A stretch of DNA of 64,000 nucleotides. Origin: Haliotis cracherodii. Its lineage: Eukaryota. Positions 1-64,000 of the stretch are shown one piece after another (position 1 is the first letter of the stretch; every line of letters starts with the position of its first letter). The notes under the pieces were generated by a model, which did no database searches, was not told where the DNA came from, and was given only the letters and a program-made list of their open reading frames with translations. The translations under genes were made by a program, and so were the position numbers. The DNA is taken from assembly GCF_022045235.1 (NCBI RefSeq), contig NW_027266319.1:37634001-37698000 (forward strand). Reading direction: 5' to 3'.

Positions 1-1180
1 CTTGGTCAGTAACTTCCGACAAGTATGGGTATCATGTGTAGCTAAGACAGAAAAGTATCACACTGACTTTTTATATACATTTCAGTACCAGTGTGATGTG
101 TTAATGTCGCTTTTCAATTTTTTCGGTAACCTTTCATCAATTCAGTTTGCAGTGACGGCTGGTTTGGTACCGACTGTGATAAACAGTGTCGGTGTCTGAA
201 CAACACAGAAGTCTGTGACAAGAACACAGGACAGTGTCTTGGTGGCTGTGCTCCTGGGTACACCGGCATTGGATGTCAGACAAGTGAGAACCTTTCAATG
301 TTTCTGTGAAAACAATGACCATTTTTATGGTAATGTTTCCATATGTTGAATGAAGATAATTTGAATTGCTTGCACATGTGCACACTTGTGCGGGTGTACG
401 TTGTTTGTGTAAAACGTGTTAAATCGATATGATGATATTATACTATACGGATACAAGCTGGCCCAGATAATGAAATTACTTTGTGTGAGGTGCAAATATT
501 CGGTAAGTACTGGATATTTGAACTGATAGTTATTAATACCCTATCATAACTAGTCACCGCTTATTACTTTCGTATGGGCCTAAATATTTGCGTTTAATCA
601 CACTGTGCATTGATAGTTGTACTAAAACATCGGAGAAACGTCTGTATGTGACGGTGATAGACATTCAGCTGTCTTGGTCAGTAACTTCCGACAAGTATGG
701 GTACCATGTGTAGGTAAGACAGAAAAGTATCAAACTAACTTTTTATATACATTTCAGTACTACTGTGTTGTATTAATGTCGCTTTTCATTTTTTTCGGTA
801 ACCTTTCATCAATTCAGTTTGCAGTGACGGCTGGTTTGGTACCGACTGTGATAAACAGTGTCGGTGTCTGAACAACACAGAAGTCTGTGACAAGAACACA
901 GGACAGTGTCTGGGTGGATGTGCTTCTGGGTACACCGGCATTGGATGTCAGACAAGTGAGAACCTTTCAATGTTTCTGTGAAAACAATGACCATGTTTAT
1001 GGTAATGTTTCCATATGTTGAATGAAGATAATTTGAATTGCTTGCACATGTGCACACTTGTGCGGGTGTACGTTGTTTGTGTAAAACGTGTTAAATCGAT
1101 ATGATGATATTATACTATACGGATACAAGCTGGCCCAGATAATGAATTTACTTTGTGTGAGGTGCAAATATTCGGCAAGT
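1..1180 (+). repeat. 672-bp tandem duplication carrying one EGF exon plus the 3' tail of an F-type lectin exon
   Basis: 1-505 recurs at 673-1177. Relics TIRIQAGPDNE(I/F)TLCEVQIFG at 442-502 (donor gtaagt) and 1114-1174 (donor gcaagt) match the end of gene B lectin exon 2 (VTIRVPDASDIYLTLCEVQIFG). Confidence 0.9.
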
Positions 1181-4100
1181 TGTAGTTATTTCAACTGACA
1201 GATATTAATATCCTTAAAATTTTACACACTGGTGTTGCTGGTAATGATTTCAAATTGATGTCGTTAATTCAGTTTTTACAGTTATGGCCCTTGCTCCATG
1301 ATTGTAAACCTAGTGCATACTACGTGAAATGGGTACAAGTTTTCTCAGAAACTACTGAATTTACCCAGTAGATACTTGTCAAGTTTGAAAATTGGTCCTG
1401 TCAATGAATTGTTTACAGATTGACGGCCTTAGGTCCGTGTCATTTGTGCAATGGGGACAAGTTTTCCCAGAAACAACTGAAGCTAGCTTATCTAAGAGAT
1501 CCTTATCAAGACAATTATTGTTTCCAGAGAAATCGCCTTTTGTGTGTATTAATTTCACATTGAACAATTTTTTCTGACAAAAAGCGGCCCACGTGCCTAT
1601 CTCTTCTGTAGGCTTCGTGGGGCTCTTTTTATAGTTTATATTCACTACGTATACTATATGAACAAACTTCAAATTTGCCTCATAGCGGGGGTCAGTGATA
1701 ACTCTGTTTTCTTGTTTTATCTGGGGACGAGTCGGTATTGTACCACATGGCAAATTGCTGAATTATAGTGACACAGAGGTTAAAGTATGTTCCACTTAAT
1801 TGTGCGTCTTAAGAAATGTATATACTACCGACAAAAAGTAAGGGAACTGATAAAGTGAAGGTGTAATGACGATAAATGTTTGTAAATTGTGTCCACCATT
1901 TTGGACGATACATGTTCGACACCTTGATAGCATACTGTTGTTAACCTTGCGTATGTTACCTTTGGTATTGAAAACCATTCTTCCTAAAGTGCTACCCCAA
2001 GCTAGACCATGATGGCGGGTACAAGGTCTCTGGTGTACGTTCTCCGCCCGAGAACGTCTCACAGATGGTCTATTAACCACGACCGGGACAATCGGCGACG
2101 ACCTGGGCACGATGTGCTCTCGCATTGTCATCTTGCAGTTCAAAAGTTCTGCCGATAATTCCAACGAAAGGAACAACGACGGGACGCATAATTTCGTTCA
2201 CAAATCGTTCGCCAGTCAAACGACCATTCACAATAACCCCATCAGTTCGCCTGTAATGTGTGATTCCGGCCCACACCGCGACACTACCGCCCCCTTACCG
2301 ATCATGGTCAAGAATTGTTGGCCTGGCATGCCGCTCGCCGCTTCGTCGCGAACAACGTTTACTGCCATCTGTAAATCGGAGGAAAAACTTTGATTCTTCT
2401 ATAAACATGGTGTAACACCACTGGGTCACAGCCATTCCCTAGTGTTGTGTAGCCCACCCCACCCTTTGACGCCTGTGCTAAGCTGTTAGGGTCACACCCT
2501 TCACATGGCGCCTTGCATTCAGGCGGGCTGCATAGTAGATGTTGAAATTCGCCTTCCTGTTATTGTAAGGAATTTTCTATAGATAACAGGAACATATCTG
2601 AATCTATTACGTAGTGCAGTTAATGTAATGAGAAGATCGTGTCTTGGTGTCGTGTGTTTAGTCCTGCCACTCCCACTCCACCCGTTTGACGGTTTTGTCC
2701 CCAACTCGAGACAGTACACATTTTTTTTTAAAAACAACGTTTGGTTAATATCTTACAATTTATGCTTTTATTTCTATCAGGAAGAGAAAAACACTGACAT
2801 TATCAGATATATCTGTCTATTTCTATAGTATGTAAATTAAAAAAGAGAAAAACTCAATTGTAAATCTGATATAAAATGACCATCATGATATTGCATGTAT
2901 TTTGGGCCAGAAGCCTTTTACTGAATAACAAGACTAGGTCTGTAAAGACTCCAAGGCCTAATTCAAATACACTGGCGAATGTCAGCATGGCTGTATATGT
3001 AACTTTATGGAGCCTCAAGATGAAACGATGATGAATATGAATACATAGTAAGACAAAAAATTATCAACCTTGCAAATACGTCTTAGAACGTAAAATTAAA
3101 AAAAATCTGAATAAACTTTTGGCAGCTTAATACTAATTGAGGGGGCACTGGTGGCCCAGTCGTCTGAGGTGCCGCGATGCGCTTTGCAGAGTTGCGTCCC
3201 TTGGTCACGCCAGAAACCTATGATTGTGGGTTCGAACCCCGGTTCGCCCTGATTATGTTTTCTAGGTTTGTCAGCACCATATAGCCGTGTTCATGGGTTT
3301 CATCGAAGTGTTAAACGTCTGAAACCAGCATCACTTTGGGCTTTCCTCCCACTTTAAGCTGACACGCAGCGATATAACTGGAATACTGTTAAAGGCGGCA
3401 TAAAACCCAATTCACTCACTAATGCTAGTTGCAAGACGTTCACAGTTGGATTACATCTCAATAACTAGCATTTTGAAGTTATAATTTCACAAACATTTAT
3501 ATCTGTTTCTTTAGCCGTCACAGAGGAAGTATCAAACTGGGGACTTCCTGTAGCAATAACCCTGGGCACGTTGCTGATATTCACGGTGATCGCGGCAACT
3601 ATCTACATCAAACGGTAGGAATAGCTGACTCTGTCATAAAAAATCACGTTTTCGAAAGGGAAAAAAAGGATTTTAATTACTTATCCTTTGATTAACAAAC
3701 TGTTGTGTATCAAACTATTATGTTCATAAAAATAGTATTACTTACTAACCACTTATTATTTTCCTGCACCATGAAAAACCTCTTCAAGAGGTCATACATT
3801 GCGAATGAACCCTAAAATACACAGCCTTCCTTTAAAAGAAGGAAAACTTTATGTTTTTAAATAGTGTCAAGGATTCTGCCGAACGGCTAGCATTTCCTCG
3901 ATCAAGACTGTTTGTCCTCACTAATTTGTACCTCTGTGTACTGAATCGTTTATATATGGTGAAATTTATATTTCGTCACTATCACAGTCATTTCAACAAA
4001 ATTAAATTAACTAAAATGCTGTGTTAATTATATCAACCAGATAGTTTGAAAATTAATTTTGTACACAGAGGTACAATTAGTGAGGACAAACTGTCTTGAT

Positions 4101-4982
4101 CGAGGAAATGCTTGTTCTACGAATAACCGTTCTTACACTGCTAATGAGTGTGGTAGCGTCTTTGTCAACACCCATGTTTTGTATACTAGGTTACTTTACC
4201 GGTGTGCATATTGGCGTTGTATTTTAACTATCTTCTTGTGGTATTATTAGCTTTTACTTATATGTGCAAGAGAAAGCGATCAACATCGAGAAAATGTTTA
4301 TGTGTGGGCTCAGCTTTCACACTACAATTACAAAATGTGCAAACTTACAGTACTACAGTCACACATGTCATAGATGTCAGATGCCATCCGACCCGTGAAG
4401 ATCCGGGGTTAAATAGGTCTTCAGCAACCCATGCTTGCCGTAAAAGGCGACTATGCTTGTCGTAAGAGGCGACTAACGGGATCGAGTGGTCAGGCTCGCT
4501 GACTTGGTTGATGCATGTCATAGTATCCCAATTGCATGGATCGACGCTTATGATGTCAATCACTGGATTGTCTGGTCCAGACTCGATTATTTTCAGACCG
4601 CCGTCATATAGCTACAATATTGCTGAATGCGGCGTTAAACAACAAACAAACATTAGCCATCCAACATGTGATAGTGGTTAAGTACGTTTCGAATCGTTAC
4701 CCTTCACGATATATCACACGTCAGTCGCCTCAGTCTCTTATAGTTTAACTGATCTTAAAGTTTACATGTTTTAGAGCATAGGCGAGTTATTTTACATTAC
4801 GTTTATGTTCAATTTACTAAGTTACTTTGCATGTCAGATTGATGAAGCAACTGGATGACTTGAAAACCATGATGTCTGAGGAACACTATGTGGGACTTGA
4901 TGAGAGGACAACTGACCAAGCAACATGCAATACCTACGAAAAATGTGAAAATGTTTCACCTTACCACATTTCCGTTAAATAG
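146..4982 (+). CDS. Gene A (5' end outside window): EGF-repeat, single-pass membrane receptor with tyrosine-motif tail; exons 146-283, 818-955, 3515-3614, 4838-4982
   Basis: Canonical AG/GT exons with compatible phases. Two 138-nt EGF exons (CSDGWFGTDCDKQCRCLNNTEVCDKNTGQCLGGCAPGYTGIGCQT), a TM exon (VTEEVSNWGLPVAITLGTLLIFTVIAATIYIKR) and a last exon (LMKQLDDLKTMMSEEHYVGLDERTTDQATCNTYEKCENVSPYHISVK*). Exon structure parallels genes B and C. Confidence 0.8.
2030..2700 (-). mobile_element. Decayed Tc1-family transposase fragment in gene A intron
   Basis: Fragments GSGRTKHTTPRHD..LRNRF, MWAGI, FELQDDNARAHRA; multiple stops and frameshifts. Confidence 0.8.
3141..3420 (+). mobile_element. tRNA-derived SINE family B
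   Basis: A box (TGGCCCAGTCG) and B box (GGTTCGAACCC), tail ...GGCATAAAACCCAATTCACTCACT. Other copies at 11550 (-), 12406 and 35030. Confidence 0.85.
3862..4140. mobile_element. Palindromic MITE-like element
   Basis: ~50-bp inverted repeats at 3890-3941 and 4061-4111 (GCATTTCCTCGATCAAGAC...GTACCTCTGTGTAC). Confidence 0.6.
4391..4650 (+). mobile_element. SINE family A (core GCTTGTCGTAAGAGGCGACTAA, (CAAA)n tail)
   Basis: Dispersed repeat. Further full or partial copies near 9290/10090, 15337, 15988, 22380, 23390, 25010, 46950, 51740 (-) and 58950 (-). Confidence 0.85.
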
Positions 4983-5169
4983 TTCAGCGTGTAAATTGAT
5001 GGTTGTATCATCTGTTATGGAAGAGGGGATGACACGCTGCAGATATGTACATCTAACATCTTGAATCAATTTAATCAAAACGATTTCTGTGTTAATTATC
5101 CCATTAAACGGTGTTTGCAAAATGCGTGTAGAAACATAGCTTGTATTTTACAGTGATAGGGATGAATAG

Positions 5170-6897
5170 GTATAAATATGATTAACCACAGGATGTGCAC
5201 TGCACGGTATAAATATGATTAACCACAGGATGTGCACTGCACGGTATAAATATGATTAACCACAGGATGTGCACTGCACGGTGTAAATATGATTAACCAC
5301 AGGATGTGTCCTGCACGGTATAAATATGATTAACCACAGGATGTGCACTGCACGGTATAAATATGATTAACCACAGGATGTGCACTGCACGGTATAAATA
5401 TGATTAACCACAGGATGTGCACTGCGCGGTATAAATATGATTAACCACAGGATGTGCACTGCACGGTAGAAATATGATTAACCACAGGATGTGCACTGCA
5501 ACATATACATCTGATTAACCACAGGATGTGCACTGCACGGTATGAATATGATTAACCACAGGATGTGCACTGCACGGTAGAAATATGATTAACCACAGGA
5601 TGTGCACTGCCCGGTATGAATATGATTAACCACAGGATGTGCACTGCACGGTATAAATATGATTAACCACAGGATGTGCACTGCACGGTAGAAATATGAT
5701 TAACCACAGGATGTGCACTGCGCGGTATAAATATGATTAACCACAGGATGTGCACTGCACGGTAGAAATATGATTAACCACAGGATGTGTACTGCACAGT
5801 AGAAATATGATTAACCACAGGATGAGCACTGCAACATATACATCTGATTAACCACAGGATGTGCACTGCACGGTGTAAATATGATTAACCACAGGATGTG
5901 CATCGCAACATATATACATATGATTAACCACAGGACGTGCACTGCACGGTGTAAATATGATTAACCACAGGATGTGCACTGCACGGTGTAAATATGATTA
6001 ACCACAGGATGTGCACCGCAACATATATACATATGATTAACCACATGATGTGCACTGCACGGTGTAAATATGATTAACCACAGGATGTGCACTGCACGGA
6101 TAAATATGATTAACCACAGGATGTGCACTGCACGGTGTAAATATGATTAACCACAGGATGTTCACGCAACGTATATACATATGATTAACCACAGGATGTG
6201 CACTGCACGGTGTAAATATGATTAACCACAGGATGTGCACCGCAACATATATACATATGATTAACCACATGGTGTGCACTGCACGGTGTAAATATGATTA
6301 ACCACAGGATGTGCACCGCAACATATTGATAAAATTAACCACAGCATGTGCACTGTGTGGTGTGAATATGATTAACCACAGGATGTGCACCCCAACATAT
6401 AAATATGATTAACCACAGGATGTGCACTGCGCGGTATAAATATGATTAACCACAGGACGTGCACCGCAACATATAGATATGATTAACCACAGGATGTGCA
6501 CTGCAACATATACATATGATTAACCACAGGATGTGCACTGCACGGTGTGAATATGATTAACCACAGGATGTGCACTGCCACATATAAATATGATTAACCA
6601 CAGGATGTGCACCGCAACCTATGAATATGATTAACAACAGGATGTGCACCGCAACATAAAAATATGATTAACCACAGGATGTGCACTGTACGGTGTAAAT
6701 ATGATTAACCACAGAATGTGCACTGTACGGTGTAAATATGATTAACCACAGGATGTGCACTGTACGGTGTAAATATGATTAACCACAGGATGTGCACCGC
6801 AACATATTGATAAAATTAACCACAGGATGTGCACTGCGCGGTATAAATATGATTAACCACAGGATGTGCACCGCAAAATATAAATATGATTAACCAT
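5170..6897. repeat. 37-bp minisatellite, about 46 copies
   Basis: Unit GTATAAATATGATTAACCACAGGATGTGCACTGCACG with interspersed variant units; begins ~190 bp after the gene A stop. Confidence 0.97.
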
Positions 6898-8155
6898 GTA
6901 TGCATATTTCACCGGTATAAGCACACCTACATGTTTAATGTAACAATTAGTACATTGAACAGGATTCTCACACTACTTTTATGTTCAGTTCAGTTTCACT
7001 CTACACGTGAAAGGATTTCTTTCTCGACCTGTTTCTTGTTATAAAGATCAGTGAACACGATCAGAAATATAGATTATATACTAAACGAGTCCCAGTTCGA
7101 TACCAAGTATTCCAAAACGTGTGTTCCAAAGTGAGTTATAATAAGAACGGCATCTAACAGAAACTAGTGTAGTAATTTATTTATTAATCACTCACATATC
7201 ATTTTGCACATTATACTGGCTATGTGGTTGCATCAGGAGAGAGTTTATCTGTTGAGACGTTGGTTGAAATTATCGTTAGGCTTTATCATCCATTTCATCT
7301 GTCCCAAAGATTCAGGACAGTGGGCTGCATTGGTTGACGTGAGCATACCGTAACGACTACCCGAGGGGCGCTACGTTCATGTGCATCTCAGTGTTCAAGG
7401 TCGGAAGGAGACGCGGCGATGAATGTTGTAATGATCTTTCGTCATTATGTTTTGTATCGTTGTTATGTCCCGAACCTTTATATTACTTGCACTACTCCAA
7501 CATATAAGTGACGAGTCTCTCTATTTCAAACGTACGTGTTCGAGAGTTTTGCGATAGATCCACAGGCAACTACAAAAACCCAACGGTACTGTTTTTAGTG
7601 GGAATTAGTGTGTGTATCAATCTCTGGTGTTTTGTGACAATTAGTAGTACCCCTTGGGAGCAGATGTTTCCCTTTGACGTCGAGTACAGCTATACTTCAC
7701 TGTTTAAAAAAATCAAAGTACTCGCATATCTGATCTTTTTAATACCGTTTCTTACCACTTAATGTTTTTTTTTAAAGAAATTAAACTGTATAGACATATA
7801 TTTTAACTTTTGAATGTCAGGTGTTACTGTTTACTGCGATACTGGACTCAAGTTTCAGTGATTTTAAATTTACTTTCTGTGTTCGTTTATCCTTATAGAC
7901 AAATGTAATCTTTCTCTCGCCGCGAATAGCTGCTGGTGCGGCTAAAAGCAATATTAACTCACTCACTCACTCACTCATTGAAACACGTGTTCTCAATGTT
8001 GTTTACTTCACAGCTATGTATTGTTGAACATGCCCGTATATGAAACTCTTTTTTAAGTATTTCAGATTTATGAGACCTAAAATTTACCTTCCAGCTGTTT
8101 GCGCCCCATAAGCGTGGTATTTTCATACAATTGTAAGTAAAGGTTGGTGAATTTA

Positions 8156-8310
8156 GTAGCTAGACTTTATATTTCAGAAGTTCACAGTAATTAGACTTTA
8201 TATTTCAGAAGTTCACAGTAGCTAGACTTTATATTTCAGAAGTTCACAGTAGCTAGACTATATATTTCAGAAGTTCACAGTAGCTAGACTATATATTTCA
8301 GAAGTTCACA
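8156..8310. repeat. 31-bp tandem repeat, 5 copies
   Basis: Unit AGTAGCTAGACTTTATATTTCAGAAGTTCAC. Confidence 0.95.
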
Positions 8311-9363
8311 AATTGCACACCTTCATCAAACGCAAAATAATTATACATACTTGCATGCAAACTGGAAACTTTGTGTCTGATTCATCCGTTCATTTCAAAC
8401 CATCATCAAGACAAACGCCATTGAAAAGAGTATCCCGTGACCCTGGACTTGACAGTGGCGGATTCAGTAAATAACATGGCTGTCTACGAAATCTGTTGTT
8501 TGCTTAATCTATATCAACTTCCCGTGTCACCATGTGAGTGGTACATTTATGTTGCTAAAACCCGGTGAGGAACACTACCCTCAGTACGTGTAACCTAAAA
8601 ACACATAATATCCAGCCAATGTGTTTGAAAACATGATATGTGAAGTCGAGATTCATACGATACATCATTTTTAATATTTCAGACACGACGTATCACTGTA
8701 CATCCACTCATTCAAGTTCCCTTAATGCCCTGTTGCAATTTTAGCAGTCAACACATCTTAGTGGACTTGAGTAAGCATAGTTGTAATTGCGTTTGTTTCT
8801 GGTGTGCAGGTCACTGTGCCATGAAATGCAAATGCAAGTACATTTGTTCACATTTTTGGGGTGCCAATTCCGACTTTCAATGTCAGATCGAACCTTTATT
8901 AGTATGAAGGCTACTGGCCCATATACAGATATAGAAAACATCAGCTTTTCCACATGAATAGTATATCTTAATTTGATGCTTTTTTGACAAGAAAGGTCTT
9001 GAATTATCAATCAGATGAGTATCTGAGGAATATTGCACACGCAGATAATCATGTATTATGAGTTTATAAGAATCACGTATTAAGGTAAAGGGGTATTCAC
9101 ATTTCATCCCTTGGTTACAAAGAGGACATGCAGGTAAAACATCATCTTGTATCTCTGTGGGAACAGTCTATTGGGAACAGTCTACTGTTTACCTAACAAA
9201 TAGGGTCTTCTTTCTCGAGAGTCCAACATCACGATTACGGATCGTTTGTGCCGTCATTCTTCTCCAACAAGGAATAGTAAACTCTTCCGCTACCCATGCT
9301 TAAGGTGACTATGCTTGTCGTAAGTTGCGACTAACGGGATCGAGTGGTCAGGATCGCTGACTT

Positions 9364-10085
9364 CTTTTTTTTTTCTTCTTTTTTTTATTTTCCTTCTTTA
9401 TTCATCTCAGCAGGTACAGCATTTATATACATATGTCACGTCAATACAATTGTGGTACATGGATTTCAAAAAGTGTAAATCTTTCCATACAATAAATTCT
9501 TGCCTATAAAGTCCACGTACTGTATCAGTGTATCACTGTTCAGTTTTTAACAAAGTGTGGAAGGAAGACCAAAAACTAAAAAAGTTTGCATAGTTACAAT
9601 TTGTGAATGACATTACCTTTGTAGCATTGTAATAACATTTTATCTCATGCTGTATGTGTTCAAAATTTGGCCTTAATCCGTTCCTACATTGTCTGTATAT
9701 TACTTGTTTTGTTATTAAAAGTACAATATTCAATGGGTTGTTGTGTTTGCCTTGAAATCCAAACAAAACATGTTCTCTGTTTAAATCAATGGTCCTTTCC
9801 ACAACAGATTTTAACCAGATATACAGTCTCTCCCAACTCTTTCTTACGTGTTCACAATCATACAACATATGGATTATAGTTTCAGGTTGATTTGTACAGA
9901 AAGTACACATAGGAGAATCAGCATATCCAATTTTATATAAATATTTGTTAGTTATAAGAATGTAGTTAATAATCTTAATCTGAAACCATCTAATATCCTC
10001 ACTTTGAGTGCAGCTTTTTGCCATCAATATATGTTCTTTCCGATTTGTTTCACTAAATGTCTTATTTAGTATACTTTCCCATATT
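9364..10085 (-). mobile_element. 5'-truncated L1/Tx1-like LINE (ORF2 C-terminal zinc-binding region) inserted into a family A SINE
   Basis: ORF 9533-10027 has CTFC..QPETIIH..YDC (zf-RVT-like). Poly(A) tail seen as a T-run from 9364. Imperfect 14-bp target duplication AGGATCGCTGACTT (9350-9363) / AGGCTTGCTGACTT (10086-10099). SINE halves lie on both sides. Confidence 0.85.
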
Positions 10086-10254
10086 AGGCTTGCTGACTTG
10101 GTTGATGATGCATGTCATCGTATCCCAATTGCGTGGATCGATGCTCATGATGTCAATGACTGGATTGTCTGGTCCATACTCGATTATTTACAGATCGCCG
10201 TCATATAGCAGGAATATTGCTGAGTGCGGCGTTAAACTAAAGACAAACAAACAC

Positions 10255-10975
10255 ATATTACATAATCAAAGAACATTGATATTTTAAACACAATAATACA
10301 CTACTGCAAATCGTTTCTCTCCCATCGGAATTACAGGGTAGTATAGATCCCCAGCATCACATGCTTTTCGTATGAACCGATTAAATTGGGAATCGATTGG
10401 TTACAATGTCTGCCCGGACTGATCCTGTCTCACCGTACCCCACCAGCGTGAAAAGTGTTGCTTACGCTATCAACCATTGTTTTTTCTGACTCACTTGTTG
10501 ATACACAACCGTGATATACGATTGACTAATGTCAGAGAACTACCTTGCTATCTACTATGCTCCCCCAACCTGAATAATTCAACCATGTCTCACGTTTGAG
10601 CAATATATTTGATTTCTTAAATTTCTAGTTTTTGAAAATGTATTTTAGATTTCATAATTCAGTTTCACAATGTCATTCTCTGTTGATAAGTAATTACGCT
10701 TACAAATAATATCTCATATGTATGACCTAAAAGCTTATTGAAGCATTAGTCCTTCACAGAATATCAGGAGGACCTATGATTGTATACCTGAGGCTAATAG
10801 TTGTGTGCTGATTATTATACAGAAACCATCGCCTGCAGAAACTGTGCGCCGTTCATTGATATCGCTCAAACCCAAAGTATAAGACGTTGTCGTCAATTTC
10901 ATCTTGTTTGAGGTCAATATATTCGCACAAGGCAAGGTAAATAATATTTTTGGAATAAGGATTCATAAGGAATAA
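10255..10975. repeat. Inverted duplicate of 49415-50100
   Basis: ~700 bp alignable by eye to the reverse complement of 49415-50100. Confidence 0.9.
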
Positions 10976-11549
10976 GGCAAGAATTCTAAATAGTCAGCTG
11001 TTTAATAACTTGTAAATAAATTTACACCGACACGGAATAAGATATGAACCTGCGTGATTAGCCGATACAGCTTGCAGGTTGAAGCAGTAAATATCAATCG
11101 ATTGAAGCGCCCCAAAAAAGTCTTGTAAATACACAGAAAGCATGCTGCCGTGGTGTATTTGTTATGAATTTTTGTTTCAGGAAAGTCTTTGGGTGAGTGA
11201 GTGAGTTAATATTTAACGTCACATCGGCAATATTTCAGCCATATCATGACCTGGGGAATGTCTATGGTACTTATGGGTACAATCGATAATAACATCAAAT
11301 GTTTGGCCTGCAAGTTTTTATTGGTTGTTTTCATTTAAAACTTTGTAAGGTTTACTGTAATAATGAGAACAGACAGCTCCTACTTGCCGATTCATCACAA
11401 GCGAATGCCGCTTGACCTACACGGAGTTCCGGCCTGAACGGGCCACTGCGCTCATTTACTGTGAAAAGACATCGTTTATCAAATTCAGTATGTAAGAGGG
11501 GTAATCGCATAATGGTTAAAAATCAAGGTGTAACATGCAACACAGGAAA

Positions 11550-11765
11550 TGAGTGAGTGAGTTGGGTTTAACGCGGCTTTTAACAGTATTCCAGTTGTAT
11601 CACGTCGTGTCAACTTAATGTGGGAGGAAAGCCCCAAGTGATGCAGGTCTCAGACCTTTACCACTTCGGTGAAACCCACGAGCACGGGTATGGTGCGAAC
11701 CGAGATTCGAACCAACAATCATAGATTACTGGTGTGCCCAAGGGACGCAACTCTGCACAGCGAAA
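11550..11765 (-). mobile_element. SINE family B, internally deleted
   Basis: Reverse complement of the family B body and (CACT)n tail. Confidence 0.8.
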
Positions 11766-12405
11766 ACAGGAAATATATTGGAACCAAAATTATTCATATT
11801 GTTTTAAACATGTATGTTTTGATTGAACATTTCAAAAACATTATTTTTTTGTAAATGTTATTTGGCAAACAAAGAGTTGGCCGCCAATTGATGATGCCTC
11901 GCATCAAAGTGTACTTGTGTAATATGTCAATGTTATGAATGCAATGCCCTCTTTCCAATGAAACGTAAACACAGTTAGAAGAAACTCTGTTTTCATTCAT
12001 TGATGTGCTGTACCACTCATGGCTATCAAAATTATTATTCGAATTCCCAACACCTCAACCGACTACACTAAACAACAGCCGCCAGATGAAATATTTATAA
12101 GTTTGTGTGTTACACAAAGCAACATGACAGATGTTTTCGATCAGACCCCTTTTCCGCTAGTAGTGGATTATATAAAATGTGGATTTTTAAAGAACGTATC
12201 ATCAGTATTGCTTTAATAGTATGTTTCTATTATTATAAGCAAACCCGCACTTTATATACCAGCATTATTCTGGTACCTGCTTTAAAAGATCTCGCTTCAC
12301 ACATAAAAAACAACACCTTCAGGCGCCTATATTGATGTAGTATACACAATCGTCTTGTTTGGTACTCGAACAGCAGAATTTTTTAATTGTACACTACTGT
12401 TAGAA

Positions 12406-12685
12406 GGGGCACGGGTGGCCCAGTCGTCTTAAACGCCGCGATTCGCGGTGCAGAGTTGCGTCCCTTGGGCACGCCAGAAACCTATGAGTGTGGGTTTGAA
12501 TCCCAGTTCGCCCCGAAAATGTTTCTAGGTTTGACAGCACCATACCCGTGCTCGTGGGTTTCACCGATGTGATAAACGTCTGAGACCTGCATCACTTCGG
12601 GCTTTTCTCCCACATTAAGCTGACCCGCCGCGATATAACTGGAATACTGTTAAAAGCGGCGTTAAACCCAACTCACTCACTCACT
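12406..12685 (+). mobile_element. SINE family B
   Basis: Full-length match to the 3141 and 35030 copies. Confidence 0.85.
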
Positions 12686-13073
12686 AATATTAGAAAAGAG
12701 TTCAGTGTTTGGGTGCAAAGGCGATACCGGTGCGACTTCCTCTCGGAGAATATGACAGTCTATTTTCGATCTCTTTGTGGGCGATGTTTTTTTTCTGAAT
12801 TATAACAAACACTTTCAAATTATGCATACCATCGCATAAGGTCGGTTTTGTTATAAATTGATAAATGTTACACTCTGATTAGAAATATATAAATGCCTCT
12901 TCTCTAGTGTCCTTGCATTTGTCTGATATAGAGGAACTAACTCGGTTTCGCGGGTACCATTGCATCGTACCTCAGTCGTTTCTAAACGTAGATTATAGCA
13001 GTTGATATTCATACCCGTGTAGAAAACGTCACGATGGGAATATTAAGGTACTACTGTCTGCAATGAATGCACC

Positions 13074-13235
13074 GGACGATGGGGTAGCCTAGTGGTTAAA
13101 GCGTTCGCCCGTCACGCCGAAGACCTGGGTTGGATTTCCCACATGGGTACAACGTGTGAAGCCCATTTCTGGTATTCCCCGCTGTGATATTACTAGAATA
13201 TTGCTAAAAGCGGCATAAAACCATACTCACTCACT
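13074..13235 (+). mobile_element. Short tRNA-Asp-like SINE family C
   Basis: Head GGTAGCCTAGTGGTTAAAGCGTTCGCCCGTCACGCCGAAGACC...GGTTGGATTTCCC, (CACT)n tail. Second copy at 48448. Confidence 0.8.
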
Positions 13236-13374
13236 ATACATGTACTCATTGCAACTTAGGTTTTTAGTCAAAAGTGTTTCTTTTTTAATAATCACGAAGC
13301 TATTGTATTTTTTTATTTACACCAACACACCAGCATACCAGCACACGTTCATTACAAGAAATATGTGGTGAGGT

Positions 13375-13706
13375 TAGGGCAAATGGGGTTTAACGTCGCG
13401 TCCAAAATGATTGCACTTATTTAGCGACGTGCATGTACGTGTGTATGTGTTTGTGTGACTGATGCCGATTTATAGTGCTTGCTCACTGAGATACCATGCC
13501 GCAGTTTAACATGAATACCTCACTCAGACACAGTATACTGACTCCGAGCCGACCGGTTCTTGTTTAAGCCCCTTAATGCCTAGCGCCAGACAGGGTAACA
13601 ACAAGTATCATCTTTTAACGTCTTTTGGTATGACGCGGTCGGGAATCGAACCCCGGACCTTCCGTTCTCCGGGCGGACGCTCTACCCCTAGATCACGGAG
13701 GCGGTC
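13375..13706 (-). mobile_element. tRNA-derived SINE family D (resembles molluscan RUDI-type SINEs)
   Basis: tRNA-like head followed by CATACCAAAAGACGTTAAAAGATGATAC...GGCGCTAGGCATTAAGGGG. Second copy at 46580 (+). Family name recalled, not verified by search. Confidence 0.7.
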
Positions 13707-14127
13707 ACAAGAAATATGACATATATCATATAGTTTCCCCTTCACATATGAGATTTACATAAACACTTAATTTGGATAATTAAAAGACGCGTATATCCTC
13801 AAAGGAACAGTTGCCTCCTGCTGTTTCCGTGTCATCATGCCCCGATGACGTAGATCGATGCTCATGCTATCAGTCACTCGTTGGTCTGGTCCATTTACAG
13901 GCCGTCATGCAATACATTCGAAAAATATTTGCCAAAGAAACAGCTTTCAACACCATTACATCACGTACGTATTCGTCATAATGATACCTATTCAAAACCC
14001 ACACATCAATAAATTAGTTTATGGTATTGTTATAAGGTTAAAAATGCATCTCAGAAACTAATGATAATACATAGAACCATTATAGCTGCAATGAGGAGTC
14101 GCATTAGATATAGTTCGTGACAGAACT

Positions 14128-14990
14128 TGTAGTTGGAAAGGAATCAATAGGGAAAAGACATTTCACATTTATCACAAGTGTATTCTGGACATTTCACATT
14201 TATCATTGGATTGGTCTCTGACTATCGTCCATGAGTTAATGAAACAAATGGGGAATTACAAGGTATAAGCCATTGGGAGCTTCGGAGCGAGTCACAGAAT
14301 CAATAGAGAGATGAGCAATATGGCACGTAGGCTTTTGGTATTTTTCCGATGGCGACACACATGAGTTCATGGTCAGATCTAAACTTGAACGAATCAAATG
14401 GAGGTATTGAGACATGTGACAAGGCCAGGCCAGGCTCGAACACTATAAAATGATACCCTCAACATTAGGAGAGGAGAGCGCGGTTTGCAGTCGATCGAGT
14501 CGAATCCCGATCGTTCTAAGTTTCCACCAGATAGTAACGAGCCTGGCCAGTCTGATCCTGTTCTGTATTGATAGATGGGCTGAGAGTAAGTAAAACTATG
14601 TGAGTATAAACTGGTGTTGCGTTTCTTTATTATGTGAGTATGAATGCTGATAGAGACAACTTGGAGTAAGGGTCATTAGGCCAATCACTCCTTGACGGAG
14701 CCGAGCCGTGGTGGACAAGGCGAGGACAATGTCCTGGCTTAATTGACCACAAGGACCAGGAACGGCAATACATTTAGTAACTGTAGCAGGATCGCACTGG
14801 ACGCCCGAAAGCAGTTACGACAGTATATTATAGTTTGTCTCGTTGACATCGAAGGACACTCGCGGCAACCATCTGCACGTTTGGTAAATTTGTAGTCTTT
14901 GTGTATGTAATCATCATTATCATGGGTGAAATCCTTTACCACTACCTCGGCAGCATGTACTCATGGGTCCCACCTGGGGCCAGTGCTACA
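14128..14990 (+). mobile_element. Possible solo LTR
   Basis: Starts TGTAG, ends CTACA, internal TATAAAA near 14444. No matching target-site duplication seen. Confidence 0.3.
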
Positions 14991-15336
14991 GTGTTTTGTA
15001 ATTATCCTAGGATCCAGTCAAGTGTTTAGAAATTTGTTTTTGTTTTCAAATATTTTGAGAAAGATATTTAATTGAAAAGTTGTGTTGAAGAAGTATTTTA
15101 TACTTGGATTTTCTGAGGTTTGGCAAACAGGAAGTCTCGTCCATGCAAGCGTCCAAGGAACCAGTTTAGCGCAGCCCCGAGTAGATTTGTTTCTCAAATT
15201 CGGAAACTCAGTCTTTCACACTTAAGTTTATAAAAATGTTGCGTTCCTTTTTGTTCAGGTTTCAACATCAAAACTCAAGTGAGAAAGTGTGCATTTAACA
15301 CTAACACCACGGCAAGTGATACCTTTGTATTCAAGA

Positions 15337-15600
15337 CCCTTGAAGATCCGGGGTAGATTAGGTCTTCAGCAACCCTTGCTTGCCGTAAAAGGCGGCTATG
15401 CTTGTCGTGAGAGGCGACTCACGTGATCGGGTGGTCAGGCTCGCTGACTTGGTTGATGCATGTCATCGTATCCCAATTCCGTTTATCGATGCTCATGATG
15501 TCAGTCACTGGATTGTCCTGTCCTGACTTGATTAATTACAAACCGCCGTCATATAGCTGTAATATTGCTTAGTGCTGCATTTAACAACCATTAAAAAAAC
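15337..15600 (+). mobile_element. SINE family A
   Basis: Match to 4391-4650. Confidence 0.85.
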
Positions 15601-18600
15601 AACTATATAATCAAACTTTTGGCCCGTGTTTTGGAACTGGATACCTAAATAAGAAGAAGAGGAGCGATTACAATCAGGCAGTTTATTGTCAAAGGTGTTG
15701 TGTGTACAATATATAATACACGCGATAGAACGGCAATATATTGCATATAGAATGCTAATTATATATGCATACATGAAACATTGAAAAACAATGTGTATAA
15801 GTAATGTCAATGGTTGTAATACTTAAGGGAGAAAGCTGGAATGGTAGGGAATTTAGCTGTAGGTAGAGCTATGCACACTTTCATAGCTAGAGAGAGTATT
15901 ACATCATCATGAGACGGACATTATGATCCATGAGTGAAGATAAGTGAAACCATAATAAATGTGTGTGGATTATTATGTCTGAAGTAACCCGTGAAGATCC
16001 AGGGTAGAATAGGTTTTCAGCAGCCCATGCTTGGCCTACAAAGCAAGTATTCTTGTCGTGAGTGGGATCTGGAAGTCATGCTCGCTGACTTGGTCGATGC
16101 ATGTCACAAACAAACAAACGTCTGAAGTAAGACGCGTTATTCACTAAAAATAGATAGATATATACACGATAAACGGTAATAACAATAACCTCCAACAAAG
16201 TATAATAAAACATGACATAATTGTATTTGGTGCATAACAATAGCAGCTGTACGATATCAAAGATATTGGCGTTCTTCTTATGATCATTTGTATGGAGTTG
16301 ATTCATCACGACGTTAGATTTGATTTCGAAGTTTATCAATGCTTTGTCATCGTGTGTATCAAAATATGATACGTGAAGTATCTGAGTAACAGTTTCTGTC
16401 ACGGCCGAACATTAGATATACGGATTAACTGTCTGTCTTGATCGTTCAATATACCTCCCGATTAACGTTACTTTCATGATATTTGTCTGAAACATATTGT
16501 ATTCTGAAATTGTGTATATTCGGACATTGATAATGGATGGTCATATTCAAATACTTTGGATTAACTGGGTTTTTTGGTGCTAAACACACTTTATAAAACA
16601 TACAAAGTATAGTAAACATCTTTTCATTGAAAAAATACAAGTCATGGTAAACACATTTCTAAAACACACACGTTATTGTGTATGATCTTTCATATATACA
16701 TAGGTAATAATGAAGTCTTCTTTATATTGTTAAAGCTAATGAGATGGGTTTGATAGATAGGTCTATCTTACAATAACCTACTTTGTAGCTGTCAGTGTTC
16801 AGTCTGACGCGTAAAAGCCTACTGTTAGATATGTTTGTAGATATACTGTAGATAATGAAAACTTTATGAATATTTTTATCCCATAAATATTTAGTTCATA
16901 ATTACATATGAAAAACTCTAATATTTATAGAAAATATTGGAACAATATTGAGTGTATTCACATTGATGTACTTTACAAAATGAAGAACATGCTGTGTTAA
17001 TGAAAAACATGCATTTGAGGTCATAGAAGATAGATCAAAAGTTGAAGTTAAGTTTGTGAAAATAGCAAATTATATCATTAAATCGAACTTCTATGAGACA
17101 ATAGTAAATCAGTCTACAGTCTTGGTGTTATCGTTAACTGATAAGTTTTTATCGTTCAAAGGCAGGGCTACTCGCATCAACTTCATGACGCATTATTTTC
17201 ATGATTTACAGTATTCATGAAGACTATTTCATGTCGAACCAACCGCTGGTGGAAAAGAGGGAACTATGAGCAGACTTGCTGAGTATTTATGATATTCATG
17301 CCAGCTTTATAACAGTCACATAATAATTACAGCTTTAAGTGAGTTGTAGCTATCTTGGAAGACTATTGGTTAGTCTCTGAAAATATTTTTAAAAACTTTT
17401 GATAGAAGCAAATAAATACATTTTAATTGAAAAGGAGCCCCAGTGAGATGGGAGATTCAGACCTTGGGAAAGCCTAGCCCTGCTTCATTGAGGACTATAC
17501 CATTACAGTAACTGCTGGCCGAAGGGAAAATAATATGATTTAGGGACTATGACACAGACTGGTTGTGAGCATATACTTTCAGAACCCGTCAACGTTATTG
17601 TCCTGTCTTCGCTCTGGAGAACCGTTCCAACAAATGCAGTTGCATTAAAGTTGTTTTTGCATCAGTCTCGACTTGACCCGTTTGCGAAAACACACATTTG
17701 TTTTCTGGGCTAAAAGTTCGGGTACTGATATTGTTGATATATATCATGATTATGACCAATGATTATGATAATGTCATTCGAAAAAAAGTAAAGACGGAAA
17801 TATTTCCGTTGCTACTTTGCATGAGAAATGTTGTTGTTTTATATTTTTCATATTTCTGTTTTATAAATACTTCTCTGTAATGCCATTAAAGCAACTTAAA
17901 CATTAAACACAGCCAGTATCACAAAGCGCAAAAACTGTCGATCCGGGTTGCAATGCATTGCCACTTACCAATACATATTATTTATAACCTAGGAACAGAA
18001 ACTGTCGCAGTTGAACACATGCAAATCCTCAGTGAACTCTCCCTAGATTTAACGTTGTTCATAATGTTAGATACAGGCAAACTATGAGCAGCTCATATAT
18101 TGCTGATTGCAGTGTTTACAGAGGGCACTATACACGTTATGTGAGAGAATGACTTTAGAACGGTAACAGGAGTTAATATATCCAAGATGACATAAACAGA
18201 ATAATGTTTGGTATATCCAGTATCAAATATGTAAGGAAACATTTCATAAGTAAATAATTAAATTCAACAGTTCTCCTTTAAGTAATTTTTCCTGACTTAA
18301 AAGTGAAGGTAAGAACACAATCTGTAAAATTCTGGAAAACTACCATATCACTTTATAGCATACTATTAACATTGGCTTCCCAGCTTGGATCGGTTTGGGT
18401 GGCAGCATAGACATCCATAGAATAGACACTTTCATTTCGGAATGTGACAAGTAATATTTTAACAATAACAGAACATAGTCGACTACATTATAACATCACG
18501 CAGATCACTGTATAAGGTTTTAGATCAGTGATGTTTGCTAATGAGAAAGGGAATACAGAGCCAATGTGCTCAGGTCACATATAATAAGAGAGCGGGAGAA

Positions 18601-19744
18601 GCTAAAAATTATTAATAAACATTGTTTTCTCACTTGCAGTCAATATATGAAACCACTAACCGCCTATGTGCTCTAGTAATAGATACCAATTGATCACCGT
18701 CTACAGAGATACGACAGCCAGCATGTTATAATTATTCAGTTTCGGTTTAAATATTAGTTTGCGTGTTTGTTGGGTATATTTGACTGCGAATGTAATATCC
18801 ATTTTCTATACTTTAACCGTTCCAGAGCTTTGCTCTTTCGAAATTATTTTGACTGAAATTCCACCTAATTTCCGTTACTTTAATCAGTGAGAAATGAGCG
18901 TGACAGCTTCCAGCAGTGTTGAGTGACACACACCAGGGACACATAATCATAATAAACAGGTAATGTCCAAGTGAGGGAGGGGTCGAATACAGTCTGAACA
19001 CCTGCACTGTGAAATGTGTTTAGATCTAAACATGTTTAGGAATGTGTTTAACTCCTAAACGGAATACACATTTGGTGTGTTCTAGCTTATCACACTGATG
19101 GTCTAAACACATGAAATGAGCTGCAGGCTCACAGCCTAAACACCACCAAAACACATCACTCTATAATCTAAACAGGTTTATAATTTAAACACGTTAACGA
19201 CAATGTCATTGGGCATTAAGCCAAGTGTAGTTAGGATGAATGAATGAACAAACAACGGGAATATATTGTACAAGTGAAAGTGAAAGTAGGGAATTGCATC
19301 GGCCATCACTTTTGTCACTGATGGGTCATGTTTTTAGGTACAGTCGTGCATGCTCTTTCTACGAAGATTTCAAAAAGCTTTAAAAGTTGTTTGATCAGGG
19401 TTACAAAATGCCAAGGCCTCAGCAAAGCTTTCAAAAGGTTTTATGGATGACACGTTGACGATATTTCCAAGTTTGACTCATTGGTAACGTAAAGGATTGT
19501 CCGGTGCAATTCCCTATGTTGAATGGTACACATTCAGGTGAACAATTGACTTGACTTGACATGTGTTTGTGAACGGTTTTTCTCGATGGGGCAGGATACG
19601 CTCACCTATTTGCGAACACCTGGTATCATAATTATCGGATAGTGATTCACACATGATGGACACATGCTTATGATATCATCGGAATCTTACAATGGACTCA
19701 ATAATTATGGAAATGGTTTTGACGCTTTTATCGATTTCATCAGA

Positions 19745-19904
19745 TTATATTCGGCCCCGGTGGACTTCCCCTGCGTTGGCATAAGGACTGGTATTGTCAA
19801 CGTGTTCGTATATGTTTTCCACAACTGGATCCCTGGTGTTCTCATCAAGAGATATGTAGTTATCTTCAGGCTTCTTTTGCAAGGCATCCAGTTGACGCTT
19901 CAGT
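19745..19904 (-). CDS. Gene B last exon, cytoplasmic tail
   Basis: LKRQLDALQKKPEDNYISLDENTRDPVVENIYEHVDNTSPYANAGEVHRGRI*; acceptor TTTCAG; homologous to 58009-58156. Confidence 0.85.
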
Positions 19905-22900
19905 CTGAAATGTACAGCAATAAGCTAGTAAGGCTAATCATTTCAAGATGATTAGGTACATGTATATCCCTTTACGAATATGAAATAGGCACCACTTGTT
20001 GACGGTACACACACGCTATTGTTTTCACTGAAATGCAATTGATCATGCGTTCATCACCCTCTTGCATACTACTGCCATCAATGTAAGGAGATCACGTAAG
20101 TCTCTGTGATTTGTATCCAATCCTAATAGTCCCTTGAATAAAATATGTTTAAATAAATCGATACAATTATCGCCAGCTGTACAATATACATTCGTATACA
20201 TGTATGTTTGTACCAACTGAAACATTGCTGGTATACTTGACACATATGTACATACCCCTATACGATTCGATTATGTGGATCAAACAACGAAAGTTCTGCG
20301 TGAAATATGAAATGTGCTTCATGTCATAATACTGCATTGTAATGGACATAGACTAATGATAATGAACGACGAATCATCGATGGTAATAATATGATAATGG
20401 TAATTATATGATATGGTGGTTATAATCCGTCAGTTGGAGTCTCTAATGCACAATTAGCAAAGAATCGGTTAATGTTGCTCAATATTATGAATCCTCTTTT
20501 CATGTTCATGATACTTTATCTTTAACACATTACACGATCCCTACCTTCTGATGTAAAAGATGGACGTCAACAGAGCGATGGCAGCCAAGACGAGAAGTGT
20601 ACCGAGTGTTGCTACAACTGGCGCTTCACGGATTAAACATCCTGGTGTTGCCGCAAACACTGTACAACATTGTTTTTAAAACAAATAAGTGGTTCATATT
20701 CCTTATTCTTCTGAAAGTATGGGTTCGAATCCGGGACGGAACTGAATAAAGTACTAGCTATAGAGTACAATCGCAAATATAACATTTGTTCATTTGAAAA
20801 CTTTCTAAAAGGCATTGTGTATTCATTTCTGTCGACCATGGGACAAATATTCATACTGGTTATGAGTCTCCAAATGGCGATTTGAGGGAGTCTATCCAAA
20901 TCCTCTTGCAACAATGAAAGCAGGGAAAACACTACTGCACGATAAGCAGAATCAATCAGATTGACAGAAATAATGGTCCCTCCATTTGATATGTTCAAAT
21001 CTGATTGTTAGCAAATCCATCTCCGCCACATGCCTCGGACAGCTCTCTGGGCAGGAAAACGTAGAAGACACCCGCATCTGTCATATATGCCATGGAAGTT
21101 GAAACACCGTGCTTTCCGCCAATAACAACCACGATACACTGTCGTCAATGTAAGAATAGCGAGCGCGACGGAAGCGCAAACACCTGCTGTAATTTTTGTC
21201 AGCGGAGTTTATCCTTCGCCTGAGCGATCTTGTATCACCATTTTATAATGCAAATATAATCAGATGTGGAAAATATATGTGGAAACAGTGTCTGTTATAC
21301 AAACGTAACTATATTATATAATACTTTTTTCATACAACATGAACATGAATGTATTGCATAATGAACAATAATCCTGTATATACTCACAACTCAAGCACGT
21401 ATCAGTGGTCCACCTTTGTGCACATCCTCTCGGACATGTCCCTGTGGTCTTGACACATACATCTCCATTTAGGCAGTTTCCGCATTGGGAGGAGCAGTTG
21501 ATACCGTAGGAGCCGTCTTGACAAGCTGTCCATGTACATAGTTACTTTAATATTTTATAACTATTCTGATAAGAAGCACGGCCTAATAGTCCATACTCAC
21601 TCACTCACTCACTCACTCACTCACTCATAAACTACTGAATGTAGTTGAAACAATTGGGGGCAAACTTAGCCCCATAACCTCCGTCTGGGGATCTTGTGGA
21701 CATAACATGAAGCTGTAGACAGTGACACGAACACCCGTCAGTGAACACAAACTCTCAGTGAGTGTAAGCTTCAGTGATGGTGTGAGTGATGAGGGTTAAA
21801 AATATGTACAGTTTGTGTGCATATTGTTTCAGTATATTGTCCATTACGCTTGACATGGAAAAATGTCTACCATTTTATGCGCTCAGCGTCCTATGTACAT
21901 GTAGGTGGATTTAATTATTGCTGAAAGTTTCTACTATTTGGCAATACAAGTGTTCGTGGTATTTATATTGGAGATAAGCGCTAAAACGCTCGTTTCAGAA
22001 CTAAAATAAGAATTATGCAATCAACAGTTATAATACATGAAAATGCCAAACACAGTAAGTGTAGCTTCGTTCTTAATTATGCATGGAATAACAGTTCAGC
22101 TACCTTAGAACAGTCTCAAAAGGGGCACAGGTCGTAGAAAGGGTAAGAACTTGTACTGAAGTCCAAGATTAATTACTTTGATTCTTGAAATAATGTGTAA
22201 CAAAATGCGTATCTGTTTCCATGAAATAACCCTCCATACAGATACACAGCTTCATCGCAACATGTTGTTTTTATTGCACCTCGACTTAACTATGCCATCT
22301 GAGATGGCAGATTGAGTTAGCAATGATATTTGTACCGGAATGTATTGCATAATGCACACTAACCCTGTACATACCAACAACTCTCATGATGCCAATCACT
22401 GGATTGTCCTGTCCAATTGCTGGAATATTGCTGAGTGCGGCGTTAAACAACAAACAAACAAACATACTCATAACTCAAGCACGTATCAGTTGTCCACCCA
22501 GATTCACATCCTCTTGGACATGTCCCTGTGGTCTTGACACAAACATCTCCATTTAGGCAGTTTCCGCACTGGAAGGAGCAGTTGATACCACAGGAGCCGT
22601 CTTGACAAGCTGTCCGTGTACATTGTTTCTTTCATTAGTACTTATTAATTGTATTAAGAAGAGGTTCGGCATGAGGCCATATTCGCTCACTCACTTACCA
22701 GTAGATAGTTGAAATGGTTGGAAAAAAGTACCTACCCTGTGAACACAGATCTGGTAACCATCCAAACAGGCATCCTCGAGGACATTTCCCTGTTACCTTG
22801 TCACAGACAGCAGTGTCCAGACAATGGCCACAATGAGACGCACAATTGGCACCATAACGTCCGTCTGGGCATGCTGTAGACAGTAACATGAACACCTAGC

Positions 22901-25900
22901 AATGAGTACAGACTCTTGTCGGGTGCAAGGTTAGGTTATGCATGAGAGATGCCGGTAAAAAATATCTTTAGTTTGTGAGCATCATCCAATCATATCAGGC
23001 ACATTTTAGCATATTGTCCATTACTCCTGACGTGGACAAAATACATGTCCACCACTTTATTCGATCAGTTGAAGTTTTAACTTTGTTTCATAAAATAACT
23101 GTATTTCTGTAAATCAGATAATCACTAAGGGGATAAACTCTAAAGCACTCAGCTCTAAATTAATATAAGAAGTATTCCATCTCTAGTTACACAACCTCAA
23201 ATTAATGTGGTTGATTCTTGAAATAATTGTAACAAAATACGTATCTGTTTCCATGAAATAACCCTGCATACTAATACACAGCTTGATCGCAACATGTTGT
23301 TTTTATTGCACCTCGACCTAACTATGTCGTGTAAAATTTGTACAGGAATGTATTGCATGGTTCACACTAACCCTGTACATACTCACAACTCTCATGATGT
23401 CAATCACTGGATTGTCTGGTCCAGACTCGATTATTTTACAGACCGCCGTCATATGGCTGGAATATTGCTGAGTGCGGCATTAAACAACAAAGAAAAAAAA
23501 AAAACATACTCACAACTCAAGCACGTATCCGTAGTCCACCCTGATGCACATCCTCTCGGACATGTTCCTGTGGTCTTGACACAAACATCTCCATTTAGGC
23601 AGTTTCCGCACTGGGAGGAGCAGTTGATACCATAGGAGCCGTCTTGACAAGCTGTCCATATAAATAGTTACTTTAATTAGTATTTATTAATTGTATTAAG
23701 AAGAGGTTCGGCATGAGGCCATATTCGCTCACTCACTTACCAGAAGGTAGTTGAAATGATTGGAAAAAAGTACCTACCCTGTGAACACAGATCTGGTAAC
23801 CATCCAAACAGGCATCCTCGAGGACATTTCCCTGTTACCTTGTCACAGACAGCAGTATCCAGACAGTGACCACACTGAGACGCACAACTGGCACCATAAT
23901 GTCCGCCTGGGCATACTTTTTGAATATAACCTGTACGTGAATGTATTGCATAATGCACAATAATCCTGTATATACTCACAACTCAAGCACGTATCCGTAG
24001 TCCACCCTGATGCACATCCACTTGGACATGTTCCTGTGGTCTTGGCACATCTGTCTCCATTTAGGCAGTTTCCGCATTGGGAGGAGCAGTTGATACCGTA
24101 GGAGCCGTCTTGACAAGCTGTCCATATCAATATTTACTTTGATATTTTATAACTCTTCTAATAGGAAGCACGGCCTAATACTCCATAATACTTACTAACT
24201 CACTCACTCACTCACTCACTCACTCACTCACTAATTAATGCAGTTGAAACAAATGGGGGCAAACTTAGCCCCATAACCTCCGTCTGGGGATCTTGTGGAC
24301 ATAACATGAAGCTGTAGACAGTGACACGAACACCCGTCAGTGAACGCAAACTCTCAGTGAGTGTAAGCTTCAGTGATGGTGTGAGTGATGAGGGTTAAAA
24401 ATATGTACAGTTTGTGTGCATATTGTTTCAGTATATTGTCCATTACGCTTGACATGGAAAAATGTCTACCATTTTATGCGCTCAGCGTCCTATGTACATA
24501 TAGGTGGATTTAATTATTGCTGAAAGTTTCTACTATTTGGCAATACAAGTGTTCATGTAAATCTGGTATTTATATAGGAGATAAGCGCTAAAACGCTCGT
24601 TTCAGAACTAAAATAAGAATTATGCATATATGCAATCTATAGTTATAATGCATGAAAATTCCAAACACAGTAAATGTAGCTTCGTTCTTAATTATGCATG
24701 GAATAACAGTTCAGCTACCTTAGAACAGTCACAAAAGGGGCACAGGTCGTAGAAAGGTAAGAACTTGTACTCAAGTCCAAGATTAATTACTTTGATTCTT
24801 GAAATGATTGTAACAAAATACGTGTCTGTTTCCATGAAATAACCCTCCATACAGATACACAGCTTGATCGCAACATGTTGTTTTTATTGCACCTCGACCT
24901 AACTATGTCGTGTCTTGGAAGGTGCTGAGATGGCAGATTGAGTTAGCAATGATATTTGTACCGGAATGTATTGCATAATGCACACTAACCCTTTTCATAC
25001 CCACAACTCTCATGATGCCAATCACTGGATTGTCTTGTGCAGACTCGATTATTTTACAGACCGCCGTCATATAGCTGGAATATTGCTGAGTGCGGCGTTA
25101 AGCAACAAACAAACAAACATACTCATAACTCAAGCACGTATCAGTTGTCCACCCTGATGCACATCCTCTCGGACATGTTCCTGTGGTCTTGACACATACA
25201 TCTCCATTTAGGCAGTTTCCACACTGGGAGGAGCAGTTGATACCACAGGAGCCGTCTTGACAAGCTGTCCGTGTACATTGTTTCTTTCATTAGTACTTAT
25301 TAATTGTATTAAGAAGAGGTTCGGCATGAGGCCATATTCGCTCACTCACTTACCAGAAGGTAGTTGAAATGGTTGGAAAAAAGTACCTACCCTGTGAACA
25401 CAGATCTGGTAACCATCCAAACAGGCATCCTCGAGGACATTTCCCTGTTACCTTGTCACAGACAGCAGTGTCCAGACAATGGCCACAATGAGACGCACAA
25501 TTGGCACCATAACGTCCGTCTGGGCATGCTGTAGACAGTAACATGAACACCTAGCAATGAGTACAGACTCTTGTCGGGTGCAAGGTTAGGTTATGCATGA
25601 GAGATGCCGGTAAATAAAAAATATCTTCAGTTTGTGATCATCATCCAATCATATCAGGCACATTTTTAGCATATTGTCCATTACTCCTGACGTGGACAAA
25701 ATACATGCCCACCACTTTATGCGATCAGTTAAAGTTTTAACTTTGTTTCACAAAACAACAGTGTTTATGTAAATCAGATAATTACTAAGGGGATAAACGC
25801 TAAAGCACTCAGCTCTAAATTAATATAAGAAGTATTCCATCTCTGGTTCCACAACCTCAAATTAATAAGACAAAGTAGGTTTATGTCTATTCTACCCTGA

Positions 25901-28900
25901 CAAGAACGCTTTAAAATGGTACTTTTTGAGAAGGTGTATTTACACATGAGTACATAGGTCAGCTATCTTTCTAACATTCTGACATGGTGTCACGGGTAGT
26001 GGGAAACGAAACAATTAACTCATCGATCACGATTAATTACTTATATTCTTGACTCATTCAAAATAAAACAAACGCGTTTCATTTTTTTTAAACAATTGAC
26101 AAAATAACCCTCCATAGATAAAAAATTATATTTTATTTCATCGCAACATGTTGTATATCTTGTACTGCTTAGAGTCAACTGTGTCGTTTCTTGGAAATTG
26201 TATTGCATGTTTTTGTGACACACTGGTTAGTGTATGTTTTACTTAATGGTGCGTATTCTGAAATAGATATTATCATGTTTGTTTAGCCGTTGTAAACAAG
26301 TACTTGTTCAGTGTTCAGTCGAGTGAAAAATCCATCCGATGAATTTCTGATATTGAACTTATATAGTTCTAATAAGTTGTCGGCAGCCATTGTTATATGC
26401 ATCAATGTATGGGGACTTCCCGGAATGCCGGGAAATAATGTAACATTGATATATGTTTCGTGAGTACTAGTATGGAAACTCGAATTTTTTTACTTCTGAA
26501 ACTGTCAGTAATAAATGAAAAAGAATGTGTCTGTCCTTGTTATTTTCTATTTGAAATATGTATCCTTGACACGATCCTCATGCTTGTAACAACAATGGCA
26601 TGGTACATCTACAATTACGTGCGGGTATAGCGGGAGTAAAACGATATATAAGCTATCGATTGTTCGATGTAATCACAAGTAACGGGCTTGTTTCAAAAAT
26701 CTTGTTAATTTTGGGCTGTCATTTCATTTTGACCAGTCAGAAAGAAGCATTCTTCTGTGTCATGGTAGCTCTGTCGTACTTTACTTCATTACTTCGGATA
26801 ATACTCCCGAATTCAAATTCAAGAAGTAGCGTGTATTAGGTAGTCATATATATCATCATAATAATATTAAATATTGCAACATCAACATTTTGTAAATCAA
26901 GGGCATGGGAATGCTTAGGCACATAAGTAATGCGTTGGAAGGGTGGGCCAGGATATATTCTAACGCAAGAAGTGTACTCTAACAATCTGACACATGTATC
27001 TTAAATATCGAATCATACACACTGTCCATTTATAACATTGTATAGCGATTTTAACATGTTCACCTTGTCACACTTCTTGCCATAGAGTCTTTCGGCGATT
27101 GTTTTGTCACTCTCATTCTTTATGTATTGATCTAAATTGGGACTTCTTGCGCAGAATGTTTTTCTCCCTGATTTTGCAAAGATGTTACTCCCTTTTCACC
27201 CAATGATAATTCAAATCAAAGTATCTGCATTTAACATGTGGAAACTTAGACATAAAATTGGTCATTTTTCACATATACACTGAAAACTCATTCCTCACGT
27301 GTCTGACAATCTATGCCAGTTTTCCCGGGAGCACAGCCACCAAGACACTGTCCTGTGATCTTGTCACAGACTTTTGTTTTCTTAAGACACTGACACTGCT
27401 TATCACAATCGGTACCAAACCAGCCGTCACTGCAAACTAAATCGATGAAAGGTTACAGAAACCAATTTCAAAATCGATATAAACGCTTCACAAAGTGAAA
27501 CGAATATATGTTACAGGAAACAAGTATAATCAGTGATTAAGTCTAATGACTGAAAATTTCAGTGATTATGTCTAATAACTGATTCACTCGGTGGTTATGT
27601 CTAAATACTGAAATCTTCAGTAATTAGACATAATCACTGAAATGAACCAAGGGATTTTATACTTGTTTACTGAAAGCATATTCCTGCCTTGTTTTTATAA
27701 TGTGTGCTAGTTTTGAAATTAGATTAGCTATCAAAGTAAATACAACCTCCTGTTACCAGATACCTTACACAAAAATCACAGAAATAAGCTTAAACAGTTC
27801 AATCTTTTATTTCATAAAATGGTATGACGTGAATGGTATGACAAATAGCTGTCTGATGGACACTCAGGAATGTTTGTTTGCACATGACAGACTTGAATGA
27901 CATCTAGATTTACATTGCATCTTGGCCTTAAAACATTTGCAGCGATTGGTCTGACACCGTTTAGTTTCAACACAATTACACCTTACAAAGCCTTGACCAC
28001 CACAGACTGAGTCAAGTTGAACCGCTTGACGCAAAGAGAGTGTTCAATCGGTATTGAAATCGTCAGCATTATACAGTTTGGTTTGGTTCAGTAATTAGAC
28101 ATAACCACCGAGTGAATCAGTTATTAGACTTAATCACTGATTATACTTGTTTCCTGTAACATATGTTTTGATTTCTATGGACAACTAGCGAAGCCTTCTC
28201 AAATGTTGTTACAACACATGATTCTGTTTGTTTACAGGAGATTGGCTTACGACAGGATTATGAAGCCTTCTCACAAGTTATTATAAAAAGGCAGGGATAT
28301 GCTTTCAGTAAACAAGTATAAAATCCCTTGGTTCATTTCAGTGATTATGTCTAATTACTGAAGATTTCAGTTATTAGACATAATCACTGAAGTCAAATTA
28401 AAAACTTCACATTTTAAAAAGTAATCCCATATATGATATACAACGGCGAATGTATCAGAGAAGGTAATTTTTAAACATTAATGTCCAAAGAAGGATTTTA
28501 ATTAACGGTGGTAACCATAATTTGTTCCCAGCACCTACGGTATTCGGTAAAACGTCAACAGTTTAAATCATAAGTCCCAAGCACCAGAATCTCATGGAAC
28601 ACAAGTTCAGTAGCGTGTATGGCCACCATGTGCATTGACAACTGCCAAACAACGCCTCCGCATGGACCTTGTGATGCTTGTGAACACATGATTGGGAAAA
28701 CGACGCCATTGTTGCTGCAAAATGGTGTCAAGATCTTGCAAATTCTGTGGTTGGTTCTGGAGAGTGTGCAGACTTCTGCCAAGAGCATCCCAGACGTGTT
28801 CGATGGGATTGAGGTCGGGAGACCTTGACGGCCAGTCCATGACGTTGACTCCCGCATCCTGAAGGAAATTCCTTGTCAAAATTGCCGTGTGGGGTCTGGC

Positions 28901-31900
28901 ATTGTCGTGTTGGAAGATCAAACCGGGTCCATGTGCTGCCATAAAAGTTCTGGTGCAAGTACCTGGTTGCGGTAAGCAGCAGCGTTGAGGTTGCCACGGG
29001 TGACAAGAAGCCTGGAACGTGCATTGCCACAGAAAGCACCCCACACCATGACACTTCCGCCTCGAAATCTGTCAACTTCCTGTACACAACACTGGGCGTA
29101 ACGTTCATGAAGGCGCCTCCACATCCTCGCCCTACCATCAGCAAATCGAAGATTAAATCGGGATTCATCACTGAAGACGACTTGATTCCAATTCCTCTGA
29201 ATCCATCGTAAGTGTCGCTGTGCCCACAATTGACCTTGACGTCTGTGTAATTGAGTCAGAATCGGCCCGCAGTATGGCCGTCGTGCTTGAAGTTGAGCAG
29301 TTCTCAGACGGTTTCGAACAGTTTGCGCACTCAGTCTACCCCTAAACAGTTCATTTCTGGTTGATGTAGCCGTCAAAAATCGGTTACGGAGGTGACGTAA
29401 GACAATCTGACGATCCTCTGCATGTGACGTCACACGTGGTCGACCTGGCCGAGGGCGATCAGCCGTGGTACCCGTTTGCTGTAGACGTGTCTGTAAATCA
29501 TAAGCAGTCCGTCGACTACAACCCATCGTCCTTGCGACTTCAGCTACGGACGTTCCCGTCTGCAACATGCCGATGGCACGTTCACGTTGCACACGTGAAA
29601 GGCGTGGCATGACAAATGGCCGTAAAGACTTTGTTTTCTTGTGTTTTTCATTTTTTGTTAATGACTGCTAACAAGTAAACACGTGCGGTATTATGGCCAC
29701 GTGACCAGTTGCACGTGAAAAAACACTTTTGACACTGTAGTGCTGTGCACATGATTTTGATCGATTCACCTGCACAAAAACGTGTGTTATCTGAAGACAA
29801 TATGTGGCCATTACTGTTTAAATACACAATAAGGGCCCACAATGATAACTGGTCAAAATGTTAAGATTTTAGGATTGTGAAGTTTTTAATTTGGTATATA
29901 TATTCTCACACCTGGTACAAACACCTGTGAGATGTCACTGACTAAAACTGCTGGATATCTATCATCATCAAATACAGACATGCTTTTGCTGTTTAAGAAT
30001 AACGATCAACGTAAAAAAAAACACGCAAATCTCTACGCGTATATAATATCCTAAACTAACGTCGAAACCGATGGTATACCTCAAGTTACGCAATTATATG
30101 AATACTAGTAATCATCAGTTCAAATATGGAGTACTTACCGAATATTTGCACCTCACACAAAGTAAGGTATATATCGGAGGCATCTGGCACCCGTATAGTG
30201 ACGTTGTTTCCTGCCAGCGGCTGACGGCAGGTGACGTTAGCTAGAGGAGGAGGACGTTCAGTTGATGACCAGTTGTAGCACATCTGGCTACCCACAAGCA
30301 CCTCCATTCCGTTATTTCTGCTGCTATCTGTACAGAATGAATGTGAAATGTTTAAAGTTTTAACTGTAGAGTTATGTGTGTTTATGGTGATTGAATTGGC
30401 GACCGATGTTGTTAGCTACATTCGCATATCCAGTTAATCACAGCGCGGAACAAGGGGCAAGTATTATATCGGTGTTGTTGTTTCTTCACAACACTGTTAG
30501 TTGGTTGACTTCAAATCAAATTAAGAATGAATTATCATTTTCCTATAATGGTTGGGGGACATATAAGCTTATAACTTTGTTCACCTTCGCCAGTTCACTT
30601 AGGTTACTTAATCATGACGTCATGGTTTGATTATTCCTATAATAAGTGTCTGAAACAAACACACGCACTATAATTCATCCTTGATAACAAACCGATTTCC
30701 CTTTTTCAAAACTAAAACCGATTCATACTTTAAATGAAGAATGTATCTTTCATGAATGAATGCTCCGTTCTTTGATCAGTTGGAGAAATATGTGTCTTAC
30801 AAACATTTGTACCGCATTTAGAATTGTAAATGCATATTACTTTAAATGTTATGGCATACTGGACACTTGCCTTGTACACAAACTGTATATGTGCACATTG
30901 TACTCACAATCCCTGCGTAGATAGAGTCGGATGTGTTGTATCCGGTCTGTGCTGGAGGTGTTCAGGTAAACAGTCCAAGTATGGTGTTGATCTCCAGCGG
31001 CTGTATGTGTACATGTCAGTGGTTTAGCATAGAAGGATGTGGTAGCTCTGCCATCTACTCCATAGTGTGCTTGGAATGCATGGCTTAGATTACTTGTCTT
31101 CTCCGTATTTTCAGTGTATGTGGAACTCTGTGTGGAAGACCTTCTCAAGGCAACATTTTCTGTAAAATCAACAATCAGGGAAGTATCATTGATGGGATAA
31201 ATGCGGTCAAACAAAGCTTGAGGTTAAAGAAATATATAAAATATTTCACTTCGAAATTAATTATTAATCCGAATGTATATTGCTTTCCTGTTTACAGACA
31301 CATTTCTACAAATATACGAATATATATGGCCTGCTGTAGAAGGTTATTTACATCGTTTTTCATGGAAGTAGCATTTCGATGTTTTATACAAAACTGTGGT
31401 ATCCTACATCGACCAGAGGTCGGGTTTCCTTTACAAAACATAGTATGTGTGAAGGTTTGTAAAACTGAAAACCTACTGATTGAAAATAACACACTCACGT
31501 TTCTGACAGTACGGACCAAACCACCCTTCCTGGCATCTGTCGGGACTGCCGACCTGGCTACAGGGAGTGGAGGGAAACACGGTGCAGGCAGTAGTGGTGT
31601 TACAGTGACAACTAGCATCTGTTCGATTGTGGACAGAAGAGAATACCTTCACTTTGCCTTTCATGACGGGTACGAGGAGAATGGTTTCATTTTATATGTT
31701 GTAACCATTAGAGAGTTCCTTATGAACATATTATGGACCTTTTTTTATGACGAATCATGTCAACTCCAAAGGTGTTTATATCAAATCAGTATAAAACATG
31801 TTCATTCTTTATACTGTAATACTGAACGGTCACACAACAGGGAGTGGAATACCTGTTTTTTTAAGCTGTTTGCTATGAACTTTGAACGAGCTAAACAGTT

Positions 31901-32006
31901 GGATATATTATCCTGTAAAATCCATGTTAAAGTTACATATGCACTTTTATATACCTATAACAACCACAGAAAGCAGTGTACACAACATGGCCAAGTAGCA
32001 TCCCAT
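19745..32006 (-). CDS. Gene B (complete): signal peptide, Cys-rich module, F-type lectin domain, EGF repeats, TM, ITAM-like tail; about 617 aa if the two AT-donor exons are skipped
   Basis: Exons (minus): 31955-32006, 31499-31618, 30908-31159, 30139-30327, 27299-27436, 25391-25528, [25127-25264], 23980-24117, 23778-23915, 23514-23651, 22736-22873, [22472-22609], 21388-21525, 20545-20659, 19745-19904. They join in frame without stops; bracketed exons lack a GT donor. Confidence 0.85.
20545..20659 (-). CDS. Gene B transmembrane exon
   Basis: FAATPGCLIREAPVVATLGTLLVLAAIALLTSIFYIRR, with a basic stop-transfer end; CAG/GTAG splice sites. Confidence 0.88.
22472..22609 (-). pseudogene. EGF pseudoexon (donor ATGAGT)
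   Basis: GT donor changed to AT; extra Cys from GSYG->GSCG. Confidence 0.7.
25127..25264 (-). pseudogene. EGF pseudoexon (donor ATGAGT)
   Basis: Same two lesions as 22472-22609. Confidence 0.7.
27506..28392. repeat. Nested inverted repeats (foldback-like) abutting the Tc1 end
   Basis: 27506-27610 is inverted at 28090-28164 and 27590-27690 is inverted at 28288-28392; both are built from the motif CAGTGATTATGTCTAATTACTG. Confidence 0.85.
28385..29896 (-). mobile_element. Tc1-family DD34E transposon, near full length, in the gene B intron after the lectin domain
   Basis: Transposase 29610->28607 with one frameshift: GRPR, FSDESRF, QHDNARPH, SPDLNPIEHVW (34 residues between D and E). TIR core CAAATTAAAAACTTCACA at 28394-28411 and 29876-29893. 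Confidence 0.95.
30139..31159 (-). CDS. Gene B F-type lectin (fucolectin/FTP-like) domain, exons 30908-31159 and 30139-30327
   Basis: Hallmarks NVALRRSSTQSS, GVDG (Ca-site hhDG), CTHT, WTV, RRDYSSR, C-terminal LTLCEVQIF. Confidence 0.88.
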
Positions 32007-32024
32007 CGTGGTTCAAGTGGGTAC
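31499..32024 (-). CDS. Gene B signal peptide exon (31955-32024, ATG at 32006) and N-terminal Cys-rich exon (31499-31618)
   Basis: MGCYLAMLCTLLSVVVI|DASCHCNTTTACTVFPSTPCSQVGSPDRCQEGWFGPYCQK. Acceptor TTTTAG upstream of the ATG implies a non-coding first exon. Confidence 0.8.
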
Positions 32025-33149
32025 CTAAAAGACAGAACATAATAAAATGGCGCCGCATTGTTGCTAAACTAGTCATATTTTGTAAATCAGTAACAGAATG
32101 CATAAGTGACAGATGCAGAAATATTTGTTTTAATTACATTCATTTGATTGTACATACTGTCATGGAAATTTATCATCCAAAACTGGCTCCCACAGGTGAT
32201 ATCGCTTGGATTAGATCAAGCGTATCGCTACAATGCTTTGCAGACCATTGTGATGTCACTGGTTACCATGACGTCACAATCAAATGACATCACTCATGGC
32301 TCTGCTTACTGAAGCTGTTAGCAATACTTTTTACACTGAAGACACAGCTAATTACAGTCTACAAATTGAAAAAGTTGGAAAAATGATGTTGGATGATAAA
32401 TTCTCTATATGTTCAATTATTATACCAGAGGTAAAAGATATCGGTGCACACATTTCCTGTACTTGCGCAGTGTGTACATATCACTTTTCAGTTATTCTAG
32501 ATACTTAATTGGCTGATTGTGAATCCTGACCTTTAGAGGACTACTTTCGTTACATACGTTCATATTTCGATCACACGAAAATCGATTTTGTTAACGCTGG
32601 AAATGAAACCAAACAAATTAAAACAATCTAAAGTAATTGTAATTATTAATTTTATCACCAGAGGCTGCACCATTTCAGCAGAAAAAATATCTTTATATTT
32701 TAAATATGCATGTATGCAGCTGATTATCTATTTCGCTGAATGAACGTGTGCCAGTTGTAACGACGTCCGATGTGTGGCATGTAAAGCTGTACTGACGGTC
32801 GCCGTGAATGCCCACTGGAGAAGAGCTCTATGTCCAGTAAACGTTTCGTGTTCATGTGCAATATTTTTAATAAACTTTAAACACAGAGTATAAGTCTGGA
32901 TGTGACAAATGTATTTTTGTATTGCAGGCATCATGGCCCAAAGTACAAAGCATTTACAGTGATGCTGATATACATAATGCTGCGCCAAAAACAGTTTATT
33001 GACACATGTCATGTAAAGACACTTCCCAATAATCATATTGGTAATTATTGTCAGATTTAAGGACACAGTGTTTTAATAAGTCAAAATTTTGCTAATGACA
33101 TAAGCTGCACAAATTTATCACTACTATGGTAGGTACAATATAAAGTCAC

Positions 33150-34720
33150 TGTGGTGCTGTTTGACTTATAATGGGAAACTCATAAGAAAACCTACACACC
33201 TATTTAGGAAATCCCTCTGCACCTTTCTAAAGCCTCCCTAAAAGTGAATACCAAGATTTCTGTAATATCTTTGTATCAAATATTGTTTGAAGAGCATGGA
33301 AAGGTAAATTTTGATAACTGCTCAATAATCTATGAATAGGAATGCTTGCTTCTCTGGCTTGAATGGATAGGGTTTCACAAACTCTTGAACACATTAATCT
33401 GGATGTGAATATATGATCTAGATATCAATAATAGGTTACAGTTTTCATGAATATAACTCCTCAATAAAACAACTTTTCTAACCCGCGTAAGTAGCCACTG
33501 TTTAAAAAAACAATCATGTTAGATTTATTCATATTCACCTCAATTCCCCATTTCTGACAGAAGACATTCATAAAATCAAATTTCCTTTGTAAACCAATTA
33601 CTGAATTATCCAACAGAGCCTCGTCCGCGGTAAATAAAGAATCAAAGTTTCCTCTTGGTCCTCAAGAACCAATATGCCTCTTTATCCACTTTGCTTAAAC
33701 TCCGAAACTTTATGGATAATTCGTTTATGAAAAAACAAACCTGGACTCAACATGTATCCTTGACGGACTCCTGATGATGTGTCAAATATCTCAGTTCTAC
33801 CATCCCAACTTTTTACACAAGCCCTAAATCTTAGAATACATATTATCAAGAAAATTAAATATCTTCCCACAAATACCTTTCTTATGCAAAACACATAAAA
33901 AAGAATTTTCTTCATACTAAATTAAAAGCCTTACGAAAATCAATAAATGGAACAAAGAAACGGGTAAAGGGACTGCAAGGCAAAATGTAATCTATTGTAG
34001 AATATTTATTCCAGACTCCAGCCTGCGATTCATGAATAAGCATATTTCCTTCCACCCAAGTTCTCATTCTACCCTCCAAAATAGATGTTAAAAACTTCCC
34101 CAAAGTATTTAACAGAGAGATACCACGGTAATTATTCGCGTCTTGTCTATTTCAATGTTTATACAATGGTAGAATTATTCATATATTCCAGTTGTCAGGG
34201 AAAACTCCAGTGTCAAGGACAGCATTGAATAACATTTCAATATATAGTGATATCATAGTAGATTTGTTAATACTTTCTGGAGGGATACCATCTTAACCTG
34301 TGGATTTCGTACCTCTCAAGGCATTGGAAGCTTTCAGAATTTCAGGTGGGTAATAGGGTCTGATAATAAGCTTGAATTAATACAATCAACACATTCATCA
34401 AGTCCTAGATCATGATTTCTGATAAGGTCAGAGACACTGACATCAAAAGAAGATTGCTGAAAAACCCTTTCAGGATTTAAGAGCGTTTTAAAATAACCAT
34501 ACCAAATATCAAGCGATATAGACAACTGGTTACCACCACAACGTAATACAGATTTAATTTTACGACCAACTATTTTACAATCCGTATCAGAAATAGACGC
34601 TTTAAGATCTTCAATAATATTCTCCTTATATTACTGCTGTTTAATAACACAAACTTTACGAAATCCCTTTTTACATGATTCCAAATAGCTCTTTAAGTTA
34701 CACTCTGAAATGTACATGTG
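33150..34720 (-). mobile_element. Decayed LINE reverse transcriptase fragment (CR1/L2-like group)
   Basis: RGISLLNTLGKFLTSIL..LIHESQAG, FIDFRKAF, GVRQGYMLSPGLF; many stops. Confidence 0.85.
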
Positions 34721-34877
34721 TGTGGAGTTGATCAGGTTTTCTTGGGAATCAACTATTAAATCCATCACAGCAACAGACCAGAAGATCCAATGACAGAATC
34801 AACCAAGCTTGTACAGTTTATTAGTATGTAAGACCCTTTTTACATCGCCTGGATTACGGCCTTTAATATGCACTCAC

Positions 34878-35000
34878 CAAGATACATAATTCTAGTAGAT
34901 ACATTGCGAACGTGTTTGGTCCACTGTCCTGTGCTGCACTTGCTTCACGTCTTTTTCATAGATGTCACCAAGTTGAAGTAGGTCACTACCAGACAATAAA
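34878..35000 (-). other. Candidate non-coding first exon of gene B
   Basis: Strong donor G|GTGAGTG at 34877. The signal-peptide exon has an acceptor, so an upstream exon is needed. The 5' limit is a guess. Confidence 0.35.
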
Positions 35001-35029
35001 GACTTCCTTACACCCAATCCGTGTCACCA

Positions 35030-35312
35030 GGGGGGCACGAGTGGCCCAGTCGTCTAAGGCGCCGCGATTCGCTGTGCAGAGTTGCGTCCCTTTGGCACGC
35101 CAGGAACCTATGATTGTGGGTTCGAATCCCGGTTCGCCCTGATTACGTTTCTAGGTTTCTCAGCACCATACCCGTGCTCGTGGGTTTCACTGAAGTGGTA
35201 AACGTCTGAGACCTGCGTCACTTTCGGTTTTCCTCCCACATTAAGCTGACACACCGTGATATAACTGGAATAATGTTAAAAGCGGCGTTAAACCCAACTC
35301 ACTCACTCACTC
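35030..35312 (+). mobile_element. SINE family B
   Basis: Full-length copy with (CACT)n tail. Confidence 0.85.
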
Positions 35313-36759
35313 ATTTCCTGTTTTGCATGTTACACCTTGTTTTTTTACCATTATGCGATTACCTCTCTTACATACCGAATTTGATAAACAATTACTTTTC
35401 ACAGAAAATGAGCGCAGTGGCCTATTCAGGCCGGAACTACATGAAGGTCGAGTTGCATTCCGCTTGTGATAAATCGGCAAGTAGGAGCTGTCTGTTCTCA
35501 TTATTACAGTAAACCTTACAAACGTCAGGCATTTAAAGTTTTAAATGAAACTAAAATTGAACAACCAATAAAATGTCGGGAACGAGCAGGCCAAATAGGC
35601 ATGTTATTAGCGATTGAAAATAGAAATGCACGTACTTTCAATTCAAATACCCATAAGTCCCATAAACTTTCCCAGGTCACGATATGGCTAAAATATTGCC
35701 GAAGTGACGTTAAATATTAACTCACTCACTCACCGTGTCACCAAATTACATAACTTCTATTTCAGACACATTTACAGATTCAATAACTGCTATGCGAGAG
35801 CCACATACCTACACGTATACTGTTATTATCACGAAAGCCGTACAGCGGGGATTTCTCGGGTGGATCGTAAACAAAACAATTCCCATCATGAACTGAGTCG
35901 TGTTGGAAGCAACCGGCGAGACATGAAAAAATACACAATTTGTCCAATCCTCATGTATTCTCATAAACCTGTGTGAGAAGCAGCGACGAATGTATACGGC
36001 AGCTCTCCCCGGGACAACGACCTCATTCTCTGTAGCCGTCGTGCCAGAGAGGCAAAACATGTTAAGTCAGGAATCAGGCTGTCGAGCAGTGCTTTATCAT
36101 TATGCATGGTTTCATTCAATCATATCACATCAAAACCAAGAAGATACTGAATAAACGAATGCCCCGTATGTTACTTGTACGATAAACTACATCGCAGTGT
36201 CTTTGATACATCTTCGTTTTCAGCAAGCATAATCGCTGGCCATGCAGCGAGAAAGACAGTAAGGCTGGCGACGTATGACAGCTTTAGCGTGGTTTCTACT
36301 GGCCTAAATATGACGAATAAAGAGTCGTAGATATCCATTGGAACAACCGATAAAGTGCCCGTGGAATTGTCCGACAGTATATATGTGTACTGGCAAGTCA
36401 GCCTTTGCTGTGATGACATATTTAGCAGATACACACGGTGACCTCTAAATGTAATGTTAGAAGCCAAACTGTCCGTTGCATGTGCACATCTGTTTCGTCT
36501 ATTACGTACTTGTGCTCAGACAGGGTATTTGTTCATCGAGCGAAATTAATGCCGAATTACTATGAATTTAATCTGTTAAATAAGGAGTTATGAGGTTATA
36601 AGGCGGCACTGCATTGTTAAAACTCGAATACGACCATTCAATCAGACATCATAACAGTTTATCGGTTTGTAACATTTTGTGCAAATCGTTTTGCGATTGC
36701 TGAATCGCAGAATTCGCCTAGAACTGCTTCAGCCTTTGTCCCCCATGGGATTGATCCTA

Positions 36760-37120
36760 CATAAAATATTCTTCACGAATACTGTAAATCATGATATTTA
36801 TCACCACATTAATGCTAGTTCAGGCGGCTGGTTAAAATATGTCATGGAATTTATGCAATTAGTCCTGCCTTTGAACTGTTAAAGCTAATTATATAATTAG
36901 CAAACGAAAACACCAAGATTGTAGACTTCCCGCGGAATTCCATGAAGTAGTACTGGCTGATGAAATATTCTTCACGAATACTGTAAATCATGAAATTTGT
37001 CATCACATTAATGCTAGTGCAGACGGCTGGTCTAATATATGTCATGAAACTAATGCAATTAGACCTGCCTTTGAACTGTAAAAGCTTATTACCAAACGAA
37101 AACACCAAGATTGTAGACTT
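36760..37120. repeat. ~200-bp tandem duplication, also present inverted near 17110-17230
   Basis: 36763-36928 matches 36963-37120. Confidence 0.8.
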
Positions 37121-37970
37121 TGAATTCCACGATGTAGTATTGGATGATGGGAGCTCGATTGAAAACTTTCATTTCCTATCTTCAAAACCGTCACTTCAAC
37201 TGTTGATCTAACTTCTATTAAATTAAAACATGAAAGTTTATCCTCATCTTTCAGGTGATAAACATGACAATCTTCCCTCCACTGGAAGTGGTGACAAGTG
37301 TGTATTTTCTTTTGCTTGTGTATAGTTTCCCAAGAAGATATAGTGCTGTACTTGATGTACTCGACTGTTTCCTGAATTGGTTGCACAATAGTGAAAATGA
37401 TATGTCAGTCTGCTAAAAAAATAATATGCTCAGAGATTTCTACATTGATTGTACAGTGTAGAGGTCTGCTTCAGTTTAGGATTAGTAATATCATTTACAT
37501 TATGATATTACTTTCATTATTATACCTTTAGATTATTCCAAATAAAAGTTTGATTATTATTAAACACTTCAATGAACCCATCCATACTGACGTTCAGTTC
37601 TTACTATTTCTGTAGTTTACTATACTCTGTAGTTTACTGGTCTCGCCGAATAATATCGTAACAATGATTGCTTACTTTGAAGTTCTCTGATTTCGCAGAA
37701 GAACATTGCAACAATGTTATTTTGTCGGTATCTACCGGCTCTCGGTCACATGTTTCCCCACTCATACTCTGTTACGCAAAGGAAAATAGTTCTTTGAATA
37801 TATGCAACATAAACTGAAAATACGTCAACATGAACATAATTTTATTCTCTGAACACATTGACATACACTATTTGGGATTGAGCTTATCTTAAAAGTAGGT
37901 AACAGAAAAGTCAACAAAAATATAAACATGACTCGATGCACTGAGACGTATAGTCTGGAAGTTAATTTAA

Positions 37971-40147
37971 GGTACCGACGTTTACTTCAATATCTGAAAA
38001 ACTATTGGACCTACTCCAGTCAAAGTTGGTATGAGATTATTAAACAGTCATACATAACTGGATATTACATTTAAAGACAATCGGTGGATGAATAAAAAAT
38101 CTGTCTATTTAGCTAATTCATGCGTTACAGCTTCCCAAACAAACGGTAGCTAAGATTTTGAACTCTCATAAGAACACATGCTCCCCTGCACATCCCTTTG
38201 TGGGGGGGGGGGGGGGGGGGGGGGGGCATCTCAAAACAGGATAGGAAATTAAAGTTAGATTCCTTTGATAAGAAAGTTGTCAGGGACGTGATTCGGCGGT
38301 TAACACGAGAAAATGAATTTATTTCAACACGAAAACTAAAACAAATTCTCCTTACAGAGCATGGACCATTTGTAAACTCCTTTCCAAATTTGGATATCAG
38401 TATAAAAAGACGAAAGGGTCGAAACTAGCAATGTGTGAACGACAAGATATCATTCGTTTGCGTATCAATTATTTGCGCACTATTAAAAAGAAACGAGAAG
38501 AAGGCTATGAGCCTGTCTATTTGGACGAAACCTGGGTTAACGCCTGCCACACAGCGGCTAACCAATGGTCTCACCCATATACCAGAGAGCCACAGCGCAA
38601 GATCCCCCCTGGTAAAGGGGAGCGCCTGATTGTCCTCCATGCAGGCTCCGACAGAGGTTTCCTCCCTGGGTGTGATCTACTGTTCAGATCCAGATCTACA
38701 GATGGCAGAGACTACCATACCGAGATGAATAGTCAGGTTTTCACTGCGTATATTGAGGGGCAGGTCCTCTTAGCACTGCCTGATAAATCCTTGGTGGTTA
38801 TGGACAATGCTCCCTATCACAGTTGTCGAGATCCTATTAACCGTTGTCCAACCTCAAATTCCACCAAGGGTGAGATATGTCAATGGTTGGACAACAACCG
38901 CATTGCTCGGCCCACGAAAGCCAAAAAAAACTGACTACTACCAACTGGTTCTTATTTCATTGACAACATGTTGAGAGAACACGGTCACGTAGTGCTTAGA
39001 CTTCCTCCTTACCATTGTGACTTGAATCCCATCGAACTAATCTGGGGTGATTTGAAAAATATGGTCGCACGGCAAAATAAGACCTTCAAGCTTGCCGACG
39101 TCAAGCTGATTGTCTTGAAAGGGATGGGAGAAATTACAGATGTACGTTGGGCAAACTGTGTCCAGATGTTATCAAAGTTGAGGAAGAATATTGGAAACAA
39201 GACTGTATCCGACCAGATACTGTCCAGCCTGTTGTTGTTCATTTAGGTGACAGCACAGACTCCGAATCTGACGACGAGGGCATTTCGTGGGACCAAGTGC
39301 AATACATATACCCGTTTCACTACGACATGTAATAGCCCGAATTACCACGGATATGAATTCTCACATATTCGTACATATTCTTAATCATTTGTTAAGAATC
39401 TTAAATATATCTTATTTGATTCCCAAACATTCTTGTAGTTCGTGGGATTCGTGAGAAAAAAAATGTTTATCAAAGAATTTCTAGGAATGGTCTACCAATT
39501 TCAGGTTCGTGCTTTGTAGTACATGTCGTAATCAGATCTTGGCCACTTTGTGCAATTCTTGGCTCAGAATTGGATTCTCTTTCACCCGAAACAGCCCCGA
39601 AAGTCTCGAATCATCTACGAAAATATTAAAATATTTTCTTCGAAACCATAAAGTAATGATTTGTCTAAATGAATAATAACATATGATATATTACACCTAA
39701 TAACATGATGCATGAAATATAATAATGTGGCAAGGAATGATACATTCAAGTCAATAACACTGACCTGAAAAAGAATGCAAAAATAATTGGATAGATATTA
39801 TTAAATAGCTGCTTGAGACGCCCAACGCTAACACCGTATTCGTGCGTGCGTGATTCCCGTGCAACCTTTCGATTTGAGTTGATTGGTTCAACTGTGTCAT
39901 ATGGCCCTGTGACGCAGGGGTAGCATTATGCAGATGGCTGTTACAATGAATGCTCGTTCCACCCGTGACGAACAGGTCTTGTTGTTGATGAAATATAGTG
40001 ATAGCTAAATAGACAGATTTTTTATTCATGCACAGATTGTCTTTAAATGAATTTATTCAGTTATGTATGACTGTTTAATAATCCCATACCAACTTTGACT
40101 GGAGTAGGTCCTATAGTTTTTCAGATATTGTAGTAAACGTCGGTACC
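37971..40147. mobile_element. TTAA-flanked DNA element with ~145-bp TIRs (Kolobok-like termini)
   Basis: TTAA|GGTACCGACGTTTAC...CTATTTAGCTA at 37971-38115, its reverse complement ending at 40147|TTAA, and a third solo end at 47485-47650. Confidence 0.75.
38230..39332 (+). mobile_element. Decayed IS630/Tc1/mariner transposase with long D-E spacer (Sailor/DD82E-like)
   Basis: VYLDETWVN, GKGERLIVLHAG, DYHTEMN, VVMDNAPYHS, VLRLPPYHCDLNPIELIW, acidic tail; frameshifted. Confidence 0.85.
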
Positions 40148-42269
40148 TTAAATGAACCACCAGAATTTTATATATATGACGTCACGTGTGGAAGTATTGA
40201 TACTTTATAAAATATCTAGGTACTTAGCAAACCTTTATTATGGGCAAGCTGTAAATGGGCCTTTAAAACACCTTTAAAATTTATACTAATCAATCATCGA
40301 CGTCACATAAGTTTGTAAAGAGGTGCATTTCGAGTCGAAAGGGAGCATGAGTATGACATTTATCCTTACTGCTGTTGAAAATGAAGTTTATGGAACAGTT
40401 ATGGAAAATACCCCGAGGCATGTACCCTCCCATGGCACTTGCAAAATTGGGAATATCACTGATTTGTGAAGGTTTTGCTTGTGTTTGGATAATCGCAAAC
40501 AATTCGGACGATGTGGAATGGACTGGTGAGGATTGAACGGAGTGCTCTTAAACTTGCATGTTTTGTGTTAATTTTCATCGTCAGGGTGTTTTTTTATTTG
40601 GAGTTTGGGATTTGTCGTTTATGCTGTAATACTTTGCTTAGCTGGGGCTTTTAATCACCTGAGATGGACCTATATGCTAACACTTAGTCAATGAAAACAT
40701 GTCTTTAAAAAAAAAGATTCTTCGAAAGAACCTTTCCTCTTCTGCTGTTTTCATTTGTGGAATCAAGCAAACTAGACTTGGTTAGTTTGATCAAGACTTG
40801 CCTAGGCAAGAGGAAGGGATTTTATGGAGATTAGTTCTAACATTGGCATTGTCAATACAATTTTGTCTGTAAGATATTACAACATGCACAAATTTAAATT
40901 TAGTTTCTTTTAATAAATTTGCATCATTAAATCTGTATTATTTTGAAATGGTTACATAGGATAGATAAATGATAAAATGTATAACCCCTATGCTTATAAG
41001 TAAGCTTTCCTTGTATTCAATGTATTGTTTTTTCAATGCTTCTGAGAATGATGTGTCTGCTGGCCCACCTAGTCATCTTGTAACAATTAATCACCAGCTG
41101 CTGGCTGACGGGATCGTGGAAATCCTTCCTGCTGAGTTCACATAAAACCAGCCTGCTCACGTTTGAGCAAATGTGTTCACCCTGTTCCCCATAGTATATG
41201 GTAATAAATTGAATAAACCTCGGGCAAACTGAAAATCATTTCACTCGTTACATAAATTTGATATTTAATAAAAGTGAGACTATTACTGACAGGGTCGTTG
41301 TCGGCACGGGCACTACATATATGTTTACTAGGTACATTTTGGTATATTTTTGGTATCAAATGCTCCCTTTAAAAAATCCATTCGGTAGTATGCTAAACTG
41401 GTTTCTTGGATTTGAAGAATATGGACTCGCCCTTCCTTTGGGTACTGTTCTGTATTCTGCATTCTGATTTTGGTTAGGGTATATTTCTGTACACCGAAAA
41501 GTACATAGAGTACATATCTGAAATACCCATGCCGACAACTATCCCTTCAACTGTAATATCCAAAAACTTCTACCCAAAGAAACATTGGGATGAGTGTTGG
41601 GAAACTTCAAACTTCAAAATATCGCCAAGTAATATGTGACATACGTTGTGGGGATGACTTTCGAATAACGAATGCCATTGATGTTAACTTTTTCACTGCG
41701 ACAAACTTTGAGTATTTTTTTTCTATTTTAATATTTGTCATTGTTTGTGCTCGCTTTCTCGTAATTATTCGTAAAAGAATTTATTCTTCCTTCAACTTTG
41801 CGCGTTTCCTCAGAAATCACACATAGTAGAGCCATGGAACTTGTGTAAGTGCATTGCACCTTTCATATTCCCAAAACCTCTCAACAACGACAACCTTGTG
41901 TTTATTTACAGGTTTTCTTTAAGTGGTAAGTTTGCAAAATCTGCAAAGTTTCATTAATGTCTGATAAGTATTACTTCATGGTGATAACCCTAAATGTAAA
42001 AATAAAAAGTATCTGTCACGTCAACATTTAATGTAACAAGGGTTAACCCGCGAAGTCTATGACGAGCCTTTTACTATTTCAAGCAGGCAAGAATGAATAT
42101 GTTCATTCAAAACCTATTTAAATAAAAGCGACAAAACCCTTTCTATAATTATAAGCAAGATATGCAAAAGGCAATGTCCAGTGTACGATTTCGGCTACGC
42201 CATAAGCATGTGTTTTGAATCACTATCAAATCGTGGTGATACCAAATGCTCTCGAAAAGGTGACTGTGT

Positions 42270-42330
42270 GTTTCCCGCCCCAACAGCTACCAATGACAGC
42301 GATCTCACAAGCGGCTATATATAGAGAGAT
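42270..42330 (+). promoter_or_regulatory. Candidate Pol II core promoter (GC box, CCAAT, TATA)
   Basis: CCCGCCCC ~42274, CCAAT ~42290, TATATATAG ~42316, donor AAG|GTAATT at 42553. No coherent downstream gene found. Confidence 0.35.
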
Positions 42331-42924
42331 AAACACCGTGTTTACACGTTTATGTTCTAGTTAGTTGAAGACCTGTCACGAAAACGAACATTACATGGCA
42401 AAACGATGGTCACAGGCGAACCCGTTGTATATTTGTCACCGCTACTTTGCGTTTTACGCCCATTGGAATCTGTTTTAAAGGAAAATCGAGACTGGTTGTT
42501 CTCTGGTGTTGACGCTTTACATTACACTGAAAGATTTGCATTTGTCAAAGAAGGTAATTAGCACTCACCTGTAAGACTATCTTTAAAACTTTACCACATA
42601 TCAAAGACCAGTTTATAAAGGACGGCTTACCCCTTCTAGATGTTTCTCTGTTGGAATAGTGCGCAGTTAAACAAAATTGAAACTGATGACAAGGAAGGAG
42701 TATGCAGCATCCCGACACCCTTCAACCGGATGCGAACTATCAACACAAAGTTACATATCATACATCATCTTATTATTACATTTAAAATAAATGTACATGT
42801 AGAGTGGTTTATGTGTGTATGTGCTTTCACTCTCAAGTGCTGATTCAATCCCGAACACAAATGTTAAACATAGTTTACCTGCTGGTTACACTGTAACCTG
42901 CCTAATATTATTGTACATGCCGTA

Positions 42925-43465
42925 TATCACAGCACAGCCTGCCAGACACCTACTTGTGTATATCACAGTACAGCCTGCCAGAAACCTATTGTGTTTATAA
43001 CAGCACAGCCTGCCAGACACCTACAGATCTGCGGACAGCATTGTTCTCTCTGTTGACTGTGTTGTGTATATCACAATACAGCCTGCCAGACACCTACAGA
43101 TCTGCGGACAGCATTGTTCTGTCTGTTGATTGTGTTGTGTATATCACAATACAGCCTGCCAGACACCTACAGATCTGCAGACAGCATTGTTCTCTCTGTT
43201 GATTGTGTTGTGTATATCACAATACAGCCTGCCAGACACCTACAGATCTGCGGACAGCATTGTTCTCTGTTGATTGTGTTGTGTATATCACAATACAGCC
43301 TGCCAGACACCTACAGATCTGCGGACAGCATTGTTCTCTCTGTTGATTGTGTTGTGTATATCACAATACAGCCTGCCAGACACCTACAGATCTGCGGACA
43401 GCATTGTTCTCTGTTGATTGTGTTGTGTATATCACAATACAGCCTGCCAGACACCTACAGATCTG
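42925..43465. repeat. 71-73-bp minisatellite, about 6.5 copies, preceded by shorter subunits
   Basis: Unit GTTGTGTATATCACAATACAGCCTGCCAGACACCTACAGATCTGCGGACAGCATTGTTCTCTCTGTTGATTGT. Confidence 0.95.
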
Positions 43466-43487
43466 TGTTTAAACTTCTACAGCACAG

Positions 43488-43995
43488 GTAAGGATAGGAT
43501 TTATGGATGAACAACTTCTTTATTACAATTAAGAGCGATTTTTCGGTGTGGGTTCTAACACCGTTATCAAGTGTTCAAGTATGGTTGACAGGTATATATA
43601 CAGGTAGGAGGCAGTGTTTATACAGTAGAGTAGATATCAGATGTATTTATACTGAAGTGGAGAAGCCTGTTATGTACACAAATGGGTAGTAAAGACAATT
43701 ATAGGCGAAGTCAGTAACATAAACAAAAGGGTGAAGCCGGTAATATAAACAACAGGATTATGGCTGATTGGGCTCTTTGATGAGTCGATGGTACGCCTGG
43801 GGTATGTTAGTCTTGGTCACTGTTGATCGACGGTTGGAGTCTTTTGATGTTGATGGCTTCTTGAAGTTTTCTGATTTTGAAGTCTTCATGGAGACGGGGC
43901 AATCTCAAATCATAAACCGACTCAACAACCTTGAGAACAAGTACATCCACTAATATCCTTACTTAGTACTCCAACTTCTAAATGCCTATCAACAG
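43488..43995 (-). mobile_element. Penelope-like element 3' fragment
   Basis: Minus-strand EDFKIRKLQEAINIKRLQPSINSDQ..IPQAYHRLI resembles the GIY-YIG C-terminus. Hammerhead-like hairpin TTGATAAC-GGTGT..ACACC-GAAA at 43541-43570. Short inverted end related to 45952-46012. Confidence 0.7.
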
Positions 43996-44176
43996 ATTTT
44001 CACAGCTATTTCTCTAAACATTTGAAAGCAAAAACAAATTTCAAAAAACTTTATTGAATGGATGCTTAAATAATTATTAAACGTAAAACTGTTCATGTAT
44101 GTGATGTAACGCTGAATTATATACACAACGGTTCAGAGGATGACAGCAGAGGATGTTTCATGATAATTTAATCACA

Positions 44177-45030
44177 CTATGACTCGCTCGTGTCACAGCC
44201 CTCGTCGTCGGAATTGCTTGTGTCAATGCTGATGGTCACAACTATAGATGGGACTTTTGTTTGCTGAAGTTCATCACTTGACCAGTACCTTGACTCTGTC
44301 TCGTTGACGACTTTGGTAACGCAACACTGACATGTCTCCACTGTTTTCCCCCCGATCACGTGATTCCTAGCTTTTCAACATCCCGCAATTTAAACGTTGA
44401 CTGTGTTAACGTTCAATCGTCCAGTGTCGTATTTGACGATACCCCATGTCAACTCTATTGATGTCAGATCGCACTGGTAAGGGGGGAGTCGTAAGACGGC
44501 GTGACATTGACATTTGATGTAATTGTTAACCGTATACACGGGCTCAGGTTTGTCAGATTTGATGAATTCATAGAGTTGTGTTTCTGTAGCCCTGGAAGGA
44601 AAGATCATATTCATCCATCGCAGCCACGTCATCATATCTCCTTTAAGGTTATTAGACGTCGGGGCCTTGCTGTTTGGGTCCTGCATACTGTGATATGCCA
44701 GACTCCTTACAGTCCCCACTGACTGCTCGCTGTGTGAGAGACATTTACCCACGTCTCCTCTAGGAAAACAGGCTCACGTCTCCTCTAGGAAAACAGGCTC
44801 ATATCCTTCTTCACGTTTCGGCGACGAAGGAGGTCAGATCGGTCACCTAACACAACCCTATTTTCACCACTTATCTTTTCGTATCTGTATCCAAATGTAT
44901 GCAAAAGTTGCCATAGTTTGTATTTTGTAACAATCCCGTCCCGACATTTTTCAGCTTGTTAATTAGGAGACATACCAAGGGCTTTAGAGGCTCATTTTAA
45001 GTTTTTATTAATGGCATAAAATGGCTTTCT
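44177..45030 (-). mobile_element. Second decayed Sailor-like transposase
   Basis: REEGYEPVFLEET, AYHSMQDP..PTS..KGDM..WL, VLRLPPYQCDLTSIELTW; about 83 residues between the second-D position and E; acidic tail. Confidence 0.8.
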
Positions 45031-45079
45031 TCTTTCTGCGTGGTCGGCGGCCTATGCCGCACTCGCCTCCCTGTGATGT

Positions 45080-45790
45080 CCTAGACGTGTTCAGTGGGGA
45101 AGGGAAGGGGCTGGGCTCATTGCTGGCCATTGCATTCTATAGACATTGTTCAATCTGAGTGGAGGTGAGTATGGATGTTGTCTTCCTGAAAGACGAACGA
45201 TCGACCCGCAGGCCTTCCAAACGGGACAACGAAGGGTGTCAGTTCGTTGTCCCGATACAACTTTGCAGTGACCCTTCCTTGTCCAATATGGAGTAGGGTT
45301 CGCACAGTCATAGTGATGCCACTCAAAACCATGACCGATCCACTGCCAAATCTGTCTTGAGGTCTCAGGCTGACATTGGCTTGACGTTCATTTCGACGTA
45401 GCCAGACACGACCACGCCTATCAAGGAAGGGCAAAGTGAATCGGGATCAGATGAAAACATGACACATGATCAGCGACGATGACACCAGTTGTGTACACCA
45501 TTGACGTATGTTGGCAATATCACGATTTGTAAGGGGCGGAACAACACTGGCCGTCGAGCATGGAGAAGAGCTGCACGGCTTCTCGTCTAACCCGTGATCC
45601 GGAACTCGTACTCCAGCTGTTCGATTCGCCGTTTAAGCTCGGTTTCGTTGAGCCTGGTTTCGGATCAGTCGATCCTATTCTCTTTTCGTTGACCTGTGAC
45701 GCCCTGAACGAGGTCGATCGTCAACATTGTTTGGTGCCTAGTCTGCTGGCCACAAACCGTGAAACATTGAACGTATTGGCTACTGCACAA
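45080..45790 (-). mobile_element. Decayed Tc1 transposase
   Basis: DRFGSGSVMV, FVFQEDN and a WPAMSP..PFP.EHV remnant. Confidence 0.8.
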
Positions 45791-45807
45791 ACACTAAATG
45801 GAATCAA

Positions 45808-46014
45808 AGGGAAGAGAATATATGGATGTCAACTTCTTTATTATGAGGAACACAACGTTTCGGAGTATATGCTTACTCCTTCATCGGGAGGATCCTTTTC
45901 ACCTGATGAAGGAGTAAGCATATACTCCTAAATGTTGTATTCCTCATAATAGAGAAGTTGACATCCATATATTCTCTTCCTTATGTGTATCCCTTCTAAA
46001 TGCCTTTCAAAGAG
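45808..46014. mobile_element. Palindromic Penelope-type insertion with two hammerhead-ribozyme-like motifs
   Basis: Arms 45810-45888 and 45902-45980. Plus arm CTGATGA-A-GGAGTA agcata TACTCC-TAAA; minus arm CCGATGA-A-GGAGTA agcata TACTCC-GAAAC. Flanking repeat CT(A/G)AATGGAATCAA at 45794-45807 and 46015-46028. Confidence 0.7.
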
Positions 46015-46579
46015 CTGAATGGAATCAAGTTAATTACAAATGTGTGATAGGCAGAATCAATAACATTTACATAAATAATGGTTCACAGAGATTAATCGAC
46101 CTTCTTTGAAAGTGTCAGAATCAGACATGAGACTTTGCACACGTGTGTGCCGCTTCTGTGTGAGGCACGTGAAAAACTATAGGATGTATTTTGGTGTGTT
46201 GTACAGATGTTCTTGCATATATTAGGATGTTTATCATCAACATTAATCTTGTTTCTCTTATACTTGGTATCAATATATACATTTCATGATTCCATACAAA
46301 TATGAAACACTGAATACTGGGTGGTGAGGTGCTGACCTTTGACTAAGCAAAGTATATATTTTTTTCTATAAAACCACTTTTGTCTTTTCCTTTCTGACTC
46401 ATGAATTATTTCGTCATCACATGGATTGCATCGGCATTAAACTATCATATTATCTACTTTTAGTCAGGTTAAAATTTGGAGCCACTGTAGTTTATATGCG
46501 TTTTGATTGGAATAAAGGAATCATAAATGACATAAATGACACCTTATTGATCACATGCAATGGATATTCCATAATATGA

Positions 46580-46760
46580 GACCGATTCCGTGGTCTAGTG
46601 GTAGAGCGTCTGTCAGGAGAGCGGAAGGTCGGGGGCTCGATCCTCGGCCGCGTAATACCAAAATGACGTTAAAAGATGGTACCTCTTGTTTCTCTGCCTG
46701 GCGCTCGGCATTAAGGGGCTCAAACAGGACTGCTCGGTGTCAGCATACTGTGTCGGAGTG
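46580..46760 (+). mobile_element. SINE family D, 3'-truncated
   Basis: Match to 13375-13706. Confidence 0.75.
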
Positions 46761-48447
46761 TCTGTTGTCACTGTCCGACTGACTAAGCACTGACCTTATG
46801 ACGCAATAAGTTAATCGCACAATCCAGGAAAATGTGTTCAGAGACCCTGTGTGACGATTGAATTTATGACTAACATTATATGATAAAGAGGTTATAACGT
46901 TTGTGAGTTTGGGGATGATAAATATCCTGTATTGGGAAAACACATAATCACCCGTGAAGATCCGGGGTAGAATAGGTCTCCAGCAACCCATGCTTTCCGT
47001 AAAAGGCGACTGTGGACCAGACAAACGAGTGACTGAAAGCATGAGCATCGATCTACGCCGTCGTGGCATGATGCAGGAAAACAGCAAGAGGCCACGTCCG
47101 TGAGAAACTGGGTTAGACGAGTCTCTCGCAACCCATACTAACTTGGTTGATGCAGTGTATATCCGTTTAAACGTTTCTGAGAAGGACGGATCTTGTAGAA
47201 CATAACGGAACAAAGATGGTCACATGCAGACCTCTTGATTTGACTGATAATAGAATTGTACAACTTCGACATGACAAACATGATGGTCGTGTTATCACAA
47301 CGATTCAGACGCGGTGTCACTTCCTTGATGACATACAAATTGAGCTTGACAACTGGGAAGAACAATAAGCCTCCAATATCCGGTGTACACGCCAGTAACC
47401 TCACTGCATTTTCATCACTTAACCGCATGTATCGCGTTTGTACAGACAAAACATAGTCTGAAAAGTAATTTAAGAGTCATTTAAGGTACCGACGTTTACT
47501 ACAATATCTGAAAAACTATTGGACCTACTCCAGTCAAAGTTGGTATGAGGTTATTAAACAGTCATACATTACTGGATATCACATTTAAAGACAATCGGTG
47601 CATGAATAAAAAATATGTCTATTTAGCTATCACTATATTTCATCAACAACCAAAATTCCACAAATTACGTCATCGGGTATTGTGACGTGATAGTAAACTT
47701 TGAGGTGCAAGGCCCTGTTCTACAAGGCGATCGTATTGTAGCGCAACGACAGTCGATAGACTAAGTTAGTGTATGTGAGTTGCGAAAACCTTAGCGCTAC
47801 GATAATTTTGTGGAACGGACGCCTGAATTCTAAAGGTGGACCGTTGTATGGCATTCATACGTTTCAACTTTTGACGTGTTTGAAGTATTATTCTGTTGAA
47901 CTCAATTAGACTATGCCGTGGATGGTGTAGGTGTCAGCCTATTCACACTCAACAGTATAATTCTAAAAATGTTATAAATGACAAGTAATAAATAAAATAC
48001 TAAACTCGCCCCTCGTCAAATACCAGAACTATTCATTCGTTTCATAAAATTGGTATTAAACGGGTGCTCGTTTAGTATTCTATATTTATTACCTACGAGG
48101 GCAAACATCATCATCTGGGTTCATAAGAATCATATGTGCCCTAGGGTCATATCACGTCACGAGGTAACAGTGTATTGTTTCCGTCATCCGGACGGCATTG
48201 TTGACCCCATTCGAATTTTATTGTGACGTGAGGTCAGAATGACGTCACAATAGAAACGACGTCATAGCTTAAGATTGTTGACGTTATTCGACAAATTGTG
48301 GTTCAGCTGCTGTTGCGACTTACTGTCCTTCCAGGTAAATAGAGGTTATCATGCGAGTGTGTTTGGGGATGGTAAATATCCTGCATTAGGAATAAACATT
48401 GTATTTAGCGAGCCTTGGCGAGCCTTGGCGAGCCTTAGCTACGTCAC

Positions 48448-48612
48448 GGGCGGTAGGGTAGCCAAGTGGTTAAAGCGTTCGCTCGTCACGCCGACGACCC
48501 AGGTTCGATTCCCGACATGGGTACAATGTGTGAAGCCCATTTCTGGTGTCCCCCGCCGTGATATTGCTGGGATATTGCTAAAAGCGGCGTAAAACCATAC
48601 TCACCCATTCAC
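48448..48612 (+). mobile_element. SINE family C
   Basis: Match to 13074-13235. Confidence 0.85.
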
Positions 48613-48649
48613 TTAGCTACGTTAGACACTGATTTTCAGTATATTAGAC

Positions 48650-49626
48650 TGTTTTCTTGATAATGATAGCAATTTCCCGTTAGTTTATCCAGATTCCCGA
48701 TGGTTAATTCTGACTCGATCGCCGAATGACAAGGGCGACACTGAAAGTAGTCCCTGCTTGATCTTTGATATTTGCATCCGCATATGACCCCAACGGATAT
48801 CGTTTTCATCCGTTGGCTTTATCCTGCCGAGAAACTTACCCATTATATGATAAACACTAAAGGTCGTCTCTATATGTAGACATCTTCTTCGGTAATATAT
48901 AGAACACGATTTTCGTGTTCATGTCATACTATGTTTGCGACACTCGTGTCGTAAAACTAGTACGAAATGAACACTCATATAATATCCTCTATATATATTT
49001 CTATTCAGAGCGTAACATTCATCAATTTGTTAAAACGACCTTATACGAAGATATGCATAATTTGAAAGTGTGTGTTATGATTAATATTAACAACCTCGCC
49101 CACAAAGAGATCCAATATGGAATGTCGTCTAATCCAAGAAGAAGCGGTACCGGTATTGCCTTTGCACCCCCACACTATCCTTACTCGTGGTCAATATTCT
49201 TAAACACTGAAAACATTGTCAGAACATTTGTGCACAAGATTGGCATACATCGAGCCGTTGCAGAGGACATTATACAACATCACAGATACGATGACTCCTA
49301 TTCAACCTCTGTGTTGCACTCTGTTCTAATATTTGTGGACAAGTAAGACATCCTTGCAAAGCCACTGGATACCCTGGACATCGGAAATGATATATTTTCT
49401 TTTTCATTATCCACATGAAGCCTTATTCCCAAAATATTTTTTACCCTACCTTGTGCGAATAAATTGACCTCAACCAAGAAGAATTTGACGAGAGCTTCTT
49501 AAACTTTGGGTTGGAGAGATATCGCTGATGGCGCACAATTTCTGCAGCCGATGGTTTCTGTACAATAACCAGCACAGAACTATTAGCTTCAGGTATACGA
49601 TCATAGATTCTCTTGATATTCTGTAA
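48650..49626 (+). pseudogene. Possible decayed coding sequence of unknown family
   Basis: Consecutive protein-like frames, including ORF 48915-49346. The 3' part aligns in frame with the minus strand of 10750-10960. Confidence 0.35.
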
Positions 49627-50160
49627 AGGACCTTTGCTTCTGTAAGCTTGTAGGCCGTACATATGAGATATTATTTTGAAAGCGATATTTTTTATCAACA
49701 GAGAATGACATTGTGAAATTGAATTATGAAATCTAAAACGCATTTTCCAAAACTAAGAAATCCAATATATTGTTCAAACGTGACACATGGTTGAGTTATT
49801 CAGGTTTAGTGGAGCATAATACAAAGCAAGGTAGGTCTCTTACATTAGTCACCTGTATATCACGGTTGTGTATCAACGAGTGAGTCAGGAAAACAGTGGT
49901 TGATAGCGTAAGCACGCTGATTGGGTACGGTGGGGCAGTATCAGTCCGGGCAGACATTGTAACCAATCGATTCCCAATTTAATGGGTTCATACGAAAAGC
50001 AGGTGGCGCTGGGGATCTATTCTACCCTGTAATTCCGATGGGAGAGAAACGATTTGCAGTGGTGTATTATTGTGTTTAAAATATCAATGTTCTTTGATTA
50101 TCTACAGTTTGTATACAAGGGATTCCACTGAGGCTTCTACCGACATACTTATTATTAGTA

Positions 50161-51680
50161 AACTAAGCGGCAAAAGAAAGTATAGGTTGGCAATTTGTAA
50201 TTTTCCTAAAAACAGCGATAACGAGTGGAAAGTGGGTACTGGGAATATGGCTGCCCAGGAACAGGTACCAAACAACAGCTCACCTGAACGCGCCACCGTT
50301 GAAGGCGCTCGTGCGGTGACAAAAAAATGATGAAACAGGTTTCCCGTCTATGGCATAAACTGCACGTGCATGTTAGCTGTATCAATGCGTTCGTCTGCAG
50401 GGTATAACCACACGCGATGAAAGCCCACAAGAGAAATGCCACGACTGTCACTGGAGCAGAGAGAGAGCGCCATCGGTATGGCCGAAATGGGGGCAACACA
50501 GGTCAAAATTGCCAGAAGGTTTGGTTGTACACCACTGACAGTAGCCAGGCTGATTCAACGGTACAGGCAGACAGGGAGGAAACAGGAGAGACCAAGAACC
50601 GGACGACCAACTTGAAGACGGCCAGATACGGCTCATTCACCTGCGAAACAGATTCGTAACGGAGACGGTGACGACAGCAACAGCATTGGGACATCCCCTT
50701 AGCCAACGTACAGTACTACGACGACTTCGTGTTGCTGGAATCCGAGCGTATCGTCCTTTCCGAGGAATGGTACTGACGGCTCAGCATCGACGCCTGAGAC
50801 TGCGATGGGCGAGGTAGGTACGACGCTGGCAAGTGAGAAATTGGCGTCGAGTGCTGTTTACTGATGAAAGTCGGTTTAACTTGTTTCGAAATGACGGCAC
50901 AGAACGAGTTTATCGACGCAGAGAGGAACGTTTGGCTCCGGCGTGTATTCGAGAGATCCATCCATTCGGCGGGGGAAGTGTCATGGTGTGGGGCGGGATT
51001 TATGGAGATCAGAAGACTGATTTGGTGATTATACAGGGAAACCTGAACGCTGATCATGAGACCAAGTGTTGCAGCCAGTTGTTCTTCCGTTCTTACAAAA
51101 CCAACAGCAGGGGACATTGTTTCCAACACGACAATGCCAGGCCCATACTGCAAGACTGACTCGGAACTTTCAAAACTAGCAGAGCGTTTGTCCTGGCCGG
51201 CCCACTCACCTGATATGAATCCTATTGAACATCTGTAGGACTATTTTAACAGACAGATTAGGGCACACCATCAGTCTCCCGTCAACAGACAAGAATTGCA
51301 GCAGGCCCCGAGAAACGAGTGGCAACGGATTCCATTCCACGTCATCAGAAGACTGACGTCATCGATGAGGCTGCGTATCACAGCATCCATTGGGGCAGCT
51401 GAAGGTCATACACGCTATTGAAGGCAACTGTGTCGACCATGAACTTGTGGTGTGTCTGACAATTTTTTGATGACATTTCAGACAACTTTTGAAAATGAAA
51501 TTTCTTACCCCACCATTGTTTACCTTGAGCGTACATTACCTGTCATTGCACAATTTCATTCAAACTGTGGTTGATTTGTTACCCATTCCTAGATAATATT
51601 ATAATTCACAACAAAACCTCTTCTTGTTATTTTTTTATCGATCATAGAACTCGACTTATACTTTCTTTTACCGCCCAGTT
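50161..51680 (+). mobile_element. Full-length decayed Tc1 transposon
   Basis: TA-flanked; TIRs AACTAAGCGGCAAAAGAAAGTATAG / CTTATACTTTCTTTTACCGCCCAGTT. Transposase relic MPRLSLEQRESAIGM..LFTDESRF..FQHDNARP..SPDMNPIEHL..GHTRY*. Confidence 0.93.
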
Positions 51681-52380
51681 TATCAAGGATTATAATCAAT
51701 ACCGTCACAGAGATATGTTTCATATGTGTTTGTCAGGTTGTTGTTAAACGCCAGACTAAGCAATATATCAGCTGTATGACGGCTGCCTGTAAATAAACGA
51801 ATCTGGACCAGACAAACCAGTGATTGGTAATATTAGCAACGATCCACGCATTCTGGGTACGTTGTCAGGCTATCAACTAAGTCACCGAGCCTGACTAATC
51901 CTAACTCGAATCCACGAAGCCGGTTCTTGGATTCGAACCACCGACCAGTAGGCTATCGCTGCTAAAGGAGACAACTCCGCCCAGTCGTGATGTGATTATA
52001 ATATATCCTAAAAACTTTCGTTATCGCGGTGAATCAATGCTGATATCACTTTATCTACGTATCTGTCATTGAACATGTCATCAGAACCATCGAGGATCTT
52101 TAGGAGGAGCTGGTGACACAGGGCATCATCATCCATAATCCACAGATCAAATTGTCCGACCATGAAGCAGAGTACATGAGTGAGTGAGTAAATGTTGCTT
52201 TAAACCGCATCAGCATTATTCCAGCTATTCGCGGTTTCCCTCGTTTTCAGAAACTTGCATATGTTAGTAATGTCTTCTCTTGAGTCACTTGAGAGTTGCA
52301 CAGTTGGCTGTTGTCTGAAGGTACACCCAGACACATGATGTCTGGCATTAGGCACAGTTTGGTGTGAAAAAACAATAGCC

Positions 52381-52493
52381 CAGGGCCCACTTGCACAAAG
52401 CGATCCTAGCGCTACAACTATTGTAAGCCTATGTTAAAGTATGGGAGTTACGATCATCTTAGCGCTAAGATCGCTTTGTGCAAGTGGGCCCTG
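52381..52493. mobile_element. Small hairpin MITE (PIF/Harbinger-like GGCCC termini)
   Basis: TIR CAGGGCCCACTTGCACAAAGCGATC. Diverged relative at 47711-47825. Confidence 0.75.
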
Positions 52494-53831
52494 GAGCTTC
52501 ATGCCGTGTATGTGTGTGTGATGCGTATGTGACGTGGAATTGGCGGTTTCTTACACACTAGTTGGTATGGTTGGCTACTCCATGGTGATGAACTGAGGTC
52601 AGATTATGACGAACTACTTTCCTGGTTGTAATTCATTGATAAGTTACTCGTGCTTCAGTCAATTTCACCAACGTCTATATCGAAACCTGTTTTGGTTTTA
52701 CAGTGTTTTATAATTCTTGATCTTGTCTGGTTTTCTTTATCATCATCTCTTTCGTGGACTAAATGTGTCTCCAGAAGAAAGTGAATGTTTTCAATTTATT
52801 GTGAATTTTGTAAACTCAATCGATGACTTTCTGTTTGAATCTGTGAATGACATGTATGACCTTGATAGTGTATGCTTTCCAAAAACGTAAATGCAAAGGT
52901 GATATGGAAAGAGTTAATTTAAATTATTTTTCAGAAACTGTGTTAGGTTGTAACATTTTTACCAACAAAATGATCTTTTACGTTAATGGACAGGATTCAG
53001 CGTGTCAAAACGCATTGTTTTGAATTGTGTAATGCAGAACTGTTTGCAATATCCACGTGCAATGTGGGGGAATCGTTTACAGTGATTTTGTTTATTTACA
53101 AATGTAATGAAACGTAAATTCTCCCTACCTAACATGAAGGGACGTTTCACCACCCTTTGTAATCGCTAATTAAAAGTTCCGTGTTTGCAAAATCTTAAAA
53201 ATATATACAAAAGTAGGAAAATATGTTTCATGTAAAACAATAATACGTTTGAGATATGATTTTATACATTATCAACTTCAAAATATTCTTAAAATCTACG
53301 AGACTGTTGTTTGAATCGAAAGAATACTCGCTGGTCAAGCAACAAAAATGGTGCTTTGCGAAACGAACAGTCTCGATTGACGAGTTAAATGAGAAATGTA
53401 CAGTTCATAACGAAAAAATTTCAAGAGAATAACAAACGACAAGAAGCGATATCAACTCCCATAACTCATTATTTTAGTAACTATGGAACTCGCGTAAATA
53501 GGAAGTCAACAGTTTGTGTACGGAGCAGACACTAACGATAAAGGGAGATAAGTTTCGGGGAGGTAACTCTTGTGAGACAATAGTTCCGTCAAAGTCCTAA
53601 ATAAAAGTGTCAAAGTAAAATATCAAGTGTTATGTTCACTGCAATGAAAATATCGCATTTCTCAACTTCAGAAAACTCAGTTTTTCTTAATGATGCATGT
53701 AATAATAATAACACTTTACCTTATTATATGATTCTTATAAACTCATAATACATGGTTATCTGTTTGTGCAATATTTCTTAGATACCCATGCAAATACATC
53801 TGATTGATGCTTCAAGGCAAGAGTTCCTTAA

Positions 53832-56686
53832 CCTTACCCCACTAACTTTTTGCAATCGCTTTATCCCGGGCTTGTAAGGCTCAGTATCTTTTATTGTTTT
53901 CTACTTGCCACACATGAAGGAGCTCACAGTACAGTTAGCACAGGTATTGGACACTACTCTCAGTACACAATCATGGAGCCACAACAGAGTGAAGTTCAAG
54001 CTGAAGGGTAAGTATAGGTATTATATTTCCAATTTAATTTCGAGTTTGTCACTCATATATAAATGGTGTTTTGACAAAACATGATGATTGAAAGGTCCTA
54101 TTTATAGATTAACTGTGCATGCCGGAGAGAGTGTTGCAAAGAATAGTTCTACAGTTTTGCTGTGAATGAGAGAGAGACAGAGCGGTGAGAGAAAGATAGA
54201 ATCACAGGGAGCACAACGTATATTCATAGCAGCAAAGGGAGACAGAGTCGGAAGAATTCAGAGAAAGGTGGATAATGTTCTGATAGTATTTCATCCCTTG
54301 CAGCATCTGTGTAGTCATGGCACGACCGGGAACTACATCGGTTTACCCAGTGAAGATCCTTCATGTTGTCAGAGGCAGCTTCCCGGACAAAACAGCTGGT
54401 GCATACAATGATCAGTATGATGGATCGAAATCGTCAATGAGTAATGTACTTTAATGACATGTACTTTAACTTTAGGTGAAAAATGTCAAAAAAGCTACTT
54501 CAACATATTCCTTGCCTGTTGCAGTTTCTCCATCTCACACTTCGGCAGATGATAGAATTTCAGTGGAGAGAGTCCCAGCAGACTGCACAGCACGCAAGGG
54601 ACATGCCTCTGGTGGCAGATACAAACCCTCCTGAGCGAAACAGCCTCCAATTATCCGAAAAAGTTTTGTAAACAAAAGTTCTTGGAGATGGTAATGTTTA
54701 ATTCAGATTAAAGTACATTGTAAATTTGTTCTACTGAAAATAAAATGTGAACTAAAGTAATTACATTCTTTGAAAAGTTATATTTATTTGGACGATATGG
54801 ACGTTATCTCATCTGATACAGAATACACTCTGTTTCGTGTTCATGGACTACATGTCTGTTGGCACTTCCGGTCTTTCTTACTGCTGCATATGCAACGTCG
54901 CTGACGTCTCTTTGGGCTCGAAGAACCATCTGAAGTAGCACCTGCAGGTGTAGCAATGAATGATGTTACTTTTGCCTGTGTCTGGGAAACTGGGATCTCC
55001 TCTCTAAATGTGGCAGAAACAAACTCTCGGCAACAGACCAGGGAAAGATTTTTCTGTGATATTTGGACGTTGTCTGCCACAGTGGATATTTCAGATTCCA
55101 ACCGACGTAGGCAGCAATCCCACCAATGTCCAGCATATTCATCGCCATAGGCCATCTTTTGGTTTTCCTCTTGGTTGTATAGGTGTGTGCCATCTGATCC
55201 ATGGTATCAAAACCACCTTTTGTACTGTTGCAGTTGGTACAAAAATCAGGTTTCCCTTTGTCTGATGTATCCACTGCATCAGTTTGATCAATTGTGCTAG
55301 GAAGGGTCACAGTTTTTTATTATTGCTCTGATAGGTGACAATGGCAGCCTTCTTTTGAAAACCTGATGGAAGAAAACGGTTGTTTTGATGGACTGTTACC
55401 ACAAGAGTAATCCATTTGAAACCAGTTCAAATCCAAGAGCATAGTTAGTAAAACAAGTTGTCAGCTGTAATATTTCTGTTGTTCTAAAGAATGGCCGGCA
55501 AAGCTGTATTGTGATCTGACGTCGAAAGTCAACTTGTACAGTCCTCCCTTCTTTACCTAGGTACGGGAGACATTTCAAAGGGCAATAGTACAGAACAGGT
55601 TTATGCCATATCTGTCTGGTTTTGCAGGTATATATTGGACAAATGTACATCTTCCTCTAAATGGAACCAACTGTTCATCTACAGTAAAGTTCTGACCCGG
55701 ATTGTAGTGTGTGCACAGAATACTCTCAAAGGCATCCAAGACATCTCCAATAGCAGCCAGTTTACCTTTGGCACGGCGACTCCTTGTCTCTTTGTCCTCA
55801 AAGCTAAGGTTACTCATCAGCACCAGCTTGAGACAATGTTGCTCTCACAATTGGTGTACCATATCACTTACTCCAGATAATGTCCTAACCATTGTTCGTT
55901 TAAGATAGCCACTTGTAATAAATATTCCGATCAGAGCCCACACATTTCCAGTCACTTTCATTTTTGCCCCTTTCTATCATTGTCGTCTTTCCTTCAATAT
56001 TTGTGCAAGTCACTGTAGTTGTGATCATATCAGTGGTGGATAGCTTGTACATATCTGCCCCTTGCAAAACATGATCGGTATTTCGAACCTTTCGCTGAGG
56101 ACCACGTAAATTGTTCCTTTCGGGTATTTTCAGAGACTGAACTGGAGTGTCGGAGACCACAAGTTGCCATCTTGTGCTTCAAACAGCTCTCCACTGTCAA
56201 AACGTCAGACGACTCATCATCTGAACCAGAGCAATCAGAAGTATCCGTTTTAGATGTATCATGGGGTACAAAGTCACTGTCAAATCCAATATCTACAGAT
56301 AAAAACACATTTTCGGTTTCTTCATGTGGAATACTTTTCGCAAATGTTTCAAATAAGCGTCTGTTCCTTGTGAGGTCACTCATAGTGATCGATGCAGACC
56401 ACATTGGTGAAATGAAGACTTAAGCATTTGAGATCTCTTCAGCAGAAAATAACCAATATACCCGGGCTTCAGGAACAATGATAGTGCATATCATTCTTTT
56501 GCATTAATATATATTCAGTGTACGAGAAACCAAATTCCGAAGTAGGCTGTTAAAGTGTAACACGCCTATGGTGACGAATACATGGGAATCGCAAGCTGAT
56601 AAGTCAAAACGTAGAGGTTTGGTAACAAGTTGTGGGTCGCCATTTGCCTTGGAGTGCCTTGGAGGACCCAAGTAATGGGGTAAGGG
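53832..56686 (-). mobile_element. Full-length decayed piggyBac transposon
   Basis: TTAA|CCTTACCCCA ... TGGGGTAAGGG|TTAA. Relics FTVDEQLVPFRGRC..YIPAKPDRYGI, NSTKGGFDTMDQM..KRWP, Cys-rich C-terminus, acidic N-terminus. Confidence 0.92.
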
Positions 56687-57067
56687 TTAACCCAGACTTT
56701 GTCGAAGCACTGCTTTGAATTGCTTTCAGCTTTTATATTAAATATGGCTTAGAAAGGAGAAAATGTAAAAATTGTTAATATGTTGTGAAACTTAAAGAAT
56801 GCATTCCCTCAAGAAAATAGAATCAAAAGGAACCTACGAAGGGAAATCTCAAAGTATGACTTCGCGTTGTGGGGGACACTCCCTTAAGTGTTCATATGCA
56901 CGGTAGTTATGTTAAACCATTACATATAATCATGTTTCTATACAGATGTGTTATGAACAGTAATATTACTTATACACACGGTTTTGTAAGAAGAAAATGC
57001 CCCATACAAATATTTATTATATAATGAGTGAGTGGGTATAGTTTTACTCCGTCTTTAGCTATATTCT

Positions 57068-57670
57068 ATCAATCAATCAATATTTTATTCAGTGTGAAGG
57101 CCATAGGAGCATATACAAATACAAGTTTATGGTAGTGGCAAAAGACATAATCTTAAATATTGCTTAACAAATACTTTCTTCTTTCATACGCATGATCAAT
57201 AAACAGGCATAGTAATTTTTATTTGTTTTCTATCGTCTGTAGCAATTTTTTTTAAATGTATGCGTATTTACATTAGTAATACGTGTCTTTGGTAGATATT
57301 TAGTTATTATCAAAAGTAGCACATACAAGTAGAAAGTGATATTCGTCTATTATCCATCGATCACGTAAAGCACAGTTTGTCATGCATATATCGATTTTTT
57401 TGCCACCAACCTTCATTATTTCCCAACCGTAAAAGTCCCCCTCTAAACTTCACTAAAATATTTAAAAGCTTTAATTCGCCAATTGCATAAAGATGTTTTT
57501 CTGGTTGTAACAGACTTTTATATTCCATATAAAGATTATATCTTAAACCGTTATTAATAGTAGATATCCAATTTTGATGAATCGTATCAATAGCACAATC
57601 TTCCAACATACTTATTATACATTTTAATCTCCAACTGTTTATCACAGCCAAAAAAACCAAAACCATGAGA
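57068..57670 (-). mobile_element. LINE 3' fragment with (ATTG)n tail
   Basis: Y..YKSLLQPEKHL..LVKFRGGLLRL..NEG followed by a Cys/His remnant; microsatellite tail at about 57068-57082. Confidence 0.7.
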
Positions 57671-58008
57671 ACATTGTAGATATCTAATATTCAGTTATTA
57701 TTCAGGTACTTTGAATCTATTGAATCTATGTATATGTAGAATGCAATACCAGAGCTACTGACATCGGAAACGTGTATCTTTTCCGTATATTGTCAACATA
57801 AGATCTACACACATGCAGGGATGGTAACATAAGTCATGATTCCATTTCGATGTAGAAAGAGGGTGAGAGTTGTGGAAAGAAGCTCTATAAACATTTCGAT
57901 GTAGAAAGAGGGTGAGAGTTGTGGAAAGAAGCTCTATAAACATTCAAGTTGTGCAAACAGTGACAACGGTCTGTCGCGTTCATTCGGCTGGTATTGTCAA
58001 CTCCAGCC

Positions 58009-61000
58009 CTAGTGGACTTCCCCTGCCTGTGCATAAGGGCTGGTATTTTCAATTTCTTCATATGTGCTTTCCGTAGCTGGATCCCTGGTCTTCTCATCCA
58101 GAGATATGTAGTTATCTTCGGGCTTCTTTTGTGAAGCAGACAGTTGACGCTTCAGTCTGAAATATACAGCAATAAGCTAGTAACGCTATCAATTTCAAGA
58201 TGATTTGTTGCATTTATATCACTTTACGATTATTGAATAGGTAGCAATAGGTAGCAACACAACCCTTATTAGTTTCACTGAAATGCAACCGATCATATGT
58301 AAATCCTGCTCCTGTATATTTTGAACAAAACTGCAACCAGTGTATTCAATATCAATGTAAGGAGACGGTGTGGTAAGTGACTTTTAATCAATCATAATAT
58401 TTTTCAATCAATCAATACAATTTTCGCCAACTACACAATATATATTCGTATATGTTTGTACCAACTGATACCTTCCTAAAATCTTGACATGAATTTACAT
58501 ATTTGTATATGATTTTATCGTGTAGATCTAAACAATGAAGGTCGGGTTGAAATTTGAAACAAGGTTGTCAAGTTATTCATAGGAGAACACAAGAAAAATA
58601 ATATTCTTCGACGTATCGACGGCAATATGATAAATAGTATAATTCAGTATAAGTCTCTAATACACAATTAGCTAAGAAGCAGTTAATGTTGCTCAATATT
58701 ATGAATCCTCTTTTTATGTTCATGATATTTTATCTTTAACACATTACACGATCCCTACCTTCTGATGTAAAAGATGGACGTCAACAGAGCGATGACAGCC
58801 AAGACGAGAAGTGTACCGAATGTTGCTACAACTGGTGCTTCCCGGCTTAAACATCCTGGTGTTGCCGGACACACTGTACAACATTGTTATTAAAACAAAT
58901 ATGGTGTTCATATTCTTTAATATTTTGTGTAGTTCTTACAGCTTTAATCGTGTGTTTGTTTGTCTGTTGTATTCCAGCTATATGACGGCAGACTGTAAAT
59001 AATCGAGTATGGGCCAAACACTCCAGCGATTGACATCATGAGCATCGATCTACGCCTTTGAGATACGATGACATTCGTCAAACAAGTCTGCGAGCCTGAC
59101 CACCCGATCCCGTTAGTCGCCTCTTACGACAAGCATGGGTTGCTGAAGACCGATTCTTACCCGGATCTTCACGGGTACTGTTCTTTTGGTGATATATGCG
59201 TCTTTTATCACACAAATTAACTGTTCCTGTAATCTCTTATTGAAAGGGAAAAGTACATGATGTATGTCATATATCTTGTAATGAACTTGTGCTGGAGTCC
59301 TTAGAGTTGCCTTGATATGTCTTGCGAAGTTCCTTTCAAAGAGTAGTACGAGAATCAACAAATTATTTTACAATATTGATCTACTTATCAAGCATCAGGA
59401 TGACTGAGGAAAATTTGTAAATAGTTGACTTCAAAATTAAAAAAGAGAATGAAAACGTCTATCTTTTCTTCCTATGGCTTGTTGCGTGTTCCTACCTTGG
59501 CACAGGGGCTTCATGAAGTTGCCCTGACATCCTTCAGCACACTCCCCACTGGACTTCTCACAGGTCCGGGCGTCTTTACACTGACCACATCGCGACATGC
59601 AGTCATCCCCGTACATTCCATCAACGCATTCTGGCGAGTAGACGACATATACTTTTCATCTATTCACTTTACTTTATGATATACTGGCAAGACTATAGCG
59701 ACCAGGGCAAGGAGAGTTGTTTTGTGCAAAAAGAGAGAACAGTAACATCCATCACATTGCATCCCACCTTTACAAGTGGGTTCTTGAAACCCTGGCTGAC
59801 ATCCCTGGTCGCATGTTCCATTGATCTTGTTACAAGGCAGGTTTCCTTTACATTGACCACACTCGGACTGACAGTGGTGTCCATGACGACCGTCACTGCA
59901 AGCTGTAAGAAACAATATCTGAAATCCTCAAGGACATTTCAATGACATCTTTTCACAGACATCAGTGCCCAGACAGTGACCCAGTGAGACGGGCAGATGA
60001 TGTCCGTCGAGGCATGTGGCAGTGAAATGAATATTCATCCAATGTTTCAAATCCTCCGGATACGTCGTTTGATATCTGGCCCCGAGCGCTACGCGGGGAA
60101 TTTGTCCGTGTATTTCTATCTACTCCCGTCCTTAAGCAATTAAGATGTTCGTGATTTAAAACTTTCTCTTTTCTTCTATGTGGACTCCAGTATTGCATGT
60201 AGTTGCAAAGACCTTGTAATTACATTTATGGTGACGTGGGCAAGACTTTGGATAAAAAAGTAGTTTGTGGAAGATGTAATACCCAAAATCAACACTCATC
60301 ACATAGCCCTTGTAAATGCACTGAACAGTTCTAACAACAGTTTGAATGTGACACATCAGTCAGATGAGTAATTATTTAGAATCAAGAAAGTACCTAAATT
60401 GTGCAGTGCTGCTTTCAAAAGAAGTCACTTCTTTATCCATAATCAGAATCCATATTTCTTTACCACATTAGGAAGCTATTTTACATGTCGTTATTGGAAA
60501 AATAAACTGTGTTCATGTCACCGGGTCGTTATTTTTCTGGTGTCTCGGTCTCGTGCCGCTCCACGGTTTTATTTCCGACACCGCTCGGCTAATTCCGGCG
60601 GTCGTAGGTGTACAGTGTCATTACATTCTGTGTTAGGAATTTAGTGGCCCAACCATTTCATTCTCTTGTGATCTCATGAGGGGTACTCAAAGTACGTGAT
60701 CTAGACTACAAGTTGTCGGACTCTCGTTTTTGTGGAAGTCTCGGTGGCTGAGTGGGTTAGATCGCTGACTTTGTGTGCTGGAGACTAGGTGCCTCACTCT
60801 GGCAAGTGTGGGTTCGTAAGTATGATTTTCAAACATTAGGGGAATTTATATGTACACTGAGATATTTCTCATGTATTTACGATCACTTCTGCCTCCTCAG
60901 TAATTGTACATAGCTTGTTGCAAATCTTTAATGCTACCGTTGGATAGCTTATGTTCGGCGCTTTATTTTGATACTTACATCTTCAGTATAAATATAGTAG

Positions 61001-63989
61001 TTAGTTTGCAATTTGAGTTGTCCCCATGTTTAGAAACAAACGTTGGCTAAGTGCCCTAGTATATTCGTTTGGACCGTTGGTACGGATCGGTGTGCTAGCT
61101 TGGGGTCACGGTGGAAACTCAGGTTTCGTTAGTAAGTGATTTCGGGGCCCTTTTTTATCTTCTACTGACTCACTCTGGTTGTATTGAGATAAACGTAATT
61201 ACTAGGGTTTCCCATACTCGTATTTTCTACTACTCCGTGGATAACCAACATCGCCTTGATTGTCTAGCTACAAGTTACTTAGTAGCTGGTGTTTCCAATA
61301 CTCCGTTTTCTAGTAATCCCAGGATAACCAAGCTTGGCCCCTGATTGTCTAGTTATTTGAGAATTTTGGTATTTCCTTGTTCAGTCAAAATGACTCAGTC
61401 GATCAGACCAGTTTGATATTCAGACGTACTCGTCTATTTTGTAGTCGTGTAAGTTTATTTCCCGTTATTTAACCCAGGCGAGGTTTTTCACTCATTAGAG
61501 TGTTAAGTTGATTGACTCAGGTGTTAATTTGACGCAGCCGACTTAATTGGCTGTTTAATTATCTGGTCGGTGTCTTGTCAAAATGTTTTAACTGATCTCA
61601 TTTTATTGCTGCAATACAGTTGCTTAGCTGTGCCACATGTGTTTTTTCTCTGAATTAATTAATCAGTGATCTTTGTCAGCGCAGATTGGGTTTATCTGAT
61701 CTATTATTGTCATCTATTAGTACATTTAGCTGTAATTGATAAACGTGTGAAGCTATTACCACGTTTTCATTATTAATTTATTATTATTTAATGACACTCC
61801 TGATCATTGGAGCAAAGCTCCGTGGCAATTCACATTTCACATTATTCAAGAGAGTTGTACAGTTATGAATATAAGTAGTTATTCTGTGACGGAACTTTGT
61901 ACGGCGTCGATCTTACGTCAACTGTGTAACAGCTATGTGTCCTATATTCATGATCAGTGACATCTGTATCTATTGTTTGTTAGAAGCCCTTTAAAAGTTG
62001 ATTCGTGGTTGCAATGTAAAATGTGGCAATGCAGCACACCAGATAGTGAGTGAGTGAGTTAATGCTTTACGTCACATCGGCAATATTTCAGCCATATCGT
62101 GACGACACACCAGATAGTGGAGTTATACAGGTATAAATATACCGCCAGAACATAGAACGACTGCGATTCTCCGACAATGGTACAACGACTATTGCTCCTA
62201 TATTTTTGTCATCTACATCTATAGTTCGTGAAAACCCTTTATAAAAAGGGTCCGGCAATGCAGACCATTCTCTACCTAAAAGGCGAGTTGGCATGAAATA
62301 AGAGCAGATGCTCATAGTGCATGTGTGGCAAAGGTGAGACCCCTGGAAGGGTGTTAAAGGCTGTGTAATGATGTCTGGCCTGACGAAACCAGTTGGTGTC
62401 TTGGCTGATGACTCAAGGAGATTTGACTTAAAGAAAGTTCAAATGCCTAAATTGCATACGGGGATGGTTCCATTCCATTGGAGTAGCAGTTCAGTTTCTC
62501 TGACGTGTGTCGTATGGTGGCAATGAGAGCTTGATGTTGCGTACTATGGCTGGAGTGTCAGCTGCCATGTCATGAGCGAGTGGGCAACCATCGGAAGAGT
62601 GACAAGATGGCATGCCACTAATAGACAGACTACAGGCTTTGTCATGTGTTTTGCATATTCGTGTATGTGTTGTTCTTTGTACCAGTGTCATTGGCCATAT
62701 CACTAGAACTTGAAACCAAAGAAGTAAAACAATTCTGCTTAAATGCATCTGATAATTCACTGCCTTGGAAACAAAGTTGTATCCTTCGACAATACTGAAA
62801 GCTATTCCTGACATTGTATTTGTGTTGGCATTTAACATATGTTAGTATATAGGATATGACATGAGATGAGTTGGTTCAGTACTGTTTGGAATTAGATTCA
62901 TGAGCTCTGGCTATCTATGTGGCTATGATGCATACTAGTATATTCTTCGTCTGTATCATCTTTATCATATCTGAAATGAACCAAGGGTGTGTAAATACAA
63001 TGACGAAAAGTTAACGCTACATGTACCTAATTCTCTCCTTGGGCATTCCTGCGGACCGTTTGTGAAAAAGACGGTGGATCTTAGTGGGTTGAACCTGTAG
63101 ATCTCTCGCTACTCGTGTTGCCGTAACACCAGCTTCAATAATGCCCAATACTCGATGACAATTGTTTATGACTAATCCGAGCATGGTGCATTCAAAGAAC
63201 TAGCTGACGTGTGTTGCAACGTTTCGCTTTTATGAGTACCTTCAACACCCAAAATTGCATATTGCACATTTAAAACATGCATGTTGTTCTCGGAAGGTGC
63301 TCAGAAAGACACGTGTTGGCTAATCTGACGCATGGATGTGAAAAGATGTTATTCTATCAAAGTGTGTGTTTTGTTGTGCAAATAAATAACCATTATTAGA
63401 TATTAATGAGGTTGAGAGTTGCAATATAACACTTGCTTATCTTTTGGAACTTAGTGGAACTTGTAAAGGGATGCACGTGAGCGTCTAGGAGGACACAAAT
63501 AAGATATCACAATAGAGTATGTGGGTCACATTCTTTATCATATTGTCCGAAAGCGTTACCGATAATGAAGACAGAGGTCTTATTTGAGGCATCAAATATT
63601 CATTGTACATCGATGTAATGACTGATAAGATTAATTAAATCTTTACAAGGAAAATGGCAAATTAAATTATTTACCAGAATGATCATTTTTCTCTCATCAA
63701 GTATCCCCAAAAAGTAGTCTGAATTCGTTTAAGTAACAACAATGTGAACAAAAAGGTTGAAACACTGTCTGTTATGCAAAAGTAACCACATTATATTATA
63801 CTTTATAAATAAAACCTGTAAATAAATTAATGCAGAATGCAATATACTCACAACTCAAGCACGTATCAGTGGTCCACCCTGGTGCACATCCTCTCGGACA
63901 TGTTCCTGTGGTCTTGACACATACATCTCCATTTTGGCAGTTTCCGCACTGGGAGGAGCAGTTGATACCATAGGAGCCGTCTTGACAAG
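58009..63989 (-). CDS. Gene C (5' end outside window): EGF-repeat receptor with ITAM-like tail; exons 63852-63989, 59768-59902, 59496-59630, 58759-58873, 58009-58156
   Basis: EGF exons CQDGSYGINCSSQCGNC.., CSDGRHGHHCQSECGQC.., CVDGMYGDDCMSRCGQC... TM exon VCPATPGCLSREAPVVATFGTLLVLAVIALLTSIFYIRR. Tail LKRQLSASQKKPEDNYISLDEKTRDPATESTYEEIENTSPYAQAGEVH*. Canonical splice sites. Confidence 0.88.
58945..59175 (-). mobile_element. SINE family A in gene C intron
   Basis: Reverse complement of the family A consensus. Confidence 0.85.
59920..60018 (-). pseudogene. Decayed EGF exon relic in gene C
   Basis: CLDGH..GHCLGTDVCEK..KCP*G, with deletions and a stop; same type as gene B CPDGRYG exons. Confidence 0.6.
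63040..63457 (-). mobile_element. Tc1 5' remnant
   Basis: MLGL..RVLGIIEAGVTATRVARDL resembles the N-terminal HTH of the other Tc1 copies. Confidence 0.55.
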
Positions 63990-64000
63990 CTGATGATATA

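What the first reader, a model, noticed from the sequence alone, without database searches (positions are those of the whole stretch)
146..63989. Clustered family of F-type lectin / EGF-stalk / TM / ITAM-like receptors: a candidate invertebrate glycan-sensing immune receptor system
Seen: three paralogs (A plus; B and C minus) share exon structure and a three-tyrosine tail. Complete gene B joins a signal peptide, an F-type lectin domain, a variable EGF stalk, a TM helix and a short tail with no catalytic domain. Known: F-type lectin domains bind fucose-type glycans in innate immunity. Draper/MEGF10/CED-1 phagocytic receptors couple EGF stalks to an ITAM read by Src and Syk/Shark kinases, but use an EMI domain at the N-terminus. 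Inference: this is a diversifying family of lectin-headed signalling receptors, functionally analogous to Dectin-1 or CLEC-2 but built from different parts. Automated annotation would probably call these only multiple-EGF proteins. The lectin head is directly seen only in B; A has relic lectin-exon tails and the 5' end of C is outside the window.
Basis: partly seen in the sequence, partly recalled or inferred. Interest (0 to 1): 0.92.

Follow-up and report, generated by a model that had tools for sequence, protein, structure and literature searches.

The report
Abalone lectin-EGF receptors with ITAM-like tails
This black-abalone window holds three copies of a single-pass membrane receptor with a fucose-lectin-type head, an EGF stalk and a short tail with three conserved tyrosines; the family is real but already annotated and described in snails, and what is new is the ITAM-like tail and its pairing with phosphatase-tailed sister genes.

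Summary
The observation largely holds. The window (Haliotis cracherodii, G000:C56:37.634-37.698 Mb) carries three paralogs with the same phase-1 exon layout: F-type lectin head, 135-138-nt EGF cassettes, a TM exon, and a tail exon with three invariant tyrosines.

- **Head:** a divergent F-type lectin. Family profile against 3CQO gives E=5e-38, and Foldseek's top hits are 1K12 and 3CQO.
- **Tail:** YxxL-x12-YE[HEQ][IV] followed by PYxN. It is conserved in all 14 genome copies and in four Haliotis species. A sister subfamily has canonical YxxL-x8-YDVI.
- **Cluster:** about 0.8 Mb with 19 heads, 13 ITAM-like tails and 5 tandem-PTP genes. ITAM-type and PTP-type ectodomains are 70-82% identical and interleave on a tree, which resembles paired receptors.

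- Gene B's ancestral signal-peptide exon is degenerate; a replacement exon is only a candidate.
- Gene A's RefSeq model stops before the TM exon.
- B versus C shows purifying, not diversifying, selection.
- The architecture is annotated as "MEGF10/draper-like" and was described in Biomphalaria in 2025-2026, without any mention of ITAM.
- RNA-like contigs support only the lecC-to-EGF1 junction of B.

The scan had already noted lectin-EGF phosphatase genes on other pieces of this genome. Signalling, glycan binding and an immune role remain inferred.

The parts
146..283 (+). Gene A, EGF1-type exon (copy 2 of 3; 138 nt, phase 1-1)
   Evidence: Matches residues 251-297 of P0003 (XP_071083842.1), the RefSeq model of gene A.
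442..531 (+). Gene A, relic of the last 30 codons of a lectin C-terminal exon (intronic)
   Evidence: tblastn to B's lecC, 63% over 30 aa; blastn 81% to 30199-30103.
818..955 (+). Gene A, EGF1-type exon (copy 3). The RefSeq model reads through its GTGAG donor to a stop at 978.
1114..1215 (+). Gene A, second relic of the lectin C-terminal exon (contains a stop)
2941..3015 (+). Gene A, degenerate last-EGF exon with an in-frame stop
   Evidence: Aligns to the last EGF of P0068.
3515..3614 (+). Gene A, TM exon (phase 1 in, 2 out), intact splice signals
4838..4982 (+). Gene A, tail exon: YVGL-x12-YEKC, then SPY, then stop. A polyA signal lies at 5103.
19745..19904 (-). Gene B, tail exon: EDNYISL-x12-YEHV, then SPYAN, then stop
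20545..20659 (-). Gene B, TM exon (115 nt, phase 1 in, 2 out)
21388..25528 (-). Gene B, EGF stalk of 138-nt phase-1 cassettes: 25528-25391, 25264-25127 (donor AT), relic 24353-24234, 24117-23980, 23915-23778, 23651-23514, 22873-22736, 22609-22472 (donor AT), 21525-21388
   Evidence: Includes a 1.9-kb internal duplication at 92% identity.
27299..27436 (-). Gene B, EGF1-type exon
   Evidence: RNA-like unitigs in runs X1 and X2 are bounded exactly by this exon.
30139..30327 (-). Gene B, lectin C-terminal exon (ends ...LTLCEVQIF)
   Evidence: An X1 unitig stops at the donor and carries 26 further letters.
30908..31159 (-). Gene B, lectin N-terminal exon (NVAL...CTHT...LYLRRD)
31499..31618 (-). Gene B, exon 2: Cys-rich half-EGF cap (CHC...CQEGWFGPYCQK)
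31640..31690 (-). Gene B, degenerate remnant of the ancestral signal-peptide exon
   Evidence: alignment with exon 1 of A and C.
31955..32006 (-). Gene B, candidate replacement first exon (hydrophobic start, phase-1 donor). Unverified.
   Evidence: Unique in the genome. No RNA-like coverage.
58009..58156 (-). Gene C, tail exon: EDNYISL-x12-YEEI, then SPYAQ, then stop
58759..58873 (-). Gene C, TM exon
59496..59902 (-). Gene C, two 135-nt EGF exons (59902-59768, 59630-59496). A relic EGF exon with a stop lies just upstream at 60029-59935.
63852..63989 (-). Gene C, type-a EGF exon. The rest of C lies beyond the window in L016: two more EGF exons, EGF1, both lectin exons, exon 2, and signal exon 1.

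Best explanation
The window holds three members of a roughly 0.8-Mb abalone cluster of type I membrane receptors. They belong to the mollusc 'fucolectin/galactose-binding head + MEGF/SREC-type EGF stalk + single TM' family.

Each gene is built from phase-1 exon modules:
- a signal exon;
- a Cys-rich cap;
- two exons for a divergent F-type lectin domain;
- a variable number of 135-138-nt EGF cassettes;
- a TM exon;
- a tail exon of about 50 residues.

The tail carries an acidic YxxL, twelve residues, then YE[HEQ][I/V], then PYxN.

Proposed mechanism (inferred). A multivalent ligand, probably a glycan, clusters the receptors. A Src-family kinase phosphorylates the tail tyrosines. These then recruit SH2 proteins: a Syk/ZAP-70-type tandem-SH2 kinase on the dual-tyrosine unit, and Grb2/Drk-type adaptors on YxN. 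The outcome would be uptake or cell activation. Sister genes in the same cluster keep a near-identical ectodomain but carry tandem tyrosine-phosphatase domains instead. The locus would therefore act as paired receptors that set or oppose phosphotyrosine signalling for the same ligands.

Shown: exon anatomy, lectin fold, motif conservation, the cluster with two kinds of tail, and one splice junction in RNA-like data.

Inferred: ligand, phosphorylation, SH2 partners, cell type, and an immune role.

Within the window itself, C looks intact, A may be truncated, and B has lost its original signal exon.
For: Architecture:
- Exons and phases.
- Full-length public relatives with the same order of parts: P0001, P0010, P0043, P0044, P0057, P0060, P0068.

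Lectin head:
- Haliotis-only profile A2 hits the F-lectin 3CQO at E=4.9e-38.
- P0003 alone hits it at 6e-13.
- The AF2 model has pLDDT 88. Foldseek's top hits are 1K12, 3CQO and the lectinolysin and SpX-3 fucose modules, with TM-score on the target of 0.75-0.81.

Tail:
- Three Tyr are invariant in 14 genomic tail exons, and the Y-to-Y spacing is invariant.
- The same motif occurs in H. rubra, H. asinina and H. rufescens.
- A sister subfamily has YxxL-x8-YDVI, and bivalve members have YxxI/L-x9-11-YxxL/I.
- 24 of 49 short tails fit the ITAM pattern, against 0.4 expected from shuffled tails.
- ITAM is defined as YxxI/L-x6-12-YxxI/L for Draper in PMC6219719.

Pairing:
- 19 heads, 13 such tails and 5 tandem-PTP genes lie on C56 between 36.9 and 37.7 Mb.
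- ITAM-type and PTP-type ectodomains are 70-82% identical.
- On a head tree the two types interleave. At least 7 changes are forced by well-supported branches, and there are four within-species sister pairs.

Signalling machinery in this genome:
- Src-like locus at C34:16.86 Mb.
- Syk/ZAP-70-like locus at C67:27.876-27.895 Mb, with two SH2 exons and a YY activation loop. Its best PDB hits include ZAP-70 and SYK.
- SHP2-like and Csk-like loci.
- ITAM-Syk signalling has been shown experimentally in an oyster (PMC6994640).

Expression:
- Unitigs in runs X1 and X2 are bounded by the EGF1 exon.
- One unitig ends at the lecC donor and carries 26 extra letters. These 26 plus the 4 extra letters on the EGF1 unitig make 30, which is k-1, so the two unitigs overlap across the lecC-to-EGF1 junction.

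Constraint:
- B versus C dN/dS is 0.19 (lecN), 0.46 (lecC) and 0.21 (EGF1).
Against: - No read evidence links B's lectin exons to its TM and tail exons. No run is on record as RNA, and the N-terminal lectin exon had no coverage.
- No public protein model of B or C was retrieved.
- B's ancestral signal exon is broken.
- A's RefSeq model ends before the TM exon.
- The 12-residue spacer sits at the upper limit of the ITAM definition. The +3 residue of the second tyrosine is V in B and C in A.
- The tail of B versus C evolves faster than the head (dN/dS 0.54).
- The canonical fucose motif is respaced to R-x5-R and the Cys-Cys is lost. Pfam scores of the closest relatives stay below the gathering threshold.
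- Biomphalaria member P0116 has a tail without tyrosines, so the motif is not universal in the wider family.
Confidence: 0.55

Rival explanations
1. Endocytic scavenger receptor. The two YxxΦ units (YISL, YEHI) would be AP-2 sorting signals that drive constitutive or ligand-induced internalisation of bound glycoconjugates, as in class F scavenger receptors. No SH2-based signalling would be involved.
For: - Both motifs fit YxxΦ.
- The EGF repeats resemble SCARF1, Tie2 and MEGF-type repeats.
Against: - A sorting signal needs only one YxxΦ. It does not explain the invariant 16-residue Y-to-Y spacing, the acidic residues before both tyrosines, or the conserved third YxN.
- It does not explain why sister genes replace the tail with tandem PTP domains, or in other molluscs with kinase domains.
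- The two readings are not mutually exclusive.
Confidence: 0.2
2. The three copies in this window are largely decaying duplicates rather than working receptors. A would be a secreted or truncated lectin-EGF protein with orphaned TM and tail exons. B would be a 5'-damaged gene without a signal peptide. Function would reside in other cluster members.
For: - B's ancestral exon 1 is degenerate.
- Two B EGF exons have lost the GT donor, and relic exons with stops occur in A, B and C.
- RefSeq model P0003 of A stops at 978.
- No B or C protein is in the retrieved public sets.
Against: - B versus C dN/dS is well below 1 in the head and EGF1.
- All B and C coding exons listed under parts are open and have usable splice sites.
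- B's lecC-to-EGF1 junction is present in RNA-like contigs that match B at 99%.
- A's TM and tail exons are intact, with a polyA signal after the tail and none after the read-through stop.
- C has an intact signal exon.
- B's exon-2 acceptor is intact, and a phase-compatible upstream exon exists.
Confidence: 0.25
3. A non-immune role. The family would mediate cell-cell or cell-matrix recognition in development, the nervous system, mantle or shell formation, or gamete interaction. The lectin-like head would bind protein or endogenous glycan ligands.
For: - F-type folds also occur in non-lectin contexts, and the sugar motif is altered.
- A jelly-roll head followed by laminin-type EGF repeats resembles netrin and laminin LN-LE in the fold search.
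- No tissue or challenge expression data were obtained here.
Against: - Lineage-specific tandem expansion, activating-type and phosphatase-type pairs, and high haplotype divergence at the locus are typical of immune or allorecognition receptors.
- The related Biomphalaria clusters are associated with schistosome resistance.
Confidence: 0.15

Closest known systems
[quoted passage not shown]
   Same: - Signal peptide, fucolectin/galactose-binding head, EGF/Tie2-like repeats and a single TM.
- Either a small cytosolic tail (1B) or two PTP domains (1C).
- Paralogs clustered on one chromosome.
- Strong haplotype differences.
   Different: - Those papers report no motif in the small tail: 'ITAM' occurs 0 times in either. 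Here the tail has a conserved dual-tyrosine unit plus YxN.
- Orthology between the abalone and Biomphalaria clusters was not tested.
- One Biomphalaria member retrieved here has no tail tyrosines.
Draper / MEGF10 / CED-1 engulfment receptors
   Same: - Type I receptor with an MEGF-type EGF stalk.
- Tail with an ITAM in the x6-12 sense.
- Read in flies by Src42A and the tandem-SH2 kinase Shark.
   Different: - No EMI domain; a Cys-rich cap plus an F-type lectin domain stands in its place.
- No NPxY.
- The tail is about 50 rather than more than 150 residues.
- Similarity is confined to the EGF repeats.
F-type lectins (eel agglutinin 1K12, striped bass FBP32 3CQO, lectinolysin lectin domain)
   Same: The same jelly-roll fold, with detectable sequence homology. 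The CxH(T/S) histidine and two arginines of the sugar site are kept.
   Different: - Membrane-anchored through EGF repeats instead of soluble.
- The motif is R-x5-R instead of RGDCCxER, without the vicinal cysteines.
- Sugar binding is untested.
Dectin-1 / CLEC-2 (hemITAM C-type lectin receptors)
   Same: - A lectin head coupled directly to a tyrosine motif with acidic residues before YxxL.
- No catalytic domain.
   Different: - Type I instead of type II topology.
- F-type instead of C-type lectin fold.
- Two spaced tyrosines plus a third, instead of one.
- The resemblance is an analogy only, recalled from general knowledge.
Vertebrate paired receptor families (KIR, Ly49, PIR, SIRP) and CD45-type receptor phosphatases
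   Same: Clustered genes with near-identical ectodomains but opposite kinds of cytoplasmic output. Heads are kept alike within a species.
   Different: - The counterpart carries its own tandem PTP domains instead of an ITIM.
- The activating form carries its own motif instead of using an adaptor chain.
- The comparison rests on general knowledge.
Oyster CgIgR (ITAM-bearing Ig receptor that recruits CgSyk; PMC6994640)
   Same: A mollusc type I receptor with an ITAM in its own tail. It shows that ITAM-Syk signalling operates in molluscs.
   Different: Five Ig domains instead of a lectin head with EGF repeats. The proteins are unrelated.

Membership tests
F-type lectin domain (FTLD) | F-type jelly-roll fold | tested here: met
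   - AF2 model of P0003 (RefSeq product of gene A; 52-83% identical to B's lectin exons) has pLDDT 88.
- Foldseek's top hits are 1K12, 3CQO, 3LEI and 2J1R, with TM-score on the target of 0.75-0.81.
F-type lectin domain (FTLD) | Sequence homology to solved FTLDs | tested here: met
   Haliotis-family profile A2 against 3CQO gives E=4.9e-38. P0003 alone gives E=6.2e-13.
F-type lectin domain (FTLD) | Reaches the curated Pfam threshold (PF22633 / PF00754) | tested here: not met
   - Closest relatives score 20-24 bits against a cut-off of 27.8.
- Single exons of B gave no hit.
- 24 of 32 more distant hits do pass.
F-type lectin domain (FTLD) | Fucose motif H-x(24-26)-R-x-D-x4-R/K with vicinal Cys-Cys | tested here: not met
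   - His of CxH(T/S) is kept in all members.
- The loop is R-x5-R in 37 of 47 family members, R-R-D-Y-S-S-R in B, and R-x7-R in A.
- The Cys-Cys is absent.
F-type lectin domain (FTLD) | Binds fucosylated glycans | not testable with these tools
   Needs recombinant protein and glycan arrays.
ITAM-bearing receptors | YxxL/I-x6-12-YxxL/I in the cytoplasmic tail (definition as in PMC6219719) | tested here: met
   Met by gene C (YISL-x12-YEEI) and by 12 of the 14 genomic tail exons. Gene B has V and gene A has C at +3 of the second tyrosine, so those two fail the strict pattern.
ITAM-bearing receptors | Tyrosines phosphorylated by a Src-family kinase and bound by a tandem-SH2 kinase | not testable with these tools
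   Only the presence of partners was checked: a Src-like locus and a Syk/ZAP-70-like locus in this genome.
Draper / MEGF10 / CED-1 | N-terminal EMI domain | tested here: not met
   No EMI hit in P0001, P0003 or P0010 at E<=1. The N-terminus is a Cys-rich cap followed by the lectin domain.
Draper / MEGF10 / CED-1 | NPxY motif in the tail | tested here: not met
   Absent from all 14 tail exons and from the retrieved Haliotis tails.
Draper / MEGF10 / CED-1 | MEGF-type EGF repeats | tested here: met
   - True MEGF10 and Draper proteins are found with P0001 at E of about 1e-37, through the EGF part.
- The EGF repeats also match Tie2 and SCARF1 repeats.
Mollusc fucolectin/GBD-EGF-TM receptors (Biomphalaria 1B/1C type) | Signal peptide + fucolectin/GBD head + EGF/Tie2-like repeats + one TM + small tail or tandem PTP | tested here: met
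   against the description read.
Mollusc fucolectin/GBD-EGF-TM receptors (Biomphalaria 1B/1C type) | Paralogs clustered in one chromosomal region | tested here: met
   19 heads, 13 tails and 5 PTP genes lie on C56 between 36.9 and 37.7 Mb.
Paired receptors | Near-identical ectodomains coupled to different cytoplasmic outputs within one cluster | tested here: met
   Ectodomains are 70-82% identical between types, and the two types interleave on the head tree.
Paired receptors | Opposing functional outputs | not testable with these tools
   Needs signalling assays.

The most novel reading that the evidence does not exclude
The abalone cluster is an invertebrate paired-receptor system. Lectin-headed receptors with a built-in ITAM-like tail, and receptor tyrosine phosphatases with near-identical heads, would be kept alike by gene conversion or repeated tail swapping. 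They would read the same glycan ligands to set a phosphotyrosine threshold for haemocyte activation or uptake. This would give a mechanistic reading of the small 'domain-less' tails in the schistosome-resistance-linked clusters of Biomphalaria, and a candidate locus for disease resistance in black abalone.
Probability: 0.35. Interest if true: 0.75.

Novelty: new member of a known kind. Interest (0 to 1): 0.5.

Why it matters
The same receptor family sits under two schistosome-resistance loci in vector snails. There its short-tailed members are described as having no recognisable cytosolic feature.

A conserved dual-tyrosine (ITAM-like) unit plus YxN, together with phosphatase-tailed partners that share the ectodomain, gives a concrete and testable signalling model for the whole family.

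Black abalone was devastated by withering syndrome. A polymorphic, expanded lectin-receptor cluster is therefore a reasonable candidate locus for resistance studies.

The case also shows that automated names such as MEGF10, draper-like or PEAR1-like hide the lectin head.

Tried and rejected
- **Pfam on single exons of B and C.** No lectin hit and only weak EGF hits. Homology had to come from profiles and from full-length relatives.
- **Joined spliced models.** Exons were searched apart by reference, and public full-length relatives (P0001, P0003, P0068 and others) stood in for the joined model.
- **Sequencing runs.** The run search found no run on record as RNA.
- **Laid contigs.** The DNA run X19 also has a hole at 30955-31616 at 95% likeness, so this absence is uninformative.
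- **Second TM-like ORF at 21208-21011.** It has the same splice phases as the TM exon but no relatives in the family. It is treated as chance or unexplained.
- **Candidate exon 1 of B.** No paralogous copy anywhere in the genome.
- **Tandem-SH2 loci at C1:59.02 Mb and C15:9.9 Mb.** These turned out Csk-like and SHP2-like, not Syk. The Syk-like gene was found at C67 instead.
- **Diversifying selection.** B versus C does not show it.
- **Literature.** Seven literature searches found no functional study of this architecture and no mention of ITAM for it. Subscription journals are not covered.
- **Typed string.** A 52-letter tail string was typed into the script by oversight and was not used.
- **Complex prediction.** Not run, because phosphorylation-dependent binding cannot be judged that way.

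Full report
**Origin and setting.** The window is G000:C56:37634001-37698000 of a 1.18-Gb, 80-contig assembly. It holds no N. Protein P0003 is XP_071083842.1, 'uncharacterized protein [Haliotis cracherodii]'. Its repeats 2 and 3 match two window exons, including the read-through tail at 956-978. The organism is therefore black abalone. The rest of the window is intron and intergenic DNA rich in transposon remains.

**What is in the sequence.** Six-frame reading, self-comparison and tblastn with the window's own exons show three paralogs.
- *Gene A (+).* It has two 138-nt EGF1-type exons (146-283 and 818-955) inside a 672-bp tandem duplication. Each copy of the duplication drags along a truncated relic of the lectin C-terminal exon (442-531 and 1114-1215). 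Further on lie a dead EGF exon (2941-3015), an intact TM exon (3515-3614) and an intact tail exon (4838-4982).
- *Gene B (-).* It runs from about 32006 to 19745. In order it has exon 2 (a Cys-rich cap), two lectin exons, one EGF1 exon, eight further 138-nt cassettes plus one relic, a TM exon and a tail exon.
- *Gene C (-).* In the window it has one type-a EGF exon, two 135-nt EGF exons, a TM exon and a tail exon. Its head lies 3-6 kb beyond the window's end.
- *Splice phases.* All extracellular modules are phase 1-1. The TM exon is 1 in and 2 out, and the tail exon starts in phase 2. This holds identically in all three genes.

**The head is an F-type lectin domain, but a divergent one.**
- B's N-terminal lectin exon finds only 32 proteins at E<=0.001 among 1.8 billion. 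The closest are Haliotis proteins.
- A profile built from Haliotis family members only (A2) hits the striped-bass F-lectin 3CQO at E=4.9e-38. P0003 alone hits it at 6e-13.
- The AlphaFold model of P0003 (pLDDT 88) has the eel, bass and streptococcal fucose-binding modules as its best structural matches.
- Pfam scores of the closest relatives stay under the curated threshold.
- The histidine and two arginines of the sugar site are kept. The loop is one residue shorter than canonical in most members (R-x5-R) and the vicinal cysteines are gone.
- Fold membership is therefore shown, and fucose binding is not.

**The tail.**
- The genome has 14 tail exons, 13 of them on C56 within 0.8 Mb.
- All keep three tyrosines and the same spacing: (D/E)(N/H)Y(I/V)xL, then twelve residues, then YE(H/E/Q/K)(I/V/C), then five residues, then (P/L)Y, usually followed by xN.
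- By the definition used for Draper, YxxI/L-x6-12-YxxI/L, gene C and 11 others carry an ITAM. Gene B has V and gene A has C at the last position.
- The same tail occurs in H. rubra, H. asinina and H. rufescens.
- A more distant Haliotis subfamily has the canonical spacing, YxxL-x8-YDVI. Oyster and scallop members have x9-x11 versions.
- Across 49 short tails the pattern occurs 24 times, against 0.4 expected from shuffled tails. These tails are related to each other, so this shows conservation rather than independent origin.
- The third tyrosine is mostly YxN, the Grb2-type motif. That assignment is from general knowledge.
- An endocytic YxxΦ reading fits the two motifs as well. It does not explain the spacing or the third tyrosine.

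**Cluster and pairing.**
- The lectin exon has 27 copies in the genome, 19 of them on C56 between 36.9 and 37.7 Mb.
- Thirteen of these genes end in the ITAM-like tail. Five end in tyrosine-phosphatase exons.
- Public models of both kinds exist. Their ectodomains are 70-82% identical over 334-478 residues in three species.
- On a maximum-likelihood tree of 42 heads, ITAM-type and PTP-type rows interleave. Starred branches force at least seven changes of type. Four well-supported sister pairs join an ITAM-type and a PTP-type head of the same species. This points to repeated tail exchange or to gene conversion between neighbours.
- The pattern matches vertebrate paired receptors, a comparison from general knowledge.
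- The genome also encodes Src-like, Csk-like, SHP2-like and Syk/ZAP-70-like proteins.
- ITAM-Syk signalling has been shown experimentally in an oyster.

**Expression.**
- No run is on record as RNA.
- In two small runs of one study (X1 and X2), a 142-letter unitig covers exactly the EGF1 exon of B (27299-27436) plus 4 letters, at a depth of about 27-32. The adjoining intron is covered at depth 4.7.
- A 153-letter unitig covers the end of the lectin C-terminal exon up to its donor (30139) and carries 26 further letters.
- 26 + 4 = 30 = k-1, which is the overlap expected of two neighbouring unitigs across a lecC-to-EGF1 junction.
- Both unitigs match B at 99%. Gene C differs by about 10% in the EGF1 exon.
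- This supports transcription and one predicted junction of B. The other junctions remain untested.

**State of the three genes.**
- *C* has an intact signal exon (L016:5956-5902) that is nearly identical to A's.
- *B.* The homologous stretch sits 20-70 nt upstream of exon 2. It carries a frameshift, a 20-nt deletion and a GC in place of the GT donor. A phase-compatible hydrophobic first exon exists at 32006-31955, but it is unique in the genome and unsupported. Two of B's cassettes have AT in place of the consensus GT donor.
- *A.* The RefSeq model reads through a good donor to a stop at 978. No polyA signal follows that stop, while one follows the tail exon. The model may therefore be truncated.
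- *Constraint.* B versus C gives dN/dS of 0.19, 0.46, 0.21 and 0.54 for lecN, lecC, EGF1 and the tail. This is purifying rather than diversifying selection.
- No protein identical to B or C was among the 153 proteins retrieved.

**What is known.**
- P0001 finds 211 relatives. Many mollusc proteins carry PF22633 or PF00754 plus EGF, and are named MEGF10, MEGF11, MEGF6, draper-like, PEAR1-like or receptor-type PTP.
I read it. In Biomphalaria sudanica the resistance region SudRes1 holds paralogous MEGF/galactose-binding-domain receptor PTPs and other MEGF/GBD genes.
[quoted passage not shown] Subgroup 1B has a fucolectin head and a small tail 'without identifiable domain signatures', and subgroup 1C is the same with two PTP domains.
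- Neither paper mentions an ITAM.
- F-type lectin reviews list transmembrane and EGF-containing mosaics, but not this receptor.

**Verdict.** The lectin head and the conserved tyrosine tail are supported, and the genes belong to an already annotated and recently described mollusc receptor family. The additions made here are:
- the ITAM-like reading of the short tail across the family;
- the paired ITAM and PTP organisation of the abalone cluster;
- the corrections on genes A and B.

Ligand, phosphorylation, partners and immune role are inferences.

Noticed in passing
window 21011-21208 (-): A second TM-like open segment lies between B's last EGF exon and its TM exon. It has an acceptor and a donor in the same phases (1 in, 2 out) as the real TM exon. 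No relative exists in the family (the only two other genome matches are weak, E 4e-4 and 2e-3, on C12 and C34). It could be a mutually exclusive exon or chance.
   Followed up: partly
window 28555-29610 (-), inside B's intron between the lectin and EGF1 exons: A Tc1/mariner-type transposase ORF (HTH_29, HTH_Tnp_Tc3_2), flanked by inverted repeats at 27503-27706 and 28088-28390. Summed contig depth in the DNA run is 10^5 or more, so the element is very high-copy and explains most of the 'shares' reported by the run search.
   Followed up: partly
window 9533-10027 (-), 38198-39246 (+), 54800-56400 (-): Remains of three other mobile elements: a LINE-type zf-RVT ORF, a DDE_3 transposase split into two ORFs, and a piggyBac-type DDE_Tnp_1_7 fragment.
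   Followed up: partly
window 5169-6896 and 42906-43488: Two tandem arrays, with periods of about 74 nt and about 72 nt (85-92% identity between copies), lying between the receptor genes.
   Followed up: no
window 26300-32150: Contigs of DNA run X19 differ from the reference by about 3-4%, with many small indels and a 40-nt insertion. Almost nothing is laid between 30955 and 31616 (most of the lectin N-terminal exon, and exon 2). The only indel inside B's candidate exon 1 is 3 nt long, while the three listed in the adjoining intron are 1, 1 and 4 nt. The organism name is coded, so this could be either polymorphism or species divergence.
   Followed up: no
P0038 (XP model 'protein draper-like', H. 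cracherodii, 899 aa): The model runs from one complete head and EGF stalk straight into a second partial lectin domain and a second EGF stalk, and has no TM. It looks like two neighbouring cluster genes merged by the gene predictor.
   Followed up: no
L021-L022 (G000:C1:59019303-59031651): A Csk-like kinase locus with two Csk-type SH2 exons 3.8 kb apart, upstream of one kinase domain. Either the SH2 exon is duplicated or there are two adjacent genes.
   Followed up: partly
G000, whole genome: The tyrosine-phosphatase domain gave 555 first-look candidates and many tandem arrays (for example C34:66.05-66.36 Mb and C6:19.99-20.68 Mb). This indicates a very large expansion of receptor-type PTP genes in this abalone.
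   Followed up: no
L025-L027 (G000:C67:27876013-27894607, -): A Syk/ZAP-70-family kinase gene with two SH2 exons and an activation loop carrying the YY pair. It is a candidate reader of the tails.
   Followed up: partly

What the first reader, a model, noticed from the sequence alone, without database searches (positions are those of the whole stretch)
4838..19904. Paralog tails keep tyrosine spacing but change the SH2-specifying residues
Seen: all three tails have Y1xxL-X12-Y2xxx-X5-Y3. A is YVGL/YEKC/YHIS, B is YISL/YEHV/YANA and C is YISL/YEEI/YAQA; acidic residues precede Y1 in all. Known: YxN is the Grb2 SH2 motif, and an acidic stretch plus a single YxxL is the hemITAM pattern. Inference: A works as a hemITAM or attenuated receptor, B adds a Grb2 site and C a Src site, so outputs are diversified as in paired receptor families.
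Basis: partly seen in the sequence, partly recalled or inferred. Interest (0 to 1): 0.72.

Follow-up and report, generated by a model that had tools for sequence, protein, structure and literature searches.

The report
Abalone ITAM-versus-phosphatase paired lectin receptors
These abalone genes encode cell-surface lectin-type receptors whose short inner tails carry a conserved immune 'on'-type (ITAM) motif, and they sit interleaved with sister genes that have almost the same outer part but end in a tyrosine phosphatase, so the two kinds likely work as on/off receptor pairs.

Summary
The three tails are real, but three copies mislead. They belong to an abalone family of F-type-lectin + EGF single-pass receptors with 16 tail exons in this genome. 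The family norm is E-x-x-YxxL-X12-YxxI-X5-YxN: a long-spacer ITAM plus YxN, conserved in four Haliotis species. So B gained nothing. C lost YxN. A lost the second ITAM half and YxN, with changes concentrated at Y+1..+3 (modest support for 'attenuated A').

The larger finding lies outside the window. Five of 19 genes in this cluster carry the same ectodomain on an intact tandem tyrosine phosphatase. Ectodomain trees mix the two types (AU test rejects a phosphatase clade), and one ITAM/phosphatase pair shares 185 of 186 N-terminal residues. A second cluster interleaves 9 canonical-ITAM with 10 phosphatase genes.

Best reading: paired activating/inhibitory receptors whose inhibitory member is itself a phosphatase. 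Signalling is untested, and neutral array shuffling is not excluded. The same two architectures mark snail schistosome-resistance loci, described there without ITAMs. This scan noted a similar pair before in another genome (e1-9507145).

The parts
146..955 (+). Gene A: second and third of three near-identical EGF-like exons (146-283, 818-955). Signal, Cys-module and F-type lectin exons lie 0.8-4.5 kb upstream of the window.
   Evidence: public model P0021 matches these exons
2941..3015 (+). Gene A: decayed EGF exon with an in-frame stop; skipping it keeps the frame
3515..3614 (+). Gene A transmembrane exon (clade-2 type)
4838..4982 (+). Gene A tail exon: YVGL-X12-YEKC-X5-YHIS. Second ITAM half and YxN lost; stops 6 codons earlier than three of its clade-2 kin.
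19745..19904 (-). Gene B tail exon: YISL-X12-YEHV-X5-YANA, the family-norm ITAM-like motif plus YxN
20545..20659 (-). Gene B transmembrane exon (clade-1 type)
21385..27436 (-). Gene B: nine EGF-like exons, all phase 1, eight from recent internal duplications (low end approximate)
30139..31159 (-). Gene B F-type lectin (fucolectin-like) domain in two exons (31159-30908, 30327-30139)
   Evidence: paralog P0003 matches the F-lectin FBP32 (3cqo) at E 2e-21 and PF22633 just below cut-off
31499..31618 (-). Gene B N-terminal Cys-rich module exon
31955..32006 (-). Gene B predicted signal-peptide exon
   Evidence: most hydrophobic ATG..GT candidate upstream
58009..58156 (-). Gene C tail exon: YISL-X12-YEEI-X5-YAQA. 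ITAM intact, YxN lost.
58759..58873 (-). Gene C transmembrane exon
59496..63989 (-). Gene C: three intact EGF-like exons plus a decayed one at 59981-59925. Its remaining 5' exons lie up to 6 kb beyond the window.

Best explanation
The tails are a conserved long-spacer ITAM plus YxN on F-type-lectin/EGF receptors, and sister genes with the same ectodomain carry a tandem tyrosine phosphatase instead, so the two likely act as activating and inhibitory paired receptors. Shown: gene structures, motif conservation, intact phosphatase exons, interleaving in two clusters, and ectodomains more alike across the two types than within them. Inferred: glycan binding clusters the receptors; a Src-family kinase phosphorylates Y1/Y2; a Syk/Shark-type tandem-SH2 kinase binds them and Grb2 binds Y3. 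A phosphatase paralog engaged by the same ligand would be drawn into the cluster and erase the signal. Ligands that bind only the ITAM copies would trigger, and ligands that bind both would be tolerated. A is likely a weakened or decaying ITAM copy, and C a mild variant.
For: Tail anchors: Y1, L+3, D+4 and Y2 invariant in 26 of 26 distinct tails; Y2+3 is I/L/V in 24 of 26; Y3+2 is N in 17 of 21. This fits D/ExxYxxL/I-x(6-12)-YxxL/I as quoted in PMC6994640, and Draper's ITAM has an 11-residue spacer. In 948 kb scanned, 14 of 19 genes end in a tail and 5 in D1+D2 phosphatase exons. Those exons cover 633-667 of 668 residues of a public RPTP; the only stops fall in flanking intron sequence. The HC-SAGVGRTG loop is present in 5 of 5 and WPD in 4 of 5; dN/dS is 0.19-0.25. 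Tree of N-terminal exons: 4 type changes, at least 3 forced by starred branches; AU test rejects a phosphatase clade, p 1e-100. The ITAM gene at 36.977 Mb and the phosphatase gene at 37.066 Mb differ at 1 of 186 residues over Cys module plus lectin. Second cluster on C6: 9 tails YSTL-X8-YDVI-X5-YAN interleaved with 10 phosphatase exons; tree has 6 changes and two starred ITAM/phosphatase sister pairs. Both types share contigs in H. rubra. The first lectin exon evolves fastest or nearly so (dN/dS 0.50-1.02). ITAM-Syk signalling is reported in oyster.
Against: No binding, phosphorylation or co-expression data. The near-identical block is about 20 kb and spans the 3' half of the upstream neighbour too, as plain unequal crossing-over would give. 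The phosphatase member of the closest pair has WSD for WPD. D1 has KNRF in place of the usual KNRY (consensus recalled). A 12-residue spacer is at the edge of the definition and fails the stricter x(6-9) used in PMC9546547. Tail exons are only moderately constrained overall (dN/dS about 0.6). No Syk/Shark gene was identified: the 3 SH2 exons checked against PDB, of 58 matches, were Csk- and PLC-gamma-like. C6 gene types were assigned by exon order, and only 16 of 19 genes entered that tree. In heterobranch snails only 5 of 24 short tails matched an ITAM pattern (0.48 expected by shuffling). Some RPTPs activate Src kinases (recalled), so the sign is uncertain.
Confidence: 0.55

Rival explanations
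1. Neutral array mechanics: ITAM-tail and phosphatase genes are neighbours by descent, unequal crossing-over shuffles 5' and 3' halves, and the two types do not act on each other.
For: The shared 20-kb block crosses a gene boundary. EGF exon number varies from 3 to 10 or more, with decayed exons. A is itself a chimera, with an ectodomain close to B/C and a clade-2 TM and tail. Shuffle controls show type labels are simply unclustered on both trees.
Against: Both types are kept intact in two separate clusters and side by side in other Haliotis species. Short-tail and phosphatase subgroups also co-occur in Biomphalaria. Phosphatase exons and ITAM anchors are under constraint.
Confidence: 0.2
2. 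The two types are functionally coupled but cooperate: the phosphatase primes Src-family kinases, or is switched off by ligand-driven dimerisation, so both arms favour activation.
For: Same genomic evidence as the best explanation. RPTP dimerisation control is discussed for the snail homologs. CD45/RPTP-alpha activation of Src is recalled.
Against: Draper triggering goes with exclusion of a transmembrane phosphatase. A ligand-matched phosphatase of similar ectodomain length would stay in the contact, which predicts inhibition (inference).
Confidence: 0.15
3. One reading: A, B and C were tuned to distinct SH2 partners (hemITAM, Grb2, Src).
For: Private changes are concentrated at Y+1..+3 in A and weakly in C, while all tyrosines are kept. 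C has YEEI, the optimal Src SH2 motif (recalled).
Against: B equals the norm. No family-wide excess variation at these sites. The whole A tail exon has dN/dS about 0.9-1.1 against its kin and a premature stop. The only public model of A ends in an intron before the TM exon.
Confidence: 0.1

Closest known systems
[quoted passage not shown]
   Same: Clustered single-pass galactose-binding/fucolectin + EGF receptors, most with a small cytosolic part and some with two phosphatase domains.
   Different: Those papers call the short tails 'without identifiable domain signatures' and contain no 'ITAM' in their main texts. Orthology to the abalone clusters was not tested; the Bulinus homolog has a different repeat layout.
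[quoted passage not shown]
   Same: Closely linked genes, near-identical ectodomains maintained by exchange, different cytoplasmic parts (definition in PMC13358205).
   Different: The putative inhibitory member carries its own tandem phosphatase instead of ITIMs, and the activating member carries the ITAM itself instead of using DAP12. Not IgSF or C-type lectin. Opposite signalling is not shown.
Draper / MEGF10 / Jedi-1 / CED-1 engulfment receptors
   Same: EGF-repeat single-pass receptor with a long-spacer ITAM (Draper YXXI-X11-YXXL); public names of homologs include 'draper-like' and 'MEGF10'.
   Different: F-type lectin head instead of EMI, a tail of about 50 residues, no NPxY, multi-copy clusters, phosphatase-bearing paralogs.
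Oyster CgIgR and Hydractinia Alr ITAM receptors
   Same: Invertebrate receptors with intrinsic ITAMs; CgIgR recruits CgSyk. Alr cluster holds ITAM and ITIM members.
   Different: Ig ectodomains; the counterweight is an ITIM, not a receptor phosphatase.

Membership tests
ITAM | D/E-x-x-YxxL/I-x(6-12)-YxxL/I in a cytoplasmic tail | tested here: met
   Strict L/I at Y2+3 in 14 of 16 genomic tails, V in B, C in A; spacer 12 here and 8 in the C6 cluster. Fails the stricter x(6-9) definition for this window's genes.
ITAM | Dual phosphorylation recruits Syk/ZAP-70/Shark | not testable with these tools
   Needs biochemistry; the search for the kinase gene was inconclusive.
hemITAM (gene A) | Single YxxL preceded by an acidic triad (DEDG type, recalled) | tested here: inconclusive
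   A has SEEHYVGL: one YxxL and two acids, the same upstream context as its full-ITAM kin; two more tyrosines remain.
Paired receptors | Closely linked genes with near-identical ectodomains and different cytoplasmic regions | tested here: met
Paired receptors | Ectodomain exchange between the two types | tested here: met
   AU test p 1e-100; C6 sister pairs. Whether selection drives the exchange is not shown.
Paired receptors | Inhibitory member signals through ITIMs | tested here: not met
   The partner has tandem phosphatase domains instead.
Paired receptors | Opposite signalling on a shared ligand in the same cells | not testable with these tools
   no functional or single-cell data
Receptor-type PTP (the partners) | TM + D1 with WPD loop and HCxxGxGRT + degenerate D2 | tested here: met
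   5 of 5 have the catalytic loop, 4 of 5 WPD, and D2 reads HCQ/DGA..SG; PF00102 on public homologs.
F-type lectin (fucolectin) | Sequence match to the F-lectin domain | tested here: met
   P0003 vs FBP32 E 2.3e-21; PF22633 over cut-off only for P0043 of 7 proteins.
F-type lectin (fucolectin) | Fucose-binding His..R-x-D-x4-R motif (recalled) | tested here: inconclusive
   His and first Arg kept in 19 of 19 cluster genes; the loop is one residue shorter than FBP32; A has His at the Asp site.
Draper/MEGF10/CED-1 | N-terminal EMI domain and NPxY motif | tested here: not met
   No EMI hit; no NPxY in any tail.

The most novel reading that the evidence does not exclude
Molluscs run a paired-receptor system of their own: arrays of fucolectin-EGF receptors in which one ligand-binding head is continually swapped between an ITAM tail and a built-in tandem phosphatase, giving self/non-self glycan discrimination without ITIMs. 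The snail schistosome-resistance loci SudRes1 and LG5R are the same system, so resistance haplotypes would differ in the ITAM-to-phosphatase balance for a parasite glycan.
Probability: 0.35. Interest if true: 0.85.

Novelty: new variant of a known kind. Interest (0 to 1): 0.62.

Why it matters
It would be a paired immune receptor design in which inhibition comes from a ligand-matched receptor phosphatase, not from ITIM-recruited SHP. It gives a testable signalling model for a receptor family already tied by GWAS to schistosome resistance in snails, whose short tails were left unexplained in print. It may also bear on disease resistance in farmed abalone.

Tried and rejected
Expression: no RNA holder was listed for gene B. 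Contigs of three guessed-RNA runs and one other run were laid on gene A: the bins holding its TM and tail exons had no cover in the three guessed-RNA runs and cover in the fourth, and repeats swamped the joint tables. This is no evidence either way. Splicing of B and C stays untested.

Idea that tail genes are truncated or alternatively spliced phosphatase genes: rejected. No phosphatase exons follow any tail gene in the 948 kb scanned.

Idea that B gained a Grb2 site: rejected. Family-wide positive selection at Y+1..+3: not supported.

Idea of systematically longer ectodomains on phosphatase members: EGF exon counts overlap.

Single exons gave no Pfam hit over cut-off. Search for Syk/Shark was inconclusive. 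Hits L017 (stop inside) and L033 (E 3.0, no family exons in 30 kb around it) were dropped as chance. P0013 was dropped from the entropy count because it lacks the anchor pattern.

Literature: 8 searches listed no paper describing ITAM/phosphatase pairing in this family. The recalled sea-urchin 'PTPRscav' had 0 occurrences in the 20 papers listed. Most subscription papers are not searched, and 17 of 27 supplements of PMC13712769 were not searched, so an ITAM remark there is not excluded. No structure or complex was predicted.

Full report
Observation. The motifs and spacings are as reported; C lies at 58.0-58.2 kb, outside the stated range. Each tail is the last exon of a gene built from a signal exon, a Cys-module exon, two F-type-lectin exons, 3-9 phase-1 EGF exons and a TM exon. 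The exons are open with AG/GT ends, apart from one decayed EGF exon each in A and C. The lectin call rests on a paralog's match to FBP32 (E 2e-21). Homologs are labelled Haliotis, so this is an abalone.

The tail in family context. Two own-genome searches gave 16 tail exons: 14 within C56 36.92-37.69 Mb, one on C1, one at C56 64.9 Mb. They form two clades; B and C are in clade 1, A in clade 2 (support under 95). Among them Y1+3 is L in 16 of 16, Y2+3 is I/V/L in 15 of 16, and Y3+2 is N in 12 of 15. Adding 17 proteins of other Haliotis species gave 26 distinct tails of 33 rows: Y1, L+3, D+4 and Y2 are invariant, and E-3 occurs in 24 of 26. This is the ITAM pattern D/ExxYxxL/I-x(6-12)-YxxL/I quoted in PMC6994640 (passages seen) at its longest spacing; Draper uses 11 (one passage of PMC13148388). 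A distant cluster on C6 has the same three-tyrosine layout with the canonical spacer of 8, YSTL-X8-YDVI-X5-YAN, which makes a chance resemblance unlikely.

Y+1..+3 columns are no more variable than spacer columns (1.38 vs 1.44 bits, p 0.73). B carries the normal motif set. A lost Y2+3 I and Y3+2 N, stops 6 codons early, and shows dN/dS about 0.9-1.1 against its kin, against 0.28 for B. Its private changes do cluster at motif codons (12 of 27 vs 17 of 99 nucleotides, permutation p 0.02), and C's do weakly (p 0.03); amino-acid counts are not significant and four genes were tested. So A may have been weakened by selection or may be decaying; the data cannot separate these. The public model of A ends in the intron before the TM exon. 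The labels YxN = Grb2, YEEI = Src and the hemITAM acidic triad are recalled, not tested.

What the cluster holds. In 948 kb around the window there are 19 genes with the same 5' exons. Five have no tail exon. They continue into a different TM exon and about 17 exons of a D1+D2 tyrosine phosphatase, covering 633-667 of 668 residues of a public RPTP, with the catalytic loop in 5 of 5 and WPD in 4 of 5. On a tree of the four N-terminal exons (20 genes) the phosphatase label changes 4 times, at least 3 forced by strong branches; holding the five together is rejected (p-AU 1e-100). The tail gene at 36.977 Mb and the phosphatase gene at 37.066 Mb share 13.8 kb at 99.1% and 185 of 186 residues over Cys module and lectin. 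Against over-reading, that block extends to about 20 kb and includes the upstream neighbours' 3' halves, the footprint of unequal crossing-over.

Replication. On C6 (19.97-20.68 Mb), 22 lectin exons, 9 ITAM tails and 10 phosphatase WPD exons (one with a stop) are interleaved on one strand. With type assigned by exon order and 16 of 19 genes usable, the tree needs 6 changes and has ITAM/phosphatase sisters at 100/100 and 96/93. A third short-tail/RPTP neighbour pair has consecutive accessions in two species. In heterobranch snails, 5 of 24 short tails match an ITAM pattern against 0.48 expected; that set includes near-duplicates and probably two mis-called TMs, and 19 tails do not match.

Mechanism. 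Shown: architecture, motif conservation, linkage and ectodomain exchange. Inferred from Draper, MEGF10 and oyster CgIgR (passages of PMC8092387 and PMC6994640): clustering, Src phosphorylation, Syk/Shark binding at Y1/Y2, Grb2 at Y3. Draper is triggered with exclusion of a transmembrane phosphatase (passages of 10.1101/198986). A phosphatase that binds the same ligand with a similar-length ectodomain would stay in the contact and quench the signal. The fast-evolving first lectin exon (dN/dS 0.50-1.02 vs 0.19-0.25 for phosphatase exons) fits a ligand arms race. None of the signalling steps was tested, and no Syk/Shark gene was pinned down.

Comparison and novelty. PMC12297450 (passages) and PMC13712769 (passages, section 20, 10 of 27 supplements) describe short-tail and phosphatase members of this architecture at snail resistance loci without mentioning ITAMs. 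The paired-receptor definition was read in passages of PMC13358205, and the ITAM/ITIM Alr cluster in passages of PMC9546547. Eight library searches listed no paper on ITAM/phosphatase pairing in this family (see Tried and rejected). I had stated my reading before seeing it, and it is not independent support. Verdict: observation confirmed, interpretation partly supported, new variant of a known kind, interest 0.62.

Noticed in passing
window 5169-6896: 37-bp tandem repeat, about 46 copies, starting about 190 bases after gene A's stop codon.
   Followed up: no
window 28607-29667 (-): Tc1/mariner-like transposase in two frames inside an intron of gene B; similar elements lie upstream of A and of other paralogs (family named from recalled motifs).
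   Followed up: no
window 1-1214: Three 672-bp near-identical units, each with one EGF exon of gene A: a recent internal triplication.
   Followed up: partly
P0038, P0041, P0022, P0032 (other Haliotis species): Family members whose short tails have no tyrosine, one type shared by H. rufescens and H. asinina; possible decoy receptors.
   Followed up: no
P0132 (H. rufescens): Family member with two ITAM-like units in a 95-residue tail.
   Followed up: no
G000 C34, C1, C8, C78, C56: 113 matches to one phosphatase WPD exon, many in tandem clusters: a large PTP expansion whose ectodomains and neighbours were not examined.
   Followed up: no
L167 and L169 (G000:C1:59.02 Mb): Two Csk-like SH2 exons 3.8 kb apart on one strand.
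   Followed up: partly
G000:C56:36907802-36910007: Fragment of a further phosphatase-type gene at the left edge of the cluster: EGF exons, one with a stop, and one phosphatase exon match.
   Followed up: no

What the first reader, a model, noticed from the sequence alone, without database searches (positions are those of the whole stretch)
58009..58156. Gene C tail has a full ITAM-like motif ending in YEEI
Seen: EDN-YISL-X12-YEEI, then SPYAQ. Known: the relaxed ITAM consensus is YxxL/I-X6-12-YxxL/I, Draper uses an X11 spacer, and pYEEI is the classic optimal Src-family SH2 ligand. STYEEI also fits the loose ITIM pattern SxYxxI. Inference: C is the strongest signalling member.
Basis: partly seen in the sequence, partly recalled or inferred. 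Interest (0 to 1): 0.8.

Follow-up and report, generated by a model that had tools for sequence, protein, structure and literature searches.

The report
Abalone lectin-EGF receptor tyrosine-motif tail
The stretch is the last coding exon of a black-abalone membrane receptor (fucose-lectin-like head, EGF stalk) whose short inner tail carries a family-conserved pair of tyrosine docking motifs; the eye-catching 'YEEI' is a one-residue variant seen only in this assembly, so this copy is an ordinary family member, not a specially strong signaller.

Summary
Observation confirmed. On the minus strand, 58012-58156 (stop 58009-58011) reads RLKRQLSASQKKPEDNYISLDEKTRDPATESTYEEIENTSPYAQAGEVH*. Spliced contigs from three exon-only (RNA-like) public runs join the transmembrane exon (58759-58873) to this exon at a GT..AG intron, which fixes the frame and puts the tail in the cytoplasm.

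The genome is Haliotis cracherodii. Gene C is one of at least 16 tandem paralogues. Annotated relatives have an F-type-lectin-like head, an EGF stalk, one membrane span and a tail of about 50 residues, and NCBI names them "MEGF10/draper-like".

All 24 tails examined, from three Haliotis species, keep Yxx[L/I/V]-X12-Y with no indel in the spacer. Synonymous sites between the older copies are saturated and dN/dS is 0.15-0.4. The bipartite tyrosine motif is therefore constrained and not chance.

The ancestral second motif is YEHI. Only gene C has YEEI, and all four runs laid on it read D at that position (YEDI). C has also lost the family's YxN third site.

Syk-like, SHP2 and Src/CSK-type genes are present in the genome. 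The ITAM-like reading is plausible but untested, and an endocytic YxxΦ role is a live rival. "C is the strongest signalling member" is not supported.

The scan had already noted this family on other DNA of this genome.

The parts
58009..58011 (-). Stop codon (TAG) of gene C. The closest paralogues (gene B, L009) read on for four more residues (RGRI), and L003-L007 also end in RI.
58012..58156 (-). Coding part of the terminal exon: the cytoplasmic tail (R)LKRQLSASQKKPEDNYISLDEKTRDPATESTYEEIENTSPYAQAGEVH. The first base completes the split codon AG|A = Arg.
   Evidence: spliced contigs
58099..58110 (-). First tyrosine motif YISL (Y17..L20), preceded by E-D-N. Y, L and the following D-E-x-T are invariant or nearly invariant in the family.
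58051..58062 (-). Second tyrosine motif YEEI (Y33..I36), 12 residues after YISL. The family consensus is YEHI. Four public runs read YEDI (58054 T>G).
58033..58035 (-). Third tyrosine (Y42) in SPYAQ. The family consensus is PYxN (Grb2-type), and C lacks the Asn.
57588..58008 (-). Probable 3' UTR. RNA-like coverage continues below the stop codon. It contains a 49-bp tandem duplication at 57843 and 57892.
58157..58758 (-). Intron (GT..AG) between the transmembrane exon and the tail exon. It has no coverage in the three RNA-like runs and is covered in the DNA-like run.
58759..58873 (-). Transmembrane exon: (V)CPATPGCLSREAPVVATFGTLLVLAVIALLTSIFYIR, ending in the split codon AG. The best 19-residue Kyte-Doolittle window scores 2.47, and RRLKR follows on the inner side.
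59497..59630 (-). EGF-type exon (ECVDGMYGDDCMSRCGQCKDARTCEKSSGECAEGCQGNFMKPLCQ), joined to the upstream EGF exon in RNA-like contigs.
59768..59902 (-). EGF-type exon (ACSDGRHGHHCQSECGQCKGNLPCNKINGTCDQGCQPGFQEPTCK). The joint 59768>59630 is seen in three runs.
59930..60029 (-). Decayed EGF pseudo-exon with an in-frame stop and no RNA-like coverage. It is probably skipped.
63859..63996 (-). Further EGF-type exon of gene C. The gene continues beyond the window in L017: EGF exons at window-equivalent 64849-64986, 65085-65219 and 66085-66228, lectin-like exons at 66442-66621 and 67138-67389, and an N-terminal Cys-rich exon near 69540-69653.
19748..19906 (-). Tail exon of paralogue 'gene B' (YISL-X12-YEHV, PYAN), 85% nucleotide identity to C's tail exon. 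Listed for comparison.
4836..4979 (+). Tail exon of paralogue 'gene A' (YVGL-X12-YEKC, PYHI). Listed for comparison.

Best explanation
The finding is the terminal coding exon of a type-I membrane receptor gene of the black abalone, Haliotis cracherodii. Annotated relatives have a signal peptide, a small Cys-rich module, an F-type-lectin-like domain, a stalk of EGF cassettes, one membrane span and a tail of about 50 residues. Gene C has exons matching all of these except the signal peptide, which was not located.

The tail carries a conserved three-tyrosine module: E-x-x-Y-[IVL]-x-L-D-E-x-T, exactly 12 residues between the two motifs, Y-E-H-I (YEEI in this copy), then eight residues on P-Y-x-N (PYAQ here).

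The most likely mechanism is inferred, not shown. Clustering of the lectin heads by a multivalent glycan ligand would let Src-family kinases phosphorylate the tail tyrosines. The doubly phosphorylated YxxL-X12-YxxI pair would then act as an ITAM-like docking site for a tandem-SH2 kinase of the Syk type, and singly for Src-type SH2 domains. In most paralogues the third site would recruit a Grb2-type adaptor.

Gene C is an expressed, correctly spliced but otherwise ordinary member of this family. Its YEEI is a derived variant of YEHI seen only in the reference assembly and gives no basis for ranking it as the strongest signaller.
For: Shown:
- Frame and topology. RNA-like contigs in runs X1 and X2 join 58759 to 58156 at a GT..AG intron. 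X1, X2 and X3 cover only exons, whereas X18 also covers introns. The hydrophobic 23-residue span has a KD19 of 2.47 and is followed by RRLKR.
- Family. There are 16 tail exons in the genome, 15 of them on the same chromosome; 14 lie within 36.9-37.7 Mb, and L001-L014 share the same cag|A acceptor.
- Conserved residues. E14, Y17, L20, D21, T24 and Y33 are invariant and Y42 is nearly invariant.
- Spacing. All 24 tails from H. cracherodii, H. rubra and H. rufescens keep the X12 spacing, and 20 of 24 have I/L at +3 of the second Tyr.
- Selection. dS between the old clades is saturated, with dN/dS 0.15-0.4.
- Head. The relative P0004 matches the F-type lectin FBP32 (3cqo) at E 2.8e-19, and its stalk matches Tie2 EGF repeats. 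Gene C's own lectin-like exons are 53-61% identical to P0001.
- Reader proteins encoded in the genome. A Syk-like N-SH2 exon has SYK as its best PDB hit (E 3.4e-15). A Syk-like kinase exon lies on the same strand of the same chromosome (SYK E 6.5e-21). There is an SHP2 orthologue (E 2.7e-39) and many SH2-plus-Tyr-kinase loci.

From the literature:
- The ITAM is defined as two YxxL/I motifs 6-12 residues apart (PMC6219719, PMC3576117).
- An oyster receptor with an ITAM binds oyster Syk (PMC6994640).
Against: - There is no biochemical evidence of phosphorylation or SH2 binding.
- X12 is the extreme of the relaxed ITAM range and lies outside the canonical 6-8 residues.
- Both motifs equally fit the YxxΦ sorting signal.
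- Two window paralogues break the I/L rule (B: YEHV; A: YEKC). So does one H. rubra model (YENT).
- A 95%-identical DNA contig in run X18 reads F for Y33 and T for I36. The second site can therefore be lost in a close copy or relative.
- C's tail shows relaxed constraint against its nearest kin (dN/dS 0.4-0.65).
- The tissue of expression is unknown because the runs are coded.
Confidence: 0.5

Rival explanations
1. The tyrosine motifs are mainly sorting signals. YISL and YE[H/E]I are YxxΦ motifs bound unphosphorylated by the AP-2 mu2 subunit, driving constitutive or ligand-induced endocytosis of a lectin-type cargo or scavenger receptor, with no Syk-type signalling.
For: Both motifs fit Y-x-x-bulky-hydrophobic. 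The V at +3 in gene B (YEHV) is acceptable for YxxΦ but not for a strict ITAM. The first motif lies 17 residues from the membrane in a short, acidic and probably unstructured tail. The ectodomain is lectin plus EGF, like scavenger and endocytic receptors; snail relatives are annotated MEGF10/SREC-like (PMC13712769).
Against: A sorting signal needs no second tyrosine at a fixed distance. Yet the 12-residue spacer has no indel in 24 tails, while the juxtamembrane and C-terminal parts do vary in length. A third conserved Tyr in a YxN context, and the invariant acidic residue at -3, point to kinase and SH2 recognition. The two roles are not mutually exclusive.
Confidence: 0.25
2. The tail is inhibitory or switch-like. 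The second motif (S-T-Y-E-E-I) works as an ITIM and recruits the tandem-SH2 phosphatase SHP2, so gene C damps signalling instead of activating it.
For: STYEEI fits [S/I/V/L]xYxx[I/V/L]. An SHP2 orthologue is encoded in the genome. Related heads in snails, and a neighbouring H. rubra gene model, are fused to PTP domains, so phosphatase-linked signalling occurs in this receptor class (PMC12297450).
Against: The -2 residue is not conserved: it is N in 11 of the 24 tails, S in 10, and T or I in the rest. The first motif has D at -2, which does not fit an ITIM. The two-tyrosine arrangement with an upstream acidic residue is the activating pattern.
Confidence: 0.1
3. In gene C specifically the motif is a relic. 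The family module is functional, but this copy is drifting, and its YEEI is a neutral substitution or an assembly- or individual-specific variant of no consequence.
For: - dN/dS of C against its near kin is 0.4-0.65, compared with 0.15-0.4 for the older pairs.
- C has lost the terminal RGRI residues and the Asn of YxN.
- A decayed EGF pseudo-exon sits in the gene at 59930-60029.
- None of the four runs shows YEEI, and one DNA contig has Y33F and I36T.
Against: The exon is transcribed and correctly spliced in three RNA-like runs from two studies. The open frame is intact through every exon examined. All three tyrosines and both +3 hydrophobic residues are kept in the assembly and in the RNA contigs.
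Confidence: 0.15

Closest known systems
ITAM-bearing immunoreceptors and adaptors, especially long-spacer forms (relaxed consensus YxxL/I-x6-12-YxxL/I, as used for Draper in PMC6219719). From my own knowledge, FcgammaRIIA has a 12-residue spacer.
   Same: Two YxxL/I motifs in a short cytoplasmic tail, an acidic residue three positions before the first Tyr, a fixed spacing, and a Syk-family kinase encoded in the genome.
   Different: The spacer of 12 is at the upper limit and outside the canonical 6-8. The motif sits in cis on a lectin-EGF receptor and not on a separate adaptor chain. No phosphorylation or Syk binding has been shown. The tail has no detectable sequence homology outside the genus Haliotis.
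Draper / CED-1 / MEGF10 engulfment receptors (the names NCBI gives these abalone genes)
   Same: Type-I receptor with a stalk of MEGF10/laminin-type EGF repeats and an ITAM-like tyrosine pair in the tail. Draper's ITAM recruits the Syk-like kinase Shark after Src42A phosphorylation (PMC6219719).
   Different: The abalone tail is about 50 residues and has no NPxY motif. Draper's tail also carries an NPxY motif and 10 further tyrosines (PMC6219719), and from my own knowledge it is much longer. The N-terminus is an F-type-lectin-like domain. The tail profile finds no Draper or MEGF10 protein among 1.84 billion representatives. It is therefore not an orthologue and resembles them only in the EGF repeats.
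hemITAM C-type lectin receptors (CLEC-2, Dectin-1; PMC3576117)
   Same: A lectin receptor carrying its own YxxL signalling motif with acidic residues just upstream (here E at -3 and D/E at -2).
   Different: hemITAMs have a single YxxL with three acidic residues at -2 to -4, on type-II C-type lectins. Here there are two YxxL/I motifs, only two acidic residues (P/S/R at -4), type-I topology and an F-type lectin head.
Oyster CgIgR, a mollusc receptor with an ITAM that binds CgSyk (PMC6994640)
   Same: A mollusc single-pass receptor with a cis ITAM (D/ExxYxxL ... YxxL). It shows that ITAM-Syk signalling operates in molluscs.
   Different: It has an Ig-domain head and a shorter spacer, and no sequence relationship to the abalone tail. 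It has been tested functionally, whereas the abalone family has not.
Snail GBD/MEGF single-pass receptors at schistosome-resistance loci (Biomphalaria sudanica SudRes1, PMC12297450; B. glabrata LG5R, PMC13712769)
   Same: Tandem clusters of gastropod receptors with a galactose-binding-like or F-lectin-type head, an EGF stalk and one membrane span. Phosphotyrosine chemistry sits on the inside.
   Different: The snail genes highlighted carry tandem PTP domains inside, not a short tyrosine-motif tail, and neither paper mentions ITAM motifs. Orthology to the abalone genes was not tested here.

Membership tests
ITAM (immunoreceptor tyrosine-based activation motif) | Two YxxL/I motifs | tested here: met
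   YISL and YEEI. In the family, 20 of 24 tails have I/L at +3 of the second Tyr.
ITAM (immunoreceptor tyrosine-based activation motif) | Spacer of 6-12 residues (relaxed); 6-8 in canonical ITAMs | tested here: inconclusive
   The spacer is exactly 12 in all 24 tails. That meets the relaxed rule (PMC6219719, PMC3576117) and fails the canonical 6-8.
ITAM (immunoreceptor tyrosine-based activation motif) | Acidic residue before the first Tyr (D/E-x-x-Y) | tested here: met
   E14 at -3 is invariant in the 11-row alignment.
ITAM (immunoreceptor tyrosine-based activation motif) | Located in the cytoplasmic tail of a membrane receptor or adaptor | tested here: met
   The TM exon is spliced in frame to the tail exon in RNA-like contigs. 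TM hydropathy is 2.47 and RRLKR follows. The full-length relative P0001 has an N-terminal signal-like segment.
ITAM (immunoreceptor tyrosine-based activation motif) | Both tyrosines phosphorylated by Src-family kinases, and bidentate binding by the tandem SH2 domains of Syk/ZAP-70/Shark | not testable with these tools
   Only the presence of candidate partners was shown: Syk-like N-SH2 and kinase exons and many SH2-kinase loci.
ITIM | [S/I/V/L]-x-Y-x-x-[I/V/L], conserved, recruiting SHP-type phosphatases | tested here: inconclusive
   STYEEI fits in gene C. The -2 residue is N in 11 of 24 tails, so the fit is not a family feature. An SHP2 orthologue is present. Binding is not testable.
Optimal Src-family SH2 ligand pYEEI | Y-E-E-I | tested here: inconclusive
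   It is present in the assembly. All four public runs laid on it read YEDI. The family consensus YEHI keeps E+1 and I+3.
hemITAM | Single YxxL preceded by three acidic residues at -2, -3 and -4 (PMC3576117) | tested here: not met
   P-E-D-N-Y has only two acidic residues (-3 and -2), and a second YxxI is present.
Grb2-type site pYxN | Asn at pY+2 (PMC7337045) | tested here: not met
   Gene C has PYAQ. 13 of 24 relatives have PYxN.
Draper/CED-1/MEGF10 | NPxY motif in a long tyrosine-rich tail, and sequence homology of the tail | tested here: not met
   There is no N-P-x-Y in the 49-residue tail. The tail profile found only Haliotis proteins and one bacterial repeat protein taken as spurious, and no Draper or MEGF10.
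Draper/CED-1/MEGF10 | Stalk of MEGF10/laminin-type EGF repeats | tested here: met
   EGF_laminin is the best Pfam hit of one gene C exon, below the cut-off. The stalk of P0004 matches Tie2 EGF repeats at E 4e-8.
F-type lectin domain proteins | FTLD fold and sequence motif in the ectodomain | tested here: inconclusive
   The relative P0004 matches FBP32 (3cqo) at E 2.8e-19 and Pfam F5_F8_type_C_2 at 24.2 bits, below the cut-off of 27.8. Gene C's own lectin-like exons are 53-61% identical to P0001, but alone they hit neither Pfam nor the PDB. Sugar-binding residues were not examined.
YxxΦ endocytic sorting signal | Y-x-x-bulky hydrophobic in a cytoplasmic tail at least about 7 residues from the membrane | tested here: met
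   YISL lies 17 residues and YEEI 33 residues from the membrane. AP-2 binding is not testable.

The most novel reading that the evidence does not exclude
The abalone cluster is a lineage-specific set of glycan-recognition immunoreceptors in which one type of variable F-lectin/EGF head is wired in cis to alternative inner parts: an ITAM-like YxxL-X12-YxxI-X5-YxN tail that recruits Syk and Grb2, tyrosine-free tails, or PTP domains. That would make it an invertebrate counterpart of vertebrate paired activating and inhibitory receptors. The second-motif variants (YEHI, YEEI/YEDI, YEQI, YEHV, YEKC) would tune which SH2 proteins are engaged.
Probability: 0.15. Interest if true: 0.6.

Novelty: new member of a known kind. 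Interest (0 to 1): 0.3.

Why it matters
If the tail module does recruit Syk- and Src-type kinases, abalone would have a tandemly expanded family of lectin receptors that signal directly. That would give a tractable entry into how gastropod haemocytes turn glycan recognition into phagocytic or inflammatory responses. It would be relevant to withering-syndrome and Vibrio disease in an endangered species, and to the related receptor clusters linked to schistosome resistance in snails.

For this particular finding the practical message is smaller. The motif worth testing is the family-wide YxxL-X12-YxxI-X5-YxN module, not the YEEI of gene C.

Tried and rejected
- **Pfam on single exons** of gene C (tail, TM, EGF, lectin-like) gave nothing above the cut-offs.
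- **PDB sequence search** with gene C's lectin-like exon gave no hit at E up to 1.
- **Joined gene model.** All searches used single exons or database proteins. As a result gene C's own annotated protein, if one exists, was not looked up.
- **Word-index search** with the tail region of P0001 found only three proteins of 418-1331 aa. That is too few to add much.
- **Looking for Syk through pairs of SH2 hits** led first to other genes:
  - The C1:59.02 Mb locus is CSK-like (SH3, two similar SH2 exons, a kinase with a short activation loop; identified by eye).
  - The two C2:35.8-35.9 Mb loci look PLC-gamma-like (by eye), and no kinase or PTP motifs were found within 30 kb downstream.
  - The C15 locus is SHP2.
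  - Syk-like exons were finally found on C34. The N-SH2 and kinase exons lie 154-172 kb apart, so I cannot say they are one gene.
- **ARAGORN** on the high-copy intron repeat found no tRNA.
- **TRAF, dileucine, NPxY and ITSM readings** of the conserved residues were considered and dropped because the sequence does not fit those patterns.
The window has no N. The read-laying run used 2,801 letters.
Full report
**What is in the sequence**

The finding lies on the minus strand. Translating 58000-58158 in the right frame gives RLKRQLSASQKKPEDNYISLDEKTRDPATESTYEEIENTSPYAQAGEVH followed by TAG. The span 58009-58156 is the stop codon plus the coding part of one exon.

The exon starts at 58156, behind a tttcag acceptor. 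About 600 bases upstream on the same strand lies a second exon, 58759-58873. It encodes (V)CPATPGCLSREAPVVATFGTLLVLAVIALLTSIFYIR and ends in AG|gtaggg. AG plus the first A of the tail exon makes an Arg codon, so the two exons join in frame.

The hydrophobic stretch scores 2.47 on a 19-residue Kyte-Doolittle window. It is followed by RRLKR, so by the positive-inside rule the tail is cytoplasmic.

**Transcript evidence**

I laid four public runs on 57400-60200. Runs X1, X2 and X3 come from two studies and their organism names are coded. They cover only the predicted exons and a stretch below the stop codon, with zero depth in the introns. Run X18 covers every bin. X1-X3 therefore behave as RNA, although the tool labels that a guess.

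Contigs of 330 and 331 nt in X1 and X2 run from 58873 to 58759 and continue directly at 58156 down to about 57995. This is exactly the predicted GT..AG splice. A second joint, 59768 to 59630, links two EGF exons in all three runs.

The same contigs differ from the window at four places in the tail:
- Two differences are silent.
- 58048 T>G turns E37 into D.
- 58054 T>G turns the second E of YEEI into D.

All four runs, including the DNA-like one, read D at that position, so none shows YEEI.

An 838-nt contig in X18 is about 95% identical across exon and intron. It also reads F for Y33 and T for I36. It may come from another species or from a copy not in this assembly. The best DNA holder has only a fifth of the sampled words. 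The individual that was assembled is therefore probably not among these runs. Whether E or D is a polymorphism or a species difference stays open.

**What the gene is**

A profile of the tail found six true relatives among 1.84 billion representative proteins. The five that carry source names are from Haliotis cracherodii, H. rubra and H. rufescens, and the sixth is an unnamed 51-residue Logan fragment. The seventh listed hit, P0005, is a 1342-aa bacterial repeat protein that I take as spurious. One relative, XP_071083833.1 of H. cracherodii, sits on a contig of 70,419,761 bases. That is the length of the contig holding the window, so the genome is black abalone.

The full-length relative P0001 (761 aa) has these parts in order:
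- a signal-like N-terminus;
- a small Cys-rich module;
- a lectin-like domain;
- about a dozen EGF repeats;
- the membrane span;
- a tail identical to five of the paralogous loci found here.

P0004 residues 67-203 match the striped-bass F-type lectin FBP32 (3cqo, E 2.8e-19), and its stalk matches the Tie2 EGF repeats. NCBI calls these proteins "multiple EGF-like domains protein 10" or "draper-like".

A tblastn of P0001 against the window plus 9 kb beyond its end maps gene C, in 5' to 3' order:
- an N-terminal Cys-rich exon;
- two lectin-like exons, 53-61% identical to P0001;
- EGF exons at window-equivalent 66085, 65085, 64849 and 63859;
- a decayed pseudo-exon at 59930-60029;
- EGF exons at 59768-59902 and 59497-59630;
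- the membrane exon;
- the tail exon.

**Is the motif more than chance?**

The relaxed ITAM pattern alone is weak. It occurs in 14 arbitrary open frames in this window and in 1.3% of 49-residue six-frame tiles. It occurs in 0.55% of shuffles of this tail, and YEEI in 0.22%. Conservation is what decides the matter.

- The genome holds 16 paralogous tail exons, 15 of them on the same chromosome; 14 lie between 36.9 and 37.7 Mb, and L001-L014 share the same cag|A acceptor.
- In an alignment of 11 distinct tails, E14, Y17, L20, D21, T24 and Y33 are invariant and Y42 is nearly so.
- Adding the H. rubra and H. rufescens proteins, all 24 tails have Yxx[L/I/V], exactly twelve residues, then Y. Of these, 20 have I or L at +3 of the second tyrosine.
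- The juxtamembrane and C-terminal parts vary in length, but the spacer never does.
- Synonymous divergence between the two old clades is saturated, while dN/dS is 0.15-0.4.

The two-tyrosine module is therefore under purifying selection in the family.

**Where gene C stands in the family**

The consensus is E-x-x-Y-[IV]-x-L-D-E-x-T ... [ST]-Y-E-H-I ... P-Y-x-N. YEHI occurs in both old clades, so H is the ancestral +2 residue. Gene C's E is derived, and C is the only copy with YEEI.

YEHI keeps Glu+1 and Ile+3. According to the SH2 review PMC7337045, the +3 pocket and the Glu+1 contact carry the Src SH2 specificity, and conservative changes at +1 to +3 cost only about threefold. The family's third site, PYxN, fits the strong Asn+2 requirement of the Grb2 SH2 domain (same review). 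C has PYAQ instead.

C also ends four residues earlier than its closest paralogues (gene B and L009). Against its near kin its dN/dS is 0.4-0.65. None of this supports calling C the strongest signaller. If anything it is a slightly eroded copy, though it is expressed and intact.

**Mechanism**

I commit to the phosphotyrosine-docking (ITAM-like) reading at about 0.5.

Shown here:
- the motif and its cytoplasmic position;
- its constraint in the family;
- the presence in this genome of the needed readers: an exon whose best PDB match is the N-terminal SH2 of SYK, a kinase exon on the same strand of the same chromosome that best matches SYK among single-domain chains, an SHP2 orthologue, and many SH2-plus-tyrosine-kinase loci.

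From the literature:
- the ITAM is defined with a 6-12 residue spacer (PMC6219719, PMC3576117);
- Draper's ITAM binds the Syk-like kinase Shark after Src42A phosphorylation (PMC6219719);
- an oyster ITAM receptor binds oyster Syk (PMC6994640).

Inferred: ligand-driven clustering, phosphorylation, and Syk, Src or Grb2 recruitment.

The main rival is that the motifs are YxxΦ sorting signals for an endocytic lectin receptor. The fixed spacing and the third tyrosine argue against that being the whole story, but the two roles can coexist. An ITIM role is weak because the -2 residue is not conserved.

**Comparison with what is known**

The gene is not a Draper/MEGF10 orthologue. It has no NPxY, a short tail, a lectin head and no tail homology outside Haliotis. 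It fails the hemITAM definition, having two acidic residues rather than three and two tyrosine motifs rather than one.

It resembles the GBD/MEGF single-pass receptors clustered at schistosome-resistance loci in Biomphalaria, which carry PTP domains inside (PMC12297450). One H. rubra gene model (P0011) even runs a tail-type receptor into a PTP-type receptor. Neither snail paper discusses tyrosine motifs.

Earlier notes of this scan (s1-838688, s1-829582) had already described the same family, with ITAM-like tails, elsewhere in this genome, and their follow-ups judged it ordinary. My results agree.

**Verdict**

The ITAM-like mechanism is plausible but untested. The special status claimed for gene C is not supported. 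Interest is modest: a new member of a known kind.

Noticed in passing
window 58904-59185 (intron of gene C): A very high-copy repeat. Summed contig depth is 1e5-1e7 in all four runs. About ten copies or fragments at 70-89% identity lie elsewhere in the window (for example 4391-4619, 10086-10216, 15336-15564, 23391-23464, 25009-25082). ARAGORN finds no tRNA. It is probably a SINE-like element.
   Followed up: partly
window 57843-57940: A 49-bp unit is duplicated in tandem (starts 57843 and 57892) in the probable 3' UTR of gene C.
   Followed up: partly
window 59930-60029 (minus): Decayed EGF cassette with an in-frame stop and no RNA-like coverage. It is a dead exon left inside the stalk array.
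   Followed up: partly
G000:C34:47627111-47627317, 47781386-47781619, 47799581-47799802 (loci L050, L052, L053): Syk-like N-terminal SH2 exon and Syk-like kinase exons on the same strand, 154-172 kb apart. They may be one very large Syk-family gene or two genes.
   Followed up: partly
G000:C1:59016000-59032000 (loci L028, L018): CSK-like gene (SH3, SH2, kinase; recognised by eye) with two similar complete SH2 exons 3.8 kb apart. These may be a duplicated or mutually exclusive exon.
   Followed up: no
G000:C34:58.34-58.52 Mb: Tandem array of at least six copies of SH2 plus tyrosine-kinase exons, suggesting an expanded Src-like kinase cluster.
   Followed up: no
protein P0011 (H. rubra, 1217 aa): This gene model runs a lectin-EGF receptor with the tyrosine-motif tail straight into a second EGF-repeat receptor that ends in PTP domains. 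It is probably two neighbouring genes fused by the annotator. It shows that tail-type and phosphatase-type receptors of this class sit side by side.
   Followed up: no
window 28558-29667, 45094-45928, 50421-51418, 63020-63199: Several Tc1/mariner-type transposase remnants (HTH and DDE-like open frames, recognised by eye) lie in the introns and intergenic DNA of the receptor cluster.
   Followed up: no
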